64,000 nt of DNA from an uncultured Pseudomonadota bacterium. Lineage in GTDB: Bacteria > Pseudomonadota > Alphaproteobacteria > JACZXZ01. A model generated the notes under the pieces. It had not been told where the DNA came from and did not search any database. It saw nothing but the letters and a program-made list of their open reading frames with translations. Location of the stretch: contig CAVVLJ010000016.1 of assembly GCA_963749075.1 (NCBI GenBank), forward strand, positions 448,001-512,000, given 5' to 3'. Both the position numbers and the translations under genes were made by a program. This document shows, piece after piece, positions 1-64,000 of the stretch; positions within the stretch are counted from its first letter, which is position 1; the number at the start of each line of letters is the position of its first letter.

Positions 1-13316: not shown

Positions 13317-14438
13317 ATGGCAATGACTCTTGATCGAGCAATGTCCGAACCGAAGGAAATTTACAGAGACGTCGGCGTCGACACCGATCAAGCGGACGCC
13401 GGCCTGCAACGCCTCGTTCGTCGTGTGAAAACCACATGGCCGCCGCACGGCATGATCGGCGAAGTCAAGCTGGATATCGGCTATTTCGCGAATGTCATCG
13501 ACCTGGGCCACGTGGGGCTCGCCATCTGCACGGATGGCATCGGCTCCAAAGCGATCATCGCACAGATGATGCACCGCTATGACACGGTGGGCATCGACTG
13601 CGTAGCGATGAATGTCAATGACCTCATCTGCGTAGGGGCGCGGCCCCTGTCGATGGTGGACTACATCGCCGTGCAGAAAGCCAATCCCGACTTGCTCGAT
13701 GCTCTATCCGTCGGGCTCACCGAGGGCGCCAAACTCGCCGGCATCTCGATATCCGGCGGCGAGATCTCGCAAATCAAGGACATCATCAAGGGAAGCCGGG
13801 AGGGCTACGGTTTTGACCTGGTCGGGATGGCGGTCGGCGATGTCGCTTTGGACAAGATCAACAGCGGCCAAGATGTGCGGGACGGCGACATCGTCATCGG
13901 AATAACAAGCAATGGAATACACAGCAATGGATTGAGCCTCGCGCGGTACGGATTTTTTGAGCTGAACAGCTTCGACTTGGATCACCAGTTCGACGGTCTC
14001 GAGCTGCCTCTCGGTATGGAGCTGTTGCGGCCGACCCATATCTATGTACGTGAAGTTCTTGCTGTGCTGGACGCCGTAAAGGGCGTCAAGGCGATGGTGC
14101 ACATTACAAGCGACGGTCTTCTCAATTTGACCCGAGTTGCGGCCCAAGTGGGCTACAGGATCGACAACCTTCCTCCGACTCCTCGGATATTCTCCCTCGT
14201 TCAGCAGTACGCCCGTGTCGATGAAGCGGAAATGTTCCAGGTCTACAACATGGGGGTGGGCTTCTGCATCGTGGTTGCGCCCGAAGCGGTCAGCGAGACG
14301 CTCAGCGTCCTTGAAAGCCACGGTCGAACGGCGCTTGAGATCGGCCATGCGGTAGCCGATCGGCAGAAGCGAGTTTTCATCGAGGATCGGCTCGTCGGCA
14401 TTGGCAAAAGATTCTCGCGGCTTGACCGTGCGTCCTAG
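13317..14438 (+). CDS. purM: Phosphoribosylformylglycinamidine cyclo-ligase (AIR synthetase)
   Basis: YRDVGVD, TDGIGSK, GIDCVAMNVNDLICVGARP, SNGIHSNGLSLAR, VHITSDG, FQVYNMGVGF. Confidence 0.92.
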   Translation: MAMTLDRAMSEPKEIYRDVGVDTDQADAGLQRLVRRVKTTWPPHGMIGEVKLDIGYFANVIDLGHVGLAICTDGIGSKAIIAQMMHRYDTVGIDCVAMNVNDLICVGARPLSMVDYIAVQKANPDLLDALSVGLTEGAKLAGISISGGEISQIKDIIKGSREGYGFDLVGMAVGDVALDKINSGQDVRDGDIVIGITSNGIHSNGLSLARYGFFELNSFDLDHQFDGLELPLGMELLRPTHIYVREVLAVLDAVKGVKAMVHITSDGLLNLTRVAAQVGYRIDNLPPTPRIFSLVQQYARVDEAEMFQVYNMGVGFCIVVAPEAVSETLSVLESHGRTALEIGHAVADRQKRVFIEDRLVGIGKRFSRLDRAS

Positions 14439-14440
14439 AG

Positions 14441-14830
14441 ATGAACGCTACTCTGCGTTCGCAACGCAGGCTGCAGGCTCTTCGTGATCGGGTCTCTAAA
14501 GTCAGAAGCAAGCCGACGATCGAATACGACGACGTCGAGCGGCTGAGGCAAGCCGTGATGGCCACGGCAGAAGAGCTGTTTGGCGCTCAATCAGTCGAAA
14601 GGCACTCTGCCGAGATTCAGGCATTGCGTCCCGATCAGCTGGAGCAATTGAGAGCAAATACCAAGAGGGTCAGGGTGATACACACAGGCAAGCCAATCCC
14701 ACAGGTTATGCAAGTGCCTGACGTGCAAAAAACCGGATACTACCGAAAGAGACTTCTCGAGCTTGACGAAGCCATCGCCTCGATGGCGTTGTCGCTGGCG
14801 ACGGGCAAGGCGCTCCCTCCCCGGCAGTGA
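14441..14830 (+). CDS. Hypothetical helical protein coupled to purM
   Basis: ATG 2 nt after purM stop; same lower-GC composition. Confidence 0.55.
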   Translation: MNATLRSQRRLQALRDRVSKVRSKPTIEYDDVERLRQAVMATAEELFGAQSVERHSAEIQALRPDQLEQLRANTKRVRVIHTGKPIPQVMQVPDVQKTGYYRKRLLELDEAIASMALSLATGKALPPRQ

Positions 14831-14882
14831 GGCACGGCTCCTTCCTTGACGGTCAATCCGACTATGTGTGCCTTTCCCCGTC

Positions 14883-16474
14883 TCACCTGCCTCCGCCGTC
14901 CTCCGCCACCGCATCGCCCCAGGGCGACATGATCTCGGTTGCACCCACGTTCAGCTCGCCCTCCCGCAGCACGCCCGCGGGGCAGGCGAAGAGGTAGGGG
15001 AACACGGTGCGCCGGCCGGGGACCAGCTTGAAATGCGCGGCGAGGGCGGCGTGCACCGCGGCGGGCAGGGTCTCGTCGGCGATCGCCGCGTCGCCGCCCG
15101 AGAGGTCGATGCGCGGATGGTGGAAGGCCTCCTCGAGGCTCATGCCGTAATCGACGAGGAAGGAGACGAGCTGCATGACGGCCGGCATGATGCGCCGGCC
15201 GCCCGAGGCGCCCAGCGCAAAGCGCCTGCCGCCGTGCTCGCCGATCACCGGGCAGACGTTCATCAAGCAGCGCTTGCCGGGCTCCATCGAGTTGGGCTTT
15301 CCCGGCTCGGGATCGAACCACAGGATGCCGTTGTTCATGAGAAGGCCGCTCTCAGGCAGCATGACCTTGGAGCCGAAGATCGAGAGCAGCGTCTGGGTCA
15401 CGGCGCAGATATTGCCGTGGCGGTCGACCACGTTGAAATGCGTGGTGCAGGCGGGCCCCGTGCGCGCCCCCTCCGCGTCCACGTCGCCCATGTTGGCGAG
15501 GCGCCAGCGGTAGCCCTCGGCGAGCGCGCGGGCGTAGGCGAGATAGGCGGCGGCGTCCGGCTGGCGGCCGCCCGAAAGCGGCGCCTCGGCGAGAAGCGAG
15601 AGGCAATGGGCGAGCGTCGGCCCCGCGGTGAGCTCGGGCGCCACATGGATCGCGCCGCCGCGATAGGGAATGGCGTGCGGCTCCTCGAGGACAGCGCGGT
15701 AGCCCCGCAGGTCCTCGCGCGGAGAGGCTGCCGCCGGCGCTTGCTCACGTCGCGGACGATGCCGCGCGCGAGCTCGCCTTCGTAGAACTCGCGCGGCCCC
15801 CGCTCGGCGATGCGGCGGAGAGTCGCGGCCATGGCGAGAGAGATCGACGCGCTTCTGCTGGAGCGCCGTCCACGACGAGATGGTCGGCCAGCGCCCCTCC
15901 TCGAGAAAGGTGGCGGCGGCCGTCGGGTTGGCGGCCAGCATGCGCGTGGCGGAGGCGATGAGGAGGGCGGCGTACCAGTCGACGAGCAGGCCCTCCTCCG
16001 CAAGCTCGGCCGCGGGCATCACGAGCTCGCGCCACGGCCGGTTGCCGTGGCCTCGTGCGCCGCGCGCATGCCGTCGACCGTGCCCGGCACCGCGATCGAG
16101 CTGCCGCCCACCGCGTTGCGGTCCTCGACCACGCTCGGCCAGGGGAAGAGATCGGACGAGACGCCGGCGCCCGAGAGCGGGTAATGCGCGGGATCGAGGC
16201 CGCCCGGCGCCCTCGCGCCGAAGTCGACCGTGCGATAGCGTCCCTCGCGCGCGCGGTAGATCACCATGGCGCCGGCGCCGCCCGGCCCGCTCATCCACGG
16301 CTCGAGCACGCCGAGCGCGAAGGAGACGGCGACCGCGGCGTCGACCGCGTCGCCGCCCTTCGCCAGCACCGCGGCACCCACCTCGGCCGCGCGGCGGTGC
16401 TGGGCCGCGACGATGCCGCCTTGAGACGCGACGGCGGGCTTGCGGACGATCTGGCTGCGGGAGAAGTTGTCCAT
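14883..16474 (-). pseudogene. ggt: Gamma-glutamyltransferase family protein, split by ~3 frameshifts (pseudogene or sequencing error)
   Basis: GGDAVDAAVA..LGVLEPWMSGPGG (16019 ORF), REFYEGELA (15398 ORF), TTHFNVVD..GN, GASGGRRI (14883 ORF) lie in different frames. Confidence 0.85.
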
Positions 16475-16500
16475 GGCGGGTCCTTAGGGAGCTATGCAAG

Positions 16501-16546
16501 TCGTCCTTCGAGACGCGTCGCTTGCGCGACGCTCCTCAGGATGAGG
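16501..16546. repeat. REP-type palindrome
   Basis: TCCTTCGAGACGCGTCGC-tt-GCGCGACGCTCCTCAGGATGAGG, common alphaproteobacterial intergenic repeat. Confidence 0.65.
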
Positions 16547-16563
16547 ACGTGGGTGCGCCGTCC

Positions 16564-17571
16564 TCAGCGCTCTTTCTTGGCGAGATACGCCAGCTCGCCG
16601 ATCCAGCGCGCTTGGGAGGCGTAGCTCTCGGGCGGTCCGGCGTCGGCCTCGCTGGCAACCATCGCCGCGAGCCGCGTCTCCTTGGCGGGCGTGTTCTCGG
16701 GCAGCTCGTCGAGCGCCTCCTCGAGCTTGGGGGCATAGTCGGCGCCGACCGGGCAAACGTCCTGGCAGCGCCGGCAGCCGGTGACGACGCCGGAGCCGCG
16801 CAGGATGCTCTGCCACAGGTTGAAGCTGGTCTCCGAGCGCAGCGCCTTCTTCTGCAGCGCCGCGTCCGGCTCGTCGATAATGCGGCCGATGTGCTCCGCG
16901 AGCTGGGCGAAGCCGTGGGGCGAGCGGTAGCGGTCGCATGCCGGCCAGTCGCGCTGCCAATGGCCGACCACGTCGCCCGGGCAAGTCTTGAGGCAGCGCC
17001 CGCAGGACGGGCCGAGGCAGAGCGCCGTCTCCATCTTGCGATCCGGCTCGACGGGCGGCGAGGAGAGCACGGCGGTCAGGATCACGCGCGGGCCGTACTC
17101 TGGCGTCAAGAGCTGCAGGTTGAGACCAAGCGTGCCGAGCCCGGCCTCGACCGCGGCGTGGCTGAGCGAGAGGATGGTCGAGAGATGCGCCTCCGGATCG
17201 CCCTGATAGCGCCAGGGATCGACGTGGGTCGGCGGGATGACGATGGCGGGATAGCCCTGGTCCTCGAGCCAATAGACGAGCTCGAGGGAGGCCTCCTCCA
17301 GGAGGGTGAGGGTGAGCTCGTCGTTGTAGTACTTGTGCCGCTCGTCCCAGCGCTTAAGCCGCGTGGTGCCCACGGTGTAGTGCTTGGCGAGCACGATCGC
17401 CCGCTCGCCGTCGTGCTCGGTGATGTCGCGCGGCCGGCGCGGATCGCGCGGGTCGGGCGGATAGCGGTCCATGATCCTGCCGTCGGCGATGCCGACGAGA
17501 TCGGCGCCGAGGGCGCGCGCCTTGGCCTTGATCTCCTCCGCCGTGATCGGGGCCTTGAAGATCGCGACCAT
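16564..17571 (-). CDS. QueG/reductive-dehalogenase-like 2x[4Fe-4S] protein
   Basis: GADLVGIA, HAAVEAGLGTLG, TPEYGPRV, CxxxxCxxCxxxCP and CRRCQDVCP. Confidence 0.8.
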   Translation of the reverse strand: MVAIFKAPITAEEIKAKARALGADLVGIADGRIMDRYPPDPRDPRRPRDITEHDGERAIVLAKHYTVGTTRLKRWDERHKYYNDELTLTLLEEASLELVYWLEDQGYPAIVIPPTHVDPWRYQGDPEAHLSTILSLSHAAVEAGLGTLGLNLQLLTPEYGPRVILTAVLSSPPVEPDRKMETALCLGPSCGRCLKTCPGDVVGHWQRDWPACDRYRSPHGFAQLAEHIGRIIDEPDAALQKKALRSETSFNLWQSILRGSGVVTGCRRCQDVCPVGADYAPKLEEALDELPENTPAKETRLAAMVASEADAGPPESYASQARWIGELAYLAKKER

Positions 17572-17579
17572 GGCGCCGG

Positions 17580-18656
17580 TCAGCCCTCGTCCGCGCCCAG
17601 AGATGCCGCCGCGGCCAGCTCCGTCTGGCGCCGCTTGAAGTCCTGCAGCTGGCGCGCCACCAGCTGCTGGTAGCCCTCGGGCCCGACCCAGCGGATGTTC
17701 CACTCGTTCAGCCCGTCGATCGCCGCGCCCGCCTGCCGCGCCTCCTTCATCGCCTTGGCCTTGGCGGTCTTTTCCGGCGTGCGCTCGGGGATCGCCTTCT
17801 GCATCTCGGCCAGGTGCGCGTGATAGTCGTCGCCGACCGGGCAGACGGCGAGGCAGCGCGGGCAGTCGCCGAAGGAGCCGACCACGCGCAAGAGGCCCTG
17901 CCAGAAGCCGAAGAGATCGCGCGAGCGGGCGAGTGCCGCCTTCTCGGCGCGCGGCGCCGCGATGAAGCGCTCGAAGAACTTGAGGATGGTCGAGAAGCCG
18001 AACTCCTGGGCTTCGGTGGCGCAGGCGCGCTTGTCGATGTCGAAGTGCCCGACCGCGTCGGCGGGGCAGCTGTGGAGGCAGCGCGAGCAGGATTCGCCGA
18101 TGCAGACCTGCTCACTCATGGGATGGTCGGGCTCGAGCTCGAGCTCGGTCAGGATGCCGGTGAGATAAAGGCGCGGGCCGAACTCGGGCGTCAGGATATT
18201 GACCTCGAGGCCAAGCGTGCCGAGCCCCGCCTCGACGCCGAGATGGCGGGTGGAGAGGCGGCCGTAGCTCGCGGTCTTGTAGTCCCAGTCAGTCTCCTGC
18301 GCCGCGGTCACGAAGCTCGCAGCACCCGCCCGCTCGAGCCACTCGGCCAGGCGGTAGGCGATCTTGTCCATGCGGCGCAGCACCAGCATGTCGAGGTACT
18401 GCACCGGCACGTTCGTCTTGCAGCGGAAGGCGCCCGCGGGAATGCGCTGGGCTATGACGATGACGCTCCTGCAATGGGGCGAGATGCGCGCGGGCGTCTG
18501 CGGAAATCTCGGGTCCGGCGGGAAGGCGTTGAGCGTCGCAGCGCTGGCGATGCCGACGAGGTGCGCGCCGAGCTCCCGCGCATGGGCCTTGACCTGCGCC
18601 GCGCCGGGAGGGGCGGGGGCCGCCCCGGCTGCACGCGTGGCACGCTCGCCTTCCAT
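17580..18656 (-). CDS. QueG/reductive-dehalogenase-like 2x[4Fe-4S] protein (paralogue)
   Basis: GAHLVGIA, HLGVEAGLGTLG, TPEFGPRL, CSRCLHSCP, CPRCLAVCP. Confidence 0.8.
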   Translation of the reverse strand: MEGERATRAAGAAPAPPGAAQVKAHARELGAHLVGIASAATLNAFPPDPRFPQTPARISPHCRSVIVIAQRIPAGAFRCKTNVPVQYLDMLVLRRMDKIAYRLAEWLERAGAASFVTAAQETDWDYKTASYGRLSTRHLGVEAGLGTLGLEVNILTPEFGPRLYLTGILTELELEPDHPMSEQVCIGESCSRCLHSCPADAVGHFDIDKRACATEAQEFGFSTILKFFERFIAAPRAEKAALARSRDLFGFWQGLLRVVGSFGDCPRCLAVCPVGDDYHAHLAEMQKAIPERTPEKTAKAKAMKEARQAGAAIDGLNEWNIRWVGPEGYQQLVARQLQDFKRRQTELAAAASLGADEG

Positions 18657-18718
18657 GGCAGTTCTTATAGCCGAGGCGGGGGTGCGGTTCGAGAGCCGAG
18701 ATGGCGTCCGCCCCGGCG

Positions 18719-19123
18719 TCACTTGGCCGGGAGCACGAGCTGGGTCTGGGTGACGAGCGCCACGAGCCGGCCCTCGGCGGTCGCGATGCGCGTCTGCCAC
18801 ACCATGGTGCGCTTGCCGCGGTGGACGGGCGTGCATTCGCCGGTGAGCCTGGCGCCGAGTGGGGCGGCGGCGAGGAAGTTGGTCTTGCTCTCGAGCGTGG
18901 TGGTGCCGGCGCCCTCGGGCAAGTTGAGCACGGTGGCGACGGCGCCGAGGGTGTCGGCAAAGGCCATGACGGCGCCGCCGTGCAGCACCGCCGGGCGGGT
19001 GCAGAGCTCCTCGCGCACGGTGAGGGTGGCCACCACCTTCTCGGGCGCCGCCTCCACATAGTCGATGCCGAGCAGCTTCGCGAAGGGGAGCTCCACCGCT
19101 CTCGCGCGCTCGAGCATGTCCAT
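18719..19123 (-). CDS. PaaI-family thioesterase
   Basis: LHGGAVMAFADTLG, TTLESKTNFL, HRGKRTMVW. Confidence 0.9.
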   Translation of the reverse strand: MDMLERARAVELPFAKLLGIDYVEAAPEKVVATLTVREELCTRPAVLHGGAVMAFADTLGAVATVLNLPEGAGTTTLESKTNFLAAAPLGARLTGECTPVHRGKRTMVWQTRIATAEGRLVALVTQTQLVLPAK

Positions 19124-19316
19124 GGCGTTCTCCCTCTTTCGTCCGTCGCGCGAAGTCTCCCATGGCAAGGAACCCGGCCGCAATGATCTCGCGGCTCAAG
19201 GCCTCATTCCGAGATTTGCCGTCCTTGACCGGCGGCTTCCGGCGCTGTCATAGGATAAGCGCATGCCCGCGCCGCGGCGGCGCCGGCAGCCGCTCGCGGC
19301 TTCTAGGGGCAGCATC

Positions 19317-20424
19317 ATGGCGCGTCGGCGACTGCGCGAGCTCGGGATCAGCGTCGGCGTGCTGCCGAGCGGTGCCTTCAACGCCATCACCGACGTGGCC
19401 GGCGTCGAGGTCGGGTACTGCACGCTGGTCCGCGACGCGCCGCACGTCGTGCGCACGGGCGTCACGGCGATCTGGCCGCGCGGACCCGAGATCTGGACCG
19501 ACTACGTCTTTGCCGGCACCTTCTCCTTCAACGGCAACGGCGAGATGACCGGCCTGCCGTGGCTCGCGGAGCAGGGCATGCTCGGGGCACCCATCGGCAT
19601 CACGAACACCTACCAGGTCGGCCTCGTGCGCGACGCGATCTCGGCGCTCGCGGTGCGCGACGCCGCCTCGCAGGCCTTCCACCTGCCGGTCGTCGCCGAG
19701 ACCTACGACGGCTGGCTGAGCGACATCCAGAGCTTCCCGCTCAAAGAGGAGCATGCGCTTGCCGCCTTCGACTCCGCCACGGGCGGCGGGCCGATTGCCG
19801 AGGGCAACGTCGGCGGCGGCACCGGCATGATCTGCCACGAGTTCAAGGGCGGCACGGGCACCGCCTCGCGGCTCGTGCGCGAGGATGGCGTGCCTTATAC
19901 CGTGGGGAGCCCTGGTCCAGGCGAATTACGGGCTCCGCGAGCTCCTGCGCGTCGATGGCGTGCCGGTCGGCCGCGAGATCGGTCCGGAGATCGTCCCGGC
20001 GCACCGCTCGGGCGCGCGCAAGGCGGCACCGGACGAGGCCGGCGGTTCGATCATCGTCGTGCTGGCGACAGACGCGCCCCTCCTCCCCATCCAATGCCAG
20101 CGTCTGGCGCGGCGTGCCGCAACCGGCCTCGCCTGGGCCGGCGGCATCGGCGACAACGGCAGCGGCGACATCTTCCTCGCCTTCTCGACGGCCAACCACA
20201 TCGGCCAGGACGACAAGACGACGGACGTGCGCATGCTCGCGCCCGCGGCGATGACCAGTCTCTTCCGCGCCGCCGCCGAGGCGACCGAGGAGGCGATCTT
20301 GAACGCGCTCTGCATGGCGGAGACGATGACGGGCCGCGAGGGCCGCACCGTCCACGCGCTCCCGCTCGACCGCCTCGAGGAGGTGATGCGGCGCTATCGG
20401 CCGTGGACGCCATCGCAGTCATGA
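19317..20424 (+). CDS. DmpA/P1 (S58) aminopeptidase, one frameshift near 19905
   Basis: NAITDVAGVEVG, NGNGEMTG, EGNVGGGTGMIC..FKGGTGTASR, then GALVQANYG, GSIIVVLATDAP, NGSGDIFLAFST in another frame. Confidence 0.85.
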
Positions 20425-20499
20425 CGGCCGCTCCGACACACTTTATCATCGGCGCAGGCACCCGAAATCATCGGCGCAGCAGCCGAAGGATGTGACGCC

Positions 20500-20982
20500 A
20501 TGCCCCTGCGAACGCGCTTCGCTTTGCTCCTCAGTTTGGTCTTCGCCTTGGCGGCGTCAAGTGCGCCGGCTCGCTCCGACTGCTATCGGGATTGCCAGAA
20601 CCAATGCAGCGATGCCTCGGGCAATATCACGTCGCAGGAGTGCGTCAACAGCTGCAGTCGCTCGAAATGCCCTCGGCCGACGGTTTCCTATGGCTCGATC
20701 GCCTATGGCATGACAAGCCATTCCGCCGGCTGGTCCTACGATTACCGCGACGCCGCCGAAGCCGATCGGGTGGCGCTCGCGAGCTGCGCCAAGCACGGCG
20801 ACGACTGCAAGACCGTGCTCAGCTTCTCCAACGGCTGCGCCGCCGTCGCGGCGGGCGGCGGTGCCTATGGCACCGGCGAGGGGGGCACGCGCGGGGAGGC
20901 GCAGTCCGCGGCGCTTTCGGCCTGTGTTGGCGTCGGCGGCAAGGATTGTGAAATCCGCGCCTGGAGCTGCGCGCTTCCCTGA
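20500..20982 (+). CDS. Secreted Cys-rich protein with DUF4189-like domain
   Basis: Signal peptide; YGSIAY..GWSY..A...ALASC...C...F.NGCAAVA pattern. Confidence 0.75.
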   Translation: MPLRTRFALLLSLVFALAASSAPARSDCYRDCQNQCSDASGNITSQECVNSCSRSKCPRPTVSYGSIAYGMTSHSAGWSYDYRDAAEADRVALASCAKHGDDCKTVLSFSNGCAAVAAGGGAYGTGEGGTRGEAQSAALSACVGVGGKDCEIRAWSCALP

Positions 20983-21060
20983 GAGCGGGGGTGCTTGCGG
21001 CCGGATGCGCGCGCAAGCGCGTCGAGCGGGGAAAAATCGCCGGATTGTACCACTACCCGC

Positions 21061-21140
21061 TTGACCGATGGCCATCCGTGTGCTAGCTTTTTTCCATCCT
21101 GACGAGTTGCGCCCGCCGCCGTGCGGGCGTTTTGTTTTCC
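21061..21140 (+). promoter_or_regulatory. Promoter plus hairpin/U-tract leader in front of the packaging genes
   Basis: TTGACC-17-TAGCTT, then CGCCCGC-cgccgt-GCGGGCG-TTTT; paralogous to 31364-31440. Confidence 0.55.
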
Positions 21141-21268
21141 GATGTGCGACCGCATTCCGCGAGCACGCGGCCGATCCCAGCCAAGGTCCTCTGCCATGAC
21201 AACGCGACGCGCGGGCTGCGCGGCGCCGCCGGACGGCGCCTGAGCGCCGCCCGGGACGAGCGCGCGCG

Positions 21269-21880
21269 ATGGCCGGACGGCATCCCTTCACGCCGACGGA
21301 GAAAGAGCGCGGCATGGTCGAGGCGCTCGCGGGGCTCGGTCTCGCCCAGGAGGACATCAGCCTCCTCATCATCAACCCCGCGACCGGCAAGCACATCGAC
21401 GCCAAGACCCTGCGCAAGGCCTTCGCCCATGAGCTCAGCGTGGGCGGCGCCAAGGCGAAGGCGGAGATCGCGCGCACCATCTTCAAGATGGCGACCGAGG
21501 ACAAGAGCGTGAGCGCCGCCCTCTTCCTCGCCAAGACCCGCCTCGGTTGGAAAGAGCCACCCGCCAATGAGCAGAAGGACGCGGGCGGCACCGCCCATGA
21601 GGACGCCCTCGAGGACCTTGAGCTAAGCCTGACGATGCAGCAAAAGACTCGAGATGCCCGCCCGGAAGGGTACGTGCAGGTGACCGTGCAGCCATCTGTA
21701 AAAATTCGGAGCAACGCCGGCATTTATATATTGGTCAATGACCATTATCAGGTCGTAAGCCCTGATAAGAGCGTTGGTTGTGATGAAATTCTGACGCTGC
21801 TGGAAGAGCGTTTTGAAGCATCAATTAGGAACTCTGAGGGGATCGTCGACCAAATCATGTCGCTACGGGAGGCTCGGTAA
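21269..21880 (+). CDS. Terminase small subunit-like protein fused in frame to a foreign C-terminal fragment
   Basis: HTH-like N-part (ISLLIINPATGKHIDAKTLRKAFAHEL) and AALFLAKTRLGWKE typical of TerS; after EDLE (21622) reads into low-GC sequence. Confidence 0.7.
   Translation: MAGRHPFTPTEKERGMVEALAGLGLAQEDISLLIINPATGKHIDAKTLRKAFAHELSVGGAKAKAEIARTIFKMATEDKSVSAALFLAKTRLGWKEPPANEQKDAGGTAHEDALEDLELSLTMQQKTRDARPEGYVQVTVQPSVKIRSNAGIYILVNDHYQVVSPDKSVGCDEILTLLEERFEASIRNSEGIVDQIMSLREAR
21513..21622 (+). repeat. 110-bp direct repeat, copy 1 (terS 3' end)
   Basis: Identical to 23663-23772. Confidence 0.95.
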
Positions 21881-21881
21881 T

Positions 21882-22592
21882 ATGGTTGCGCCAGCCACCG
21901 CTAAGGTGCATGAGGAAACTGATCGGGCTGACGAGGCTTCGAGTAGCACGTTGGGTATGCCCCGCCACTTAAGAGACTTCCTCGCGGACCTTTCTGCATT
22001 TCGTACGCGCCGGGTGCCCAATACGACAGCGCAAGAGAACAGATCGGAGGACGCCGAACCCACTCTAATTATCTCTCCCAATTTGAAAAATGATATGGCG
22101 CCATCGGATGCTGATGCGTTTACGCCATCGGATGCCGACGCGTTTGCGCAGGCGGCCGCGTTGTCATTAGAGCCACGTTCGGAATTGTCGTCACCCGAGA
22201 GGCCGTTGCAAAGCTTTGTCTCGAAGGCCCAGTACGGCGTTGCCGCAACAGGCGCAGAGCAAAGTTCATACGCTCTCCAAGAATGGGAAGGGTACGTCGT
22301 CGAGGTGGGGGGAGAGACCTTTACAGCCCGTTTGTTGGATATCACGGCGGGATCAAAGGTCGAGGGTGAGATAGCGGAGTTTGCTCTCTCCGAGGTTCCC
22401 GGGCACGACGAAGATCTGTTGCGCGTCGGTGCAGTGTTCCGCTGGATCATTGGACATCTTCGCACGAAGGGAGGCACGAGATGGAACGTCAGCCAAATTG
22501 TGTTCCGGCGTCTGCCTCAATGGAAGAGTCGCGATATTGAAGATGCCAATCGTCGCGCTGAGGCGCTGTCGGCGGCTCTCAAATGGGAATAG
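21882..22592 (+). CDS. Hypothetical protein in low-GC insert
   Basis: C-terminal ALQEWEGYVVEV..F.ARL..GAVFRWIIG domain; 24-bp tandem repeat (PSDADAF x2). Confidence 0.65.
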   Translation: MVAPATAKVHEETDRADEASSSTLGMPRHLRDFLADLSAFRTRRVPNTTAQENRSEDAEPTLIISPNLKNDMAPSDADAFTPSDADAFAQAAALSLEPRSELSSPERPLQSFVSKAQYGVAATGAEQSSYALQEWEGYVVEVGGETFTARLLDITAGSKVEGEIAEFALSEVPGHDEDLLRVGAVFRWIIGHLRTKGGTRWNVSQIVFRRLPQWKSRDIEDANRRAEALSAALKWE

Positions 22593-23182
22593 CCGCAGAC
22601 AGTCCTGCGTCCGACCAGCTTGAGGTTGTGCTTCTCGGACCGGGATATGGTGAGTGCTGCGTCGTTCACATCGGCGATCACCTCGCCGTGGTCGTGCTGA
22701 TCCAAGTTGGCGACACCGCTATGCTATTTGGTTCCGATCTCGAAGAAACTGCCGATCAAAATACCGGCTGGTCGGTCATCGTCAATTCGGTCCTTCGGCC
22801 GCAGATACGTGCGACCATTTTTAAGGTTCCTCATCATGGTTCCGAAAACGCCGACAATGGGGACGTGTGGGCGAGCATGCTCGTCGATCGTCCTATCGCC
22901 ATTCTCACGCCTCACCACCGTGGGAGAACGCGGCTCCCCACGCAAACTGACGTTGTCCGGATTACCAGCCGCACCGAATCAGCCTGGTCAAGCTCACGCG
23001 GAATCCCGCAGGTGCAGCGGCGTAGGCCGGAAGTAGCGAAAGAAATCAATATCCGAACTAAAAGGTTTGTGCGCACGGACGCGGCTACAGGCGCAATTCG
23101 CTTGCGCAATGGTGGAGCACGCACACCAGCCACGTGGTGCGTAGAACTATCGAATGGCGCGTGCCATCTCACCGAGATGTAG
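22583..23182 (+). pseudogene. MBL-fold (ComEC-like) hydrolase with internal deletion
   Basis: GPGYGECCVVH start joined directly to MLFGSDLE and FKVPHHGS; HxHxDH motif missing. Confidence 0.65.
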
Positions 23183-23662
23183 GTGGACCGTGCACGGCGT
23201 AGAGCCGTCGATTGCTTGACCCTGAGCGGCTGAGGCCGCCGTGCGCCAATATGCGTGGCCACTCGCCAGAAGGGGCCGGCCTCGTCATTGCCCCTTTCGG
23301 GCAGAAGGCTATCGTAGGTCAGCGTGAATTCCAAGAGCTTGCTCGCTGCATTGATGGAACGCTCAAATATGCCGGCCCCCGTTCAGCCTCAGTATCGATC
23401 TGCGAAAAATCATCGGACTGGCGAGGTTGCGCGATGGACTCTTCCACTATTGGTTGGGCACTTTGCAAAAGCGACAATTGGCCGAGTTTTTAAATTTCAA
23501 TGATTTGCTCGTGTACGCTCGCATTGCCTCGTAATTAACCTTTCCCTCTCCATCGAGAGGACTGGGAGTTATAACTTAGCTCCACGCGGGCCGTTCGGTT
23601 TTTGGAAGCGAACAAAAACGGATCGATCGAGAGGTGCGACCGCAAGTGAGTGCCTGGACTAG

Positions 23663-23772
23663 GCGCCGCCCTCTTCCTCGCCAAGACCCGCCTCGGTTGG
23701 AAAGAGCCACCCGCCAATGAGCAGAAGGACGCGGGCGGCACCGCCCATGAGGACGCCCTCGAGGACCTTGAG
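23663..23772 (+). repeat. 110-bp direct repeat, copy 2 (terS end/terL start)
   Basis: Identical to 21513-21622, followed by native TAA overlapping the TTG start of terL. Confidence 0.95.
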
Positions 23773-25189
23773 TAAGCGCGAGCGCGCCATCCGCCAGCGC
23801 CTCAAAAGCGACTTCGCGCACTACGCCGCCCACTGCCTCAAGATCCGCACCAAGGAGGGTGCCGTCGAGCCCTTCCGCCTGAATGCGGCGCAGCGCCACA
23901 TCCAGGCCGAGCTCGACCGCCAGCTCGCCGAGACCGGCCGCGTGCGCGCCCTCATCTTGAAGGGCCGCCAGCAGGGCTGCAGCACATATGTAGAAGGGCG
24001 GTTTTTCTGGCGCGTGACGCATCGGCGCGGCACCCGCGCCTTCATCTTGACCCACCTCGACGAGGCGACCATGACGCTCTTCGAGATGGCGAAGCGCTTC
24101 TACGAGCATTGCCCGCCGCCCGTGCGCCCGCGGCTCAAGGCCTCGAACGCGCGCGAGCTCGTCTTCGACCGCCTCGACAGCGGCTACCGCATCGGCACCG
24201 CGGGAAGCCGCGGCGCCGGCCGCTCCCAGACCATCCAATATTTCCACGGCTCGGAGGTCGCCTATTGGCCGAACGCCGAGGAGCATGTGGCGGGAGCGCT
24301 CCAGGCTGTGCCGAATGCGGCCGGGACGGAGGTCATCCTTGAATCCACCTCGGCCGGCCGGCGCGGCCTCTTCTACGAGCTCTGCGAGCGGGCGCGGCAA
24401 GGGGAAGGCGAGCACCGCCTCATCTTCGTGCCCTGGTTCTGGCAGGGGGAGTACCGCGAGGCGGCGGGGGAGGAGTTCGCGGCGAGTTCGGAAGAGGAGG
24501 AGTACGCGCGGCAGCACGGCACAGACGCAAACCAGCTCGCTTGGCGCCGCGCCAAGATCCGCGAGCTCGGCGGCCTCCACCATTTCCGCCGCGAATATCC
24601 GGCAACGCCCGAGGAGGCCTTCGCCGCCGAGCGGCCCGGCAGCCTGTGGCGCCGCGAGATCATCGACGGCACGCGCGTGGCGGCGGCGCCCGAGTTGAAG
24701 CGCATCGTCGTCGCGGTCGATCCCTCGGGCGGCGAGACGCAGGCGAGCGACGAGGCCGGCATCGTTGCGGCCGGGCTCGGGCACGACGGCCACGGCTATG
24801 TGCTCGAGGACCTCTCCGGCCGCATGGGGCCGGCGGCCTGGGGCGGGCGCGCGGTCGCCGCCTATCACCGCCTCGAGGCCGACCGCATCGTGGCCGAGAA
24901 GAACTTCGGCGGCGAGATGGTGGCGCACGTCATCCGCACCGTCGACGCCTCGGCGCCGCTCAAGCTCGTCACCGCGAGCCGCGGCAAGGAGCTGCGCGCC
25001 GAGCCGGTCGCCGCCCTCTACGAGCAGGGCAGGGTGCATCACGTCGGCACGCATCTGGCGCTCGAGGACGAGATGACGAGCTGGGAGCCCGGTCCCGCGA
25101 GCCGCTCGCCCAACCGGCTCGACGCGCTCGTCTGGGCCTTGAGCGAGCTCATGATCGAGCCCAAGGCGAAGAAGCTCGTATTCGGTTGA
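23768..25189 (+). CDS. Terminase large subunit (alternative start 23717)
   Basis: Walker A LKGRQQGCST, Walker B YFHGSE, VILEST, nuclease IVVAVDP, AEKNFGG, SPNRLDALVWA. Confidence 0.93.
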   Translation: MSKRERAIRQRLKSDFAHYAAHCLKIRTKEGAVEPFRLNAAQRHIQAELDRQLAETGRVRALILKGRQQGCSTYVEGRFFWRVTHRRGTRAFILTHLDEATMTLFEMAKRFYEHCPPPVRPRLKASNARELVFDRLDSGYRIGTAGSRGAGRSQTIQYFHGSEVAYWPNAEEHVAGALQAVPNAAGTEVILESTSAGRRGLFYELCERARQGEGEHRLIFVPWFWQGEYREAAGEEFAASSEEEEYARQHGTDANQLAWRRAKIRELGGLHHFRREYPATPEEAFAAERPGSLWRREIIDGTRVAAAPELKRIVVAVDPSGGETQASDEAGIVAAGLGHDGHGYVLEDLSGRMGPAAWGGRAVAAYHRLEADRIVAEKNFGGEMVAHVIRTVDASAPLKLVTASRGKELRAEPVAALYEQGRVHHVGTHLALEDEMTSWEPGPASRSPNRLDALVWALSELMIEPKAKKLVFG

Positions 25190-25201
25190 GGCGAGGACGG
25201 C

Positions 25202-26545
25202 ATGGCTCTTCTCCGGCACCTCGGGCGGCTCGCGCGCGCCTTCCGCCGCGGCGGCGCGCCCGATGGTGCCGTGCCGGAGCGCGCGACGGCCGCCTATCCG
25301 CGTTTCGTGCAGCTCGGCGAGACGCGCTCGCGGCTGCTGCCGGCCTTGAAGCCGACGCCGCTCTCCCTGCGCTACTTCAGCCGCACGCCCTATGCGCGCC
25401 GCGCCATCAACGCCATCAAGAACCCGGTGGCTCAGCTTGCTTGGGAAGTGGCGCCGCGGCGCGGTGCGGAGGCGAGCCCCGAGCTCCAGCACCAGATCGC
25501 TGTCGCGACGCGCTGCCTGGGCGAGCCCAATGCCGAGGACAGCTTCCGCTCGCTCATCGAGCAGGTGCTCGAGGACGCGCTCTGCGGCGGCGGCGCCATC
25601 GAGGTCGAGCTCGGCCAGGATCCCGAGCGTCCGCTCTGGCTGTGGCCGGTCGACGGGCTCTCGATCCAGATCTATCCCGGCTGGAGCGGCACTCTGGGCG
25701 AGGCGCGCTACCTCCAGACCCTCGGCTACGGCGGCATCGGTGCCACCGACCAGGGGGTAGCACTCCTCGACGAGGAGCTCATCTACATCCGCCCCAATCC
25801 CTCGACCGCGACGCCCTTCGGCGTGGGCCCGCTCGAGATCGCCTTCACCTCGGTGAGCCGGCTCCTGGGCGTCGCCGAATACGCCGGCAACCTCTCCTCG
25901 AACACGCGGCCTGCCACCATCCTCGACCTCGGCGAGGCGGCCTCGCCCGACGAGCTCGCCGCCTTCCGAGCCTGGTGGAGGAACGACATCGAGGGCCAGG
26001 GCATGATGCCCATTGTGGGCGGCATGCAGAAGCCGCAGGTGCTGCGCCTCGCCCCCGAGGGCGACGAGGCGCTCTACCTCAAGTACCAGGAGTTCCTCAA
26101 GGCGGAGATCGCCGCCGCCTTCGACCTCTCGCCGCAGAACCTCGGCAAGGAGGCCAACGTGAACCGCTCGACCGCCGAGGTCGCCGAGGACCGCGACTGG
26201 GACCAGGCGATAAAGCCGTGGGCCGGCCTCATCGCGGCGCACCTGACGCAGGGTGCCATCGCCAAGCGCCTCGGCTTCTCCCAGCTCGAGTTCCGCTTCA
26301 CCGGCATCGACCGCGAGGACGAGCGCGAGACCGCCGAGATCTTCCAGATCTACTACCGCAACAACGCGCTCACGCCGAACGAGCAGCGCGCGCGCCTGGG
26401 CCTGCCACGGCTCGCCTCGCGGGTGGGCGACATGACCGCGGCCGAGGCCGCACTCATGCTCGCGCGCGCGGGCGTCCGCCTGCCCGCGGCCCGCGCCCAT
26501 CCGGCACAACCCTCAGGAGAGAAGGAGGACGACCATGGCTCGTGA
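25202..26545 (+). CDS. Phage portal protein
   Basis: Follows terL; LWPVDG..I, LIYIRPNP...FGVGPLE, IAAAFDLSPQNLG, LTPNEQRARLGLP. Confidence 0.9.
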   Translation: MALLRHLGRLARAFRRGGAPDGAVPERATAAYPRFVQLGETRSRLLPALKPTPLSLRYFSRTPYARRAINAIKNPVAQLAWEVAPRRGAEASPELQHQIAVATRCLGEPNAEDSFRSLIEQVLEDALCGGGAIEVELGQDPERPLWLWPVDGLSIQIYPGWSGTLGEARYLQTLGYGGIGATDQGVALLDEELIYIRPNPSTATPFGVGPLEIAFTSVSRLLGVAEYAGNLSSNTRPATILDLGEAASPDELAAFRAWWRNDIEGQGMMPIVGGMQKPQVLRLAPEGDEALYLKYQEFLKAEIAAAFDLSPQNLGKEANVNRSTAEVAEDRDWDQAIKPWAGLIAAHLTQGAIAKRLGFSQLEFRFTGIDREDERETAEIFQIYYRNNALTPNEQRARLGLPRLASRVGDMTAAEAALMLARAGVRLPAARAHPAQPSGEKEDDHGS

Positions 26546-26843
26546 CATCCGCACCATCGAGGTGCCCGACGGCGCCACCCCGCAGCAGGAGGACCGCGTC
26601 GTCGTCGGCATGCTCGCGGGCGTCGCCAACGGGGCGGGCTCGGGGGCAGGGGCCGCCGTCGCGGTGGCGCTCGCCGGCTTCGCCAACCTCCCCGCGAGCT
26701 ACTCGGTGCTCGTCAATCCCGGCCAGGACGCCACCTGGTACGTGGGCGGCAAGGGCCCGACCGGCTTCACCGTGACGCTCACTCCGCGCCTCGCCGCCAA
26801 TACGCTCGCCGCCGGCAGCTTCGACGTGGTGATCGTGGCGTGA
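26535..26843 (+). CDS. Small virion-associated hypothetical protein
   Basis: Overlaps portal stop, GGAG RBS, beta-rich. Confidence 0.65.
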   Translation: MARDIRTIEVPDGATPQQEDRVVVGMLAGVANGAGSGAGAAVAVALAGFANLPASYSVLVNPGQDATWYVGGKGPTGFTVTLTPRLAANTLAAGSFDVVIVA

Positions 26844-27096
26844 GTGGTGAGAGCGACCTGCGATCGACGACGGCCGAGCTATTGAGGTATTAGGACAAGC
26901 ACACCTAGTGCCGCTTCACAAAGGAATCGACTCGATTCAACTCGATACAAATTTGAGCAATAAAATTACAATATTTAGGGCGCGCATGGGCTTCCTTTGC
27001 CTGTCGCGACTAAGCTGGCCCGATGGTTCAAGAAGGACGCGTGAACAACTCCGACCACGTGACTGACGGCCAGCCGGTTTGACGGGAGCGGGAGCC

Positions 27097-27462
27097 ATGG
27101 CTACACGCGAAAACCCGCAACCGGGCGTCGGCATCGTGCGCGTCGCCGACGGGCGCGGGCGCAGGCTCGGCTTCAAGCGGCCGACCATTCTCGACCGCCT
27201 GCGGCTCTTCGAGCTCATCGGCGGCGAGAGCGCGGAGAATCCCGCCTACCTCGGCGTCGCGGGCACGGCTTTCTGCCTCGTGGAGATCGACGGCGAGCCG
27301 CTGGCGCCGGCCAACAGCCGGCGCGAGCTCGAGACGCGCGCGATCATGATCGGCGACGAGGGATTCCTCGCGGCGGGCCGCGTGGTCGCGGAGCAGTTCA
27401 CCGCACCGGGCCCGGACGAGCGCCAGGAGGCGCAAGCGGAAGTCCTACGCTCGCCGCCGTAA
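27097..27462 (+). CDS. Tail assembly chaperone paralogue (copy 1)
   Basis: VRVADGRGRRLG..P..LDRLRLFEL.G...AEN..YLG...DGE.L......ELE.R....GDEG..AAGR, clearly homologous to 46041-46484. Confidence 0.75.
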   Translation: MATRENPQPGVGIVRVADGRGRRLGFKRPTILDRLRLFELIGGESAENPAYLGVAGTAFCLVEIDGEPLAPANSRRELETRAIMIGDEGFLAAGRVVAEQFTAPGPDERQEAQAEVLRSPP

Positions 27463-27480
27463 GCGCGAGCGCATTCGTAC

Positions 27481-27509
27481 TTGATTTGTTCAAACATCCA
27501 CCCTAGGTT
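27481..27509 (+). promoter_or_regulatory. Sigma70-like internal promoter for cassette A1
   Basis: TTGATT-17-TAGGTT; same ttc..acttgatttgttc context as 46681. Confidence 0.45.
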
Positions 27510-27545
27510 GAATGAACGTCGATCCGCGCAGCACCGGAAAGCCGG

Positions 27546-28367
27546 GTGCCGAGGCGGTCGGCGCAAGCCTGGCGGAGTGGTGCCGTGGGTTGGCGGCGAT
27601 TCATCGCGCGCGCAGCGAGGGGGAGGGCGGCGACGGATGGCGCTGACGGCGGCGCGGCGCGGGCGCGACCCCGCCGCCGCCGCTGGGCCGCGGCCGCGCT
27701 CGGTGCGCTGGCGCTCGCCGCGCTGTGGTGGCTCCTCGTGCGCGAGAGCGCGCCCGCGACCCTCGACGTCGATATTACGGACACGCCCACGCCGGGGAGC
27801 CCCGTCACGCATCTCAGGATCCCGAGGCCTTACTTCTTTTGGGCGATGATGCCCGACGCGCGCGAGGAGCCCCTCGTGGAGCTCGTCGCCTATCTGCCCG
27901 GCCTTCTCTCGGAGAAGGATGCGAAGCGCGCCGGCTACCCGACCGTCCGGGAGGTCGTCAACGGCATCAAGCTGCCGTCGGACAACCAAGTGTTCATCAC
28001 CGTCGAACAGTCCGTGCCGGACCTTGTGAATAAATTCTTTCATGTGCTGACCGCGCGGCCAGAGGTCAAGTTCGATGGTGCGCGAGACGGCACGTATCAG
28101 GTCTATACCATCACGAAGAAGAATTTTTCGGGGAATTACTTCTCCGACCCATTGCAGGGCGAATATCTCGGGCCGATCGGCCGCGACAATCTTTTCATTG
28201 AGTGCGGCTCTCTAAATATGTCGCCAGACGATACTGGCTGCGAAGTCTATACCCAATTCAGCGACAAGCTGGAAATGCGCTTCTCCGTCACCCGAAGCCG
28301 TCTTGCCGAATGGCCGAGCGTGGAGGAGAAGGTGAAGAAGCTCGTGGCATCCTTCGTGGTCGAGTGA
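27546..28367 (+). CDS. Single-pass membrane protein, putative immunity protein A1-i (start uncertain)
   Basis: TM (WAAAALGALALAALWWLLV), two Cys, C-terminal RSRLAEWPSVEEKVKKLVASF; tandem paralogue. Confidence 0.7.
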   Translation: MPRRSAQAWRSGAVGWRRFIARAARGRAATDGADGGAARARPRRRRWAAAALGALALAALWWLLVRESAPATLDVDITDTPTPGSPVTHLRIPRPYFFWAMMPDAREEPLVELVAYLPGLLSEKDAKRAGYPTVREVVNGIKLPSDNQVFITVEQSVPDLVNKFFHVLTARPEVKFDGARDGTYQVYTITKKNFSGNYFSDPLQGEYLGPIGRDNLFIECGSLNMSPDDTGCEVYTQFSDKLEMRFSVTRSRLAEWPSVEEKVKKLVASFVVE

Positions 28368-28417
28368 GTGCTGCAAGGCGGGGAGAGCCGGCGACCGGAA
28401 CACGGTAAGGGTCGGCG

Positions 28418-29152
28418 ATGGGGATATTCGGAGGCACGGGAAAGTTTCCGCAGAAGTCGCGCCGCCGCTGGGCCGCGGCCGTGCTCGGTGCGCTGGCGCT
28501 CGCCGCGCTGTGGTGGCTCTTCGTCTGCGAGAGCGCGCCCGCGATCCTCAACGTCGATATCACGGACACGCGTACGCCGGGGAGTCCCGTCACGCACCAC
28601 AGGATCCCGAAGGCGTATTTGGACCGCTCGATGATTCCCGATGCCCGCGAGCAGCCCCTCGTGGAGCTCGTTGCATATCTCCCTGACCTCCTTTCGGAAG
28701 AGGACGCGAAGCGCGCGGGCTACCCGATCGTTCGCGAAGTCGTCGGCCGCTTCTCGCTGCCGTCGGATAATCGTGTCGATTTGACTGTGCGGCGGTCCGT
28801 GCCGGAAGGCGTCATTAAAGACCTTCACGCGCTGATCAAAGACGATCACGCCAGGTTCGATGGCGTGCGAGGCGGCGCGTACGAGGTCTACACTATCACC
28901 AAGAGGAATTTCTCGGGGAACTACCTCCCGGACCCGAGCCAGGGCGAATATCTGAAGCCGATTGGCCGCGACGATCTATTCATCGCGTGCCGCTCCCTCA
29001 ATATGGCACCCGAAAATGCGAGCTGCGACATTTACACCCAGTTCAGCGGCAAACTGGAAATCCGTTTTCTCGTCACGCGCAGCCGGCTTGCTGAATGGCC
29101 GAGCGTCGAGCGGAAGGTGAGGAGGCTGGTGTCATCCTTCGTGGTGCAGTGA
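28418..29152 (+). CDS. Putative immunity protein A1-ii
   Basis: Paralogue of 27546 with divergent central segment. Confidence 0.75.
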   Translation: MGIFGGTGKFPQKSRRRWAAAVLGALALAALWWLFVCESAPAILNVDITDTRTPGSPVTHHRIPKAYLDRSMIPDAREQPLVELVAYLPDLLSEEDAKRAGYPIVREVVGRFSLPSDNRVDLTVRRSVPEGVIKDLHALIKDDHARFDGVRGGAYEVYTITKRNFSGNYLPDPSQGEYLKPIGRDDLFIACRSLNMAPENASCDIYTQFSGKLEIRFLVTRSRLAEWPSVERKVRRLVSSFVVQ

Positions 29153-29199
29153 GTGCCGCGCGGAGAGTAGGGCTCGCGAGCGGAGCACCGTAGGGATCG

Positions 29200-29940
29200 G
29201 TGATGGGGATATTTGGGGGCACGGGGAAGGTTCCACGGAGAGCGCGCCATCGCCGCCGGGTTGCGGTCGCGCTCGGCGCGCTGGCGCTTGTCGCGTTGTG
29301 GTGGTTCCTCGTGCGCGAAAGCGCGCCTGCGATCCTCAACGTCGATATCACGGACACGCGCACGCCGGGGAGCCCCCTCACGCATCTCAGGATCCCGAGG
29401 GCGTATTTGGATCGGTCGATGCTTCCCGACGCGCGCGAGCAGCCCCTCGTGGAGCTCATCGCCTACCTGCCCGGCCTCATCACGGAGGAAGAGGCGAAGC
29501 GAGCCGGTTACCCCACCGCGCGAGCGGTCGTCGATGGCATCAAGTTGATGACGGATGACGAGCTCCCGATCACTCTCTACAACTCCGTGCCAGACGGGGT
29601 GAGCAAGTCCTTCCACGGAATGATCGGGGAGCGAGACGTGAGGTTCGACGGCATACGAGACGGCACCTACGAAGTCTATACGATCACGAAGAGGAATTTC
29701 GCCGGGAATTACTTGCCAGATCCGAGTCAGGGCGAATATCTGAAGCCACTGGGCCGCGACGATCTTTTCGTCGAGTGTCCCTCCCTCAATATGCCCCCCG
29801 AATATACACGCTGCAATTTTTATATCCAATTTAGCGATCGTCTGGAAATCCTATTCATACTCGGGCGCAATCGTCTAGCGGAATGGCCGAGCGTCGAGGC
29901 GAAGGTGAAGGAGCTGGTGGCATCCTTTGTGGTCGAGTAA
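29200..29940 (+). CDS. Putative immunity protein A1-iii
   Basis: Paralogue of 27546 and 28418; directly upstream of the putative effector. Confidence 0.75.
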   Translation: MMGIFGGTGKVPRRARHRRRVAVALGALALVALWWFLVRESAPAILNVDITDTRTPGSPLTHLRIPRAYLDRSMLPDAREQPLVELIAYLPGLITEEEAKRAGYPTARAVVDGIKLMTDDELPITLYNSVPDGVSKSFHGMIGERDVRFDGIRDGTYEVYTITKRNFAGNYLPDPSQGEYLKPLGRDDLFVECPSLNMPPEYTRCNFYIQFSDRLEILFILGRNRLAEWPSVEAKVKELVASFVVE

Positions 29941-29986
29941 CCGATACCCGTCTTCGCCTTGAACATTATGGAATCTAGAAAAGACC

Positions 29987-31309
29987 ATGCCCGAGCAAAG
30001 CAAACGTCTTACCGAGGCGGATCTGGCGAGACTCAAGGCACTCCTCGACGCCCACGACCGCGGCGGTTTCTACGTCGAATATTGGCGCCTCACCGGCAGC
30101 GAGGAAGGCCTGCTGCAGGCCAACGTCGCCACCTTCAGCGGCTACATTGGCGGCATCGCGCTGAGCGTCAACATCGATCTCCAAAATGACCTGAAGGCGC
30201 GATATAAGGGGTTATTTGAAATATCTCAGGATGTGGCGAAATCCTTCTATGCCGCTGTGGAAACCGACGTCCGTGCCGGCGGGACCGGCCACCTGACGGA
30301 TCTTGCAGCGATAGACAGCGCCAAAAAAGCTTGGGAGGACCTGGTTCTCTCGAGATTCTTTCCCGGCAATCCGATCGACGCTTTTATCCATGCCATTCAC
30401 GGCGACTTCAGCAGGCTTGACGAGATCGTATCCCCGGGATCGGGTTACGCCCTTGCCGGCTATCTCGCGGAGCTCTACGGCTGGCGCTATGGCAAGCGGG
30501 CGTCCGACTTCGAAGGTCTCGCCGGCTATACCACGAAGATGGTGGAAGGCCCCGGCGGCCAGCGGATCAAGACCATCCTCGATCCCTCGGGCAAGACGGT
30601 GTTCGTCGAGAGCCCGCACCAGTATTTTCAAGACGTGCTGCCCGACATCGACCAACCGGACGCACAGCTCCCGTACAGCTTAAGCCGCTTCAAGGAATTT
30701 GACCGGGAATTTCGCGTCGAGGCGGATGAGAGCCATTATCCCTTCGGACCGGAGCACGAGCTCTGGCGGCCGCTGCCGCCCGGCATCGCCGACCGCGACC
30801 GCGCGAGCCAGGCGGCGCCGACCATGCCGGCTCCCGCACCCTTGCCCGAGCCGCCGCCCTTGCCGCCCTGGGGCGAGGACTTCCACGAGCTCATGCAGGA
30901 GCGCGGCCGGCACTTCCTCGGGCTCAGCCCGCGCCAGGCCATGTGGACCGGCGACGGAGACGGCGATGCCGCAGCGCAGTTCGCCTCCTTCGATCCCGAT
31001 GGCGCGAGTCCCGTCGGCGTATCGCTTGCGGAAGCTGACGCCGACGGCGAGGAGCCGGATGACGATGGCGAGCCGGACGGTCAGCCGCTGGCGAAGCTGG
31101 ACCGCTCCCTCGACGGCATCGCCCGGCAGCTCGGGGAGATCATCGCCGGCCTCGACGCCCAGTTGGCGCTGCGCCGGCGGCGCGCGCGCGAGATCGTCCG
31201 TGACGTCGAGGCATGGTTCGAGCGCGAGGCGAACAAGCCGCGGAACTCCTCCTGGCGCTACGACTTCCGGCGCACCTACACCCCGCCGGGTCCGGTGCCG
31301 CCGATGTGA
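29987..31309 (+). CDS. Putative effector A1: variable N-domain, Pro/Asp linker, conserved C-terminal tag
   Basis: C-terminus EANKPRNSSWRYDFRRTYTPPGPVPPM matches 48497-49990; N-termini unrelated. Confidence 0.7.
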   Translation: MPEQSKRLTEADLARLKALLDAHDRGGFYVEYWRLTGSEEGLLQANVATFSGYIGGIALSVNIDLQNDLKARYKGLFEISQDVAKSFYAAVETDVRAGGTGHLTDLAAIDSAKKAWEDLVLSRFFPGNPIDAFIHAIHGDFSRLDEIVSPGSGYALAGYLAELYGWRYGKRASDFEGLAGYTTKMVEGPGGQRIKTILDPSGKTVFVESPHQYFQDVLPDIDQPDAQLPYSLSRFKEFDREFRVEADESHYPFGPEHELWRPLPPGIADRDRASQAAPTMPAPAPLPEPPPLPPWGEDFHELMQERGRHFLGLSPRQAMWTGDGDGDAAAQFASFDPDGASPVGVSLAEADADGEEPDDDGEPDGQPLAKLDRSLDGIARQLGEIIAGLDAQLALRRRRAREIVRDVEAWFEREANKPRNSSWRYDFRRTYTPPGPVPPM

Positions 31310-31363
31310 GCGGGCCGCACGGCACCGCCGCGCGACAAATAATTGCCAGGCTCATCAATTCGC

Positions 31364-31470
31364 TTGACCGGTGGCCATCGCTCGGCTAGGATGTTGCCAT
31401 CCTGAGATGCTGCGCCCGCCGCCCGGCGGGCGTTTTCGTTTGCGGACACCGCTTCGTTTGCGGACACCGC
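31364..31470 (+). promoter_or_regulatory. Promoter plus hairpin/U-tract leader before head genes; 18-bp tandem repeat 31435-31470
   Basis: TTGACC-17-TAGGAT, CGCCCGCC-gccc-GGCGGGCG-TTTT; paralogous to 21061. Confidence 0.55.
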
Positions 31471-31529
31471 GCGCCCTCGCGGGCCGGCGCGGTGCGGGCG
31501 CCTTCATCCCGACCAGCACGGAGAGAGAC

Positions 31530-31829
31530 ATGGCCAAGAGCGAGCCCAAAGGCTCGGCCGATGCGGCCGCGCGCGTTGGCGTGAGGACGCCGGCCGCGGC
31601 CGCAGCGCCGGCGGCGCCCCGGACGGCGCCGGCCGGCGAGCCGGGCATGATCGCGCTGGTGAACGCCGCCGCGGCGGCGGCCGAGCGGGCGCGCGAGCGG
31701 GCGCGCGCGGCCTCGCTCCACGGTCTCGCGCTGCGTCTCGCCGAGCTCAAGGAGTTCGCCCTTCGCCTCGAGCCGGGCGAGGACCGCGAGGTGGCCGAGC
31801 TCCTCGAGATGCTGAGCAGGCGCATTTGA
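31530..31829 (+). CDS. Small hypothetical phage protein
   Basis: GGAGAG RBS, MAKSEPKG start, helical C-part. Confidence 0.55.
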   Translation: MAKSEPKGSADAAARVGVRTPAAAAAPAAPRTAPAGEPGMIALVNAAAAAAERARERARAASLHGLALRLAELKEFALRLEPGEDREVAELLEMLSRRI

Positions 31830-31851
31830 TGCGGGCGGCGGGAGAGCGGAG

Positions 31852-33213
31852 ATGACCAAGCTGAGCAAGATCGAGCGCGCGGCCCTTCCCGACAGCGCCT
31901 TCGCCGTGCCGGGGAAGCGCAAGCTCCTCATCGAGGACGCGAGCCACCTGCGCTTCGCCTGGGACGAGCTCGAGCGCACGCAGGACCTCACCGAGGCTGA
32001 GCGCGAGGAGGCGCGCCGGCGCATCCTCGCGCGGGCGCGCGAGCTCGGCATCGACACCAGCGGCTGGCTGCGCCTTAAGACCATGAGCCTCGAGCTCGGC
32101 GCGCTCGCGGCCATGAGCCTCGCCGTGCCGGCGACGCCCGATCACCCGAACAAGCTCGCCTTCTCGGGCGTGCTCGCCAAGATCGGCGAGCCCTCCGACC
32201 GCGCCGCCTGCGGCAGCCTCGGCCGCCGCGTGCAGCTCGCCCCCGCCGCCGTCGAGGCCGCACTCCCCACGCTCCTCGGCATGGCGGTCGATCTCGCTGC
32301 CGGCCTCGACGGCCACGACATCGCGCGCAAGATCGGCGTCATCACCGGCGCCAACGTGGCGGGCAACGAGCTCCGCATCGAAGGCTTTTTCTACGCCGCC
32401 GACTTCCCGGAGGAGATCGCGCGCATCCGCGCCGACAAGGCCGCCATGGGCTTCAGCTTCGAGGCCCAGCGCATCCTCGTCGAGGATTTGGAAGCCGATC
32501 CGCTGGTCATCACGGCGTGCGTCTTCACCGGGGCCGCCGTCTTGAGGAAGGACAAGGCGGCCTTCACCACCACCCGATTGGCGGCGCGCGCCGCAGAGGA
32601 GACGGAGATGGATGCGAACGCAGTTCTCGAGAGGATCGAGGCGCTCGGCAAGACGGTCGAGCGCCTCGCGCAGGCGGTTGCCGAGTTGAAGGGCGCCGGG
32701 TCCGCCCCGGGCACGCTCGCGGCGGCCGAGGCGAACGGGCGCGTGCGGCCCTACGCCGAGCGGCTGAACGCGCTCGCCGCCGACATGGAAGAGGGCGGCA
32801 TCGGCAGCGATCCGAGGCGCGGCCACGCCGCCGCCTTGCGCCAGGTGGCGGACGCGCTCATGGCCGATGCCGCCGAGGGGCGCCTGCCGAGCGTCTATCA
32901 CCGCCTCGAGGCGCGCGGCGAGAACGCCGCCGAGGCGCGGCTCGCCCGTCTCGAGGGCAGCGTCGCCAGCTTGGCGACGCTCCTCAAGGATCTCAAGGCG
33001 CAAGGCGCCTCGGCCGCCGGCACCGCGCCCGAGCGCAAGACCATCCCGCCCGCGGTGGGGGCGCTCCTCGCCAAGGCCAACCTCACGCTGCCGCTTGGCG
33101 ACGGCAAGCTCTCGGTGCAGCAGGTCGACGAGGCGCTCGGCAAGACGAACTTCACCGTCAACCAGAAGCTCCAGGTGAAGAACGTGCTGGCCCACGCCGG
33201 CATGCTGCACTGA
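31852..33213 (+). CDS. Prohead protease/scaffold-like protein with DUF6582-like N-terminus
   Basis: ERAALPDSAFAVPGKRKLLIEDASH N-domain; H..RKIGVIT, MGFSFE, FTGAAVL; coiled-coil C-half; directly upstream of capsid. Confidence 0.75.
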   Translation: MTKLSKIERAALPDSAFAVPGKRKLLIEDASHLRFAWDELERTQDLTEAEREEARRRILARARELGIDTSGWLRLKTMSLELGALAAMSLAVPATPDHPNKLAFSGVLAKIGEPSDRAACGSLGRRVQLAPAAVEAALPTLLGMAVDLAAGLDGHDIARKIGVITGANVAGNELRIEGFFYAADFPEEIARIRADKAAMGFSFEAQRILVEDLEADPLVITACVFTGAAVLRKDKAAFTTTRLAARAAEETEMDANAVLERIEALGKTVERLAQAVAELKGAGSAPGTLAAAEANGRVRPYAERLNALAADMEEGGIGSDPRRGHAAALRQVADALMADAAEGRLPSVYHRLEARGENAAEARLARLEGSVASLATLLKDLKAQGASAAGTAPERKTIPPAVGALLAKANLTLPLGDGKLSVQQVDEALGKTNFTVNQKLQVKNVLAHAGMLH

Positions 33214-33247
33214 TCCGGCTGCGACCCTCAGGAGAAGGAGACACGCC

Positions 33248-34228
33248 ATGGCCGAGTTCATGGAAATCAAGGCCGCAGCCGACTTCCTCGGCAACGGCGC
33301 CATCGAGATCAACCGCTACGAGAGCGAGATCTACGACATCTGCCGGCGCGGCTCGCCGACGCTGCAGCGCCTGCCGAGCGTGCCCGCCTCGGGCGCCCCG
33401 CACCGCTACTTCGAGCAGACCGCTGTGGCGCAGGCGCAGTTCACCGACCCGCGCAACATCTCGGCCACGGCCTCGGGCCCCAACCGCGTCGAGCGCTCGG
33501 CCGTCATCAAGGCGATCGTCGGGCAGACCAACCTCTCGCTCTTCGACGTGGACGTGACGCGCCAGCAGGGCCAGTTCGCCTATGTCGAGGCCAAGGACAT
33601 CGAGGACATCGTGAGCGGCATCGAGCTCGCGCGCGCCTCGAGCGTGTGGAGCGGCAACGACACCTCGCTCACCACGCCCACCACCAACCAGTACATGGGC
33701 CTCCTCTCCCAGATCGCGCAGCAGTTCACCGTGGCTCCGGGCGCCTCGATCATCGACGGCATCAAGGCGGCGGTGGCCCAGATGGTGGCCAACCAGACCT
33801 ACAAGGTGATGCCGAGCTGCATCTACGTGAACCCGCTTCTGGGCGACTACATCGACCGCGAGGCCAAGGCGACCGAGGTGACGCTCGGCCAGATGAACGT
33901 CGGCATCGGCCTCCTGGTCTCGACCATCAACACCCAGGCGGGTGCCCTTCCCATCGTGCCCGATCCCTTCCTTCCCTTCGTCACCACGGCGCAGTATGGC
34001 TTCGCGGCGCCGCCCACCGGCTTCCGCAACTACTTCGTCGCCATCCTGACCGAGGGCGCGGTCGAGATGCCCTACGTGCACGGCGGCGACGGCAACCCCA
34101 ACCCGCGCATCTTCCAGCTCGGGCTGCTCGGCGGCCTGCAGGGCCAGTACATCGGCATCAAGTTCGACTGCGTCATCGCCAAGGGTGCCTCCTACGCCCA
34201 TTCGGTGGTGGCCGTGCAGCGGCCGTGA
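33248..34228 (+). CDS. Major capsid protein
   Basis: 326 aa after the scaffold gene, strong RBS, highly biased codons, HK97-like layout. Confidence 0.75.
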   Translation: MAEFMEIKAAADFLGNGAIEINRYESEIYDICRRGSPTLQRLPSVPASGAPHRYFEQTAVAQAQFTDPRNISATASGPNRVERSAVIKAIVGQTNLSLFDVDVTRQQGQFAYVEAKDIEDIVSGIELARASSVWSGNDTSLTTPTTNQYMGLLSQIAQQFTVAPGASIIDGIKAAVAQMVANQTYKVMPSCIYVNPLLGDYIDREAKATEVTLGQMNVGIGLLVSTINTQAGALPIVPDPFLPFVTTAQYGFAAPPTGFRNYFVAILTEGAVEMPYVHGGDGNPNPRIFQLGLLGGLQGQYIGIKFDCVIAKGASYAHSVVAVQRP

Positions 34229-34391
34229 GCCGTCGCTGCTGCCCTCTCCCCTCGAGGGAGAGGGCGGGCAACGCGGTTGCGCGGCACCGCGAGCCGTGCC
34301 CGGCCTCGGCCCTTGATCGCCGGGGGCGCCCGTCCTAAAAGGATAGGCGCCCTCAAGATGCACAACCAGGAACGCGGCCGGGTGCCGCAGA

Positions 34392-34778
34392 ATGAAGAAC
34401 CTCGGGCGCCGAATCTTGCTGACCGCGGCTGTCGTGGGCCTCGTCCTCCCGTGGCGCGCACCGCCGTCGCTCGGCGGCGACAAGTTCGACGGCCGCCAGT
34501 TCCACAGCGGCGAGGAGCTTTACAACTGGTGCCGCTCGAATGATCCGACGGACCGCCAGGCGTGCGAGGTCTACGTGTGCGGTGTCCTGGACACCTGGAC
34601 CACCGCATATCTCGACTCACGTGCTTCGCCTTATCGCATTTGCATTCGCGGTCGGCCGGAATGCCGCGAGCTGAGCGATGCCGTCCTTAAGTACCTTGAA
34701 GAGCATCCGGCCGACCGGCACGCTCCGGCCGCCGAGGTCACGGAATATGCGCTGCAACAAGCGTTCATCTGTCCGTGA
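34392..34778 (+). CDS. Rap1a/Tai4-like immunity protein 1
   Basis: Signal peptide; SGEELYNWC...ACEVYVCGVLD...IC...V.KYL..HP...A....AL..AF.CP pattern. Confidence 0.8.
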   Translation: MKNLGRRILLTAAVVGLVLPWRAPPSLGGDKFDGRQFHSGEELYNWCRSNDPTDRQACEVYVCGVLDTWTTAYLDSRASPYRICIRGRPECRELSDAVLKYLEEHPADRHAPAAEVTEYALQQAFICP

Positions 34779-34782
34779 GACG

Positions 34783-35165
34783 ATGAAGAAGCGATTGGCG
34801 CGGATCATGCTTCTCGTTGCGGCCGCAAGCACGGCGGCCGCGTCGAGCGGCGCGCAGCTTGGTCACGGCAGCGAAGTCCGGAAGCCTTGGCTCTACGAGA
34901 TGCCGGAATTCTATAGCTGGTGCCGTTCGCCGGACCCGCGCGGCCAGCAGGCCTGCAAGACCTATGTGTGCGCCGTAGCGGACGCATTGGCGGCGGAATG
35001 CCTATTCGCCAAAACTTGGCCTCATCCGTTCTGCCTGCCTGCCGGGAGCTGAGCAAGGTGGTGCTGCGGCACCTCAAGGAGAATCCAATCGAGCTCAACT
35101 CGATCGTGTCTGACGTGGTCGGATACGCGCTCAAGGAGAAGTTTCCCTGCAACGCGGGCAACTGA
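34783..35165 (+). pseudogene. Rap1a-like protein 2, frameshifted near 35045
   Basis: FYSWC..ACKTYVCAVAD..FCLP then ELSKVVLRHLKENP..ALKEKFPC in another frame. Confidence 0.65.
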
Positions 35166-35718
35166 CGGCCGGCCCTGCCCAATGCGGCATTGAATGCCTG
35201 AACGATGCCAATCCCCAACGGGACGAGGAACGCGCGGCGGCCCAAGCACGGTGAATGACGGCATCGCGAGGTCGCGCAATATGCTCTACAGCGCGGCATG
35301 GAACGTTCAGCTCGCGGCGACCGTCCCGGCCTGGTTAGCGGTTGCCGCGGCACTACTGGGATTCCTCGAGGCCGCGGTCGAAGATATGCCGGAGTGGTTC
35401 ACCGAACCGCCGGTGTGGCCGGACTTCCCGCATCCTGCTGCCGCGCGGCGCTGGAATCCCGAGAGACCGGCTGGCGGCACGATAACGATCCCGATCCCCT
35501 GAAGGCTCGGCCATGTTCGTCTATCTCCACGGCGCGCGGCAGCAGGTGGGGCGCCGCACGCTCTTCGAGGATCGTCCACGGCGTCGAGGCGGCGGTCGCC
35601 AAAATGGTCGCCGACCGGACGTGCAGCCGGCCGTGGCACTTGATCGCCGGAGGTGCCCGTCCTAAAAGGATACGTACCGCAAAGACGCACAACCTGGGAC
35701 GCGGCCGGGTGCTGCAGG

Positions 35719-36117
35719 ATGAAGAACCTCGGGCGCCGAATCTTGCTGATCGCTGTCGCGGCATGCGCGGCGATGACAGCGCATGCGCAGCGGAACGACG
35801 AGCAGGACGGTTGGCCGTATTTCAGCGGCGAGGAGCTTTATGGCTGGTGCCGCTCGGGCGACGTCGCCGATCGCCGGGCCTGCGAGATCTATGTGTGCGG
35901 CCTGAGCGACGGGATGGCCACCGCGCTGATGATCAACCACAAGCGGCCGTACCGCATCTGCCTGCGGCACGGCATGACCTGCGGGCCTGTCAGCGAGGTG
36001 GTCGTGAAGTACCTCGAGGCGCATCCGGCCGACCGCGCGCGGCCGGCGTCCGAATTGGCCGGCGAGGCGCTGAGGGACGCCTTCCCCTGCCACGGCCGTT
36101 TTTGGATCGACGAATGA
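35719..36117 (+). CDS. Rap1a/Tai4-like immunity protein 3
   Basis: Paralogue of 34392 (MKNLGRRILL start; ALRDAFPC end). Confidence 0.8.
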   Translation: MKNLGRRILLIAVAACAAMTAHAQRNDEQDGWPYFSGEELYGWCRSGDVADRRACEIYVCGLSDGMATALMINHKRPYRICLRHGMTCGPVSEVVVKYLEAHPADRARPASELAGEALRDAFPCHGRFWIDE

Positions 36118-36506
36118 GGAAGCGCCTGCGGCGCATTCTGGTCCTTCTGCTCTTGCTGTGCACGGCATCGAGCGGCCACGCACAACTCGTCCATGCGGGC
36201 GACGTCTTCGACGGGCTTGATTTCTTCAATGGCAAGGAATTCTACGCCTGGTGCCGCTCGCCCGATCCGCGCGACCAGCGGGCCTGCGAGGCATATGTGT
36301 GCGGCGTGCTCGATGCCTGGTCCATGCAATATGCCAAGTTGCATATGAGGCCTTATCCGCTCTGCCTGCCCACCGGCATCACCTGCAAGCGCCTGAGCGA
36401 GCTGGTAACGGAATATCTCACGAAGGACCCGATGGCGCTCGGCGGTGATGGCTCTAGCGCGGTTGGGTATCCGCTCCTACAGATGTTCCGCTGTCTCAGC
36501 AGCTAG
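36114..36506 (+). CDS. Rap1a/Tai4-like immunity protein 4
   Basis: MRKRLRRILV signal peptide; NGKEFYAWC..ACEAYVCGVLD..LCLP. Confidence 0.75.
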   Translation: MRKRLRRILVLLLLLCTASSGHAQLVHAGDVFDGLDFFNGKEFYAWCRSPDPRDQRACEAYVCGVLDAWSMQYAKLHMRPYPLCLPTGITCKRLSELVTEYLTKDPMALGGDGSSAVGYPLLQMFRCLSS

Positions 36507-36611
36507 CGCTGCTTGGCCGGCGTCAGCGCGGAAGCAACGCTCACTCATCGAAGCTCGTACTGGCCGACCGCTTCGTCAGTCAGCGAATCGCTGTGCGGGG
36601 TGTGCTATCTG

Positions 36612-37025
36612 ATGCCGAAATTATTCGCGGATGTGACCGAGCCAAAATACGATCCTCGCGATGGTCTATGGCACAATCGGATGAGGTGGGTCGATGAAGA
36701 TGGCATCCAGCATGGCGTGACCGTGGAATTCAGCTGTCCCAGGCCGAATGTCTGCCCGAGCACGATCGACGAGGGCATCACAAGACTGCAATGGGCGCTG
36801 CTTCATGGGACGTTGGAAGTCGCGGGCGAGCTCGTCGGACCACGGTGGAAATTGCCGATAAACCTGTTGCACGCGCTCATGGGGTTCCTCGAAGGCGCAT
36901 CCGAGGAAATTCCGAAGCGGCCCACCGATAAACCGGCGTCGAGCGATCGCCCGCATCCACCGGCCAAGGATCACGCGGTCCCCGACGGGCCGGAAGGCGA
37001 CACGATCATAGTCCCGATCCCCTGA
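36612..37025 (+). CDS. Hypothetical protein (degenerate partial copy at ~35298-35502)
   Basis: Ends GDTIIVPIP; the remnant copy ends GGTITIPIP. Confidence 0.5.
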   Translation: MPKLFADVTEPKYDPRDGLWHNRMRWVDEDGIQHGVTVEFSCPRPNVCPSTIDEGITRLQWALLHGTLEVAGELVGPRWKLPINLLHALMGFLEGASEEIPKRPTDKPASSDRPHPPAKDHAVPDGPEGDTIIVPIP

Positions 37026-37035
37026 AGGCTCCCCC

Positions 37036-37278
37036 ATGTTCGTCTATCTCCATGGCGCGCGGCAGCAGGCGGGGCGGCACACGCTCTTCGTGGCGCCGGG
37101 CGCGGAGATCGCCACGGCGGAGTGGCGCACGCCCGAAGGGAAGCCGGTCACCTTTCCCGTGGTCTTCGAGGACGGGCGCGCCTCCGTGCCCGAGCCGCTC
37201 GGGCGCTATCTCGTCGCCCGCGGCATCGCGCACGCGGCGCGCCGCGCAATTCTGCTGCTTCCTGCCATCGGATCCTGA
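37036..37278 (+). CDS. Small phage head-associated hypothetical protein
   Basis: 80 aa, F..GRASVP..LGRYLV motif; position after capsid. Confidence 0.6.
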   Translation: MFVYLHGARQQAGRHTLFVAPGAEIATAEWRTPEGKPVTFPVVFEDGRASVPEPLGRYLVARGIAHAARRAILLLPAIGS

Positions 37279-37391
37279 GCGAGGAGGATCGGCGTCCCGC
37301 TGACCGCGGCGCGCCCTCCGAAGGCCTCCTCACCCCGACCCTCTCCTCCTGAAGGAGGAGAGCGAGATGTTTTGCCGAGGAGCTGAGCCCC

Positions 37392-37787
37392 ATGCCCCAG
37401 GCCACCACCTTGCCTGAGTTCTACCATGCCGCCGCCTCCGGCCCGGCCTTGCAGCTCCAGGTGCCGGCCTCGCTGCATCAGATGCCGTCGACGGTCGCGG
37501 CCGGCACCACCGCGAGCTCGGCCGTCATCGTGAGCGACGGCTACCAGCGCATCGCCGTCGCCGTGACCTCGTCGCAGGCCGGCACGCTCTCGCTCCAGCG
37601 CTACCTCGACCAGGCGGGCAGCATCGCGCAAGGGGCTGCCATCTCGGCGAGCCTCAGCGCCAACCAGCCCGCGGTGATCAACGCCACGGATGGCCTCCCG
37701 TTCCAGAGCCTCGTCGTGAGCGTCGCCAACAGCGGCAGCGCCGGCGCCAGCCTGAGCGCGCTCGTCATCCTGCTGCAAGGCAATTGA
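37392..37787 (+). CDS. Phage hypothetical protein
   Basis: GAGGAG RBS; beta-rich; coupled to next gene. Confidence 0.6.
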   Translation: MPQATTLPEFYHAAASGPALQLQVPASLHQMPSTVAAGTTASSAVIVSDGYQRIAVAVTSSQAGTLSLQRYLDQAGSIAQGAAISASLSANQPAVINATDGLPFQSLVVSVANSGSAGASLSALVILLQGN

Positions 37788-37788
37788 G

Positions 37789-38694
37789 GTGGCATCGCTC
37801 TATCTGCAGCCTGCCGACTATGCCGGCTTCGCCGTCTCCGACGCGAGCGCTGCCCAGGTGCAGCAGGCGAGCATGCTCATCAACGGCTATCTCAGGCGGC
37901 CCGAGGGACTCCTCTGGGGGGCCGACGCGAACGGCACGCCCGCCTACATGGCTGGGCTTCAGCCCAAGCTCGCGCTCGCCGCAGCCGCGGCCATAGCCCC
38001 GGGCAGCAACGTCGCGGTGCCGGTGACGGGCGCCGCCCTCGGCCGCGACTTCGTGGGCGAGGTGGTGACCATCGACCGCGCCAATGCACCGGCCTGCGAG
38101 ACCTGCGTGATCGTCGGCATCGCACCCGGCGAACTCACGCTGCAAACGGTGCTCTTCAGCCACGCGTCGGGTACGGCGCTCGAGCTCGGCATGGCGATCC
38201 TCGAGGAGAGGGCGCTCCCCAAGGACCGCTCGCTGGCGCGCCTCGCGCGCTGGCCCGTTGTGCGGCTCCTCTCGGGCCTCGGGCGCTATGCCTACGGGCG
38301 GCGCGGCAGCCAACAGGCGGGCGAGCTCGCCGAGTTCAATCTACTGGCCGTGGTCTCGAGCTTTGGCGGGCCGCCGCTCTGGATCCCTTTCGATGTGTGC
38401 CAGGCCGACGTGAGCGTCTCGACCGGCGAGGTGTGGGTGCCGGCGGGAGCGCTCCTCGCCTATTATTCAGAGGTGCGGGTGCGCTATCTCGCGGGCTGGA
38501 GCTCGGCCGGCCTGCCGCAGGACGTGAAGCAGGCCTGCGCCAACCTGGTGCGCACGCTGATCGACCAGGGCCTCTCGGCCAACGTCGAGAGCTACAGCGC
38601 GGGCGACACGCGCATCAAGCTCTTCTCCGACACGCTCCTCGACGCCGACACCAAGGCGATGCTCGATCCCTACCGGGCGCGCCTCTTCCTCTGA
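37789..38694 (+). CDS. Head-tail adaptor/connector-like protein
   Basis: N-terminal YL...Y..AS.LINGYL, C-terminal VRYLAGW...LPQDVKQAC..L...LDPYR. Confidence 0.7.
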   Translation: MASLYLQPADYAGFAVSDASAAQVQQASMLINGYLRRPEGLLWGADANGTPAYMAGLQPKLALAAAAAIAPGSNVAVPVTGAALGRDFVGEVVTIDRANAPACETCVIVGIAPGELTLQTVLFSHASGTALELGMAILEERALPKDRSLARLARWPVVRLLSGLGRYAYGRRGSQQAGELAEFNLLAVVSSFGGPPLWIPFDVCQADVSVSTGEVWVPAGALLAYYSEVRVRYLAGWSSAGLPQDVKQACANLVRTLIDQGLSANVESYSAGDTRIKLFSDTLLDADTKAMLDPYRARLFL

Positions 38695-38706
38695 GGAGCG
38701 CCGACT

Positions 38707-39045
38707 TTGAGCTTCCTCTATCCGCGCACGATCGCGATCACGCGGCCGCGCAGCGCCGCGGGCATCGGCGTGCAGACCTACGGCGGCGTTGCCGCGAGTG
38801 CGGAGGATGCCGTCGCGAGCGGCATCGCGGCGAGCATCCAGCTCGTGCGCGTGGGCGGCGAGGGCCCGGCCAAGCTGCCCGCGGATGCCGCGCGCTCGCG
38901 CTGGCGCGTCTTCTTCAAGGGGCCGAGCGCGCTGGTGCGCGACCGCGACGTCATCACCGACGATCTCGGCCTGCGCTACCAGGTCTCCGCCGCCTATTGG
39001 AACGCGCTCGGCTACGCCTGCGAGTGCGAGAGGCTCGAAGTGTAG
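38707..39045 (+). CDS. Head-closure-like protein
   Basis: MSFLYPRTIAITRP, RDVITDDLG.RYQV; neck position. Confidence 0.6.
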   Translation: MSFLYPRTIAITRPRSAAGIGVQTYGGVAASAEDAVASGIAASIQLVRVGGEGPAKLPADAARSRWRVFFKGPSALVRDRDVITDDLGLRYQVSAAYWNALGYACECERLEV

Positions 39046-39138
39046 AGGACGGACGACGGATGACGGACGACGGAACGGCGCTCGCTGATCGCGCTCGTCG
39101 CCCGTTTTCCGTCGTCCGTCGTCTGTCGTCCGTCGTCT
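39045..39138. repeat. Host heptamer-repeat hairpin inside the phage cluster
   Basis: ggacggacgacggatgacggacgacgg...ccgtcgtccgtcgtctgtcgtccgtcgtct, same family as in the rrn operon. Confidence 0.8.
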
Positions 39139-39142
39139 GACA

Positions 39143-39979
39143 ATGGCCGACCTCGCCGACGTGATGAACGCGCTCGTGGCGGCGGTCGATCGCGTGCTCT
39201 ATCCGAACGGCGACGCAGCGCCTTCGCTGCTCGGCACGCCCTTTCGCATCTATCCGGGCGAGCCGGTGCCGGACCAGCTCGACGCGGATCTCGCGGCCGG
39301 CACCATCAACGTCTCGGTCTTCCCCTTGGACGGCGAGATCAACACCACGCGCTTTCCCCCGGATTGGCACCAGGCGACGCCGCCCGCGGTGACGCTCGCC
39401 GCCGCGGTCGCGGGCAATACGGTGACGCTCTCGGGCAGCGTGTCGACGCCGCAGAACCTGGCCCTCCTCGTCGACGGCAAATCCTACGTCTATGCGGTAG
39501 CAGCGGCGGATACGCTCGCGACCATCGCCGCGGCACTCGCAGCCCTGGTGAGCGCGGACCAAGGGGCCTCGAGCGCCGGACCCGCGCTCACGATCCCCGG
39601 CGCCCACCGCATCGTCGCCCGCGCGGGCGGGGCGGGCACCAGCATCCGCGAGGTCAAGCGCCAGCTCCGCCGCTTCCGCATCAGCTTCTGGTGCAGCGAC
39701 CCCAACGCGCGCAACGCCGCGGCGGCGCCCGTCGATGCGGCGCTCGGCGGCACGACGTTCCTCACGCTCGCCGACGGCACGTTCGGCCGGCTCGTCTACC
39801 ACGCGAGCCCGCTCGTCGACAAAGCCGAGAAGGCGGCACTCTACCGCCGCGACCTCGTCTATTCGGTCGAATACGGCACCACGCAGATCGAGAGCGACAC
39901 CGAGATCATCGTTCTGCAAGAGCTGCTCCAGAGCGGCACCAGCCGGGCGATGCTCGGCAGCATCACGATCAACGAGTAG
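39143..39979 (+). CDS. Tail completion/terminator-like protein
   Basis: MADLADVMNAL, LYRRDLVYSVEYGT; immediately upstream of sheath. Confidence 0.65.
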   Translation: MADLADVMNALVAAVDRVLYPNGDAAPSLLGTPFRIYPGEPVPDQLDADLAAGTINVSVFPLDGEINTTRFPPDWHQATPPAVTLAAAVAGNTVTLSGSVSTPQNLALLVDGKSYVYAVAAADTLATIAAALAALVSADQGASSAGPALTIPGAHRIVARAGGAGTSIREVKRQLRRFRISFWCSDPNARNAAAAPVDAALGGTTFLTLADGTFGRLVYHASPLVDKAEKAALYRRDLVYSVEYGTTQIESDTEIIVLQELLQSGTSRAMLGSITINE

Positions 39980-40027
39980 GACGGCCCTTACGGGCGGCCG
40001 CGCATATTCCTCGAGGAGGTTTCCGCC

Positions 40028-41584
40028 ATGCCGATCTTCCAGCTCGGTCAGCTCAACACGACGGCGCTCATCGTCCCCGACCTCTACGTCCAGATCGTCC
40101 CGCCGCAGGTGACGCTGTTGAACGGCGTGCCGACCAACGTCCTCGGGCTGGTCGGCACCGCGAGCTGGGGGCCGGCGAACGCGCCGACCATCGTCGGCAG
40201 CATGGCGGACTATGCCAGCCAGTTCGGCCCCATCATCGCGCGCAAATACGACCTCGGCACCGGCGTCGCCGCCGCCGTGCTGCAGGGTGCCGCTAACTTC
40301 CGCTGCGTGCGCGTGACGGACGGCACCGACGCGGCGGCCTCCTTGGCGCTCAAGGACACCACAACGCCCACCGCCGCGACCGGCCTCACGCTTACGGGGA
40401 AATACACGGGCTCGCTCGGCAACCAGCTCGTCGCCAGCGTCTTCAACGGCTCGCAGACCGGCACCTTCCGCATCGTCGTCACCATGCCGGGCTTGGTGCC
40501 CGAGACCTTCGACAATATCCCGGGCACCGGTGCCGCGCTCTGGGCCAACATGGCGAACGCCATCAACTTGGGCCTGGGCGGCCTGCGCGGCCCCTCCCAG
40601 CTCGCGGTCGCGAGTGCGGGGAGTGCCACCAACCCGCCGGCACTCGTCACCAACCAGGCCTTCGCGGGCGGCAGCGACGGCGCCACCACGATTACCGCTT
40701 CCGTGCTGGTCGGCGTCGACACGGTGCCGCGCAAGGGCATGTACGCCTTGAGGAACACCGGGACGAGCATCGCGGCGCTGGTCGATGCCGACGATTCGAC
40801 CGAATGGACGGCGCAGGTCGCCTTCGGCCTCTCCGAGGGCATCTACATGATCATGGTGGGGCCCGCCGGCGACAGCATCGCCAACGCGGTCTCGGTCAAG
40901 GCCACGGCCGGCATCGATTCCTACGCGGCCAAGCTCCTCTTCGGCGACTGGGTCTATTTCAACGATACGGTCAACAACCAGCTCCGCCTCATCTCGCCCC
41001 AGGGCTACATAGCCGGGCTCCTCGCCAATCTGGCACCCCAGGGCTCGAGCCTGAATAAGCAGCTCTACGGCATCGTCGGCACCCAGAAGTCGATGCAGAA
41101 CCAGACCTACTCCTCGGCCGACCTCCAGGCGCTCGTCGAAGCCGGCATCGACCTCATCGCCAACCCGGTGCCGGGCGGCAGCTACTTCGGCGCGCGCGTC
41201 GGCCACAACACCTCCTCGAACGCCGTCATCCAGGGCGACAACTACACGCGCATGACGAACTACATAGCTGCCACGCTCAACGCCGGGATGGGCATCTACG
41301 TGGGCCTCCTTCAGACGCCGACCGTGCGCGCCCAGGCCGCGGCCACGCTCGACAACTACCTCTACAATCTCGAGCAGCAGGGCCAGATCGGCACCGCCGA
41401 CGGCTCGCAGGCCTATTCGGTCGTGCTCGACGATTCCAACAACCCAGCCAGCCGCGTAGCGCTCGGCTACATGCAGGCCGACGTGCAGGTCATCTATCTC
41501 TCGGTCATCGAGAAGTTCCTCGTCAACATCGAGGGCGGCCAGTCGGTGCAGATCGTCAGCCAGGGTGTGACGCCGGTGAGCTGA
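40028..41584 (+). CDS. Contractile tail sheath protein
   Basis: VPDLYVQIVPP, GLVGTASWGP, GGSDG, NYTRMTNYIA, LDDSNNP..RVALG. Confidence 0.88.
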   Translation: MPIFQLGQLNTTALIVPDLYVQIVPPQVTLLNGVPTNVLGLVGTASWGPANAPTIVGSMADYASQFGPIIARKYDLGTGVAAAVLQGAANFRCVRVTDGTDAAASLALKDTTTPTAATGLTLTGKYTGSLGNQLVASVFNGSQTGTFRIVVTMPGLVPETFDNIPGTGAALWANMANAINLGLGGLRGPSQLAVASAGSATNPPALVTNQAFAGGSDGATTITASVLVGVDTVPRKGMYALRNTGTSIAALVDADDSTEWTAQVAFGLSEGIYMIMVGPAGDSIANAVSVKATAGIDSYAAKLLFGDWVYFNDTVNNQLRLISPQGYIAGLLANLAPQGSSLNKQLYGIVGTQKSMQNQTYSSADLQALVEAGIDLIANPVPGGSYFGARVGHNTSSNAVIQGDNYTRMTNYIAATLNAGMGIYVGLLQTPTVRAQAAATLDNYLYNLEQQGQIGTADGSQAYSVVLDDSNNPASRVALGYMQADVQVIYLSVIEKFLVNIEGGQSVQIVSQGVTPVS

Positions 41585-41617
41585 GGGACTGGGCGTGATG
41601 GACGAGGCGAGGGCGCC

Positions 41618-42046
41618 TCACGCTGCGTCGCGGCTCGCTACCACGAGCGATTTGCCGAGCGCGCGCATGGCGGCCTCGATCTGCTCGATCCCGGAGCGGT
41701 GCCGCAGGTCGAAGACGCGCATGACCTGGGGCATCGCCCAGCCAAGCCGCCGCGCGAGCGCCGCCTTGCTGATGCCCGCGCGGCGAAACTCGAGGTAGAG
41801 AAGTGCCTTGGCGGCCTCGAGCGGCGCCAGATGGACGAGCGGCCGGCCGCGCGCCGGAGACGGCTTGGGCAGCGCGCGCCCGTCGGCCACATAGGCGGAG
41901 ACGATCGTCTCGAGGAGATCGGCGGCGAAGCCGAGTGCCTCCTCCCTGGTCTCGCCGTGGGTGGCTCCGGTTCCGAAGTCGGGGAACGTCACCATGTAGC
42001 TTTTGCCGTCCCGCGCGACGGCTGCCGGATAGGCGAGCGTGGTCAT
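41618..42046 (-). CDS. hicB: HicB-family antitoxin
   Basis: YMVTFPDF...ATHGETREEAL..A.D.L, P.PS, C-terminal HTH. Confidence 0.85.
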   Translation of the reverse strand: MTTLAYPAAVARDGKSYMVTFPDFGTGATHGETREEALGFAADLLETIVSAYVADGRALPKPSPARGRPLVHLAPLEAAKALLYLEFRRAGISKAALARRLGWAMPQVMRVFDLRHRSGIEQIEAAMRALGKSLVVASRDAA

Positions 42047-42227
42047 CTAGCGGTTCTCCAGATCGGTCGGCTTCAAGCGGTCGTTTTAAGTGCATAAAAA
42101 TCTAGTTATTTCAATACGTTATAATTCCATCGTCCGATAACGGAAATTTAACAATCGCGAGATTATCACTTCCCGGGTGTCAACCCTATTGTAAAGTGTC
42201 AAGTGGGATGCTAAGTAGGATATTGCA

Positions 42228-43034
42228 ATGGGCAAAAAAATGAGCGACGCGCCGGTCTACTTCGTCCTTGGGCAGGTGCGCTTCAATGCGCTGCTCACTC
42301 TCGAGAGCTATGTGCCAACGATACAGGATTCATTGAGGAAAGTTGGGTATGCAGACTTTGCAAAAGCCACGATAGCAACGATCAATTTGAATATCGGCGT
42401 GCAAGTCGCCGTTAATCAAGTGCCGGTCGCACAAATTCCCCGCTATCAATTCTTAAATCAAGCCAAAACGGCTGGCTTCATTCTTACTCAATCGGCGCTC
42501 AGCTTCGAAACAACGGAATATCATACTTTTGAACCGTTTAGAGATGCATTGCTGTTGGGGCTGAAAACAATCGATGAGGCCACGGGAGGACTTAGCTTTT
42601 CCGAACGCATCGGAATTAGATTTCTTGATGCGGTATGTCCTCGACCGAACGAAAACCTGTCAGACTATCTAGCGCCGTCACTGATCGGACTAAGTGACAA
42701 GCTTAATGGCAGAAAACTCACACGGGCGGTTTCAGAGACGTGGTCCGCCTTAGATAAAACGAACCTTATGTGCCGGGTAGTTATTCATGACCAAGCCGCC
42801 AAAGGGCCTGGCTTTCCTCCCGATCTTCATCCAGAGGCGGTGATTTTTCAAATATCTGAAAAATTTCGCAACATAACCGGGCTATATGCTATTATTGACA
42901 CTGATAGTTGGCATGAAGAGAGGCAAAAATTCTCTATCGACAAAATTAAAGAAATCCTGGGGGGACTTCATGCTACCACGCGTCGATCATTCGACGATAT
43001 GGTCACACCGCACGCTCTCATGGTTTGGGAGTGA
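42228..43034 (+). CDS. TIGR04255-like sporadically distributed protein (low GC)
   Basis: APVYFVLGQVRF, ETTEY..FE.F, ERIGIRFLD, IIDTD..H, F..MVTPHAL..W pattern. Confidence 0.7.
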   Translation: MGKKMSDAPVYFVLGQVRFNALLTLESYVPTIQDSLRKVGYADFAKATIATINLNIGVQVAVNQVPVAQIPRYQFLNQAKTAGFILTQSALSFETTEYHTFEPFRDALLLGLKTIDEATGGLSFSERIGIRFLDAVCPRPNENLSDYLAPSLIGLSDKLNGRKLTRAVSETWSALDKTNLMCRVVIHDQAAKGPGFPPDLHPEAVIFQISEKFRNITGLYAIIDTDSWHEERQKFSIDKIKEILGGLHATTRRSFDDMVTPHALMVWE

Positions 43035-43041
43035 TTGTGAC

Positions 43042-43644
43042 ATGGAACGTCTAAATCAAACGACTCCATGGCTAGATAAAGACATAGTAGTGTCTTTTCT
43101 CATGCCGGTCACGCTCGCCTTGCAATTGGGCACGGGAGGGTATGAGACAAGAGAATATTACCAGCAGCGTTTACTCGATACGGTGCCAACTTATTATGGG
43201 CGTGCGGACTCCGGGCTTCCTGTCTCTGTGTCGAGGAATAATGCAAGCGACGTGCGCCACGTCCTGGACGTTCTTAAGCCTTCCGTTACAGGGCTTGCGA
43301 GATATTTGGGCGTCTCTCGGACGACGATTTACGACTGGAAGCACGGGAAGCAGGTCGGCGCGGACAATGCTGCGAAGTTGGCGAGCTTTTCGCGAGCGGC
43401 GGATGTCATCGCCGACGCGAATTTGCAGATGTCGCCCCTAGTTCGGGGAAGGAAACTCCCAGGCGGGATGACATTGTTCGAATCCATCGCGAGCGGCGCC
43501 GATGCCGAACAGGCCGCACTAGCGCTCGTCACAATGCTGCGCGAGGAGGCTGCTCGGCGAGATAGGCTCACAGCCCGGTTTTTGGGTCGCATCAAGCCCG
43601 ACACGGAGGGCACACACGATGCTCCTACCGTGTTCAATGAGTGA
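43042..43644 (+). CDS. HTH DNA-binding/antitoxin-like protein
   Basis: LKPSVTGLARYLGVSRTTIYDWKHG HTH. Confidence 0.7.
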   Translation: MERLNQTTPWLDKDIVVSFLMPVTLALQLGTGGYETREYYQQRLLDTVPTYYGRADSGLPVSVSRNNASDVRHVLDVLKPSVTGLARYLGVSRTTIYDWKHGKQVGADNAAKLASFSRAADVIADANLQMSPLVRGRKLPGGMTLFESIASGADAEQAALALVTMLREEAARRDRLTARFLGRIKPDTEGTHDAPTVFNE

Positions 43645-44493
43645 GTGCGATTTGTGGCCGGGCGTCACCCAAGAATCAGTTGGCGCCAGGGTCACGTTCT
43701 AACGGCCGATACCGCCGAGAAACTCGGACTAGCCCATCCAGCGAACCCCACAGAAACTACAGTTGTGGTCGTTTCTCACGACTGCGATCTCGTGCAGAGC
43801 GAAACGAGCGAACCGCTAGTGGAAGTCATTATTGGCCGCGAAATCAACGAAGACGAAGTCAATGGCAATTTCCTCAACGCAAAGGGATCGCGCACGCTTC
43901 ATCTTCCGTTTACCGCTGGGTCTAGTAGGCTTATTCTCGAGTTGTCCGCGACACAGAAACGCCAGATTGATAAGGCCGCGCTGATCCCCCATAACCCATC
44001 GCCGATCGCGCAACTGTCGCTAAGCGGGCGAAGAATTCTGCAGCGATGGCTAGCGGCGCGATACCTACGCGCCGCGTTTCCAGATGAATTTGTGGCTCGC
44101 TTCGGCAATTCAGGTGCTGACGAGCGGCTTAAAAAGATAGTGAAGAAGGCACAATCGCATCTCGTGGCAATCTATTTTGACCTCGATCGAGGGGAAGAAA
44201 AAGAGCGCGCAGGCGACGACGATCTTTATGAATTATCGATTTTCCTGGTACATCCAGTTGACCCCGATCCTGCGATCTCTCGGGAAGCTGCGCACGAGGC
44301 GAAGGTTCTTATCGAGCAAATGTTTGAGACATGTTGTAAGCACGATGGCCAGTGGCGGGGCATCCAGTTGGAAGGGTGCTACGTCCAGTCGGCTGCGGAA
44401 GTGACTTTGCACACAGTCGATTTTTTAAAGAAATGGAATACCGATTATCTAAGTTTCCGCGCCGATCCAGAAGGCCCGATGGTCGCCGTCTAG
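43645..44493 (+). CDS. Hypothetical protein, third gene of the low-GC cassette
   Basis: WRQG, VVSHDCD, EPLVE, WLAARYLRAAFPD motifs; coupled to previous gene. Confidence 0.7.
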   Translation: MRFVAGRHPRISWRQGHVLTADTAEKLGLAHPANPTETTVVVVSHDCDLVQSETSEPLVEVIIGREINEDEVNGNFLNAKGSRTLHLPFTAGSSRLILELSATQKRQIDKAALIPHNPSPIAQLSLSGRRILQRWLAARYLRAAFPDEFVARFGNSGADERLKKIVKKAQSHLVAIYFDLDRGEEKERAGDDDLYELSIFLVHPVDPDPAISREAAHEAKVLIEQMFETCCKHDGQWRGIQLEGCYVQSAAEVTLHTVDFLKKWNTDYLSFRADPEGPMVAV

Positions 44494-44626
44494 AATTTAC
44501 GGCTTGACCATCGATTATGTGCGGCCTTTTTTGCAATCACTTTTCTGCTCAGGAGACCGTGCGTCGGCTCGCCCCCCGCCGCGAGCCCGCCTTCCATCGT
44601 CGCCCGTCAAGTGAGAGGTGCCAGCC

Positions 44627-45058
44627 ATGCCGTTCAACAATTTCAGCGTCGGCAAGGACGTGACGCTGCAGATCGTCACCCAGCAGGGAGTGCTGCTCTC
44701 CTCGCTCCTCACCAGCTTCACCTCGAAGCAGCGCACCAACGACAAGACCGTCAAGGGCCTCGACGGCGTCATGCGCCCGCTCTTCCTGCCCGACGGCTGG
44801 GAGGGCACCTTCGAGTACGAGCGCGGCAGCTCCGACCTCGACGACTTCATCGCCGCGCTCGAGGCCAACTACTACGCGGGCGAGGCCATCACCGGCGCCA
44901 CCATCCTCGAGACGATCAGCGAGACCAACGGCCTGACCAGCCAGTACCGCTACGAGGGCGTGGTCTTCAAGCTCTCCGACGCCGGCGAATGGAAGGGCGA
45001 TTCGAGCGTCAAGATGCGCCTCGAGTTCTCGGCGAGCACGCGCAGCAAGGTGGTATGA
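44627..45058 (+). CDS. Tail tube protein
   Basis: 143 aa, FSVGKDVTL, PDGWEGTF, ETI.E..G....YRY, W.GD..V; first phage gene after sheath once the inserts are removed. Confidence 0.8.
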   Translation: MPFNNFSVGKDVTLQIVTQQGVLLSSLLTSFTSKQRTNDKTVKGLDGVMRPLFLPDGWEGTFEYERGSSDLDDFIAALEANYYAGEAITGATILETISETNGLTSQYRYEGVVFKLSDAGEWKGDSSVKMRLEFSASTRSKVV

Positions 45059-45071
45059 GCAGGCGCCCGCC

Positions 45072-46004
45072 ATGGCGCTGGTTCCCGATACCACGCTCAC
45101 GCTCGGCGACGTGAGCTTCGCCTCCTACGAGGTGCCGGAGCGCATCTCGTTCGGCGGCGCGCAGCGCCTCGCCGTGCACAAGGTCATCGGCGGCGCGCGC
45201 GTCGTCGACGCGCTCGGCCCGGACGATGCGGAGATCTGCTGGTCCGGCCGCTTCCAGAGCCCGAATGCCGGCCCGCGCGCGCGCCACCTCGACTATCTGC
45301 GCCGCCAGGGCACGGCGCTCACCCTAAGCTGGGACCAGTTCAGCTACAGCGTGGTGATCAGCCGCTTCGCGGCGGAGTTCGAGCGCTACTACCAGATTCC
45401 CTACCGCATCGCCTGCCTTGTCGTCGAGGACGACACCCAGCCGGTGACGACGAGCCCGTCGACGCCGGTCGACGAGCTGGTGGCGGAGGACGCGGCCGAG
45501 CTCGCGAGCCTCGCCTCCTCGAGCGGCAATAGCGGGATTGCCGGCAGCACCGGGCAGCTCCAGGCGCTCCTCGCCTCGTCGGCACCTCTCGCCGCGGCCT
45601 CGGCAGGGACGCTCGCCGCACTCGAGAGCCTGCTCGCCGAGCTCGCGGCGCTGATCGCGGCGGCCATTGCCGCGGCGGCCCCCGCCTTCGACGGCGGCGC
45701 CTCAGCGGGCTCGGGGGCGGCGGCGCTGCTCGGCCAGTCGAGTGCCGCCGCGGCACTCGCAATCCTCCTCGAGATGCAGGCGCTCGCCGGCCGCATTGCC
45801 TGCAACCTGCGCCGGGCCTCACCCGCCGCGTCCGGCCGCACCATCACTGTCGCCGGCGGCAATCTCTTCAGCATCGCCGCGGCACTCCTCGGCGACGCCA
45901 CCCAGTGGAGCCGCATCGCGGCCCTGAACGGCCTCACGGACCCGGTGCTCGCCGGCATCACGCAACTGCGCCTGCCGCCCATCGATACGAGCGCGGGCGG
46001 CTAG
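45072..46004 (+). CDS. Tail protein with C-terminal LysM-like domain (tube initiator/gpU-gpX-like)
   Basis: EVPERISFGG.QRLAVH, GGNLFSIAA..LGDATQWSRIAALNGL.DP. Confidence 0.75.
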   Translation: MALVPDTTLTLGDVSFASYEVPERISFGGAQRLAVHKVIGGARVVDALGPDDAEICWSGRFQSPNAGPRARHLDYLRRQGTALTLSWDQFSYSVVISRFAAEFERYYQIPYRIACLVVEDDTQPVTTSPSTPVDELVAEDAAELASLASSSGNSGIAGSTGQLQALLASSAPLAAASAGTLAALESLLAELAALIAAAIAAAAPAFDGGASAGSGAAALLGQSSAAAALAILLEMQALAGRIACNLRRASPAASGRTITVAGGNLFSIAAALLGDATQWSRIAALNGLTDPVLAGITQLRLPPIDTSAGG

Positions 46005-46040
46005 CATTCGGCGCGCCGGAGAACGATGGAGAGAGACAGC

Positions 46041-46484
46041 ATGCCGGACAACGTCAAGCTCACGCTCCACCCCGAGCGCCCGCGCGCCAACGGCGCCGAG
46101 GGTGCTGCCCACGCCGCGACACCGTCCCAGGAGATCCTGGAGCGCGCCAACCGCATCGTGCGCGTCTCCGACGCGCGCGGGCGCACCCTCGGCGTCAAGC
46201 AGCCGAGCCTCCTCGAGCGCTTGCGCATCTACGAGCTGGCCGGCGCGCAGAACGCCGAGAACAAGGTCTATCTCGGACTCGTGGGCACCGTGCTCGCGAT
46301 CGCCGAGCTCGACGGCGAGCGGCTGCCCTTCCCCGCCACCAAGCGCGAGCTCGAGGCGCGGGTGAGCCTGGTCGGCGACGAGGGGCTGGCGGCGGCCGGC
46401 CGCGCGCTCGCCGAGCATTTCAGCGAGCCCGCCGCCGCCGATGACGAGGAGACGGCAAAAAACGCATCGGGCACCCCGGCTTGA
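46041..46484 (+). CDS. Tail assembly chaperone (gpG-like)
   Basis: Ends with in-frame A AAA AAC slippery heptamer (46457-46463). Confidence 0.75.
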   Translation: MPDNVKLTLHPERPRANGAEGAAHAATPSQEILERANRIVRVSDARGRTLGVKQPSLLERLRIYELAGAQNAENKVYLGLVGTVLAIAELDGERLPFPATKRELEARVSLVGDEGLAAAGRALAEHFSEPAAADDEETAKNASGTPA

Positions 46485-46633
46485 AGCAGGCGCTCTACCT
46501 CGCTTCGAGAGGGGTGCCGTTCGACATCGCCTTCTCGCTGCCGGACCGCGAGCGGACCGGCTGGTGCCGCATGCTTGCCGAGCTCGAGCGGCCGGGCCTC
46601 GTGCGAATCGTCGACGGCCGCCGGCGCAGGTGA
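46457..46633 (+). CDS. -1 frameshift extension (gpGT-like)
   Basis: The -1 frame is open from the slippery site: KRIGHPGLKQALYLASRGVPFDIAFSL...ELE. Confidence 0.7.
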   Translation, partial: KKRIGHPGLKQALYLASRGVPFDIAFSLPDRERTGWCRMLAELERPGLVRIVDGRRRR

Positions 46634-46680
46634 AGACGCCCGCGATAATTATATATGTGTGCCGGCCGCAGAATTCGGAC

Positions 46681-46708
46681 TTGATTTGTTCCTGTCTTGC
46701 GCTATAAT
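46681..46708 (+). promoter_or_regulatory. Sigma70-like internal promoter for cassette A2
   Basis: TTGATT-16-TATAAT. Confidence 0.55.
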
Positions 46709-46996
46709 GGGTGTAACGACCGTAGGATTTTCAATCTTAGGTCACTGCCCCTTGACGCCGGCCGCCGCCGACGGGCGCAGGAGCGGAAGCTGTCGTGAGG
46801 GGCTCGGCCATCGGACTGTCGGCGGCGTGGGCAGCGTCGGCGACCGGCCGGCCGGCCGCGCGGGAGTCGCTGCCGCTGCTTGCGGGTTGGGCGCAGCGCC
46901 CGTCTCCACAAGCGCGCGGCATCTCGCGACGGCCGGCCGGCCGTCTTTACCGGCGGTGTGGCGCCGTTTGGCGCCCTTGACGCCAGGAGAGCGAGC

Positions 46997-47743
46997 TTGA
47001 GACTGCCGTGGCGCAAGCGGGGGGCGGCGGCGGGCAATGCCGCAGGCCGCGCGCGCAAGCGCCCGCGCGTCATTGCGCGCGTGCTCGCCGGCTCAGCCCT
47101 CCTCCTCATCGCGGCCGTCTTCGGCCACGGCCTTGTGGTGAGCCTCTCGGGACCGAAGGAGGGCGCGCCCGGCCGCGACGGGGCGCCCACCGGCTACACC
47201 TACGATCTTACGCCGCTGATCCTCGAGATCGGCCCCCATAGATTCGTCGTCCCGCGCGGCTACCTCTACGCTTATGACGTAGGCAAGACGCGGCAGAGAT
47301 CGATCGGCATCCAGGTCATGCTGCCCGACTTCGAGCCGATCTCTCCGAGCAACAGCGCCTGCTTCGCCGACCAAGGAACGTGCAACGACATTTTCTGGCT
47401 GGGCCTGAGCCCGGGGCGCGGCGTGCCTGCCGAGCAACAATTGGCCAACGTGCTGCGCGGTGCCGAGGATAATGTTCGGCCTGCCTACGGGTTCGCTCAG
47501 CATTTGAACACGACCTTTGGCAGGCGTGCGGAGATATACACCTCAGGCGAGGGGCACGAGCTCCTGTTCCTCGATTGCGACACGCCCGATGAGCTGCTGC
47601 CTAGCTGCAGCCAAGAGCGCCCGCTCGGGGACGGCCTCGTGCTGTGGTACTATTTTCGCCGCGTCCATCTCGCCGAATGGCCCGACATCGAGCGCAAGGC
47701 GATGGCCTTGATCGCGCGTTTCGAGGGCGGGGACAGCCCTTGA
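46997..47743 (+). CDS. Single-pass membrane protein, putative immunity A2-i (TTG start)
   Basis: TM; C-terminal FRRVHLAEWPDIERKAMALIARF, similar to the A1 proteins. Confidence 0.7.
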   Translation: MRLPWRKRGAAAGNAAGRARKRPRVIARVLAGSALLLIAAVFGHGLVVSLSGPKEGAPGRDGAPTGYTYDLTPLILEIGPHRFVVPRGYLYAYDVGKTRQRSIGIQVMLPDFEPISPSNSACFADQGTCNDIFWLGLSPGRGVPAEQQLANVLRGAEDNVRPAYGFAQHLNTTFGRRAEIYTSGEGHELLFLDCDTPDELLPSCSQERPLGDGLVLWYYFRRVHLAEWPDIERKAMALIARFEGGDSP

Positions 47744-48423
47744 AGCAGCCGTGGCCGAAGCGCCCGGGCGGCTGCATAAGACTCCTTGCCGCCTGCGTCC
47801 TCGCGCTCGTCGCGGTCATCTTCGGCCACGGCCTCTTGGGGAACCTCTCGGGACCGAAGGAGGGCGAGCTTGGCCGCGACGGCGCGCCCACCGGCTACAC
47901 CTACGATCTCGGGCCGGTCGCGGTAACGCTCGGCCCCTACGCGCTCCGCATTCCGCACGCCTACATTATCTGGAAGTCCGATCGTGGGCTTGTCGTGCTC
48001 GACGCTATCCTCCCCGACCTCGAGCCGATCCGGCCGGCCACCAGCGGCTGCTTTGCCAGGCCATGGGAATGCCATCGCGTCGTGGGGATCGCGCTTGGAG
48101 AGGAGAAGTTGCTCCCCGCCGACGAGCAGCTCGCGAATATCACCCGCGGCCTTGAGGACAAGACCCGGCCGGTCTTCGGGTTCATCCAGCATATCAATAC
48201 GACCATACGAGCGATGGCGGAGACCTACAGCATGGGCCAGGGACGCGACATGCGCCTTCTCTCTAGCGATCCGCCGGACAAGGCCGATGCCGGTTGCGAC
48301 GAGGATCGGGAAATCAGGGAAGGGTTGGTCATGACTTTCCGGTTCGATCGAGAGCGCCTTGCCGAATGGCCGGAGATCGAGCGCAAGGTGATGGGTCTGG
48401 TTGCGACCTTCATGCGCGAGTAG
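47740..48423 (+). CDS. Putative immunity A2-ii (TTG start)
   Basis: Paralogue of 46997 (LSGPKEG..GRDGAPTGYTYDL; RLAEWPEIERKV). Confidence 0.7.
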   Translation: MKQPWPKRPGGCIRLLAACVLALVAVIFGHGLLGNLSGPKEGELGRDGAPTGYTYDLGPVAVTLGPYALRIPHAYIIWKSDRGLVVLDAILPDLEPIRPATSGCFARPWECHRVVGIALGEEKLLPADEQLANITRGLEDKTRPVFGFIQHINTTIRAMAETYSMGQGRDMRLLSSDPPDKADAGCDEDREIREGLVMTFRFDRERLAEWPEIERKVMGLVATFMRE

Positions 48424-48496
48424 CCGGCCTGCGCGCGGCCCACGCCGGCTGATCGACGACCGCGAACCGACGCCCGGGCTCCTGAGGCATCATCCC

Positions 48497-49990
48497 ATGG
48501 ACAAGGAATTGCGGCTGCATCCCGAGGCGCTCGCCGCGGCGAGAGCCTATTGGCGGGCCAAGGATTATGCCGCGATGTACCGCGTGATCGCCCGGGATTT
48601 GCGCAGCCTCGGCGCGGATCACGATACCCAGGTCTGGTACGACCTGGCGGCCGGGATCAACGATCCGAAGTCGGAAAGCTTCCGCGGCGCCTTGGGGCGC
48701 TACTACGTGATGGAGAAGCTCTTCCAAGAGACCGGGCGGCTGATCGCGCCGTTCGGGGACGACTTCAACCGGGTGTCCGACGAGATCGCCTGGAAGGTTG
48801 GAAAATATGCCTACGAGCATGACGGCCTCGTTAGGACTTGGCCGGAAATCATGCAGAGGGATGCGCTGGCCGCAACGGAAGGTTTCCACAGCAGCCCAGA
48901 GGTCTGGCCCGGCTTCGCGGACGCCGAGCTCCTCGACTGGTGGCCGAAGTCGCTGTTCCCAAGGAGCTTCGACGACCATAGCTTTGCTGCCGACCTGCCG
49001 CCGGCCACGGCGACGGAGGTCGGACGCGCGGGCCTGAATGCCTTTTTCGACGAGGTCGAGGCGCCCGCTTGGGGTCCGCTCCGCTTCTACATCGAGGTGG
49101 GGCGCCTTGCCGCCCAGGGCCTCTACTCGACATGGCGCGGCGATTTCCGCGGCCACGACGGCGATTGGCTCGGCACCGGCAAACTCTATTGGCAGGAGCT
49201 CGGCAAGGAGCTCGAGCGTCCGTGGCATTGGGGCGACGACGTGCCGCCCGCGCCAGGTCCGCTCGGCGGGGACCTCCTCTTGCACGGCGCCGGCTCGCGC
49301 CTTTCGCTCATGGCAGCGCCGGACTCCCATTCCGGGCCGGCGCCGTCCGTCGCCGCCTCCTTCGCCGCCGATCGCGCGCGCACCGCCCTGGCGCTCCCCG
49401 GTTCCTTCGAGCCGGATTTAGCGATGCGCGGCTCTTGGATATGGCCGGACGCAGCGGCGCCGGCGACCCCGCCCGCGCCCCCGTTCGCCGCGGACGCCTC
49501 GCCTCTCCTCGCGTTGCCCTATCTGCCGGAGATGCGCGACGGGCTCGAGCTTCGGCATCTCGCGCTGCCTCCCGCCTGGGGCTCCGGGCATCTCTTCCCG
49601 GAGCTGTCGTTTCTTCCCGCGCGCGCCGCCGCCGACGGCTTCGATCCCGAGCCTGGCGACGTGCCGCACTGGCCGGCGGCCGACGAGTTCGTGCCTGACG
49701 GCGAGGCGAGCTTGCACGGTGACGGACCGCCGCCCCAGGGAGAGACCGGCGAGGACGGAAGGCGCCTCGAGCGCGTCGAGGGCGGCATCGGGCGGATCGA
49801 GCAGTCGCTGGCCGAGGTGGTCGCCAAGCTCGAGGCGAGCTACGCGCGGCGCGAGCGGCTCGGCCGCCGCGAGATCATTCGCGTGGTCTCCGAGTGGCTG
49901 GAGTACCAAGCCAACAAGCCGCGCAACATGTCGTGGCGCTACGACTTCCGCCGCACCTACACACCGCCGGGCCCCGTGCCCGCCATGTGA
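48497..49990 (+). CDS. Putative effector A2 at the tape-measure position
   Basis: Unique N-domain, Pro/Ala linker, coiled coil, tag QANKPRNMSWRYDFRRTYTPPGPVPAM shared with 29987. Confidence 0.7.
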   Translation: MDKELRLHPEALAAARAYWRAKDYAAMYRVIARDLRSLGADHDTQVWYDLAAGINDPKSESFRGALGRYYVMEKLFQETGRLIAPFGDDFNRVSDEIAWKVGKYAYEHDGLVRTWPEIMQRDALAATEGFHSSPEVWPGFADAELLDWWPKSLFPRSFDDHSFAADLPPATATEVGRAGLNAFFDEVEAPAWGPLRFYIEVGRLAAQGLYSTWRGDFRGHDGDWLGTGKLYWQELGKELERPWHWGDDVPPAPGPLGGDLLLHGAGSRLSLMAAPDSHSGPAPSVAASFAADRARTALALPGSFEPDLAMRGSWIWPDAAAPATPPAPPFAADASPLLALPYLPEMRDGLELRHLALPPAWGSGHLFPELSFLPARAAADGFDPEPGDVPHWPAADEFVPDGEASLHGDGPPPQGETGEDGRRLERVEGGIGRIEQSLAEVVAKLEASYARRERLGRREIIRVVSEWLEYQANKPRNMSWRYDFRRTYTPPGPVPAM

Positions 49991-50076
49991 GCCCCGCTGC
50001 CGCGCGCGACGCGGCACCGCGCAAGGCGTATATATGCCGTGAGGGATATGCAACCGCGCATGGGAAGGGAGTTGCG

Positions 50077-50838
50077 ATGCGGCCCTACGACGGGGCAGAG
50101 CGCACGAGACGGGAGGGGTTAGGGTTTCGGCGCGGCCTCGCCGCCGCCGCGCTGCTGACGGTCCTCGCCCTAGCAGCGCCGGCTGCCGCGCGCTACGGCG
50201 ATTTCGACTTCTGGGGCCGCACTTGGCCGCTGCCGATCTATGTGCCGGTGTGGAGCGCCGACGCGGCGGTCTGCCAGCGCATCGTGAAGGCGCTCAATGG
50301 TGCCCGGCGGCCGTCGCTGTCGCTATATAGCAATAAGATATTCCTCCGCTGGCATGACCATCCGGCATACCCTCGCAAGAACGGCACTGAGTGGAAGCTG
50401 GGGGAAGACTACGGCCGTTGGATGGAGGTGCCGCTCTTCAACGACGGTAGGCCGGTCATCGCGCTCAAGGTCATCTCTCCAGGCGCGCATTTCGTGCAGG
50501 AGGTCTTCTATGTCTTTGACGATCTCGCCTACTACCGCTCCCAGGACTGGCTGAAGGGCAAGCTGTGGGAAGACCCAAGTGTTCTGCAGCCGATCGAGCC
50601 GTTCCTGGGCAAGCAATTCTACACGCTGATGCCGCTGCCGAGGACAATCAAGGATTACCATTACTGGAGTCTCGATTGGATTGGCAGTGACGAGGAGACG
50701 AATATCGCAGATTTTAATGGCCGATTATACGAAGTCATCAGGAGGCCATCTGATGAGGCCATTCTTATTCTATATTTTTCCGAGGAACGCAGAGGACATG
50801 CGGTTTGTCTCATCGGGCCGAAGAAACTGGTTCGATGA
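50077..50838 (+). CDS. Exported protein, putative lysozyme-effector immunity B1
   Basis: Signal peptide (AAA-RYGDFDFWGR); paralogue of 53797 and 56337. Confidence 0.7.
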   Translation: MRPYDGAERTRREGLGFRRGLAAAALLTVLALAAPAAARYGDFDFWGRTWPLPIYVPVWSADAAVCQRIVKALNGARRPSLSLYSNKIFLRWHDHPAYPRKNGTEWKLGEDYGRWMEVPLFNDGRPVIALKVISPGAHFVQEVFYVFDDLAYYRSQDWLKGKLWEDPSVLQPIEPFLGKQFYTLMPLPRTIKDYHYWSLDWIGSDEETNIADFNGRLYEVIRRPSDEAILILYFSEERRGHAVCLIGPKKLVR

Positions 50839-50880
50839 GGCCTACCAGGCTCTCGATTTACGCGAGAAGAGGACTGCGTC

Positions 50881-52533
50881 ATGGCTGACCTGCCGCCCAC
50901 CGGCAATTACGACAAGGCCGCTCGGTACAAGAGTTTCCGCAACGAGCTCATAGGGCAGGCCGAGAACCCAAATCTCGCAAGGGGACTGATCAGCAGCCCA
51001 CCGTAGTCGACGGCCATCTGACGCTTGGCTTCGGTTACGACCTCGCGACGCGCCGCTCGAATCCCGAGGGGATCCTCGCCGACCTGGCGTTGGCCGGCAT
51101 TGCGCTCACGGTCCAACAGACCGCGGCGATCCTCTACTATGGCGGCAAACCGAATTCGGTCATCCGGGGCTATCTCGACGATCTCGCCGCGTTCGGAACG
51201 ACGGTCACCGACGACGACCGCAAGTTCGTCGAGAATTTGACTGCGCAGGATCGGACAGATGAGGGCCTCGGTCACCTCCTGTCCGACCTCCTGATCACGA
51301 AGCCGCAGGGCACGGCGCTGCTCGAGATCGCCGTCTCGGAGAAGGAGAAGCGGCTCGACAGGATCATCGAGGAGCGTGCGAAGAAGCTCAGGAAGAAGGA
51401 TAAGGGCCCTGAGGCGGAGCGGCTCGAGCAGTTGACGCAGCTCACCGACCGGCGCGCGGTGCTGGTCGATATGCTCTACGAGACGGCGAGCCTCCTCGGT
51501 CCCAGGCTCCTCCACGCGCTCGGTATGGGCGATGCGGCCGCGGCGGCGGTCGAGATCGCCTTCTTCAGCAACAAGGACCCGGTCGACAACAGCGGCGACG
51601 ACCCGCGCGACCGCACGCGCGCCGAGAAGTTCCTCGGCGGCGCGCTCGAGCCGCGCACGGAGGAGGAGGCGCGGGCGTTCCTCCGCGCGCTCGCGGAGCG
51701 CTCCGGCGATCTGGCCGAGGCCCTGGCGAAACGACGATTTGCCAATGAGGGCGTTGAGGGGGATTACCGCGCTGCCGTCGGCAAGCTCGCCAACGTGGCG
51801 CTGCGCCGGCTCGGCGTGGCGGCGACGATCGCTTTGAGCGACCGCGGCCGCCTCGCGGTGCAACAGGCGGTGCCGCTCGACCGCTTCGCCGAGGCCTTCG
51901 GCCTCACGGCGCTCGAGGTGGCGCTCGTCAACCCCGAGCTCTTCCCGACCGCACCCGACCAGTGGGCGCCGACCATGCTGAGCGTGGGCGCCGCCCCGCA
52001 TCTGCCGACCGCGGCGGAGCGGGCGGCGCTCGAGCGGACGCTGCGGGATGCCGGGCCGCTCCTGGCGCCCGAGCGGTACGAGGAGCTGCGCCGGCGCTAT
52101 CTCGACAATCTGCATCCGCCGCCGCGGGGCCAAGCCGAGCTGCCCGGCGGCGGCCCGTCGCTGGCCGTGGTGCCGCGCGCGGCGCCCGGAGCTCGCGCTC
52201 GCGCTCGAGGCGGCGCTGCCGCCGCCGCAGCCGTGGTCCGCGGCCTTTGCGCGCGACGCCGAGCTGATTTGGAGCGCGCCGGTCCAGGCGCTCCTCCCGC
52301 GCGACGTCCGGGACGCCTGGCTTCGCTTTGAGGGCGGGCTCTCCGAGGAGGAGGAGGCAGCACTCCGGGTGCTGCCGGCTCCGCCGCCGCGGGGCTGGGG
52401 TGTTGCCGCCCGCCGGCGCGCGGGACCCCGTCTCGACGTGGCGGCGCTCGACCGCATCATCGCGAAGATTGAGCGGGTGGTGCGCCTCTCCGAGATCCTC
52501 CTCGAGAAGGTCGAGGCGTGGAACCGCGGGTAG
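50881..52533 (+). pseudogene. GH24/lysozyme-like putative effector B1, frameshifts near 50980 and 52180
   Basis: Homologous over its full length to intact 54601-56235 but spread over three frames. Confidence 0.7.
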
Positions 52534-52608
52534 GGCTCCGCCCGGCTTAGGCGAGGCGTCGGCCCTCGGCAATTCTCCCCATTGAGCGCGCGCAAGGTGC
52601 GGGGCGGC

Positions 52609-53697
52609 ATGAGCGACACCTCATCGAGCGGCACCTCCGCAGGGCGGCGGCCGCGCGCGGCGATCGACGTGGCAGGGACGCGGCTCGGCGGCATCGTCGA
52701 GCTCGAGGTGAGCAGCAACAACCTGCAGTCGCCGGATAGCTTCCGCGCGACGCTTGCGCTCGGCGCGCTGCCGCAATCGCTCGGCCTCGCCTATTGGGCC
52801 CAAGCGAGCGACGTGAGCGTCGAGCTCTTCGCGGGCTTCGCGGTGGACGGCGGGACGGGCGCGGACGCCACGCTCGCGAGCCTCATCCAGGGCAAGGTCG
52901 ACCGCGTCGAGATCGATCCCGTCGCCGCCGAGCTGCACCTCTCCGGCCGCGACCTCTCGGCGCCGCTCTTCGACAACCGCACCAGCGAGAAGTTCGACAA
53001 CCAGACGAGCTCGGAGATCGCCACCACGCTCGCGGCGCGGCGCGGGCTCAATCCGGTCGTGACGGCGACCACCACGCTCGCGGGGCGCTATTACGAGATC
53101 GAGACGGCGCGGCTCACCCGCGAGGTGGTCGAGTGGGACCTCCTCTCCTATCTCGCGCGCGAGGAGGCCTTCGATCTCTTCGTGCGCGGCGGGAGCCTCT
53201 ATTTCCAGCCGCCGGCGGGAGAGGCCGCGGCCACCTATGCGGTGCAGTATACGCCGGCCGCCGGCGGCACGCCTGCGGGGGGCAACTTCATCGACTTGAA
53301 GCTCGCGCGCGACCTCACCCTCGCGGAGGGTGTGAGCGTCACGGTCAAGAGCTGGAACGCCAAGGATGGCACCGGCTTCGCGCTGAGCGCCCCGCAGGCA
53401 GGCACGGGCGGACTCAGCTACAGCTTCGTGCTGCCCGGCCTCAAGCCGAGCCAGGCGCTCAAGTTCGCCTCCTCGCAATATAATGAGATCACGCGGCACG
53501 AGCGCAGCCTCGCGGTGACGCTCCCCGGCGACACCTCGCTCACGCCGCAATCGCGCCTGACGCTCGAGGGCACCGGCAGCGGCTTCGACCAGAGCTACTT
53601 CATCACCGGCATCGAGCGCCGCTTCTCCTTCGAGGGCGGCTTCACAATGACCGTCTGCGCCAAGAACGTCTCGCCCGGCGGCGACCCCGCGGGCTGA
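52609..53697 (+). CDS. Baseplate hub / late control gpD-like protein
   Basis: GKVDRVE, LSGRDLSA, EWDLLSYLAREE.F, V.VKSWN, LPGD..L.P, FDQSYFI. Confidence 0.82.
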   Translation: MSDTSSSGTSAGRRPRAAIDVAGTRLGGIVELEVSSNNLQSPDSFRATLALGALPQSLGLAYWAQASDVSVELFAGFAVDGGTGADATLASLIQGKVDRVEIDPVAAELHLSGRDLSAPLFDNRTSEKFDNQTSSEIATTLAARRGLNPVVTATTTLAGRYYEIETARLTREVVEWDLLSYLAREEAFDLFVRGGSLYFQPPAGEAAATYAVQYTPAAGGTPAGGNFIDLKLARDLTLAEGVSVTVKSWNAKDGTGFALSAPQAGTGGLSYSFVLPGLKPSQALKFASSQYNEITRHERSLAVTLPGDTSLTPQSRLTLEGTGSGFDQSYFITGIERRFSFEGGFTMTVCAKNVSPGGDPAG

Positions 53698-53796
53698 CGG
53701 CAGCACCCCCGGCGCGCGCTCTCGCGCTGGCGGCATCGACGGAAGCGGTATATATCCCATGTCGGTTGTGCAACCGCGCATGGGGCGGGAGCTTCG

Positions 53797-54558
53797 ATGC
53801 GGCCGGGCGACGGGACGGAGCGCACGGGACGAGAGGGGTTGCGGCTTCGGCGCGGCCTCGCCGCCGCCGCGCTGCTGACGCTCGTCGCCATTGCAGCGCC
53901 CGCTGCCGCGCGCTACGGCGATTTCGACTTCTGGGGCCGCAGCTGGCCGCTGCCGATCTACGTGCCGGTGTGGAGCGCGGACGCGGCGGTGTGCGGGCGC
54001 ATCGTTAAGGCGCTCAACGCTGCCCGGCGGCCGTCGATGTCGCTCTACAGCAACAGGATTTTCCTCCGCTGGCAGGACTATCCGGCGGACGCGCGCACCA
54101 ACGGTCCCGATTGGCACCCATACCAAGACCATGCGCGCTGGATGGAGGTGCCATTCTTCAACGACGGCTGGCCGGTCATCGCGTTCAAGGTTATCTATGA
54201 GAGCAGCCGCTTCATCGACGAGCATCTCTACGTCTTCGACGATTTGGCCTACTACCGCTCCGAGGACTGGCTGACGGACAAGCTGCGGCAGAACCCGCGT
54301 GTATTGATGCCGATCGAGCCGTTCCTGGCCAAGCAGTTCTACACATTGATGCCGCTGCCGAAGACAATGAAGGATTACCATTATTGGAGTCTCGATTGGG
54401 TCGGGTATGATGAGGAGACGAATATAGCGAATATTGATGGCCGATTATATATAGTCATTAGGAGGCCGTCTGGTGAGGCCATTCTCGTATTATTGTTTTC
54501 CGAGGAACGCAAGGGGCGCGCAGTGTGTCTCATCGGGCCAAAGAAACTGGTTCGATGA
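53797..54558 (+). CDS. Exported protein, putative immunity B2
   Basis: Paralogue of 50077. Confidence 0.72.
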   Translation: MRPGDGTERTGREGLRLRRGLAAAALLTLVAIAAPAAARYGDFDFWGRSWPLPIYVPVWSADAAVCGRIVKALNAARRPSMSLYSNRIFLRWQDYPADARTNGPDWHPYQDHARWMEVPFFNDGWPVIAFKVIYESSRFIDEHLYVFDDLAYYRSEDWLTDKLRQNPRVLMPIEPFLAKQFYTLMPLPKTMKDYHYWSLDWVGYDEETNIANIDGRLYIVIRRPSGEAILVLLFSEERKGRAVCLIGPKKLVR

Positions 54559-54600
54559 GGCCTGCCGGGCTCTCGATTTACGAGAGAAGAGGGTTGTGGC

Positions 54601-56235
54601 ATGGCTAACTCGGCGCTCACCGGCAATCACGACGAGGCCAAACAGTACAAGAAATTCCGCAACGAGCTCATCGAGCAGGGCGAGAACCGGGACCTCGCAA
54701 AGGGGACTGATCAGCAGCCCACGGTAGTCGACGGTCATGTAACGCTCGGCTTCGGCTACGACCTGGCGACGCGGCGCGCGGATCCCTACGGGATTCTCGC
54801 CGACCTCGCCTCCGCCGGCATCGCCCTCACGGCCAAACAGACCGCGGCCATCCTCTTCTATGGCGGGGCGCCGATCGCCAGCATCCTGCACTATCTCGGC
54901 GTTCTCGCCGTCTGGACGACGGTCACCGACGACGACCGCAAGTTCGTTGAGAATTTGAGCGCGCAGGATCGGACGGATGAGGGCCTTGGCCACCTTCTGT
55001 CCGGCCTCCTGATCACGAAGCCGCAGGGCGTGGCGTTATTCGAGATCGCCGTTTCGGAGAAGGAGAAGAGGTTCGACGGGATCATCGAGGGGCTTCAGAA
55101 GGACCTCAAGAAACACGAGAAGGTCATTGAGGCGCAGCAGCTCGAGCGGCTCAAGCTGCTCTCCGACCAGCGCGCGGTGCTGGTCGATCTGCTCTACCAG
55201 ACGGAGCGTTTCCTCGGGCCGAGGCTCCGCGACGCGCTTATGGCGAACGACGCGATGGCGGCGGCGACCGAGATTGCCTTCTTCACCAATTCGGCAGGGA
55301 CGCAGCACGGCGACGAGCGCAACCTCGCGCGCTCCAGGGCGTTCCTCGGCCATGCCTTCGAGCCGACGACGGAGGCGGAGGCGCGGTCGGTCCTGCATGT
55401 TCTCGCCGAGCGGCAAGGAGACCTGGCGCAGACGCTGGCGTCACGGCGGCGTCACGGCAAGGTTCTGAAGGACTACCGCGACCAGGTGAGCGCCGCGGCC
55501 AACGCGGCGCTGCGCAGGCTCGGCGTGGCGACGACGGTCGCCTTGAGCGATAGCGGCCGCCTCGCGGTGCAACAGGCGGTGCCGGTCGACCGCTTCGCCG
55601 AGGCCTTCGGCCTCACGGCCCTCGAGGTGGCGCTCGTCAATCCCGAGCTTTTCCCGACGGCACCCGACCAGGGGGCGCCGACCATGCTGCGCGCGGGTGC
55701 CGCCCCGCATCTGCCGACCGCGGCGGAGCGGGCGGCGCTCGAGCGGACGCTACGAGATGCCGGACCGCTCCTGGCACCCGAGCGGTTCGAGGAGCTGCGC
55801 CGGCGCTATCTCGACAATCTGCATCCGCCGCGGCGCGGTCATGCCGAGCTGCCCGACGGCGCCCCGTCGCTGGCCGCGGCGCGGCTCGTGGCGCCGGAGC
55901 TCGAGCTCGAGGCGGCCCTGCCGCCGCCGCCGGCCGGGTCTGCCGCCTTCGCGCGCGACGCGGAGCTGACTTCGAGCGCGCCGGTCCAGACGCTCCTCCC
56001 GCGCGACGGCCGGGACGCCTGGCTTCGCCTTGAGAGCGGGCTCTCCGAGGCGGAGGCCGCGGTACTCTGGGCGCGGCCCGTTCCGCCGCCGCGGGGCTGG
56101 GGCGCCGCCGCAGGCCGGCGCGCGGCATCTCGCCTGAGCGCGGAGGCGCTCGACCGCATCATCGCGAAGATCGAGCGGGCGGTGCGCCTTTCCGAAATCC
56201 TCCTCGAGAAGGTCGAGGCGTGGAACCGCGGGTAG
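54601..56235 (+). CDS. GH24/lysozyme-like putative effector B2 (intact)
   Basis: GE...DGHVTLGFGYDL and QRAVLVDLLY...LGPRLRDAL..AATEI resemble T4-lysozyme/pesticin-fold motifs; C-terminal LDRIIAKIERAVRLSEILLEKVEAWNRG. Confidence 0.7.
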   Translation: MANSALTGNHDEAKQYKKFRNELIEQGENRDLAKGTDQQPTVVDGHVTLGFGYDLATRRADPYGILADLASAGIALTAKQTAAILFYGGAPIASILHYLGVLAVWTTVTDDDRKFVENLSAQDRTDEGLGHLLSGLLITKPQGVALFEIAVSEKEKRFDGIIEGLQKDLKKHEKVIEAQQLERLKLLSDQRAVLVDLLYQTERFLGPRLRDALMANDAMAAATEIAFFTNSAGTQHGDERNLARSRAFLGHAFEPTTEAEARSVLHVLAERQGDLAQTLASRRRHGKVLKDYRDQVSAAANAALRRLGVATTVALSDSGRLAVQQAVPVDRFAEAFGLTALEVALVNPELFPTAPDQGAPTMLRAGAAPHLPTAAERAALERTLRDAGPLLAPERFEELRRRYLDNLHPPRRGHAELPDGAPSLAAARLVAPELELEAALPPPPAGSAAFARDAELTSSAPVQTLLPRDGRDAWLRLESGLSEAEAAVLWARPVPPPRGWGAAAGRRAASRLSAEALDRIIAKIERAVRLSEILLEKVEAWNRG

Positions 56236-56264
56236 CATGCCGATGGACGCCTTCCTCAACCGGC
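55574..56264 (+). repeat. ~690-bp near-identical direct repeat, copy 1
   Basis: Matches 58130-58820, including the first codons of gpV (ATGCCGATGGACGCCTTCCTCAACCGGC). Confidence 0.92.
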
Positions 56265-56336
56265 CGAGCCCTGCCGCGCTGGCCGCATCGACGTTGACAG
56301 GATATATCTCATGTCGGTTATACAACCGACTATGGG

Positions 56337-57110
56337 ATGGAGGTCCCGATGCGGCCGTGCGGCGCGGCGGAACGGACGAAAGGAGAGGGGCTTCGGCGCC
56401 GCCTCGCCGCCGCCGTGCTGCTCGCGCTTCTCGCGGTCGCGGTGCCGGCCGCGGCGCGCTATGGCGATTTCGACTTCTGGGGCCGCACGTGGCCGCTCCC
56501 GATTTATGTGCCGGTGTGGAGCGCCGATGCGGCGGTGTGCCGGCGCATCGTGAAGGCGCTCAACGCGGCGCGGCAGCCATCGCGGTCGCTCTACAGCAAT
56601 AAGATCTTCCTGCGCTGGCAGGACCATCCGGCATACGCTCCCGCCGGCAGCGCCGATCGGAAGCTGGGCGACCCCTACGGCCGTTGGATGGAGGCACCGT
56701 TCTTCAACGACGGCAAGCCGGTCGTTGCGCTCAAAGTCATTTATGAGGGTGACCGCTTTGTCGTCGAGCATTTCTACGTCTTCGATGATCTCGCCTACTA
56801 CCAGTCCCAGGACTGGCTGGAGGGCAAGCTGTGGGAGGATCCGAGCGTGCTTCGGCCGATCGAGCCGTTCTTGAACAAGGCTTTCAACACGTTCATCGCG
56901 CTGCCGAAGACGACAATGGATTACGATTATTGGAACCGCACCGGGATCGGCAGCACCCAGGAGGTCAATCTCGCTCGCCTGGATGACAAGATCTACGCCG
57001 TGGTGAGGATGCCGGCATACGAGCGATTTCTCGTTCTGTATTTCACGGGCGACAGGCAGGGCCACCCGGTTTGTATCATCGGGCCGAAGAAGCGGGTCAG
57101 GTACAAATAG
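56337..57110 (+). CDS. Exported protein, putative immunity B3
   Basis: Paralogue of 50077 and 53797; upstream TTGACA at 56294. Confidence 0.72.
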   Translation: MEVPMRPCGAAERTKGEGLRRRLAAAVLLALLAVAVPAAARYGDFDFWGRTWPLPIYVPVWSADAAVCRRIVKALNAARQPSRSLYSNKIFLRWQDHPAYAPAGSADRKLGDPYGRWMEAPFFNDGKPVVALKVIYEGDRFVVEHFYVFDDLAYYQSQDWLEGKLWEDPSVLRPIEPFLNKAFNTFIALPKTTMDYDYWNRTGIGSTQEVNLARLDDKIYAVVRMPAYERFLVLYFTGDRQGHPVCIIGPKKRVRYK

Positions 57111-57152
57111 TGCAGACCCTTACGCGGTCTTTGCTCTAAGGAGGATTGCGGC

Positions 57153-58791
57153 ATGGCTGATCTGCCGCTCACTGGCAATTACGACAAGCCCGAGCGGTAC
57201 AAGAAATTCCGCGATGAGCTTATAGAGCAGGGCGAGAACCCCGATCTCGCAAAGGGGATTGATCAGTCACCCGTCGTGGTCAATGGCCATGTGACGCTCG
57301 GCTTCGGCTATGACCTGGCGACGCGGCGCTCGGAGCCCTACGGGATTCTCGCGGACCTGGCGGCGGCCGGGATCGCGCTCACGGTCCGACAGACCGCGGC
57401 GATCCTCTTCTATGGCGGCAAGTCAAATGCGGTCGTCCGGGGCTATCTCGACGATCTCGCGGCGTTCGGGACGACGGTCACGGACGAGGACCGGAAGTTT
57501 GCGGCGAGCTTGACTGCGCCGGATCGGACGGACGATCGGCTGGGCGATCTCCTGTCCGATCTCATGATCACGAAGCCGCAGGGCGAGGCGCTGCTCGAGA
57601 TTGCCGTTTCGGAGAAGGAGAAGCGGCTCGACAGGATCATCGAGGGGCTTGCGGAGGACCTCGAGAGGCAGGGGAGGGCGGATGAGGCGCGGACGCTCGA
57701 GCAGCGCATGCGGTTCACCGACCAGCGCGCGGTGCTGGCCGATCTGCTCTACCAGACGGAGCATTTTCTGGGGCCGAAGCTCCGCGACGCGCTCGTCGCG
57801 GGCGACGCGATGGCGGCGGCGGCCGAGATCGCCTTCTTCGCCAATTCCGCGGGGACGCAGCACGACGACGAGCGCAACCTCGCGCGCGCCAAGGCGTTCC
57901 TCGGCCATCCCTTCGAGCCGAAGACGGAGGCCGAGGCGCGGTCGGTCCTGCATGTGCTCGCCGAGCGGCAAGGAGACCTGGCGCAGGCGCTGGCGAGCCG
58001 GCGGTACGACGATCGCGTTCGGAAGAACTACAGCGACGAGGTGAGCGCTGCCGCCAATGCGGCGCTGCGCAGGCTCGGCGTGGCGACGACGGTCGCCTTG
58101 ATCGACAGCGGCCGCCTCGCGGTGCACGGAGGCGGTGCCGCTCGACCGCTTCGCCGAGGCCTTCGGCCTCACGGCCCTCGAGGTGGCGCTCGTCAATCCC
58201 GAGCTTTTCCCGACGGCACCCGACCAGGGGGCGCCGACCATGCTGCGCGCGGGTGCCGCCCCGCATCTGCCGACCGCGGCGGAGCGGGCGGCGCTCGAGC
58301 GGACGCTACGAGATGCCGGACCGCTCCTGGCACCCGAGCGGTTCGAGGAGCTGCGCCGGCGCTATCTCGACAATCTGCATCCGCCGCGGCGCGGTCATGC
58401 CGAGCTGCCCGACGGCGCCCCGTCGCTGGCCGCGGCGCGGCTCGTGGCGCCGGAGCTCGAGCTCGAGGCGGCCCTGCCGCCGCCGCCGGCCGGGTCTGCC
58501 GCCTTCGCGCGCGACGCGGAGCTGACTTCGAGCGCGCCGGTCCAGACGCTCCTCCCGCGCGACGGCCGGGACGCCTGGCTTCGCCTTGAGAGCGGGCTCT
58601 CCGAGGCGGAGGCCGCGGTACTCTGGGCGCGGCCCGTTCCGCCGCCGCGGGGCTGGGGCGCCGCCGCAGGCCGGCGCGCGGCATCTCGCCTGAGCGCGGA
58701 GGCGCTCGACCGCATCATCGCGAAGATCGAGCGGGTGGTGCGCCTTTCCGAAATCCTCCTCGAGAAGGTCGAGGCGTGGAACCGCGGGTAG
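57153..58791 (+). pseudogene. GH24/lysozyme-like putative effector B3, one frameshift near 58127
   Basis: N-part in ORF 57153, C-part in ORF 58135-58791; gtgcacggaggc here vs gtgcaacaggc in B2. Confidence 0.7.
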
Positions 58792-58820
58792 CATGCCGAT
58801 GGACGCCTTCCTCAACCGGC
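58130..58820 (+). repeat. ~690-bp near-identical direct repeat, copy 2
   Basis: Matches 55574-56264. Confidence 0.92.
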
Positions 58821-59392
58821 TGCGGCTCGAGGTGGGCCGCGCGCTCTCGGGCCGCGCCGACCCGCGGCTCGCAACCGTCAGCTCCTTCGACCCGCAGCAC
58901 TATGCCGCCAAGGTCATGGTGCAGCCGGAGAACGTCGAGACCGGCTGGCTCCCGGTGCTGTCGCCCTGGGTCGGCAGCGAGTGGGGGTTCTTCGCACCGG
59001 TAACGCCGGGCGACCAGGTGCTCGTGCTCTTTCAGGAGAACGACCAGGAGGTCGGCCTCGTCCTCTCGCGCCTCTTCAGCAACCAGCAGCGCCCGCTCGC
59101 GGTCAACTCGGGCGAGCTCTGGCTGGTGCACCAGAGCGGCTCGTTCTTGAAGCTCACCAACGCCGACCCGCAGCACAACGTCCCCGCCAAGGTGCTGATC
59201 AACGGCATGATCGAGATCGACGTGACGGCAACCACCATCAACCTCTCGGTGAGCCAGCAGGATTCGAGCAACACGCCGCCCACCATCAACATCACGGCCA
59301 GCGCGAGCTCGCTCACCCCCGCGATCAACATCGCCGCGAACGGCGGCCCGGTCAACGTGACGGGCGCCACCGTCAACCTCAACCCCTCGTGA
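58793..59392 (+). CDS. Baseplate spike gpV
   Basis: OB-fold ETGWLPV, GDQVLVLF, GELWLVHQSGSFLKL, beta-helix-like tail. Confidence 0.88.
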   Translation: MPMDAFLNRLRLEVGRALSGRADPRLATVSSFDPQHYAAKVMVQPENVETGWLPVLSPWVGSEWGFFAPVTPGDQVLVLFQENDQEVGLVLSRLFSNQQRPLAVNSGELWLVHQSGSFLKLTNADPQHNVPAKVLINGMIEIDVTATTINLSVSQQDSSNTPPTINITASASSLTPAINIAANGGPVNVTGATVNLNPS

Positions 59393-59399
59393 GCCGGCC

Positions 59400-59657
59400 A
59401 TGGCCAAGGTGGCGCGGCTCGGCGATACGGCGAGCCACGGCGGCGAGATCGCGACCGCCTCGCCCGACGTGACGGCCAACGGCATCGGGGTGGCGCGCGT
59501 GGGCGACAGCTACGACTGCCCGATCCATGGCGCCAATCCCATTGTGACGGGCTCGGCGACCGTCAAGGCCAACGGCCGGCTCGTCGCGCGCGTGGGCGAT
59601 GCGACCGCCTGCGGCGCCGTGATCACCAGCGGCTCGCCCAACGTCGACGCGGGATAG
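59400..59657 (+). CDS. PAAR-domain spike tip protein
   Basis: VARLGD..SHGG, VARVGD.YDCPIHG, VARVGD..ACGA. Confidence 0.92.
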   Translation: MAKVARLGDTASHGGEIATASPDVTANGIGVARVGDSYDCPIHGANPIVTGSATVKANGRLVARVGDATACGAVITSGSPNVDAG

Positions 59658-59660
59658 GCC

Positions 59661-60044
59661 ATGCCGGACATCTACCAGTACTGGGGCAACGACCTCACCT
59701 GGGACGCGAGGGAAGATCTGCTGCCGGTCCATGGCATCCTGCGCGGGCAGCAACGCGTGCTGCGCCGCCTCCTCACCAACCCGGCCGCGAACGGCGTGCC
59801 CGGCGACTATCTCTGGCACCAGGATTACGGCGCCGGCCTGCCGCGCTTCGTGGGCCAGCCCGCCGACGTGCCAGCGATCACCGCCCTCATCCGCAGCCAG
59901 ATCTCCATGGAGGCGGCGGTGGCGCCGGATCCGGCACCCGTCATCGCGGTGACGCCGCTGCTCTCCGGCCTCTTCGTCGAGATCCGCTACGTCGATGCGC
60001 CGACGCGTGAGCCCGTGCTGCTCGACTTCAACCTCGACAGCTGA
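59661..60044 (+). CDS. Baseplate wedge protein (gpW/gp46-like)
   Basis: QQRVLRRLLTNP, DYLWHQDYGAGL. Confidence 0.8.
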   Translation: MPDIYQYWGNDLTWDAREDLLPVHGILRGQQRVLRRLLTNPAANGVPGDYLWHQDYGAGLPRFVGQPADVPAITALIRSQISMEAAVAPDPAPVIAVTPLLSGLFVEIRYVDAPTREPVLLDFNLDS

Positions 60045-60096
60045 CGCCGCGCCCCAAGGCGGCGCCCCACCTCCGATCCGAGAGAGCACCACGGCC

Positions 60097-61224
60097 ATGG
60101 CGACGCTCAATACGCGCGACTTCCCGACCCTCGTCCAGGACATGGCGGTGGCGGCCGAGGCCTCGGCGCAGCAGGCGCTCGACTTCACCATCGGCTCGAT
60201 CCTGCGCGCGGTCGTCGAGTCCGTGGCCGCCGTGGCGCTCTTCCTTCAGAGCCTCATCCTCCAGGTCCTCACCCTCACGCGGGCGGCGACCAGCGTGGGC
60301 CCGGACCTCGATACCTGGATGGCCGATTACGGTCTCGCGCGCCTGCCGGCCGTGGCGGCGAGCGGCGCCGTCACCTTCGCGCGCTTCACGCCGACGCTGC
60401 AGGCCGTCGTCCCCGTCGGCGCCCAGCTCATTAGCGCCGACGGCAGCGAGAGCTTCACGGTCACCCTCGATCCCAGCAACGCCGCCTACAGCGCGGCACT
60501 CGGCGGCTATGCCATGGCGCCGGGCACCGCGAGCGTCAACGTGACCGTAGAGGCGAATGCGGCGGGCAGCGCGGGCAACGTCGTGGCGGGCGCCATCTCG
60601 CTCATCGGCTCCGCCATCCCCGGCGTCGATACGGTCAGCAATGCGGCAGCCTTCGTCAACGGCATGGACGCGGAGAGCGACGCGGCGCTGCGCGTGCGCT
60701 TCATCGCCTATATCGCCTCGCTTTCCAAGGCGACCAAGGGTGCCGTCGGCTATGCCGTCACCAGCCTGCGCCAGGGGCTGCAATACACCATCGCCGAGAA
60801 CGCCGACTACAACGGCGCCGCCGACATGGGCTTCTTCTACGTGGTCGTCGACGACGGCAGCGGCTCCCCGGCGCCCGCCCTCCTCACCGCGGCCGCCAAC
60901 GCGATCGACGCGGTGCGGCCCATCGGCTCGCGCTTCGCCGTCTTCGCTCCCGCGATCGTGACGGCAAACGTGAGCATGACGATCGCCACGTCCGCGGGCT
61001 ACGATCATCCGACCGCCGCCGGTGTGGTGGGTGCGGCGCTCGAGACTTTCCTCAGCACCTTGCCGCTCGGCACCCCGCTCGCCTTCACGCGCTTGGCGCA
61101 GGTGGCCTACGACGCCTCGCCCGGCGTGGTCAACGTGAGCGCCCTCCTTCTCAACGGGGGAAGCGCCGATCTCGCGGCGAGCAACCAGCAGGTCATCAAG
61201 CCCGGCACGGTCACGGTGGCGTGA
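60097..61224 (+). CDS. Baseplate J-like protein
   Basis: GSILRAVVE, DLDTWMADYGL.R..A..ASG.VTF, GMDAESDAALR.RF. Confidence 0.9.
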   Translation: MATLNTRDFPTLVQDMAVAAEASAQQALDFTIGSILRAVVESVAAVALFLQSLILQVLTLTRAATSVGPDLDTWMADYGLARLPAVAASGAVTFARFTPTLQAVVPVGAQLISADGSESFTVTLDPSNAAYSAALGGYAMAPGTASVNVTVEANAAGSAGNVVAGAISLIGSAIPGVDTVSNAAAFVNGMDAESDAALRVRFIAYIASLSKATKGAVGYAVTSLRQGLQYTIAENADYNGAADMGFFYVVVDDGSGSPAPALLTAAANAIDAVRPIGSRFAVFAPAIVTANVSMTIATSAGYDHPTAAGVVGAALETFLSTLPLGTPLAFTRLAQVAYDASPGVVNVSALLLNGGSADLAASNQQVIKPGTVTVA

Positions 61225-61973
61225 TGGCGACGGGCGATCAGAGCGATTTCGTCTCGCGGCTGCGCATGACGCTGCCGCTGCGCTGGTTCCCCGACACGGC
61301 GCCGGTGCTGACGGCCCTCCTCGCAGGCATCGCAAGCGCCGCCGCCTTCGTCTACGGCCTCATCGTCTATGCGCGCTTGCAGACACGTATTAAGACGGCG
61401 ACGGACGATTGGCTCGATCTCATCTCGGCCGACTTCTTCGGAGGGCGCTTTCCGCGCAAGCCCGGCGAGACGGATGCCTCCTTCCGCAGCCGCATCCTCC
61501 TCGAGATCTTCCGCCAGCGCGCAACGCGCAAGGGCGTCGTGCTGGCGGTCCAGGAGCTGACCGGCACCACGCCCGCCATCTTCGAGCCGGCGCGGCCCGC
61601 CGATACCGGCGTCTACGGCACGCTGGCTGCCGGCCTCTCCGGCTGCCTCTCGACGCTCGGCTACGGGCTCGCGGGCGGCTACGGCTCGCTCCTCTTGCCC
61701 TATCAAGCCTTCGTCACGGTCTTCCCGCCGCTCTCGAGCGGCATCCCCTTCGTCGCCGGCTACGGCGATCCCGCCGCCGGCTACGGCTCGGGCGCCGCCG
61801 AATACGGCAGCCTCGCTCTGGTTTCCGGCTCCCTCACGGAGGCCGACATCTATGCCGCGGTCGACGGGGTAAAGCCGGTCGCCGCCATCCTCTGGACCCG
61901 CATCGCCGCGGGCGAGACGCCGATCAGCCAGATCCTCGACATCGGCACCGCGGGCGGCAGCCCGTTCGAATGA
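61224..61973 (+). CDS. Baseplate gpI-like protein
   Basis: QTRIKTAT..WLDLISADFFG...RKPGETDASFRSRI; follows baseplate J. Confidence 0.75.
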   Translation: MATGDQSDFVSRLRMTLPLRWFPDTAPVLTALLAGIASAAAFVYGLIVYARLQTRIKTATDDWLDLISADFFGGRFPRKPGETDASFRSRILLEIFRQRATRKGVVLAVQELTGTTPAIFEPARPADTGVYGTLAAGLSGCLSTLGYGLAGGYGSLLLPYQAFVTVFPPLSSGIPFVAGYGDPAAGYGSGAAEYGSLALVSGSLTEADIYAAVDGVKPVAAILWTRIAAGETPISQILDIGTAGGSPFE

Positions 61974-61995
61974 GCAACCGAGCAGGCCAATCAGC

Positions 61996-62544
61996 ATGAC
62001 GGCTCGTCCCATCGCCTTAGCCCTTGTCGCGGCAGCCCTCGTCCTCCTTGCGCGCGAGGCGAGCGCCCAGGTGAGCTGCCCGCCGGTGCCGGCGCCCGTG
62101 GGTGCCGCCTTTGCACCCACGCCGATCCCATGCCTGCCGAACGCGAGCACGCCCAACGGCACCGAGGTCGTGCCCGGATATCAAAATGGGCGCGAGGTCA
62201 AATTCACCACCGCTCAACTCTGGGCGGGCTTTGTGGTGACCGGTTTCGCGGTGCGGTCCGTCACGTCGGGCACCTCGGACTCCGCCTCGGCGACCGACTT
62301 TCTGGTCAAGTGGACCAGCCCTGCGACCGGCGCCAGGAGTGAGGGCATTCCGGCCTGCGCGTCGGGCAACAAGGGCGCCGGGTTGGTCATCAAGGATGGG
62401 GTCGGGAACGCGGCGACTTACAACATCACCGTTACCGCGGCCGGCAGCAGCACGATCGACGGGCAGGCGAGCTACACGCTCAACACCGACCGGCAAGCCT
62501 TGATGCTGGAATGCGACGGCGCCGGCGACTGGACGATCCTCTAG
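61996..62544 (+). CDS. Fibre-position protein with signal-peptide-like N-terminus
   Basis: MTARPIALALVAAALVLLAREASA; C-terminal VIKDG.GNAATYNITV..TIDG...L..DGAGDW. Confidence 0.65.
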   Translation: MTARPIALALVAAALVLLAREASAQVSCPPVPAPVGAAFAPTPIPCLPNASTPNGTEVVPGYQNGREVKFTTAQLWAGFVVTGFAVRSVTSGTSDSASATDFLVKWTSPATGARSEGIPACASGNKGAGLVIKDGVGNAATYNITVTAAGSSTIDGQASYTLNTDRQALMLECDGAGDWTIL

Positions 62545-62558
62545 AGGGAGAATATCTC

Positions 62559-63146
62559 ATGGATAGGCTCCGGCAATTTCTGAGGCCACTCTTCTACGGC
62601 CCGCTGCTCGCGGCGGCACTCGTGATCGCCGCCCAGGCGAGCTACGACACTCCGATCGGCGCCTCCCAGATGCCCGCCATGTCGGGCGACTGCACGAGCT
62701 CGGCTGGCGCCGTCTCGCTCAGCTGCACGAAGACGAACGGCACGGCCTTCGGCACGGCGGCCACGGCGAACACCGGCACCTCCGGCGCCAATGTGCCGCT
62801 CCTCAACGGCAACAACAGCTACAGCGGCGTCTCGACCTTTTCGGGCGCGCTCGTGCTGCCCATGCGGGTCATCACCGCGGCGGGCGACGTCACCGTCTCG
62901 GCCTCGAGCGACTACTTCCTCTGCATCAACAAGACCACGGGTGCGGCAACGACGGTCAATCTCCCCGGCTCGCCGGCGGCCGGCCTCACCTTCGTGGTCA
63001 AGGACTGCAAGGGGGACGCCGCGACCAACAACATCACGATCACGCCCGCCTCGGGCAACATCGACGGTGCCGCCACCTTCGTGCAGAACGTCAACCACCA
63101 GGCGGCCGTGGTGAGCTACGACGGCACGCAGTGGGAGGTCAATTGA
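62559..63146 (+). CDS. Fibre-position protein, paralogous C-domain
   Basis: VVKDCKGDAATNNITI..NIDG...YDGTQW; hydrophobic N-terminus. Confidence 0.65.
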   Translation: MDRLRQFLRPLFYGPLLAAALVIAAQASYDTPIGASQMPAMSGDCTSSAGAVSLSCTKTNGTAFGTAATANTGTSGANVPLLNGNNSYSGVSTFSGALVLPMRVITAAGDVTVSASSDYFLCINKTTGAATTVNLPGSPAAGLTFVVKDCKGDAATNNITITPASGNIDGAATFVQNVNHQAAVVSYDGTQWEVN

Positions 63147-63148
63147 CC

Positions 63149-64000
63149 ATGCGGCGCTTCCTCTCCCGCATGGCCCTGCTCGCGCTGGCGCTGGCGCTCT
63201 TCGCCGGCGATCAGCCGAGGGCAGCGCATCTCGAGCTCCCGGCCTTCGTGGCGCCGCAGGGGCGCCTCGTCCCGGCCGCGAGCTCGTGCTCGAGCGCGGT
63301 CCCTGTCCTGACGGCCGACGTGCCGGCCGCCACCGTCATCTGCTACGTGCCGGCGGTCGGGCAGCTCATCGCCGTCAACGGCGCGCCCTACCAGTTCGCC
63401 ACTCTCACGCTGACACTTTCGCAGACGAACCACAGTGCCGGAAGCAATTACGATGTCTGGGCGGTGGTCAGCTCGGGTGCCCCGGCGCTCTGCGCCGAGG
63501 GCTCGCTGTGGTCGTCGACGACGGCGCGCTCCGGCACGCCGGCCTTCTCCGGCGGGGTGCTGAGCAACCCATCCTCGCTCTCGCATTGCTACAACGGCTC
63601 GACGGACCACGGCTCGGTCGCCGCCAACGCAGCTACCTATCTCGGCAGCTTCACGGTGCCGAGTGCCGCCGCGACCACGACCTCGACAACGATGACCAGC
63701 AGCGTCACCACCCTGCCGCTCACCGCGGCGCTCAAGGGTGCAGGCCTGACGGCGAATTACTACGTCGCGGTCGATAGCGGGGCGAACCTCGAATATATGC
63801 TCGTCACCGCCGGCTACGGCACGACGAGCGAGACGGTGACGCGCGCCCAGCTCGGCACCTCGGCTGTCGCGCACTCGAGCGGCGTCGCGATTGCCGTCGC
63901 CGGCGGCCAGACGGCCATGCAGTTCGCGCCCGCCTGCCAGAGCGGCGGGAATGCGCCCCTGCTGGGCGTGTGGAACGCCTACAATAGGGTCCTGACCGCG
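63149..64000 (+). CDS. Tail fibre-like protein, truncated by window end
   Basis: MRRFLSRMALLALALALFAG..., PQGRL...PVLTADV; Ser/Thr/Gly-rich; no stop seen in this frame. Confidence 0.6.
   Translation, partial: MRRFLSRMALLALALALFAGDQPRAAHLELPAFVAPQGRLVPAASSCSSAVPVLTADVPAATVICYVPAVGQLIAVNGAPYQFATLTLTLSQTNHSAGSNYDVWAVVSSGAPALCAEGSLWSSTTARSGTPAFSGGVLSNPSSLSHCYNGSTDHGSVAANAATYLGSFTVPSAAATTTSTTMTSSVTTLPLTAALKGAGLTANYYVAVDSGANLEYMLVTAGYGTTSETVTRAQLGTSAVAHSSGVAIAVAGGQTAMQFAPACQSGGNAPLLGVWNAYNRVLTA

Follow-up and report, generated by a model that had tools for sequence, protein, structure and literature searches.

Tagged effector/immunity-type cassettes in a stranded myovirus-type late operon hint at a new way of loading proteins onto a phage particle

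In a stretch of 64,000 nucleotides, referred to below as the window, five cassettes with 8 partner genes and 5 large-protein genes were found at four junctions of a phage structural operon. All follow the same plan, in which one to three partner genes are followed by a gene for a protein of 440-544 aa. From N- to C-terminus, the large proteins consist of an enzyme-like warhead, a disordered linker rich in Pro/Ala and a conserved amphipathic helix, here called the tag. Our best explanation, which is quite possible but tentative, is that these are tagged effector/immunity-type cassettes in a stranded late operon, whose products would be docked by the tag and delivered by a contractile particle. 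Such tagged cassettes hint at a new way of loading proteins onto a phage particle. The observation behind the original prediction, which had been made from the window alone, is largely real, and its interpretation as a whole was partly supported.

The late-gene cluster and its host genome

The cluster is of myovirus type and runs for about 50 kb on the + strand from terminase to fibres (Table 1). It represents the late (virion and lysis) genes of a prophage lineage of myovirus type, left stranded in the 5.49-Mb genome of one soil alphaproteobacterium. PHROG and Pfam matches bore out the predicted morphogenesis operon from terminase to baseplate with PAAR, and the five cassettes lie where they had been placed. 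The terminase, portal and capsid genes are all present and open, and the hallmarks of a contractile tail are there (sheath, tube and a baseplate with spike and PAAR). The capsid protein shares 94% identity with its counterpart in metagenome locus L006. The tube gene is the counterpart of the post-sheath gene in phiKX1 and in 15 of 17 viral loci, and the gpD-like protein matches the phiKX1 gene immediately before gpV. The g45072 protein, whose C-terminal stretch has weak PHROG matches to endolysin and baseplate-hub, corresponds by synteny to two adjacent phiKX1 genes that come right before the gpD homologue, and its counterpart in relatives lies downstream of the tape measure.

Table 1 Coordinates of cassette and structural features in the window
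Feature	Position	Strand	Basis
Large terminase (TerL)	23717-25189	+	PHROG terminase large subunit, E 1.6e-31
Portal	25202-26545	+	PHROG portal, E 1.5e-39
TAC1, second tail assembly chaperone copy, heading cassette 1	27079-27462	+	phrog_20383, E 8e-15
Cassette 1, whole	27546-31309	+	
Cassette 1 partners, three membrane-anchored paralogs	27546-28367, 28418-29152, 29200-29940	+	hydrophobic segment each
440-aa effector: type-I N-domain, Pro/Ala-rich linker, C-terminal tag A	29987-31309	+	
Scaffold-like protein	31852-33213	+	Pfam DUF6582
Major capsid protein	33248-34228	+	Pfam SU10_MCP
Tandemly duplicated unit: two Rap1a-like genes, then unknown gene	34392-37025	+	repeats D11, D16, D18
Tail sheath	40028-41584	+	phrog_23, E 5.7e-49
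Low-GC insert (about 51%) separating sheath from tube	41618-44493	.	composition
Tail tube	44618-45058	+	phrog_12993, E 5e-42
g45072 protein	45072-46004	+	phrog_21362, E 3.5e-78
TAC2, tail assembly chaperone	46026-46484, -1 extension open to 46633	+	phrog_20383, E 3e-19
Cassette 2, whole	46997-49990	+	
Cassette 2 partners, two membrane-anchored paralogs	46880/46997-47743, 47644-48423	+	hydrophobic segment each
529-aa effector: unique N-domain, Pro-rich linker, tag A	48401-49990	+	
Cassette 3: signal-peptide partner (to 50838), split family-B effector	50077-52533	+	
gpD-like baseplate hub / tail protein	52582-53697	+	phrog_52, E 1.2e-30
Cassette 4: signal-peptide partner (53797-54558), intact 544-aa family-B effector (54601-56235)	53797-56235	+	
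Cassette 5: partner (56337-57110), split family-B effector	56337-58791	+	
gpV, PAAR, gpW, gpJ, gpI, first fibre genes	58793-64000	+	PHROG and Pfam matches
Baseplate spike gpV	58793-59392	+	PF04717
PAAR	59400-59657	+	PF05488, E 1.6e-22

In the low-GC insert, the - strand has a HicB-like/HTH gene and the + strand three genes, of which one encodes an HTH; the Pfam matches here are sub-threshold (HicB_lk_antitox 25.4 bits, HTH families). Beside the capsid gene, where four Rap1a-like genes had been predicted, BLAST counted four Rap1a paralogs, and both of those tested, 34392-34778 and 35653-36117, passed Pfam PF18602 (E 1.7e-17 and 4.7e-18; 64.1 and 65.9 bits, cut-off 27.7). In the Rap1a-like products of the duplicated unit the N-terminus is basic and hydrophobic.

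The ORFs tested from 9.7 kb to 73 kb included no gene for replication or lysogeny; an integrase-family fragment at 11665-12378 was the only match of that type. Decayed host genes flank the element. The predicted lack of a replication module thus held among these ORFs, but not that of lysis genes, as an endolysin-like gene lies just beyond the window, at window-equivalent 68943-69476 (phrog_873, E 1.5e-53). A search of 100 relatives (10 of the same family in all, including 5 same-genus genomes) did not find the capsid protein in any of them, and the element is strain-specific. A gene transfer agent, expected as a conserved, vertically inherited head-tail cluster, was rejected on the same count. 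With two effectors broken and none of the 100 relatives carrying the element, it may be a decaying prophage, perhaps a dead one, rather than a working weapon.

Tail assembly chaperones and the missing tape measure

Relatives share the gene order tube, tail assembly chaperone (TAC), a 160-180-aa gene, a tape measure protein (TMP) of 572-807 aa, g45072 and gpD; the TAC gene, which sits right after the tube gene in relatives, is displaced in the window. The canonical tape measure of the lineage is truly missing from the genome, in line with the prediction: the TMPs of 7 relatives gave no tblastn match (E<1e-3) anywhere in its 5.49 Mb. A normal tape measure plus lysis or replication genes just outside the window had been named as what would speak against the prediction; a lysis gene is there, and the lineage's tape measure is nowhere in the genome.

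TAC2 has kept a slippery heptamer, A_AAA_AAC, at 46457, GC3 shifts to the -1 frame, and the heptamer with a conserved -1 extension of 56-66 aa occurs in 7/7 and 13/14 relatives examined (20/21 together). TAC1 is 50.5% identical to it over 99 aa and has neither the frameshift extension nor an A_AAA_AAC site. A chaperone paralog precedes the tag-A effectors in both cases and the family-B effectors in none of three. The 529-aa gene lies downstream of the frameshifting TAC2, with two partner genes between, in the place after the chaperone that a tape measure would take. The effectors themselves were considered as tape measures and rejected, as they have no similarity to the TMPs of the 7 relatives or of phiKX1; in addition, the predicted model of the 544-aa protein has globular domains and a disordered linker, and no long continuous helix.

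Partner genes

Partners stand directly upstream of the effector in 5/5 window cassettes and in 7/9 metagenome loci; in the remaining 2/9 the upstream side is cut off or too short to show a partner. As predicted for exported or membrane proteins, all eight have one N-terminal hydrophobic segment (KD17 2.18-2.78), which occurs in none of the three intact large proteins. The analysis supports partners that face the periplasm and are under purifying selection (dN/dS 0.26-0.51). The three of cassette 1 are mutually 65-68% identical (dN/dS 0.28-0.37), and the two tested had no Pfam or PHROG match; the two of cassette 2 are 46% identical to each other and are their distant relatives. A sigma-70-like promoter-like site, matching at 10 of 12 positions, lies just upstream of the cassette 2 partners (46681-46708).

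The same molecular anatomy would be expected if the large proteins were the phage's own ejection enzymes, such as a virion-borne lysin or a lipase for entry, and the periplasmic partners, expressed from the prophage, excluded superinfecting relatives by inhibiting the same enzymes of the incoming phage. The partners are kept (dN/dS 0.26-0.37 for most pairs) while the effectors decay (0.48-0.74), partner genes are multiplied (3+2+1+1+1 over the cassettes) with a promoter-like site of their own, and the warheads may be aimed at peptidoglycan or lipid, judging from weak fold matches and from Lipase_3 in relatives. We consider this reading unlikely, since one tail-associated lysin suffices for most phages, a set of five cassettes with at least three types of warhead resembles an arsenal, the array of Rap1a genes suggests conflict between bacteria, and the element may no longer be able to infect.

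Tagged large proteins

Similarity between the 440-aa and 529-aa proteins is confined to the last ~107 aa (48% identical), as expected for a variable N-terminus and a conserved C-terminus; this did not hold for cassettes 3-5, where the large proteins are paralogous over their whole length, with 64-74% identity in the N parts. The real length of the 529-aa protein is probably 497 aa, with a start at 48497. No sequence match was found for the 440-aa protein in Pfam, PHROG or PDB, nor for the 529-aa protein in these and Atlas. The 440-aa N-domain is 29% identical to protein P0010 over 181 aa (E 2e-15). Tag A is very rare: a HMMER profile search of 1.84e9 representatives matched only P0010-P0013 beyond the two window proteins (E 7e-18 to 3e-14), always at the extreme C-terminus. 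In the cluster members P0015 and P0019 it is preceded by Lipase_3, a class-3 lipase domain (28.8-28.9 bits, Pfam cut-off 22). Tag A thus stands behind three unrelated types of N-domain, those of the 440-aa protein and P0010, of the 529-aa protein and of Lipase_3. Therefore, its position supports the predicted polarity, with N-terminal warheads and a conserved C-terminal module, and the large proteins as a polymorphic set. The profile search confirmed varied N-domains, but no tag-A locus in other tail clusters was found in GTDB representatives or IMG/VR. Three contigs elsewhere (36,302, 263,875 and 611,465 bp) bear tag-A and family-B proteins together. The tags of both families can be aligned by hhalign, though weakly (P 4.3e-4, against 0.03 for the reversed control).

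Five larger proteins had been predicted, and three are intact; those of cassettes 3 and 5 are split by frameshifts. In cassette 3 two single-base indels lie near 50979 and 52185, the first covered gap-free by contigs of two runs, and in cassette 5 a single indel near 58127 coincides with the exact start of a 660-nt block 100% identical to cassette 4.

The 544-aa protein had no Pfam, PHROG or PDB sequence match. Its model matched GH24 lysozymes and pesticin weakly, at Z 5.0-5.7, within the tool's stated noise range, and a LysM-like stretch at residues 323-372 (pLDDT above 85) also gave a weak fold match. A domain-only model brought no improvement (pLDDT 59; only 4evx, at Z 4.9), Foldseek on the family-B models returned nothing at E<=0.001, and one of 10 family-B members had a Phage_lysozyme match (E 0.044) below the cut-off, amid other chance-level matches. 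These results hint, weakly, at a lysozyme-like plus LysM-like family, and the fold search suggested for it yielded nothing firmer.

If the window proteins have enzymatic or toxic activity, the best explanation would work as follows. The tag would dock the protein in the virion, most likely in the tail lumen and at the baseplate hub, where the C-terminus of a tape measure sits, and the chaperone paralog heading both tag-A modules may aid loading. Contraction of the sheath would expel the warhead into the periplasm of the target cell, and the partners would bind the effectors as periplasmic inhibitors that shield cells carrying the element. Points against it are that two of five effectors are frameshifted, that the effectors do not resemble the lineage's tape measures, and that relatives carry family-B cassettes in the head module. 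It also has against it that the window effectors have no Pfam, PHROG or PDB sequence match, that the lysozyme-like fold matches lie within noise, and that the element, with no genes for lysogeny or replication and with decayed host genes around it, is absent from 100/100 relatives.

Relatives of the cassettes

The tail-cluster setting expected in other genomes was not what we found for the 544-aa family. Its relatives lie between terminase and portal in loci L003-L005 and just before the small gene preceding the scaffold gene in L006 and L008, so that among positioned loci all family-B cassettes of close relatives are in the head module and none in tail modules, and a role in the tail lumen therefore fits poorly. 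Together with cassette 1, these sites favor cargo packaged in the head, in which the C-terminal helix would be a targeting peptide of scaffold-protein or encapsulin type that brings the protein into the procapsid, and the cargo would leave together with the DNA or ahead of it. Encapsulins and P22 scaffold fusions are known cases of C-terminal targeting into HK97-fold shells. Even so, this is very doubtful here, as the tags are unlike the C-termini of the window's scaffold-like proteins, 4/5 window cassettes are in the tail and baseplate module, and the chaperone link points to the tail.

In L005 the 3' end of the terminase gene recurs as a direct repeat on either side of the cassette (100 nt, 98% identical). 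The two ends of L003 are the same 75 nt, perhaps from a looped assembly path, and cassette proteins are absent from 24/24 IMG/VR relatives. The cassettes could accordingly be ordinary morons in a decaying prophage, that is, toxin/immunity-like or other accessory modules in the late operon with products outside the particle, and the shared C-terminus would be for oligomerisation or for export by a different route, for example as a C-terminal signal of type I-like kind. Such an origin fits the varied junctions of the cassettes in close relatives, the terminase repeat and 75-nt ends, the sigma-70-like site, the two broken effectors, the missing tape measure, lysogeny and replication genes, and the strain-specific distribution. 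We rate it as somewhat unlikely: the cluster ORFs scanned showed no gene for a transporter, conservation of the tag is high, in contrast to type I signals, the chaperone paralog was duplicated along with the tag-A module, and all known homologues are on phage-like loci or on contigs also bearing the other family.

Comparison with known systems

In T6SS effector-immunity pairs (Tle lipases, Tae/Rap1a, muramidases) and in pesticin/Pim, lipases or cell-wall enzymes that act in the periplasm are matched by periplasmic immunity proteins. The window resembles T6SS pairs in its Rap1a domains and in the Lipase_3 warhead of relatives, but it has no T6SS genes and none of its effectors is a PAAR, VgrG or Hcp fusion; the pesticin likeness of family B comes from a Z of 5.6 only.

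As far as the cited accounts describe them, the actinobacterial CIS effectors Sle1 and Tme are tape-measure-related, phage-derived cargo in the tube lumen, with a modular build in which the functional domain can be swapped, and a toxin-antitoxin pair is formed by one relative (PMC13277306, PMC11126660). In these accounts docking is by the N-terminal coiled coil, by way of a DUF4157 partner, and the variable warhead is C-terminal, which is opposite to the window polarity; the window effectors, unlike them, have no sequence similarity to tape measures and occur with head genes. MuF toxins are described in the cited passages as polymorphic toxins of temperate phages, with immunity genes, in the head module near the portal (PMC5576092). 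Their conserved MuF domain is N-terminal and their toxin C-terminal and variable, the reverse of the window arrangement, and a MuF assignment was rejected, as the 440-, 529- and 544-aa proteins have no MuF domain in Pfam.

With eCIS (PVC, Afp) the window shares PAAR, gpV-, gpW- and gpJ-like baseplate parts and, as predicted, a contractile phage-tail-like particle that would deliver protein payloads. The portions cited on eCIS cargo describe N-terminal leaders and an AAA ATPase (PMC11495950, 10.1101/2023.11.13.566157). eCIS are without capsid genes, whereas the window has terminase, portal and capsid, and no ATPase family matched among the cluster ORFs scanned, which took in some of the small ones. 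The eCIS/tailocin class was rejected; the three head genes are present and the lineage tape measure is absent.

TAC2 follows the pattern of G/GT-type frameshift chaperones, with a slippery heptamer close to the 3' end and a conserved -1 extension. Unlike the usual arrangement, it is apart from the tube gene and is followed by partners and a tagged effector, with no tape measure, and a second chaperone copy, without frameshift, is in the head module. For tag A, one conserved module is joined to unrelated exchangeable N-domains, a hallmark of polymorphic toxins.

Structural backbone of the late-gene cluster

Backbone genes were called by PHROG and Pfam scans, and these recovered the predicted myophage morphogenesis operon with head genes and PAAR: TerL, portal, capsid, sheath, tube, gpV and PAAR were all called. 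The original prediction had also seen no long tape-measure gene, and this held for the whole genome, in which the tape measures of seven relatives, which have N- and C-terminal motifs in common, gave no tblastn match (E<1e-3). Likewise, no replication or lysogeny gene was seen among the ORFs scanned in the cluster and its flanks, an integrase-family fragment being the sole match. The impression of a missing lysis module needs correcting: an endolysin-like gene lies just outside the window, so a lysis enzyme exists. What was found beyond the window is a lysis gene, with neither a normal tape measure nor, among the ORFs scanned, replication genes, and with these corrections what the original prediction observed stands.

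Positions and calls of the features in the window and to its right
Feature	Position	Strand	Call or remark
rRNA operon	1-4740
Integrase-family fragment	11665-12378		host DNA between fragment and cluster
GGT (gamma-glutamyltranspeptidase) gene, broken	~15033-16372		at least five frame pieces
Phage late-gene cluster	~21 kb to ~71.7 kb (window-equivalent)	+	single cluster
TerL	23717	+	PHROG/Pfam
Portal	25202	+	PHROG/Pfam
Cement-like small gene	26535	+	PHROG/Pfam
TAC1, tail assembly chaperone copy	27079-27462		after portal region
Cassette 1			440-aa large protein behind three partner paralogs of 65-68% identity
Scaffold-like gene	31852	+	DUF6582
Capsid gene	33248	+	SU10-type
Head-tail adaptor	37789	+	PHROG/Pfam
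Sheath	40028	+	PHROG/Pfam
Tube	44618	+	PHROG/Pfam
g45072	45072	+	weak endolysin and hub matches in C-terminal stretch
TAC2, tail assembly chaperone copy	46026-46484		phrog_20383
Cassette 2			529-aa large protein (probably 497 aa) behind two partners of 46% identity
gpD-like hub	52582	+	PHROG/Pfam
Cassettes 3-5			544-aa-type large protein behind a single partner (64-76% identity among the partners)
gpV	58793	+	PHROG/Pfam
PAAR	59400	+	then gpW, gpJ, gpI, fibres
Endolysin-like gene	68943-69476 (window-equivalent)		phrog_873, E 1.5e-53
Amidohydrolase gene	~71.8 kb		read as start of host DNA

The sheath and tube genes are separated by a low-GC insert (~51%) at 41618-44493. Its genes are a HicB-like/HTH gene on the - strand, with a Pfam match below threshold, and three on the + strand, of which one has an HTH; the insert is possibly a moron with a toxin-antitoxin or defence function. 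The Rap1a array at 34300-37100 is a tandem duplication whose unit is two Rap1a genes followed by an uncharacterised gene (35194-35502 and 36513-37025), and a similar Pro-rich motif ends both of the latter. No Tae4/Ssp1-like amidase was seen near this array.

A C-terminal module behind unrelated N-domains

The large proteins of cassettes 1 and 2 are alike in their last ~107 residues alone (48% identical), which we call tag A. A word-based search of 5.8e9 proteins with tag A returned the window's own proteins alone, as did one with the N-domain of the 440-aa protein. A HMMER profile of tag A against 1.84e9 representatives matched the database proteins P0010-P0013 (E 7e-18 to 3e-14), always at the extreme C-terminus. 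The N-domain of the 440-aa protein is also present in P0010 and P0017 (the call is documented for P0010), that of the 529-aa protein has no shared counterpart and stands alone, and P0015 and P0019 have a class-3 lipase domain above the Pfam cut-off with a GHSLGG motif, in agreement with weak class-3 lipase matches in the PDB. One tag behind three unrelated N-domains is the hallmark of a polymorphic system, and it supports the predicted polarity of N-terminal warhead and C-terminal conserved module.

The tag profile thus found the varied N-domains that had been expected in other genomes, but the tag-A alignment gave no locus in GTDB representatives or IMG/VR. Tag A was absent from 10 same-family genomes, and 400 class genomes gave just 10 weak matches (one at E 7.4e-5, none of the others better than 3e-3), which we judged to be coiled-coil noise. 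Another profile match, P0014 (4095 aa), resembles a trimeric autotransporter adhesin in sequence and was dropped as noise. When the 440-aa and 497-aa proteins were compared with PDB sequences, nothing meaningful came up, and the ESM Atlas had no usable match to the latter. Three contigs (36,302 bp with P0013, P0016 and P0023; 263,875 bp with P0017 and P0026; 611,465 bp with P0012 and P0024) encode both a tag-A protein and a protein of the 544-aa family, and one alphaproteobacterial MAG has two of each, so multi-cassette elements of this kind probably exist in a few other genomes. P0002 and P0005 are encoded together on a contig of 28,284 bp.

The 544-aa family

The 544-aa-type proteins of cassettes 3-5 (family B) had five homologues among 5.8e9 proteins besides the window's own cassette 3 piece, and the family was also found on nine short metagenome contigs; its alignment gave no locus in GTDB representatives or IMG/VR. 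In the metagenome loci L003-L005 the partner-effector pair lies between terminase and portal. Two direct copies of the terminase 3' end, 100 nt long and 98% identical, bracket the L005 pair (1-100 and 2758-2857), which suggests that cassettes are gained or lost through recombination of the two copies. L003 has the same 75 nt at both its ends (1-75 and 2752-2826), and its assembly path may have been looped. In L006 and L008 the pair stands just before a homologue of the small gene at 31371, upstream of the scaffold gene, which is the site of cassette 1 in the window; L007 has a tandem pair. The cassettes thus change junction from one closely related genome to the next, L006 and the window having capsids of 94% identity. 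The position of family-B relatives in the head module counts against a tail link of the tagged proteins; their packaging in the head is the reading to weigh here, and we consider it very improbable.

The AlphaFold model of the 544-aa protein had a pLDDT of 62.6 and was confident at residues 30-160 and 260-410. VIA-align matched it to several GH24 lysozymes including pesticin (Z 5.0-5.7) and, over residues 322-415, to LysM-containing chains; these Z values are within the noise range that the tool states. A domain-only model was worse than the full model and the lysozyme match no sharper, and Phage_lysozyme was touched by one of ten family members (E 0.044). Foldseek against PDB and BFVD gave nothing at E<=0.001; the fold check proposed for the large proteins came out, for family B, with these weak lysozyme and LysM matches only, and a PDB sequence search with the family profile gave nothing meaningful. 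Family B is probably peptidoglycan-directed, which we hold with modest confidence. The large proteins of all cassettes might instead serve the phage's own entry, with the partners as exclusion inhibitors, and this we regard as unlikely. The family ends in an amphipathic helix similar to tag A, and profile-profile comparison of the two ends (P 4.3e-4; reversed control 0.03) suggests a common origin.

Partner genes and integrity of the cassettes

A single N-terminal hydrophobic segment was found in 8/8 partners and in none of the large proteins. By eye, the family-B partners were read as having signal peptides ending Ala-X-Ala and the other partners N-terminal anchors. PDB sequence searches with two partners gave nothing meaningful, and the ESM Atlas had no usable match to one. 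The partner paralogs are under purifying selection (dN/dS 0.26-0.37; cassette 2 pair 0.51), and the family-B large proteins show less constraint (0.48 and 0.74); the TAC1-TAC2 comparison was out of frame and is left out of this set.

All five predicted sets of partner and large protein were found, but two of the large proteins are split by frameshifts. That of cassette 3 has two single-base indels, and that of cassette 5 has one, right where a 660-nt block begins whose sequence is 100% identical in cassettes 4 and 5 (55574-56235 and 58130-58791); either gene conversion was recent here or the repeat has misled the assembly. A generally error-ridden assembly was rejected as the cause, since six GGT genes elsewhere in the genome are intact and the one next to the element is broken, and since contigs of the two soil-metagenome runs that contain parts of the stretch cover the first cassette 3 indel site without gaps. 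This confirmation is limited to that site; the second cassette 3 site (52185) and the cassette 5 site (58127) lie outside the run contigs, so an assembly effect at the identical block is possible. The split effectors bring up plain morons in a decaying prophage as an explanation, which we consider somewhat unlikely. The anatomy of warhead, linker, conserved C-terminal helix and upstream, putatively periplasmic partners kept by selection fits effector/immunity cassettes.

Tape measure and tail assembly chaperone

The capsid protein matched 24 IMG/VR contigs (58-64% identity), and a chaperone search gave 17 further matches and the Komagataeibacter phage phiKX1. These relatives have the head order TerL-portal-small gene-scaffold-capsid and the tail order sheath-tube-chaperone-(160-180-aa gene)-tape measure (572-807 aa)-g45072-gpD-gpV. 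In the window just 13 nt lie between the tube gene and g45072, the chaperone comes next, and the 160-180-aa gene is missing too. TAC2 has a slippery heptamer A_AAA_AAC at 46457, and its -1 frame is open to 46633 with GC3 near 0.9. The heptamer with a 56-66-aa extension of conserved sequence recurred in relatives (7/7 and 13/14 of those examined), and by this signature TAC2 is a G/GT-type tail assembly chaperone. TAC1 is 50.5% identical to it and lacks the frameshift site.

The canonical tape measure is thus gone and its chaperone kept, a chaperone paralog opens each tag-A module, and the tape-measure position is taken by one of the tag-A proteins; this is the strongest, though indirect, hint that the tag-A modules may be linked to the tail. 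Against it, the tagged proteins are unlike tape measures, the element may be dead, and docking of the tag is predicted only. A complex prediction for TAC2 and tag A, from alignments of 8 and 6 rows respectively, scored 0.00, a 'no answer' that is neutral as evidence.

In the IMG/VR relative L041 (8480-9547) the chaperone and the g45072 homologue are only ~1.3 kb apart, and the sole ORF in this gap (355 aa) resembles non-coding translation; it may be another tape-measure loss in the wider group. A sigma-70-like site at 46681-46708 (TTGATT, 16 nt, TATAAT; 10/12 positions, with ~1.9 sites per region expected by chance) lies in an AT-richer gap 3' of the chaperone -1 extension, upstream of the cassette 2 partners.

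None of the 24 capsid-matched relatives encodes cassette proteins or Rap1a at E<1e-5, megablast of 34000-58900 against a phage collection gave no match, and paralogs of the cluster proteins were not found elsewhere in the genome. The capsid protein was missing from 100/100 related genomes, 5 of the same genus included, so the element is strain-specific and not a conserved gene-transfer-agent-like locus.

Comparison with known systems and possible role

Among described systems, the tape-measure-related effectors of actinobacteria come closest; in these contractile systems an N-terminal coiled coil docks and the C-terminal domain varies (PMC13277306; PMC11126660). MuF toxins (PMC5576092) are also comparable, as is eCIS cargo, which has N-terminal leaders (PMC11495950; 10.1101/2023.11.13.566157). 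In MuF, PVC/Afp leaders and Sle1-type effectors the docking part is N-terminal, whereas the conserved part of the window's set is C-terminal; this set thus differs from actinobacterial effectors, MuF and eCIS in its opposite polarity, the presence of head genes and the lack of a known docking domain. The main texts of the full-text literature searched gave no description of C-terminally tagged phage-borne effectors.

We tentatively favour virion-borne effectors with periplasmic immunity, with somewhat less than even confidence and with the tail lumen as the preferred place in the virion. A tape measure is anchored in the hub by its C-terminus and exits through the tip, which would explain the polarity of warhead and tag. 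In a stronger version, which is quite unlikely in our estimate, the tagged proteins would have replaced the lost tape measure, serving as payload and perhaps as ruler too. A head-bearing contractile particle would then carry polymorphic enzymes, held by the shared C-terminal hub-docking helix and loaded by the duplicated chaperone; contraction would fire them into the periplasm of neighbours, whose survival would need the matching periplasmic partner.

The C-terminal module is common to lipase, putative cell-wall-binding and further warheads, in a phage structural operon without tape measure but with a tape-measure chaperone. If the tag is a loading signal, it would offer a new and compact way of loading contractile particles with proteins, and the element would be an intermediate between infectious phage and toxin-firing tailocin. 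The partner families and the three warhead types have no known relatives and are therefore candidate new enzyme-inhibitor pairs.

Genome setting and flanks

The genome has 5.49 Mb in 23 contigs with ~68% GC. In the 16S-23S spacer (743-1443) tRNA-Ala was the sole tRNA called, and tRNA-Ile was not called there. Several host genes right of the rRNA operon are decayed, and a decayed run at 14883-20495 adjoins the element on the left; within it, an S58 peptidase has its C-terminal part alone in open frame, and a third decayed host gene may be represented by two overlapping ORFs at 17580-19199. Right of the window there are further fibre-type genes, a methyltransferase, a glycosyltransferase, the endolysin-like gene and then the amidohydrolase. 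The methyltransferase and the family-2 glycosyltransferase lie amid tail-fibre genes at 1070-2306 of this flank, L001 (window-equivalent 65070-66306), and are followed by a Gly_rich_2 fibre-like gene and a DUF4376 gene.

What the first reader, a model, noticed from the sequence alone, without database searches (positions are those of the whole stretch)
29987..49990. Shared C-terminal tag NKPRNxSWRYDFRRTYTPPGPVPxM on two otherwise unrelated proteins
Seen: 29987-31309 and 48497-49990 share only their last ~80 aa, a predicted coiled coil followed by REI.R.V..W.E..ANKPRNxSWRYDFRRTYTPPGPVPxM. The motif is conserved despite synonymous DNA changes, which implies selection on the protein. Inference from recall, unverified: it resembles the extreme C-termini of tape-measure proteins in related proteobacterial prophages, which anchor at the baseplate hub. 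It could therefore be a tape-measure-derived loading signal.
Basis: partly seen in the sequence, partly recalled or inferred. Interest (0 to 1): 0.8.

Follow-up and report, generated by a model that had tools for sequence, protein, structure and literature searches.

The report
Tape-measure tail end on swapped-head proteins
Two prophage proteins share the conserved tail end of a phage tape-measure protein but carry unrelated front domains, which suggests that this phage lineage swaps different enzyme-like domains onto a tail-loading module.

Summary
P0001 (29987-31309) and P0002 (48497-49990) share only their last ~90-107 aa. The final 26 residues are 24/26 identical, despite 8 synonymous codon differences.

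The tag is very rare: 6 representatives among 1.84 billion proteins. A profile-profile comparison aligns it, ungapped and end to end, with the C-termini of tape-measure proteins (TMPs) from the related Raharianne-like myophage tail lineage (hhalign probability 84%, E 8e-6; no column shuffle reached the score).

P0002 sits in the TMP slot, downstream of a tail assembly chaperone that has a -1 frameshift site. No canonical TMP was found in the element. P0001 follows a second chaperone paralogue in the head region.

Relatives in soil metagenome contigs carry the same tag on a third front domain, Lipase_3. They sit next to the same chaperone family. Each tagged gene with enough readable upstream sequence is preceded by a gene for a membrane-anchored protein that changes with the front domain.

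Best reading: these are TMP-type tail-lumen proteins with exchangeable N-terminal domains and possible cognate protector genes. Loading, ejection and immunity are inferred, not shown. The element also shows decay: frameshifted neighbours, and no integrase or lysis genes seen.

The parts
27079..27462 (+). Tail-assembly-chaperone paralogue 1 (TAC-1). No frameshift extension.
   Evidence: Matches phrog_20383 at E 8e-15. 50% identical to TAC-2. Homologous to Ralstonia phage Raharianne gp38, the gene directly after the tube gene. No -1 extension seen.
27546..29940 (+). Three tandem paralogues of the C family (27546-28367, 28418-29152, 29200-29940). Each has one N-terminal hydrophobic anchor.
   Evidence: 65-69% identical to each other. 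One hydrophobic segment each. 46-50 nt spacers and different frames show separate genes.
29987..31309 (+). P0001. N-terminal domain of about 245 aa (homologous to metagenome protein P0003), Pro/Ala-rich linker, C-terminal helix and tag.
   Evidence: (36% identity to P0003 over the alignment).
31043..31306 (+). Tag copy 1 (last 88 aa of P0001). The last 40 or so residues are the TMP-like C-terminal module.
44618..45058 (+). Tail tube protein.
   Evidence: 48% identical to Raharianne gp37. Matches phrog_12993.
45072..46004 (+). Homologue of Raharianne gp42 (phrog_21362). In relatives this gene lies between the TMP and the hub.
46026..46633 (+). Tail assembly chaperone 2 (TAC-2). G form is 46026-46484. 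Slippery heptamer A_AAA_AAC lies at 46457-46463. The -1 frame extension runs to 46633.
   Evidence: Matches phrog_20383 at E 3e-19. Both the body and the -1 extension match Raharianne 21259-21558 and 21618-21719. Heptamer and frames read.
46880..48423 (+). Two C-family paralogues (46880-47743, 47644-48423). Membrane-anchored.
   Evidence: 46% identical to each other and 24-44% to the first C group. Hydrophobic anchor.
48497..49990 (+). P0002, in the tape-measure slot. N-terminal domain of about 240 aa, a 180-aa Pro/Ala-rich linker, C-terminal helix and tag.
49721..49987 (+). Tag copy 2 (last 89 aa of P0002).
52582..53697 (+). gpD-like baseplate hub, the presumed docking partner of a TMP C-terminus.
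   Evidence: Matches phrog_52 tail protein at E 1e-30 and VgrG-related NF033848 at E 2e-13. 39% identical to Raharianne gp43.
58793..59657 (+). gpV-like spike (58793-59392) and PAAR tip (59400-59657).
   Evidence: Phage_base_V and PAAR_motif.

Best explanation
The shared tag is the conserved C-terminal module of the tape-measure protein (TMP) of this myophage tail lineage. The motif is roughly xLDGRxVxxxV...(R/K)P...(F/Y)D....(T/R)PxG, and runs 40-43 residues from its first Leu to the stop.

P0002 is the protein in the TMP slot of this prophage-like element. P0001 is a second TMP-type paralogue with its own chaperone paralogue. In both, and in their metagenomic relatives, only the C-terminal helix and motif are kept. 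The usual TMP N-terminus is replaced by one of at least three unrelated domains of about 250 aa (two of unknown fold, one Lipase_3), joined through a Pro/Ala-rich, probably disordered linker.

Inferred mechanism: the chaperone keeps the protein soluble, and its C-terminal module docks in the baseplate hub while the tube polymerises around it. On contraction the protein is expelled first, into the target cell's envelope, where the N-terminal domain acts. The upstream membrane-anchored proteins change with the N-terminal domain. They may protect cells carrying the element, either as immunity or as superinfection exclusion.

Shown here: the homology of the tag to TMP C-termini, the gene positions, and the association with the chaperone family and with anchored-protein genes. 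Inferred: loading, ejection, enzymatic action and protection.
For: (1) Profile-profile comparison of 7 tags against 15 TMP or TMP-slot C-termini gives probability 83.7%, E 8e-6, over 40 ungapped co-terminal columns. My own run gave score 28.6; 100 column shuffles had mean 8.5 and maximum 13.2.

(2) TMP identity of the reference set: Raharianne gp41 hits TMP phrog_9145 (E 1.5e-4) and phiKX1_610 hits TMP phrog_28 (E 1.3e-6). The 13 IMG/VR sequences are tblastn relatives of gp41's last 140 aa.

(3) Synteny: 12 of 50 window proteins match Raharianne, including sheath (65%), tube, chaperone, gp42, hub, V, W and J. P0002 follows the chaperone, which has an A_AAA_AAC site and a homologous -1 extension.

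(4) No canonical TMP was found: no Pfam or PHROG TMP hit among 46 and 44 proteins scanned, and tblastn with two relatives' TMPs found nothing in the genome at E <= 0.01.

(5) Genome G079 has intact synteny: sheath, tube, chaperone, then a 516-aa protein (non-canonical N-terminus, long disordered region, helix, LDGR-type end), then the gp42-like gene, hub and V. That is the same architecture in the TMP slot.

(6) A chaperone gene lies next to the tagged gene in 2 of 2 window cassettes and in 4 of 6 metagenome contigs. The other 2 contigs end within 20 nt of the gene.

(7) The same tag sits on a Lipase_3 domain (29 bits, cut-off 22).

(8) Anchored proteins co-vary with the N-domain: C group 1 with P0001, C group 2 with P0002, and a WD40/PD40 propeller with the lipase in 3 of 3 contigs.

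(9) In the last 26 codons, 8 differences are synonymous and 2 are non-synonymous.
Against: Profile-against-sequence tests show no signal. A TMP C-terminus HMM scores the tags at -4 to 2 bits, while the best chance hits among 33,163 genome ORFs score 9.5 bits; the reverse test is equally blank. With a narrower reference set hhalign gave only 12-14% probability, P 0.002, so the result depends on the reference alignment.

P0001 and P0002 match no TMP family over their length. They lack the N-terminal motif seen in canonical relatives, and they have no hydrophobic segments.

P0001 lies in the head-gene region.

Distant C-family relatives in 24 of 400 other genomes sit in ordinary chromosomal neighbourhoods, not next to toxins or phage genes. 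This weakens the immunity reading.

The element looks partly decayed: neighbouring B1 and B3 genes are frameshifted, terS is interrupted, and no integrase or lysis genes were seen. In two metagenome contigs the cassette abuts truncated tube or gpV genes.
Confidence: 0.6

Rival explanations
1. Ordinary tape measure only. P0002 is simply this phage's length ruler, and P0001 is a redundant duplicate. The N-terminal domains are structural. The upstream anchored-protein genes are unrelated morons, and there is no effector or immunity function.
For: TMP slot and TMP-like C-terminus. TMP-slot proteins of relatives are also short and low-complexity, at 352-424 aa. C-family relatives elsewhere are ordinary chromosomal genes.
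Against: The same tag is joined to three unrelated N-domains, including a Lipase_3 fold. The partner gene changes together with the N-domain. A second chaperone with a TMP-type cassette lies outside the tail module.
Confidence: 0.2
2. Decay products. The element is a defective prophage, and the two genes are recombination remnants that keep a TMP 3' end by descent, with no present function.
For: B1 and B3 are frameshifted. terS is interrupted by a 2-kb insert. No integrase, lysis or replication genes were seen, and host genes lie on both sides. Tube and gpV are truncated at cassette junctions in contigs L006 and L010.
Against: Both ORFs are intact, with coding-type GC3 of 0.80-0.85. The last 26 codons show 8 synonymous against 2 replacement differences. 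The N-domain is conserved between P0001 and P0003, and the lipase form occurs in three contigs.
Confidence: 0.1
3. Export signal for a non-phage secretion system, such as the genome's T6SS or a T4SS (XVIPCD-like). The genes would lie in the prophage only as cargo.
For: The layout resembles antibacterial effectors: variable enzyme-like N-domain, conserved C-terminal module, and an upstream gene for an exported protein. The genome has two TssC genes on another contig. One C protein has a weak 26-residue hit to a T4SS-inhibitor family (E 0.0015, 17.8 bits against a cut-off of 500).
Against: No XVIPCD match (the control for PF20410 was silent) and no VirD4. The T6SS is on a different contig. Wherever flanks are long enough to read, the tag is linked to a phage tail chaperone, and it aligns to TMP ends.
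Confidence: 0.05
4. Head-internal cargo. The tag targets proteins into the capsid, as proposed for MuF polymorphic toxins, at least for P0001, which lies between the portal and scaffold genes.
For: P0001 lies 3.4 kb downstream of the portal gene and upstream of the scaffold-like and capsid genes. MuF toxins sit in that region of temperate phages (PMC5576092; search listing and start of abstract only).
Against: No MuF domain. Its cassette partner is a tail chaperone paralogue. An identical tag is on the TMP-slot protein.
Confidence: 0.05

Closest known systems
Tape-measure proteins of Raharianne-like myophages (Ralstonia phage Raharianne gp41, Komagataeibacter phage phiKX1 PhiKX1_610, and IMG/VR relatives)
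   Same: Gene slot after the G/GT chaperone. The C-terminal 40 or so residues are alignable without gaps and end at the same distance from the stop.
   Different: No similarity outside the C-terminus. The canonical N-terminal motif and the hydrophobic segments are missing. Instead there is a globular-looking N-domain and a 120-180 aa Pro/Ala-rich linker. Two such genes occur in one element, each with a chaperone paralogue and upstream anchored-protein genes.
Sle1-type contractile-injection-system effectors related to TMPs (Streptomyces; PMC13277306; abstract and section 10 read)
   Same: A TMP-derived part serves as a platform for exchangeable functional domains carried inside a contractile tail-like particle. 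One member has an adjacent immunity gene.
   Different: The polarity is opposite: in Sle1 the TMP-like coiled coil is N-terminal and the variable domain C-terminal. Sle1 occurs in Actinobacteria CIS clusters with an Sle2 partner, not in a phage with head genes and a G/GT chaperone. No sequence relation was tested here.
MuF polymorphic toxins of temperate phages (PMC5576092; listing and start of abstract only)
   Same: A phage-encoded conserved virion-targeting module is fused to variable domains with nearby protector genes.
   Different: In MuF toxins the conserved part is an N-terminal head protein domain and the toxin is C-terminal. Neither window protein has a MuF domain.
X-Tfe effectors with the C-terminal XVIPCD domain of the bacteria-killing T4SS (recalled; Pfam PF20410)
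   Same: Variable N-terminal enzymes, including lipases. Conserved C-terminal recognition domain. Genes for exported protectors upstream.
   Different: No XVIPCD match and no VirD4 in the genome. The context here is a phage tail.
Prophage exclusion proteins that act on incoming tail proteins: Ltp of TP-J34 (PMC3952083; listing and start of abstract only); T4 Spackle against the gp5 lysozyme and HK97 gp15 (both recalled)
   Same: Membrane-anchored or periplasmic prophage proteins that neutralise a tail-delivered protein. This is a model for the C-family and propeller proteins.
   Different: No sequence relation was found or tested. The role of the C family is inferred only from position, topology and co-variation with the N-domain.

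Membership tests
Tape-measure protein | Gene lies between the frameshifting tail assembly chaperone and the baseplate hub genes | tested here: met
   P0002 meets this. The order is chaperone 46026-46633, two C genes, P0002, then hub 52582. P0001 follows a chaperone paralogue but lies in the head region, so it does not meet it.
Tape-measure protein | C-terminal end homologous to TMP C-termini of phages with the same tail module | tested here: met
   hhalign probability 83.7%, E 8e-6, 40 ungapped columns. Shuffles reaching the score: 0 of 100. A narrower reference set gave only 12-14%, and HMM-against-sequence tests were blank.
Tape-measure protein | Match to a TMP family model over the body of the protein | tested here: not met
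   No Pfam or PHROG families at E <= 1. tblastn with the Raharianne and phiKX1 TMPs finds nothing.
Tape-measure protein | Long helical ruler with hydrophobic or glycine-rich segments | tested here: inconclusive
   AlphaFold models have pLDDT 37-38. No hydrophobic segment was found. The middle 120-180 aa are 17% Pro and 13-17% Ala.
Tape-measure protein | Located in the tail lumen of the virion | not testable with these tools
   Needs particle proteomics or cryo-EM.
Polymorphic effector with protector gene | One conserved delivery module joined to several unrelated functional domains | tested here: met
   The tag occurs on three N-domain types: the P0001/P0003 type, the P0002 type, and Lipase_3.
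Polymorphic effector with protector gene | Adjacent cognate immunity gene | tested here: inconclusive
   An upstream gene for an anchored protein changes with the N-domain. However, C-family relatives elsewhere are in non-toxin chromosomal contexts.
Polymorphic effector with protector gene | Toxic or lytic activity of the variable domain | not testable with these tools
   Only a Lipase_3 Pfam match in metagenome relatives. The two window N-domains have no relatives.
X-Tfe / XVIPCD effectors | XVIPCD domain and a VirD4 coupling protein | tested here: not met
   No Pfam hit. PF20410 was not found in the genome, though the control was silent. PF02534 was not found.
MuF polymorphic toxins | N-terminal MuF head-protein domain | tested here: not met
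   No Pfam families in P0001 or P0002.
G/GT tail assembly chaperone (for 46026-46633) | Gene downstream of the tube gene, with a slippery heptamer and a conserved -1 extension | tested here: met
   A_AAA_AAC lies at 46457-46463. The -1 ORF 46481-46633 matches Raharianne 21618-21719 and the body matches gp38. TAC-1 (27079-27462) has no extension.

The most novel reading that the evidence does not exclude
Some myophages use the tape-measure slot as a polymorphic delivery platform. A conserved C-terminal docking module and a dedicated G/GT-type chaperone load interchangeable periplasm-acting domains (lipase and others) into the tail lumen. Several chaperone-protector-cargo cassettes occur per element, and membrane-anchored protectors shield kin. 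This would be a phage-borne counterpart of T6SS effector-immunity arsenals. A Pro/Ala-rich disordered chain, rather than a helix, would span the tube.
Probability: 0.3. Interest if true: 0.8.

Novelty: new variant of a known kind. Interest (0 to 1): 0.55.

Why it matters
Tape-measure proteins are usually treated as rulers, sometimes with an embedded lytic motif. Here the conserved C-terminal end and its chaperone are kept while the rest of the protein is exchanged. Partner genes change in step with the exchanged domain.

If these proteins are loaded and ejected, three things follow. Phage tails would carry swappable envelope-acting cargo. There would be a minimal, about 40-80 aa, candidate loading tag for contractile tails. 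It would also add a proteobacterial, opposite-polarity counterpart to the recently described TMP-related CIS effectors.

The work also gives a concrete C-terminal motif for recognising highly diverged TMP-slot proteins that family models miss.

Tried and rejected
- **Complex prediction**, chaperone (alignment A3) with tag (A4): no verdict, score 0.01 against a mark of 0.32. This is not evidence either way.
- **AlphaFold2** of P0001 (2-row alignment) and P0002 (single sequence): mean pLDDT 37.2 and 37.9, unusable for fold search. No fold search was run.
- **ESM Atlas** on both N-domains: no usable hit.
- **Word-indexed homologue searches**: the tag region found only the two window proteins among 264 candidates. 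Each N-domain found only itself.
- **Other collections**: phage collection tblastn with the tag, no match. GTDB representative genomes, 37 pattern hits and none confirmed. IMG/VR, 44 pattern hits and none confirmed.
- **61 relatives' genomes**: only a weak hit in G050 (E 0.003, helix part only), an unpublished genome.
- **HMM-against-sequence tests** of the tag-TMP relation: blank.
- **B-family C-terminus against the tag profile**: only 4 columns aligned, probability 0.5%. The apparent 'VEAW' likeness is rejected.
- **PDB sequence search with B2**: nothing at E <= 1.
- **Sequencing runs**: no RNA holder listed. Contigs of three soil-metagenome DNA runs from one study cover parts of 44600-53700 at low depth, with no indels in the covered parts. 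They did not resolve the B1 frameshift sites. One 46448-to-51798 junction with 33 foreign letters was left uninterpreted.


Full report
**Observation.** The two ORFs are as described. 29987-31309 encodes 440 aa (P0001). 48497-49990 encodes 497 aa (P0002); a longer ORF starts at TTG 48401. BLASTP finds one significant segment, the C-terminal 107 residues: 51/107 identical, E 5e-24. Everything else has E >= 0.49. The final 26 residues are 24/26 identical. Their 26 codons comprise 16 identical, 8 synonymous-only and 2 replacement differences, so the peptide is conserved, not the DNA. The whole assembly (5.49 Mb, 23 contigs) holds only these two copies. Neither protein matches Pfam or PHROGs at E <= 1.

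**How rare the tag is.**
- An exhaustive HMMER search with the two-tag profile over 1.84 billion representative proteins returned 6 proteins at E <= 0.001. These are the two window proteins and four others: P0003 (593 aa), P0004 (99 aa), P0005 (337 aa) and P0006 (444 aa). In all six the match ends at or next to the last residue.
- The word-indexed search found only the two window proteins among 264 candidates.
- Nothing was found in 50,697 phage records, in GTDB representative genomes, in IMG/VR or in 60 relatives' genomes. The one exception is a weak, unfollowed hit in an unpublished genome.
- The metagenome collection gave six short contigs, L005-L010.

**Front domains.** P0003's N-terminal domain is homologous to P0001's (36% identity over the alignment). 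P0006 and the full-length forms on L008 to L010 carry a Lipase_3 domain (29 bits, cut-off 22). The same tag therefore sits on at least three unrelated N-terminal domains. In each case it is joined through a linker with 12-17% Pro and 13-19% Ala.

**Genomic setting.** The window holds a myovirus-type structural cluster. In order:
- terS-like gene (21269) and terminase (23717);
- portal (25202);
- scaffold-like gene (31852) and capsid (33248);
- adaptor (37789);
- sheath (40028) and tube (44618);
- gpD-like hub (52582);
- gpV spike (58793) and PAAR (59400);
- W-like gene (59661) and baseplate J (59995).

The closest phage is Ralstonia phage Raharianne. 12 of 50 window proteins match it, all in the tail module, with the sheath 65% identical.

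Both tagged genes are the last gene of a similar cassette:
- Cassette 1: phrog_20383 protein (27079-27462), three tandem C-family paralogues, then P0001.
- Cassette 2: phrog_20383 protein (46026-46484), two C-family paralogues, then P0002.

**The phrog_20383 protein is the tail assembly chaperone.** It is homologous to Raharianne gp38, the gene directly after the tube gene. The copy at 46026 has the slippery heptamer A_AAA_AAC at 46457-46463. Its -1 frame extension runs to 46633 and is itself homologous to the sequence downstream of gp38. P0002 therefore lies where the tape-measure gene lies in relatives. Raharianne has a 636-aa gp41 there, and phiKX1 a 742-aa protein. Both hit TMP PHROGs.

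No canonical TMP was found in the element. There is no TMP family hit among the proteins scanned. tblastn with the two relatives' TMPs found nothing in the genome at E <= 0.01.

**Is the tag a TMP end?** I collected the C-termini of 13 IMG/VR relatives of Raharianne gp41.
- A first profile-profile comparison gave an ungapped, co-terminal 39-40-column alignment. It had only 12-14% probability, P 0.002. It still lay well above 200 of 200 column shuffles (21.3 against mean 9.5, maximum 14.6).
- HMM-against-sequence tests were blank in both directions.
- I then searched 400 genomes of the class for the chaperone and found two further prophages, in G079 and G345. Both have intact synteny of sheath, tube, chaperone, X, gp42-like gene, hub and V.
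- In G079, X is a 516-aa protein with a non-canonical N-terminus, a long Gly/Pro/Ser-rich region, a short helix and an LDGR-type end. From that Leu to the stop is 42 residues, the same as in the metagenome tags. It matches them at 15 of 43 ungapped positions by my own count.
- With these two added and both sets cut to the last 60 residues, hhalign gives probability 83.7%, E 8e-6, over 40 ungapped columns. My own run scored 28.6, with 0 of 100 shuffles above 13.2.

I take the tag to be a diverged member of this lineage's TMP C-terminal module. The caveat is that the result depends on the reference alignment, and that single sequences do not score.

A further IMG/VR clade with the same tail module (L046 to L050) has TMP-slot proteins of only 388-424 aa. 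These keep the canonical N-terminal motif and have a related Pro-rich end. TMP-slot proteins of this lineage are thus short and variable in general. The tagged proteins (440-593 aa) lack the canonical N-terminus.

**Association with the chaperone.** A chaperone gene of the same family lies beside the tagged gene in both window cassettes and in 4 of 6 metagenome contigs. It is downstream in L005, L006 and L007, and upstream in L010. The other two contigs end 15 nt after the tagged gene and begin inside the preceding gene, so they cannot be scored. The L005 chaperone also has a -1 extension. This pattern suggests arrays of chaperone, anchored protein and tagged protein cassettes.

**The upstream genes.** Every tagged gene with readable upstream sequence is preceded by a gene for a protein with a single N-terminal hydrophobic anchor.
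- C group 1 (three copies) precedes P0001.
- C group 2 (two copies) precedes P0002.
- A WD40/PD40 propeller precedes the lipase form in 3 of 3 contigs.
- In G079 a two-segment membrane protein gene lies between the chaperone and the TMP-slot gene on the opposite strand.

Co-variation with the N-domain is what effector-protector pairs show. Precedents exist for prophage envelope proteins that neutralise incoming tail proteins: Ltp (listing only), and T4 Spackle and HK97 gp15 (recalled). Against this, distant C-family relatives (25-28% identity) in 24 of 400 other genomes of the class lie in ordinary chromosomal neighbourhoods near a DAO oxidoreductase and a hexapeptide transferase, with no phage genes nearby. 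The protector role is therefore an inference.

**Mechanism proposed.** Shown: homology of the tag to TMP ends, the TMP slot for P0002, the linkage to a G/GT chaperone family, the exchange of N-domains, and the co-varying anchored partners.

Inferred from established knowledge of contractile tails: the chaperone coats the protein, and the C-terminal module docks at the hub while the tube grows around it. The distal TMP end is ordered at the baseplate in solved tails, for example A-1(L) (passages read). On contraction the protein leaves first and the N-domain acts in the target envelope.

No test of binding succeeded (no verdict). The structure models were too poor to use.

**Signs of decay and rivals.**
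- The element has host genes on both sides, and I saw no integrase, lysis or replication genes.
- terS is interrupted by a 2-kb low-GC insert flanked by a 116-bp direct repeat.
- Two of three B-family genes are frameshifted.
- In L006 and L010 the cassette abuts a 5'-truncated tube gene and a truncated gpV gene.

A purely degenerate origin is therefore possible. It fits poorly with intact, codon-biased ORFs and selection on the tag.

A non-phage secretion signal is unlikely. There is no XVIPCD or VirD4, the T6SS lies on another contig, and the tag is consistently linked to the chaperone.

**Comparison and novelty.** The closest known things are:
- the TMPs of this phage lineage (same end, different body);
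- Sle1-type TMP-related CIS effectors (same idea, opposite polarity, other phylum; PMC13277306, abstract and section 10 read);
- MuF polymorphic toxins (a phage-borne polymorphic system using a head module; listing only);
- XVIPCD effectors (same layout, other machine; recalled).

My searches for TMPs combined with polymorphic toxins, immunity, lipase or chaperones did not turn up this arrangement in the listed titles and abstracts. This is not proof that it is not in print. I rate it a new variant of a known kind.

The window comes from a soil-metagenome assembly according to the run table, so all of this rests on sequence alone.

Noticed in passing
window 50011-58791: A 2.5-kb unit is triplicated (79-83% nt identity). 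Each unit holds a signal-peptide protein (A: 49894-50838, 53797-54558, 56337-57110) and a 544-aa protein (B: 51090-52533, 54601-56235, 57153-58791). The units are split by the gpD-like hub gene. Only B2 is intact: B1 has at least two frameshifts and B3 has one. B has a sub-threshold Phage_lysozyme hit (E 0.15) and a conserved C-terminal helix unrelated to the tag.
   Followed up: partly
window 34392-36506: Three Rap1a-like genes (Rap1a is a T6SS amidase immunity fold) lie directly after the capsid gene: 34392-34778, a truncated copy at about 34783-35052, and about 36114-36506. They sit within diverged tandem DNA repeats. No matching amidase was identified.
   Followed up: partly
window 21269-23777: A small-terminase-like gene (phrog_12540) is interrupted after 21628 by about 2 kb of lower-GC DNA. 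The insert is flanked by a 116-bp direct repeat (21513-21628 and 23663-23777, 99% identical). The second copy overlaps the start of the large terminase gene.
   Followed up: partly
window 41585-44600: There is an insert between the sheath and tube genes. It holds a HicB-like antitoxin on the minus strand (41618-46), a TIGR04255-family protein (42228-43034), an HTH protein (42886-43644) and an unknown 282-aa protein.
   Followed up: no
window 39044-39138, 46845-46943, 918-989, 4566-4658, 2008-2082: Related palindromic repeats of about 70-100 bp occur in intergenic spots, both inside and outside the phage cluster. One lies between the chaperone and the C genes. They look REP-like.
   Followed up: no
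window 21058-21137 and 31361-31441: An 80-bp repeat (80% identity) occurs just downstream of P0001 and upstream of the terS-like gene.
   Followed up: no
L044 (G079) 11129-12679, minus strand: A prophage with fully canonical tail synteny has a 516-aa TMP-slot protein that matches no TMP family. It has the same architecture as the tagged proteins. A membrane protein gene on the opposite strand lies between it and the chaperone.
   Followed up: partly
L006 1921-2325 and L010 1-162: Cassette junctions truncate neighbouring tail genes. A tube gene lacks its first 20 or so codons right after a tagged gene. A gpV gene (85% identical to the window's over 39 aa) stops after residue 107 or so, right before a chaperone gene.
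   Followed up: partly
window 49934-49971 (run X2): A contig from a second sample of the same soil study matches only this part of the tag. Its loose ends encode the other tag variant, the one seen in L007-L010. Both variants therefore co-occur in that study.
   Followed up: no
G000 contig C20 505788-508284: Two adjacent TssC (VipB) genes show that the genome also has a type VI secretion system, far from the window.
   Followed up: no

What the first reader, a model, noticed from the sequence alone, without database searches (positions are those of the whole stretch)
46041..49990. Intact G/GT tail chaperone with -1 slippery site, but an effector cassette where the tape measure should be
Seen: the chaperone ORF ends in A AAA AAC in the correct frame (46457-46463), and the -1 frame is open to 46633 (GVPFDIAFSL). 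Known: lambda G/GT-type chaperones bind tape-measure protein and are normally followed directly by its gene. Here they are followed by a promoter, two membrane proteins and a ~500-aa protein with a Pro-rich linker and C-terminal tag. Inference: the tape-measure locus was converted, and the chaperone may now load effectors into the tube.
Basis: partly seen in the sequence, partly recalled or inferred. Interest (0 to 1): 0.8.

Follow-up and report, generated by a model that had tools for sequence, protein, structure and literature searches.

The report
Tape-measure-derived toxin cassettes in a prophage tail
A prophage tail gene cluster has no ordinary tail-length ruler; in its place is a chaperone, two immunity-like membrane proteins and a 497-residue protein that keeps only the ruler's tail end, a module that recurs with other heads (one a lipase) in related phages and looks like a way to load toxins into a phage tail.

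Summary
The ORF 46026-46484 carries A AAA AAC in frame at 46457-46463. Its -1 extension to 46633 is conserved, in the -1 frame and with a slippery heptamer, in 37 of 38 related loci that have a T match.

- In 33 of 33 related loci that hold both genes, the order is tube, G/GT, tape measure, LysM tube-initiator, hub. Here the LysM gene comes before G/GT.
- No recognisable tape measure was found anywhere in the genome.
- The 497-aa protein (E497) is not an unrelated insert. Its last 40 residues align in register with true tape-measure C-termini (hhalign E 8.4e-5, probability 60%).
- The two membrane proteins are distant relatives of Smlt3025, an immunity protein for a periplasm-acting effector (PDB 6PDK, E 1.8e-4).
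- A second chaperone, immunity-like, E-type cassette lies after the portal gene.
- Six metagenome contigs from close relatives carry the same constant C-terminus among tail genes. In three of them it is joined to a class-3 lipase domain.

Best reading (about 0.5): polymorphic toxins built on the tape-measure and chaperone route. Toxicity, binding and virion loading are untested. Interest 0.72.

The parts
44618..45058 (+). Tail tube protein. The gene that normally precedes G/GT.
   Evidence: phrog_12993, E 5.1e-42. 26-52% identical to the tube genes of the related loci shown, and 77% to metagenome locus L051.
45072..46004 (+). 310-aa tube-initiator-like protein with a C-terminal LysM region (called LysM310 here). 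In relatives it lies after the tape measure; here it lies before the chaperone.
   Evidence: phrog_21362, E 3.5e-78. Weak matches to P2 GpU (E 0.11) and LysM (E 0.23). Downstream of the chaperone in 33 of 33 related loci. One contig of a public run bridges the tube to LysM310 junction.
46026..46484 (+). Tail assembly chaperone, G form (152 aa).
   Evidence: phrog_20383, E 3.2e-19. Homologues directly follow the tube gene in the related phages.
46457..46463 (+). Slippery heptamer A AAA AAC for the programmed -1 frameshift.
   Evidence: Read directly. An equivalent heptamer sits at the same place in 37 related loci and in L050 and L055.
46463..46633 (+). T extension, read in the -1 frame (GT fusion of about 202 aa).
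   Evidence: 39-55% identical to the -1 frame extensions of the related loci shown. The motif GVPFD[IV]AFSL is shared.
46681..46708 (+). Sigma-70-like promoter candidate, TTGATT-16-TATAAT, ahead of the immunity-like genes.
   Evidence: 10 of 12 positions match. The -35 block is conserved in the paralogous cassette. Function not shown.
46880..47743 (+). X1, a single-pass membrane protein with a periplasm-facing domain; distant relative of the immunity protein Smlt3025. The likely start is the TTG at 46997 (inferred).
   Evidence: Hydrophobic segment. The profile of X1-X5 hits PDB 6PDK with E 1.8e-4 in two colinear stretches. NF050129, E 0.15.
47644..48423 (+). X2, a paralogue of X1 (44% identity). 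The likely start is the TTG at 47740, overlapping the X1 stop (inferred).
   Evidence: NF050129 'Smlt3025 family T4SS inhibitor', E 0.0015, 17.8 bits, far below the curated cut-off of 500. Hydrophobic segment.
48497..49990 (+). E497. [quoted passage not shown]
   Evidence: N-domain family: P0009-P0016, E 4e-9 to 1e-4. C-terminal domain: P0004-P0008, E 7e-15 to 5e-10. C-terminal 40 columns against true tape-measure C-termini: hhalign E 8.4e-5, probability 60%. Composition. The helix comes from a low-confidence model.
27079..27462 (+). Second chaperone paralogue (127 aa), after the portal gene. It has no slippery site and no T extension.
   Evidence: phrog_20383, E 8.1e-15. 51% identical to 46026-46484 over 99 aa. 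Sequence read directly.
27546..29940 (+). X3, X4 and X5: three tandem paralogues of X1/X2 (27546-28367, 28418-29152, 29200-29940).
   Evidence: Alignment A1: 27-28% identical to X1, with a shared C-terminal RLAEWP..E.K motif. Tandem repeat families D4 and D6.
29987..31309 (+). E440, the second E-type protein. Its N-domain differs from E497's; its constant C-terminus is the same.
   Evidence: BLASTP against E497: E 2e-15, C-terminal only. N-domain related to P0005. N-domain profiles of the two types are unrelated.
52582..53697 (+). gpD-like baseplate hub, the next conserved tail gene. It is separated from E497 by a broken Y-Z unit.
   Evidence: phrog_52, E 1.2e-30. VgrG_rel, E 1.7e-13. 28-44% identical to hub genes of the related loci shown.

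Best explanation
E497 is a tape-measure-derived protein of the tail lumen. It is not an ordinary tape measure and not unrelated cargo.

The unit has three parts:
1. A G/GT tail assembly chaperone made by a programmed -1 frameshift.
2. One or more immunity-type genes with their own promoter-like site. Here these are two membrane-anchored, periplasm-facing relatives of Smlt3025.
3. A protein with an exchangeable N-terminal domain, a long proline-rich spacer, a long helix, and the constant C-terminal module that true tape measures of this phage clade use at their end.

Proposed mechanism (inferred): G and GT keep the protein soluble, and through the T part bring it to the polymerising tube, as in lambda. 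The tape-measure-like C-terminus seats it in the hub. On contraction it is expelled first, into the target's periplasm, where the N-domain acts. Lysogens express the X proteins and are protected from particles of their own kind.

Shown here: the frameshift site and its conservation; the missing ordinary tape measure; the C-terminal similarity to tape measures; the similarity of X to an immunity protein; and the recurrence of the module with different N-domains, one a lipase.

Inferred: binding by the chaperone, presence in virions, toxicity, and protection by X.
For: 1. The G/GT frameshift is genuine: 37 of 38 related loci with a T match have it in the -1 frame with a slippery heptamer.
2. In relatives the gene after G/GT is the tape measure. 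The long forms hit the PHROG tape-measure families phrog_28 (E 9e-10 and 1.3e-11) and phrog_9145 (E 1.5e-4).
3. The genome holds no ordinary tape measure. It holds only two proteins with the E-type C-terminus, E497 and E440.
4. Seven E-type C-termini against eight true tape-measure C-termini: hhalign probability 60.4%, E 8.4e-5, 40 columns in register at the very end, including RLDGRE against KLDGR, KP against RP, a shared D, and PPG against PVG. My own run scored 27.1 against a maximum of 14.3 in 60 column-shuffled controls. The long-tape-measure HMM places all six E-type proteins in the same register, though weakly.
5. The profile of X1-X5 hits PDB 6PDK with E 1.8e-4 in two colinear stretches, and NCBIfam NF050129 with E 0.0015. 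6PDK is Smlt3025, the immunity protein encoded upstream of the periplasm-acting effector Smlt3024 (PMC6759196, passages read).
6. The constant C-terminus sits on at least three unrelated N-domains: the E497 type, the E440/P0005 type, and a Lipase_3 domain scoring 29 bits against a cut-off of 22.
7. In six metagenome contigs from three data sets, E-type genes lie among tail genes of close relatives (tube 77%, LysM310 77.5%, gpV 82.5% identity). Arrangements seen: E then tube then chaperone (L051); E then chaperone-like gene then LysM310 (L052); gpV then G/GT then a WD40 propeller gene then lipase-E (L055); E then G/GT (L050).
8. The whole cassette is duplicated within this prophage, including the conserved -35 block.
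Against: - The tape-measure similarity is short and modest (probability 60%). It is absent against the short tape-measure forms (E 0.11), and plain HMM searches do not reach significance.
- E497's own N-domain has no similarity to any known toxin: Pfam, NCBIfam, PHROGs and PDB give nothing.
- The X to Smlt3025 match is remote: 24 bits in the PDB search, and 17.8 bits against a family cut-off of 500.
- The same X type accompanies two N-domains that are unrelated by sequence, which strict cognate pairing would not predict.
- The gene order differs from that of all 33 relatives.
- The second chaperone lacks the T part.
- Two of the three neighbouring Y-Z units are broken, so the prophage may be decaying.
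- There are no expression or virion data.
- Structure models of X1 and E497 were too poor to use (pLDDT 44 and 38).
Confidence: 0.5

Rival explanations
1. E497 is simply this phage's tape measure. Its N-terminal domain helps the phage's own DNA entry, by acting on the cell wall or membrane as in tape measures that carry muralytic motifs. The X proteins are superinfection-exclusion factors that block the incoming tape measure. No interbacterial toxin is involved.
For: - Position downstream of G/GT and a tape-measure-like C-terminus.
- No other tape measure in the genome.
- The tape-measure slot in this clade is already very variable, with forms of 281-313 aa and 610-742 aa that share only their ends.
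- The X genes have their own promoter-like site, as prophage exclusion genes do.
- Tape measures with enzymatic motifs, and exclusion proteins that act on tape-measure function, are known (recalled, not from a call).
Against: - There are two E-type genes in one prophage, each with its own chaperone. Close relatives have several cassettes at different places in the tail cluster, including after gpV and before the tube gene. One ruler per tail does not need this.
- Exchangeable N-domains on a constant end, with matching changes in the upstream gene (X type or WD40 propeller), is the pattern of polymorphic toxin and immunity systems.
- X resembles an immunity protein for a bacterial effector.
Confidence: 0.25
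2. The cassettes are ordinary moron cargo in a decaying prophage. They would be toxin and immunity pairs exported by some cellular secretion system, sitting next to leftover chaperone genes by accident. The tape measure was lost and the tail is no longer made.
For: - The prophage is full of insertions: a low-GC block with a HicB-like gene between the sheath and tube genes, three Y-Z units of which two are broken, and Rap1a-like immunity paralogues.
- The gene order is rearranged.
- The X-T4SS effectors described in PMC6759196 have the same layout: immunity gene upstream, variable N-domain, constant C-terminal recognition domain.
Against: - No XVIPCD domain in E497 or E440 or anywhere in the genome.
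- The constant C-terminus resembles tape-measure ends, not a secretion signal.
- Chaperone, immunity-like and E genes travel together in two copies here and in contigs from three metagenome data sets, always among tail genes.
- All genes of both cassettes are intact, with coding-type GC3.
- Junctions between genes are tight: 13 and 21 bases.
Confidence: 0.15
3. The unusual order (LysM gene before the chaperone) is an assembly artefact of a metagenome-derived genome with repeated units.
For: - The genome has 23 contigs and 5% estimated contamination.
- The region holds repeats.
- The LysM310 to chaperone junction is not bridged by any listed contig piece of the public runs.
Against: - The window lies in a 1.38-Mb contig.
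- The tube to LysM310 junction is bridged by a 2370-base contig of a run, although that run may be the source sample.
- The repeats lie elsewhere, at 50020-58840 and 27667-29939.
- The main conclusions do not depend on the gene order.
Confidence: 0.05

Closest known systems
Lambda G/GT and P2 E/E+E' tail assembly chaperones with their tape measure (recalled knowledge)
   Same: A small chaperone gene with a slippery heptamer near its 3' end and a -1 frame extension. In relatives it lies between the tube and tape-measure genes.
   Different: The sequence family (phrog_20383) is annotated as unknown and matches no Pfam family. Here the gene follows the LysM tube-initiator gene, is separated from its presumed client by two immunity-like genes, and occurs in more than one copy per phage. 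One copy lacks the T part.
Tape measure proteins of the related myoviruses (Ralstonia phage Hyacinthe gp22, phiKX1_610, IMG/VR contigs)
   Same: Position after the chaperone. A C-terminal module of about 40 residues, LDGR ... [KR]P ... D ... PPG.
   Different: There is no similarity outside that module. E497 has no match to PHROG tape-measure families, no hydrophobic or glycine-rich central part, and an N-terminal domain shared with other proteins of unknown role.
X-T4SS effector and immunity pairs (X-Tfe/X-Tfi, for example Smlt3024/Smlt3025; PMC6759196, passages read)
   Same: The immunity gene is upstream of the effector. The immunity protein is exposed to the periplasm. The effector has a variable N-terminal domain and a constant C-terminal delivery domain. 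The X proteins are distant homologues of Smlt3025.
   Different: The constant domain is not an XVIPCD and resembles a tape-measure end instead. The genes lie inside a phage tail cluster next to a tail chaperone. X is anchored by a transmembrane segment, not a lipobox.
MuF polymorphic toxins of temperate phages; cargo in the tube lumen of extracellular contractile injection systems and T6SS (recalled knowledge, no call)
   Same: Toxin domains attached to a virion or injection-machine component, with immunity genes next to them.
   Different: In those systems the constant part is N-terminal (MuF), or the cargo uses an N-terminal signal or Hcp/VgrG adaptors. Here the constant part is a C-terminal tape-measure module with a dedicated frameshifted chaperone.

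Membership tests
G/GT-type tail assembly chaperone | Slippery heptamer near the 3' end of G, with a -1 frame extension (T) | tested here: met
   A AAA AAC at 46457-46463; -1 frame open to 46633. Conserved in 37 of 38 related loci that have a T match.
G/GT-type tail assembly chaperone | Gene lies between the tube gene and the tape-measure gene | tested here: inconclusive
   Met in relatives (33 of 33 loci with both markers). In the window the LysM gene separates it from the tube gene, and two X genes separate it from E497.
G/GT-type tail assembly chaperone | G binds the tape measure; T binds the tube protein | not testable with these tools
   Needs co-purification or a solved complex.
Tape measure protein | Sequence membership in a recognised tape-measure family | tested here: not met
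   E497 matches no Pfam, PHROG or NCBIfam family. The long relatives match phrog_28 and phrog_9145.
Tape measure protein | Conserved C-terminal module of this clade's tape measures | tested here: met
   hhalign probability 60.4%, E 8.4e-5, 40 columns in register. Score 27.1 against at most 14.3 in 60 shuffles. Modest, and not seen against the short forms.
Tape measure protein | Long, mostly helical body whose length sets tail length | tested here: inconclusive
   The only model has pLDDT 38. Residues 246-418 are 17% Pro. Tail length is unknown.
Polymorphic toxin and immunity system | Exchangeable toxin domains on a constant delivery domain | tested here: met
   Three unrelated N-domain types on one C-terminus. 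One is Lipase_3 above the Pfam cut-off.
Polymorphic toxin and immunity system | Immunity gene next to the variable end | tested here: met
   X genes lie directly upstream of E497 and E440. A WD40 propeller gene lies upstream of the lipase type. X resembles Smlt3025.
Polymorphic toxin and immunity system | The domain is toxic and is neutralised by the neighbouring gene | not testable with these tools
   Needs expression assays.
Smlt3025 family (NCBIfam NF050129, equivalog) | Score above the curated cut-off (500 bits) | tested here: not met
   X2 scores 17.8 bits and X1 11.3 bits. They are distant relatives only, not family members.
X-T4SS effector (X-Tfe) | C-terminal XVIPCD domain (PF20410) | tested here: not met
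   No match in E497 or E440 at E up to 5, and none in the genome at E up to 1.

The most novel reading that the evidence does not exclude
A lineage of temperate myoviruses has turned its tape measure and G/GT chaperone into a modular toxin-loading system present in several copies. Each cassette (frameshifted chaperone, immunity gene, toxin with a tape-measure end) supplies a different payload for the tail lumen. The virion would then act both as a phage and as an injector of interbacterial toxins, and prophage-encoded immunity would decide which neighbours survive contact with the particles.
Probability: 0.35. Interest if true: 0.85.

Novelty: new variant of a known kind. Interest (0 to 1): 0.72.

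Why it matters
Tape measures are thought of as rulers that sometimes carry a wall-cutting motif. Polymorphic toxins are known on secretion systems and on a phage head protein.

If this reading holds, a set of exchangeable toxin heads would ride on the tape-measure end, each with its own frameshifted chaperone and immunity gene. That would be a new route for loading proteins into a contractile tail. It would also explain why a tail cluster can lack a recognisable ruler.

It would give a natural template for loading chosen proteins into tailocin-like particles. It would also link phage superinfection immunity with interbacterial competition.

The proposal can be tested directly with a few expression and pull-down experiments.

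Tried and rejected
Searches for the E proteins:
- Word-indexed searches of 5.8 billion proteins with E497 (whole, and residues 415-497) and with E440 found only these two proteins. The exhaustive HMMER search was needed to find relatives.
- ESM Atlas with E497 residues 1-250: no usable hit.
- PDB sequence searches with E497, Z544, Y253 and the chaperone profile: nothing meaningful.

Tests of the tape-measure similarity that did not reach significance:
- HMMs of relatives' tape-measure C-termini against the window: no match to E497 or E440 at E up to 10. Scored directly, 1.5 and 1.0 bits.
- The short tape-measure profile against the E C-termini: E 0.11.
- P0011's different C-terminus against tape-measure ends: score 11.5 against a shuffle maximum of 12.7, so no claim is made.
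- E497-type against E440-type N-domain profiles: unrelated (E 0.2).

Structure and complex prediction:
- X1 with 5 sequences gave pLDDT 44. E497 alone gave pLDDT 38. Both are too poor for fold search, so none was run.
- Complex prediction with the chaperone alignment and E497: verdict 'no answer', score 0.00. This is no evidence either way.

Searches for context and relatives:
- Genome-contig scans with the chaperone and with the X alignment found nothing.
- Viral-contig scans with the X alignment, P0011, P0008, P0005 and the N-domain alignment found nothing.
- Whole-genome searches: chaperone in 0 of 10 other genomes of the family and in 2 of 400 other genomes of the class, both weak. E alignment in 0 of 10 other genomes of the order. 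N-domain in 0 of 400 other genomes of the phylum sample.

Sequencing runs:
- No RNA holder was listed. The two DNA holders come from one study and may include the source sample. The LysM310 to chaperone junction is not bridged by the listed pieces.

- Three full-text searches found no paper describing tape-measure-borne polymorphic toxins. They combined 'tape measure protein' with 'polymorphic toxin' and 'immunity protein'; with 'tail assembly chaperone', 'effector', 'toxin' and 'prophage'; and with 'toxin domain' and 'contractile'. Only the listings and abstract openings were seen. Subscription journals are not covered.
- Earlier findings and cluster membership could not be queried.

Full report
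**What is at the site**

The window holds a myovirus-type prophage. These genes were recognised:

| Gene | Coordinates |
|---|---|
| Terminase | 23717-25189 |
| Portal | 25202-26545 |
| SU10-like capsid protein | 33248-34228 |
| Sheath (phrog_23, E 5.7e-49) | 40028-41584 |
| Tube | 44618-45058 |
| 310-aa protein with a C-terminal LysM region (phrog_21362, E 3.5e-78; "LysM310") | 45072-46004 |
| gpD-like hub | 52582-53697 |
| gpV-like spike | 58793-59392 |
| PAAR protein | 59400-59657 |
| Baseplate J-like protein | 59995-61224 |

- The finding's ORF, 46026-46484, belongs to phrog_20383, a family annotated as unknown (E 3.2e-19).
- The proteins at 46880-47743 (X1), 47644-48423 (X2) and 48497-49990 (E497) matched nothing in Pfam or PHROGs.

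- A AAA AAC lies at 46457-46463 in the zero frame of the ORF. The -1 frame runs on to 46633.
- I collected 42 related loci: two GenBank phages and 40 IMG/VR contigs.
- 38 of the 42 have a tblastn match to the -1 extension. In 37 of these the match lies in the -1 frame, with an X XXY YYZ heptamer in the overlap (32 G GGA AAC, 2 A AAA AAA, 1 A AAA AAG, 2 A AAA AAC). L036 has the match in frame 0. Four loci have no match.
- The motif GVPFD[IV]AFSL is shared with Ralstonia phage Hyacinthe.
- This is a real, conserved G/GT-type frameshift.

**What should follow it, and what does**

- 33 related loci hold both the chaperone and the LysM310 homologue. In all 33 the order is tube, chaperone, one large ORF, LysM310, hub.
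- The large ORF comes in two forms.
  - Long form, 610-742 aa, 8 distinct sequences. The three scanned match PHROG tape-measure families: phrog_28 at E 9e-10 and 1.3e-11, and phrog_9145 at E 1.5e-4.
  - Short form, 281-313 aa, 20 distinct sequences. It is rich in Pro, Ser and Arg and matches no family.
- The two forms share their C-terminal end. The long-form HMM finds the short forms at E 9e-8 to 0.06.
- In the window the order is tube, LysM310, chaperone, X1, X2, E497, a broken Y-Z unit, then hub. None of the 33 loci has LysM310 before the chaperone.
- No ordinary tape measure was found in the genome (96% complete):
  - tblastn with the Hyacinthe and phiKX1 tape measures;
  - phrog_28 and PF10145;
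  - HMMs of the tape-measure C-termini.

**E497 keeps a tape-measure end**

- E497 and a second protein, E440 (29987-31309), share only their last 80 or so residues.
- An exhaustive HMMER search of 1.84 billion representative proteins found that C-terminal domain in four more proteins, P0005-P0008 (E 1e-14 to 5e-10). It found the E497 N-domain (residues 8-150) in eight others, P0009-P0016.
- A profile of seven E-type C-termini against eight long tape-measure C-termini gives hhalign probability 60.4%, E 8.4e-5, with 40 columns in register at the very end. RLDGREVIRIV...NKP...YD...TPPG aligns with KLDGRVIAEA...ARP...FD...RPVG.
- My own run with eight sequences scored 27.1, against at most 14.3 in 60 column-shuffled controls.
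- The plain HMM of the long forms places all six E-type proteins in the same register, but below significance. The best is P0005, at E 0.02 for 1000 sequences.
- Against the short forms there is nothing (E 0.11).
- I read this as probable but modest homology limited to the C-terminal module. E497 does not align end to end with any tape measure.

**The membrane proteins look like immunity proteins**

- X1 and X2 have three paralogues, X3-X5 (27546-29940). Each of the five has one N-terminal hydrophobic segment.
- Their profile hits one PDB entry, 6PDK, at E 1.8e-4, in two colinear stretches near both ends of the chain.
- X2 also hits NCBIfam NF050129, 'Smlt3025 family T4SS inhibitor', at E 0.0015. 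At 17.8 bits this is far below the equivalog cut-off of 500.
- The passages I read in PMC6759196 say that:
  - 6PDK is Smlt3025, a periplasmic immunity protein;
  - it is encoded upstream of the effector Smlt3024, which is toxic only in the periplasm;
  - such effectors have variable N-terminal parts and a constant C-terminal recognition domain.
- That domain (XVIPCD, PF20410) is absent from E497 and E440 and from the genome.

**The module recurs**

Within the window a second cassette follows the portal gene:
- a chaperone paralogue, 27079-27462, 51% identical, with no slippery site and no T part;
- X3-X5;
- E440.

The -35 block of the promoter-like site is conserved between the two cassettes at 20 of 21 positions.

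Six metagenome contigs from three data sets carry E-type genes among tail genes of closer relatives:

| Contig | Arrangement |
|---|---|
| L051 | E (P0005), then tube (77% identical), then chaperone (51%) |
| L052 | E (P0006), then a 139-aa phrog_20383 protein, then LysM310 (77.5%) |
| L055 | gpV (82.5%), then a chaperone ending GCA AAA AAA TAG with a -1 extension, then a WD40/PD40 propeller gene, then an E protein with a Lipase_3 domain |
| L053, L054 | the same lipase type |
| L050 | E, then a frameshifted chaperone |

- Lipase_3 scores 29 bits against a Pfam cut-off of 22.
- So one constant end sits on at least three unrelated N-domains, and the upstream gene changes with the N-domain type.

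**Reading**

- Best explanation, at about 0.5: a polymorphic toxin and immunity module built on the tape-measure and chaperone assembly route.
- Shown here:
  - the frameshift;
  - the missing ordinary tape measure;
  - the C-terminal similarity;
  - the immunity-like neighbours;
  - the exchangeable N-domains;
  - the recurrence among tail genes.
- Inferred:
  - that G/GT binds E497;
  - that E497 sits in the tube;
  - that its N-domain is toxic;
  - that X protects.
- Evidence against:
  - the homologies are remote;
  - E497's own N-domain resembles no known toxin;
  - one X type accompanies two unrelated N-domains;
  - the gene order is rearranged;
  - parts of the prophage are broken.
- Main rival (0.25): E497 is just the phage's ruler with an entry-aiding head, and X is an exclusion factor. 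Several cassettes per phage, at varying places, argue against a single ruler.
- Moron cargo in a dying prophage (0.15) fits the many insertions. It does not fit the tape-measure-like end or the constant company of a tail chaperone.
- An assembly artefact (0.05) would affect only the gene order. One run contig bridges the tube to LysM310 junction. The LysM310 to chaperone junction is not bridged by the listed pieces.

**Limits**

- Models of X1 and E497 were too poor to search with.
- The relatives that carry the cassettes are known only from contigs of 1.5-3.8 kb.
- The host's order has 11 genomes in the collection.
- Three full-text searches found no description of such a system. Only listings were seen, and subscription journals are not covered.

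Noticed in passing
window 50020-58840: Three copies of a unit of about 2.55 kb surround the hub gene (50020-52580, 53740-56290, 56286-58840). Each encodes a 253-aa protein with a signal-peptide-like start (Y) and a 544-aa protein (Z). The copies are 64-100% identical at DNA level. Only the middle Z (54601-56235) is an unbroken ORF. Copies a and c change frame. Y and Z match no family and no PDB entry.
   Followed up: partly
window 34392-36506: Several paralogous small genes lie between the capsid and connector genes. The C-terminal part of the ORF 35298-36506 matches Rap1a immunity proteins (PF18602, E 1.2e-10). Direct repeats D11, D15 and D17 link the copies.
   Followed up: no
window 41618-44493: A low-GC block (0.47-0.58, against about 0.70 around it) is inserted between the sheath and tube genes. 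It holds a HicB-like antitoxin gene on the minus strand (phrog_497, E 1.1e-25), an HTH protein and two unknowns.
   Followed up: no
L007-L045 (IMG/VR), gene between the chaperone and the LysM310 homologue: 20 distinct 'short' proteins in the tape-measure slot are only 281-313 aa. They are rich in Pro, Ser and Arg, with only a short N-terminal motif (RIAWFL.LQRIL.FP) and a C-terminal motif of about 45 residues conserved. This is unusually small for a contractile tail with a sheath protein of about 510 aa.
   Followed up: partly
L030 4690-5079: A phrog_20383 (chaperone-family) gene sits directly after the capsid gene in another phage, far from its tube gene. That phage has a 724-aa ORF in the tape-measure slot, before the LysM310 homologue. 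The family is therefore not confined to the tail-chaperone position.
   Followed up: partly
L002 (Komagataeibacter phage phiKX1) 6746-10986: About 4.4 kb of small genes on both strands, including a KilA-N protein, lie between the 742-aa ORF in the tape-measure slot and the LysM310 homologue. Insertions at this junction therefore occur in an isolated phage too.
   Followed up: no
window 45072-46004: LysM310 has an Ala-rich hydrophobic centre (residues 178-215, Kyte-Doolittle 19-residue mean up to 2.05). It lies between a weakly GpU-like N-terminal part and the LysM-like end.
   Followed up: no
window 46709-46996: If X1 starts at the TTG at 46997, as its paralogue X2 suggests, a GC-rich leader of about 290 bases lies between the promoter-like site and the first immunity-like gene. 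It was not examined for structure.
   Followed up: no
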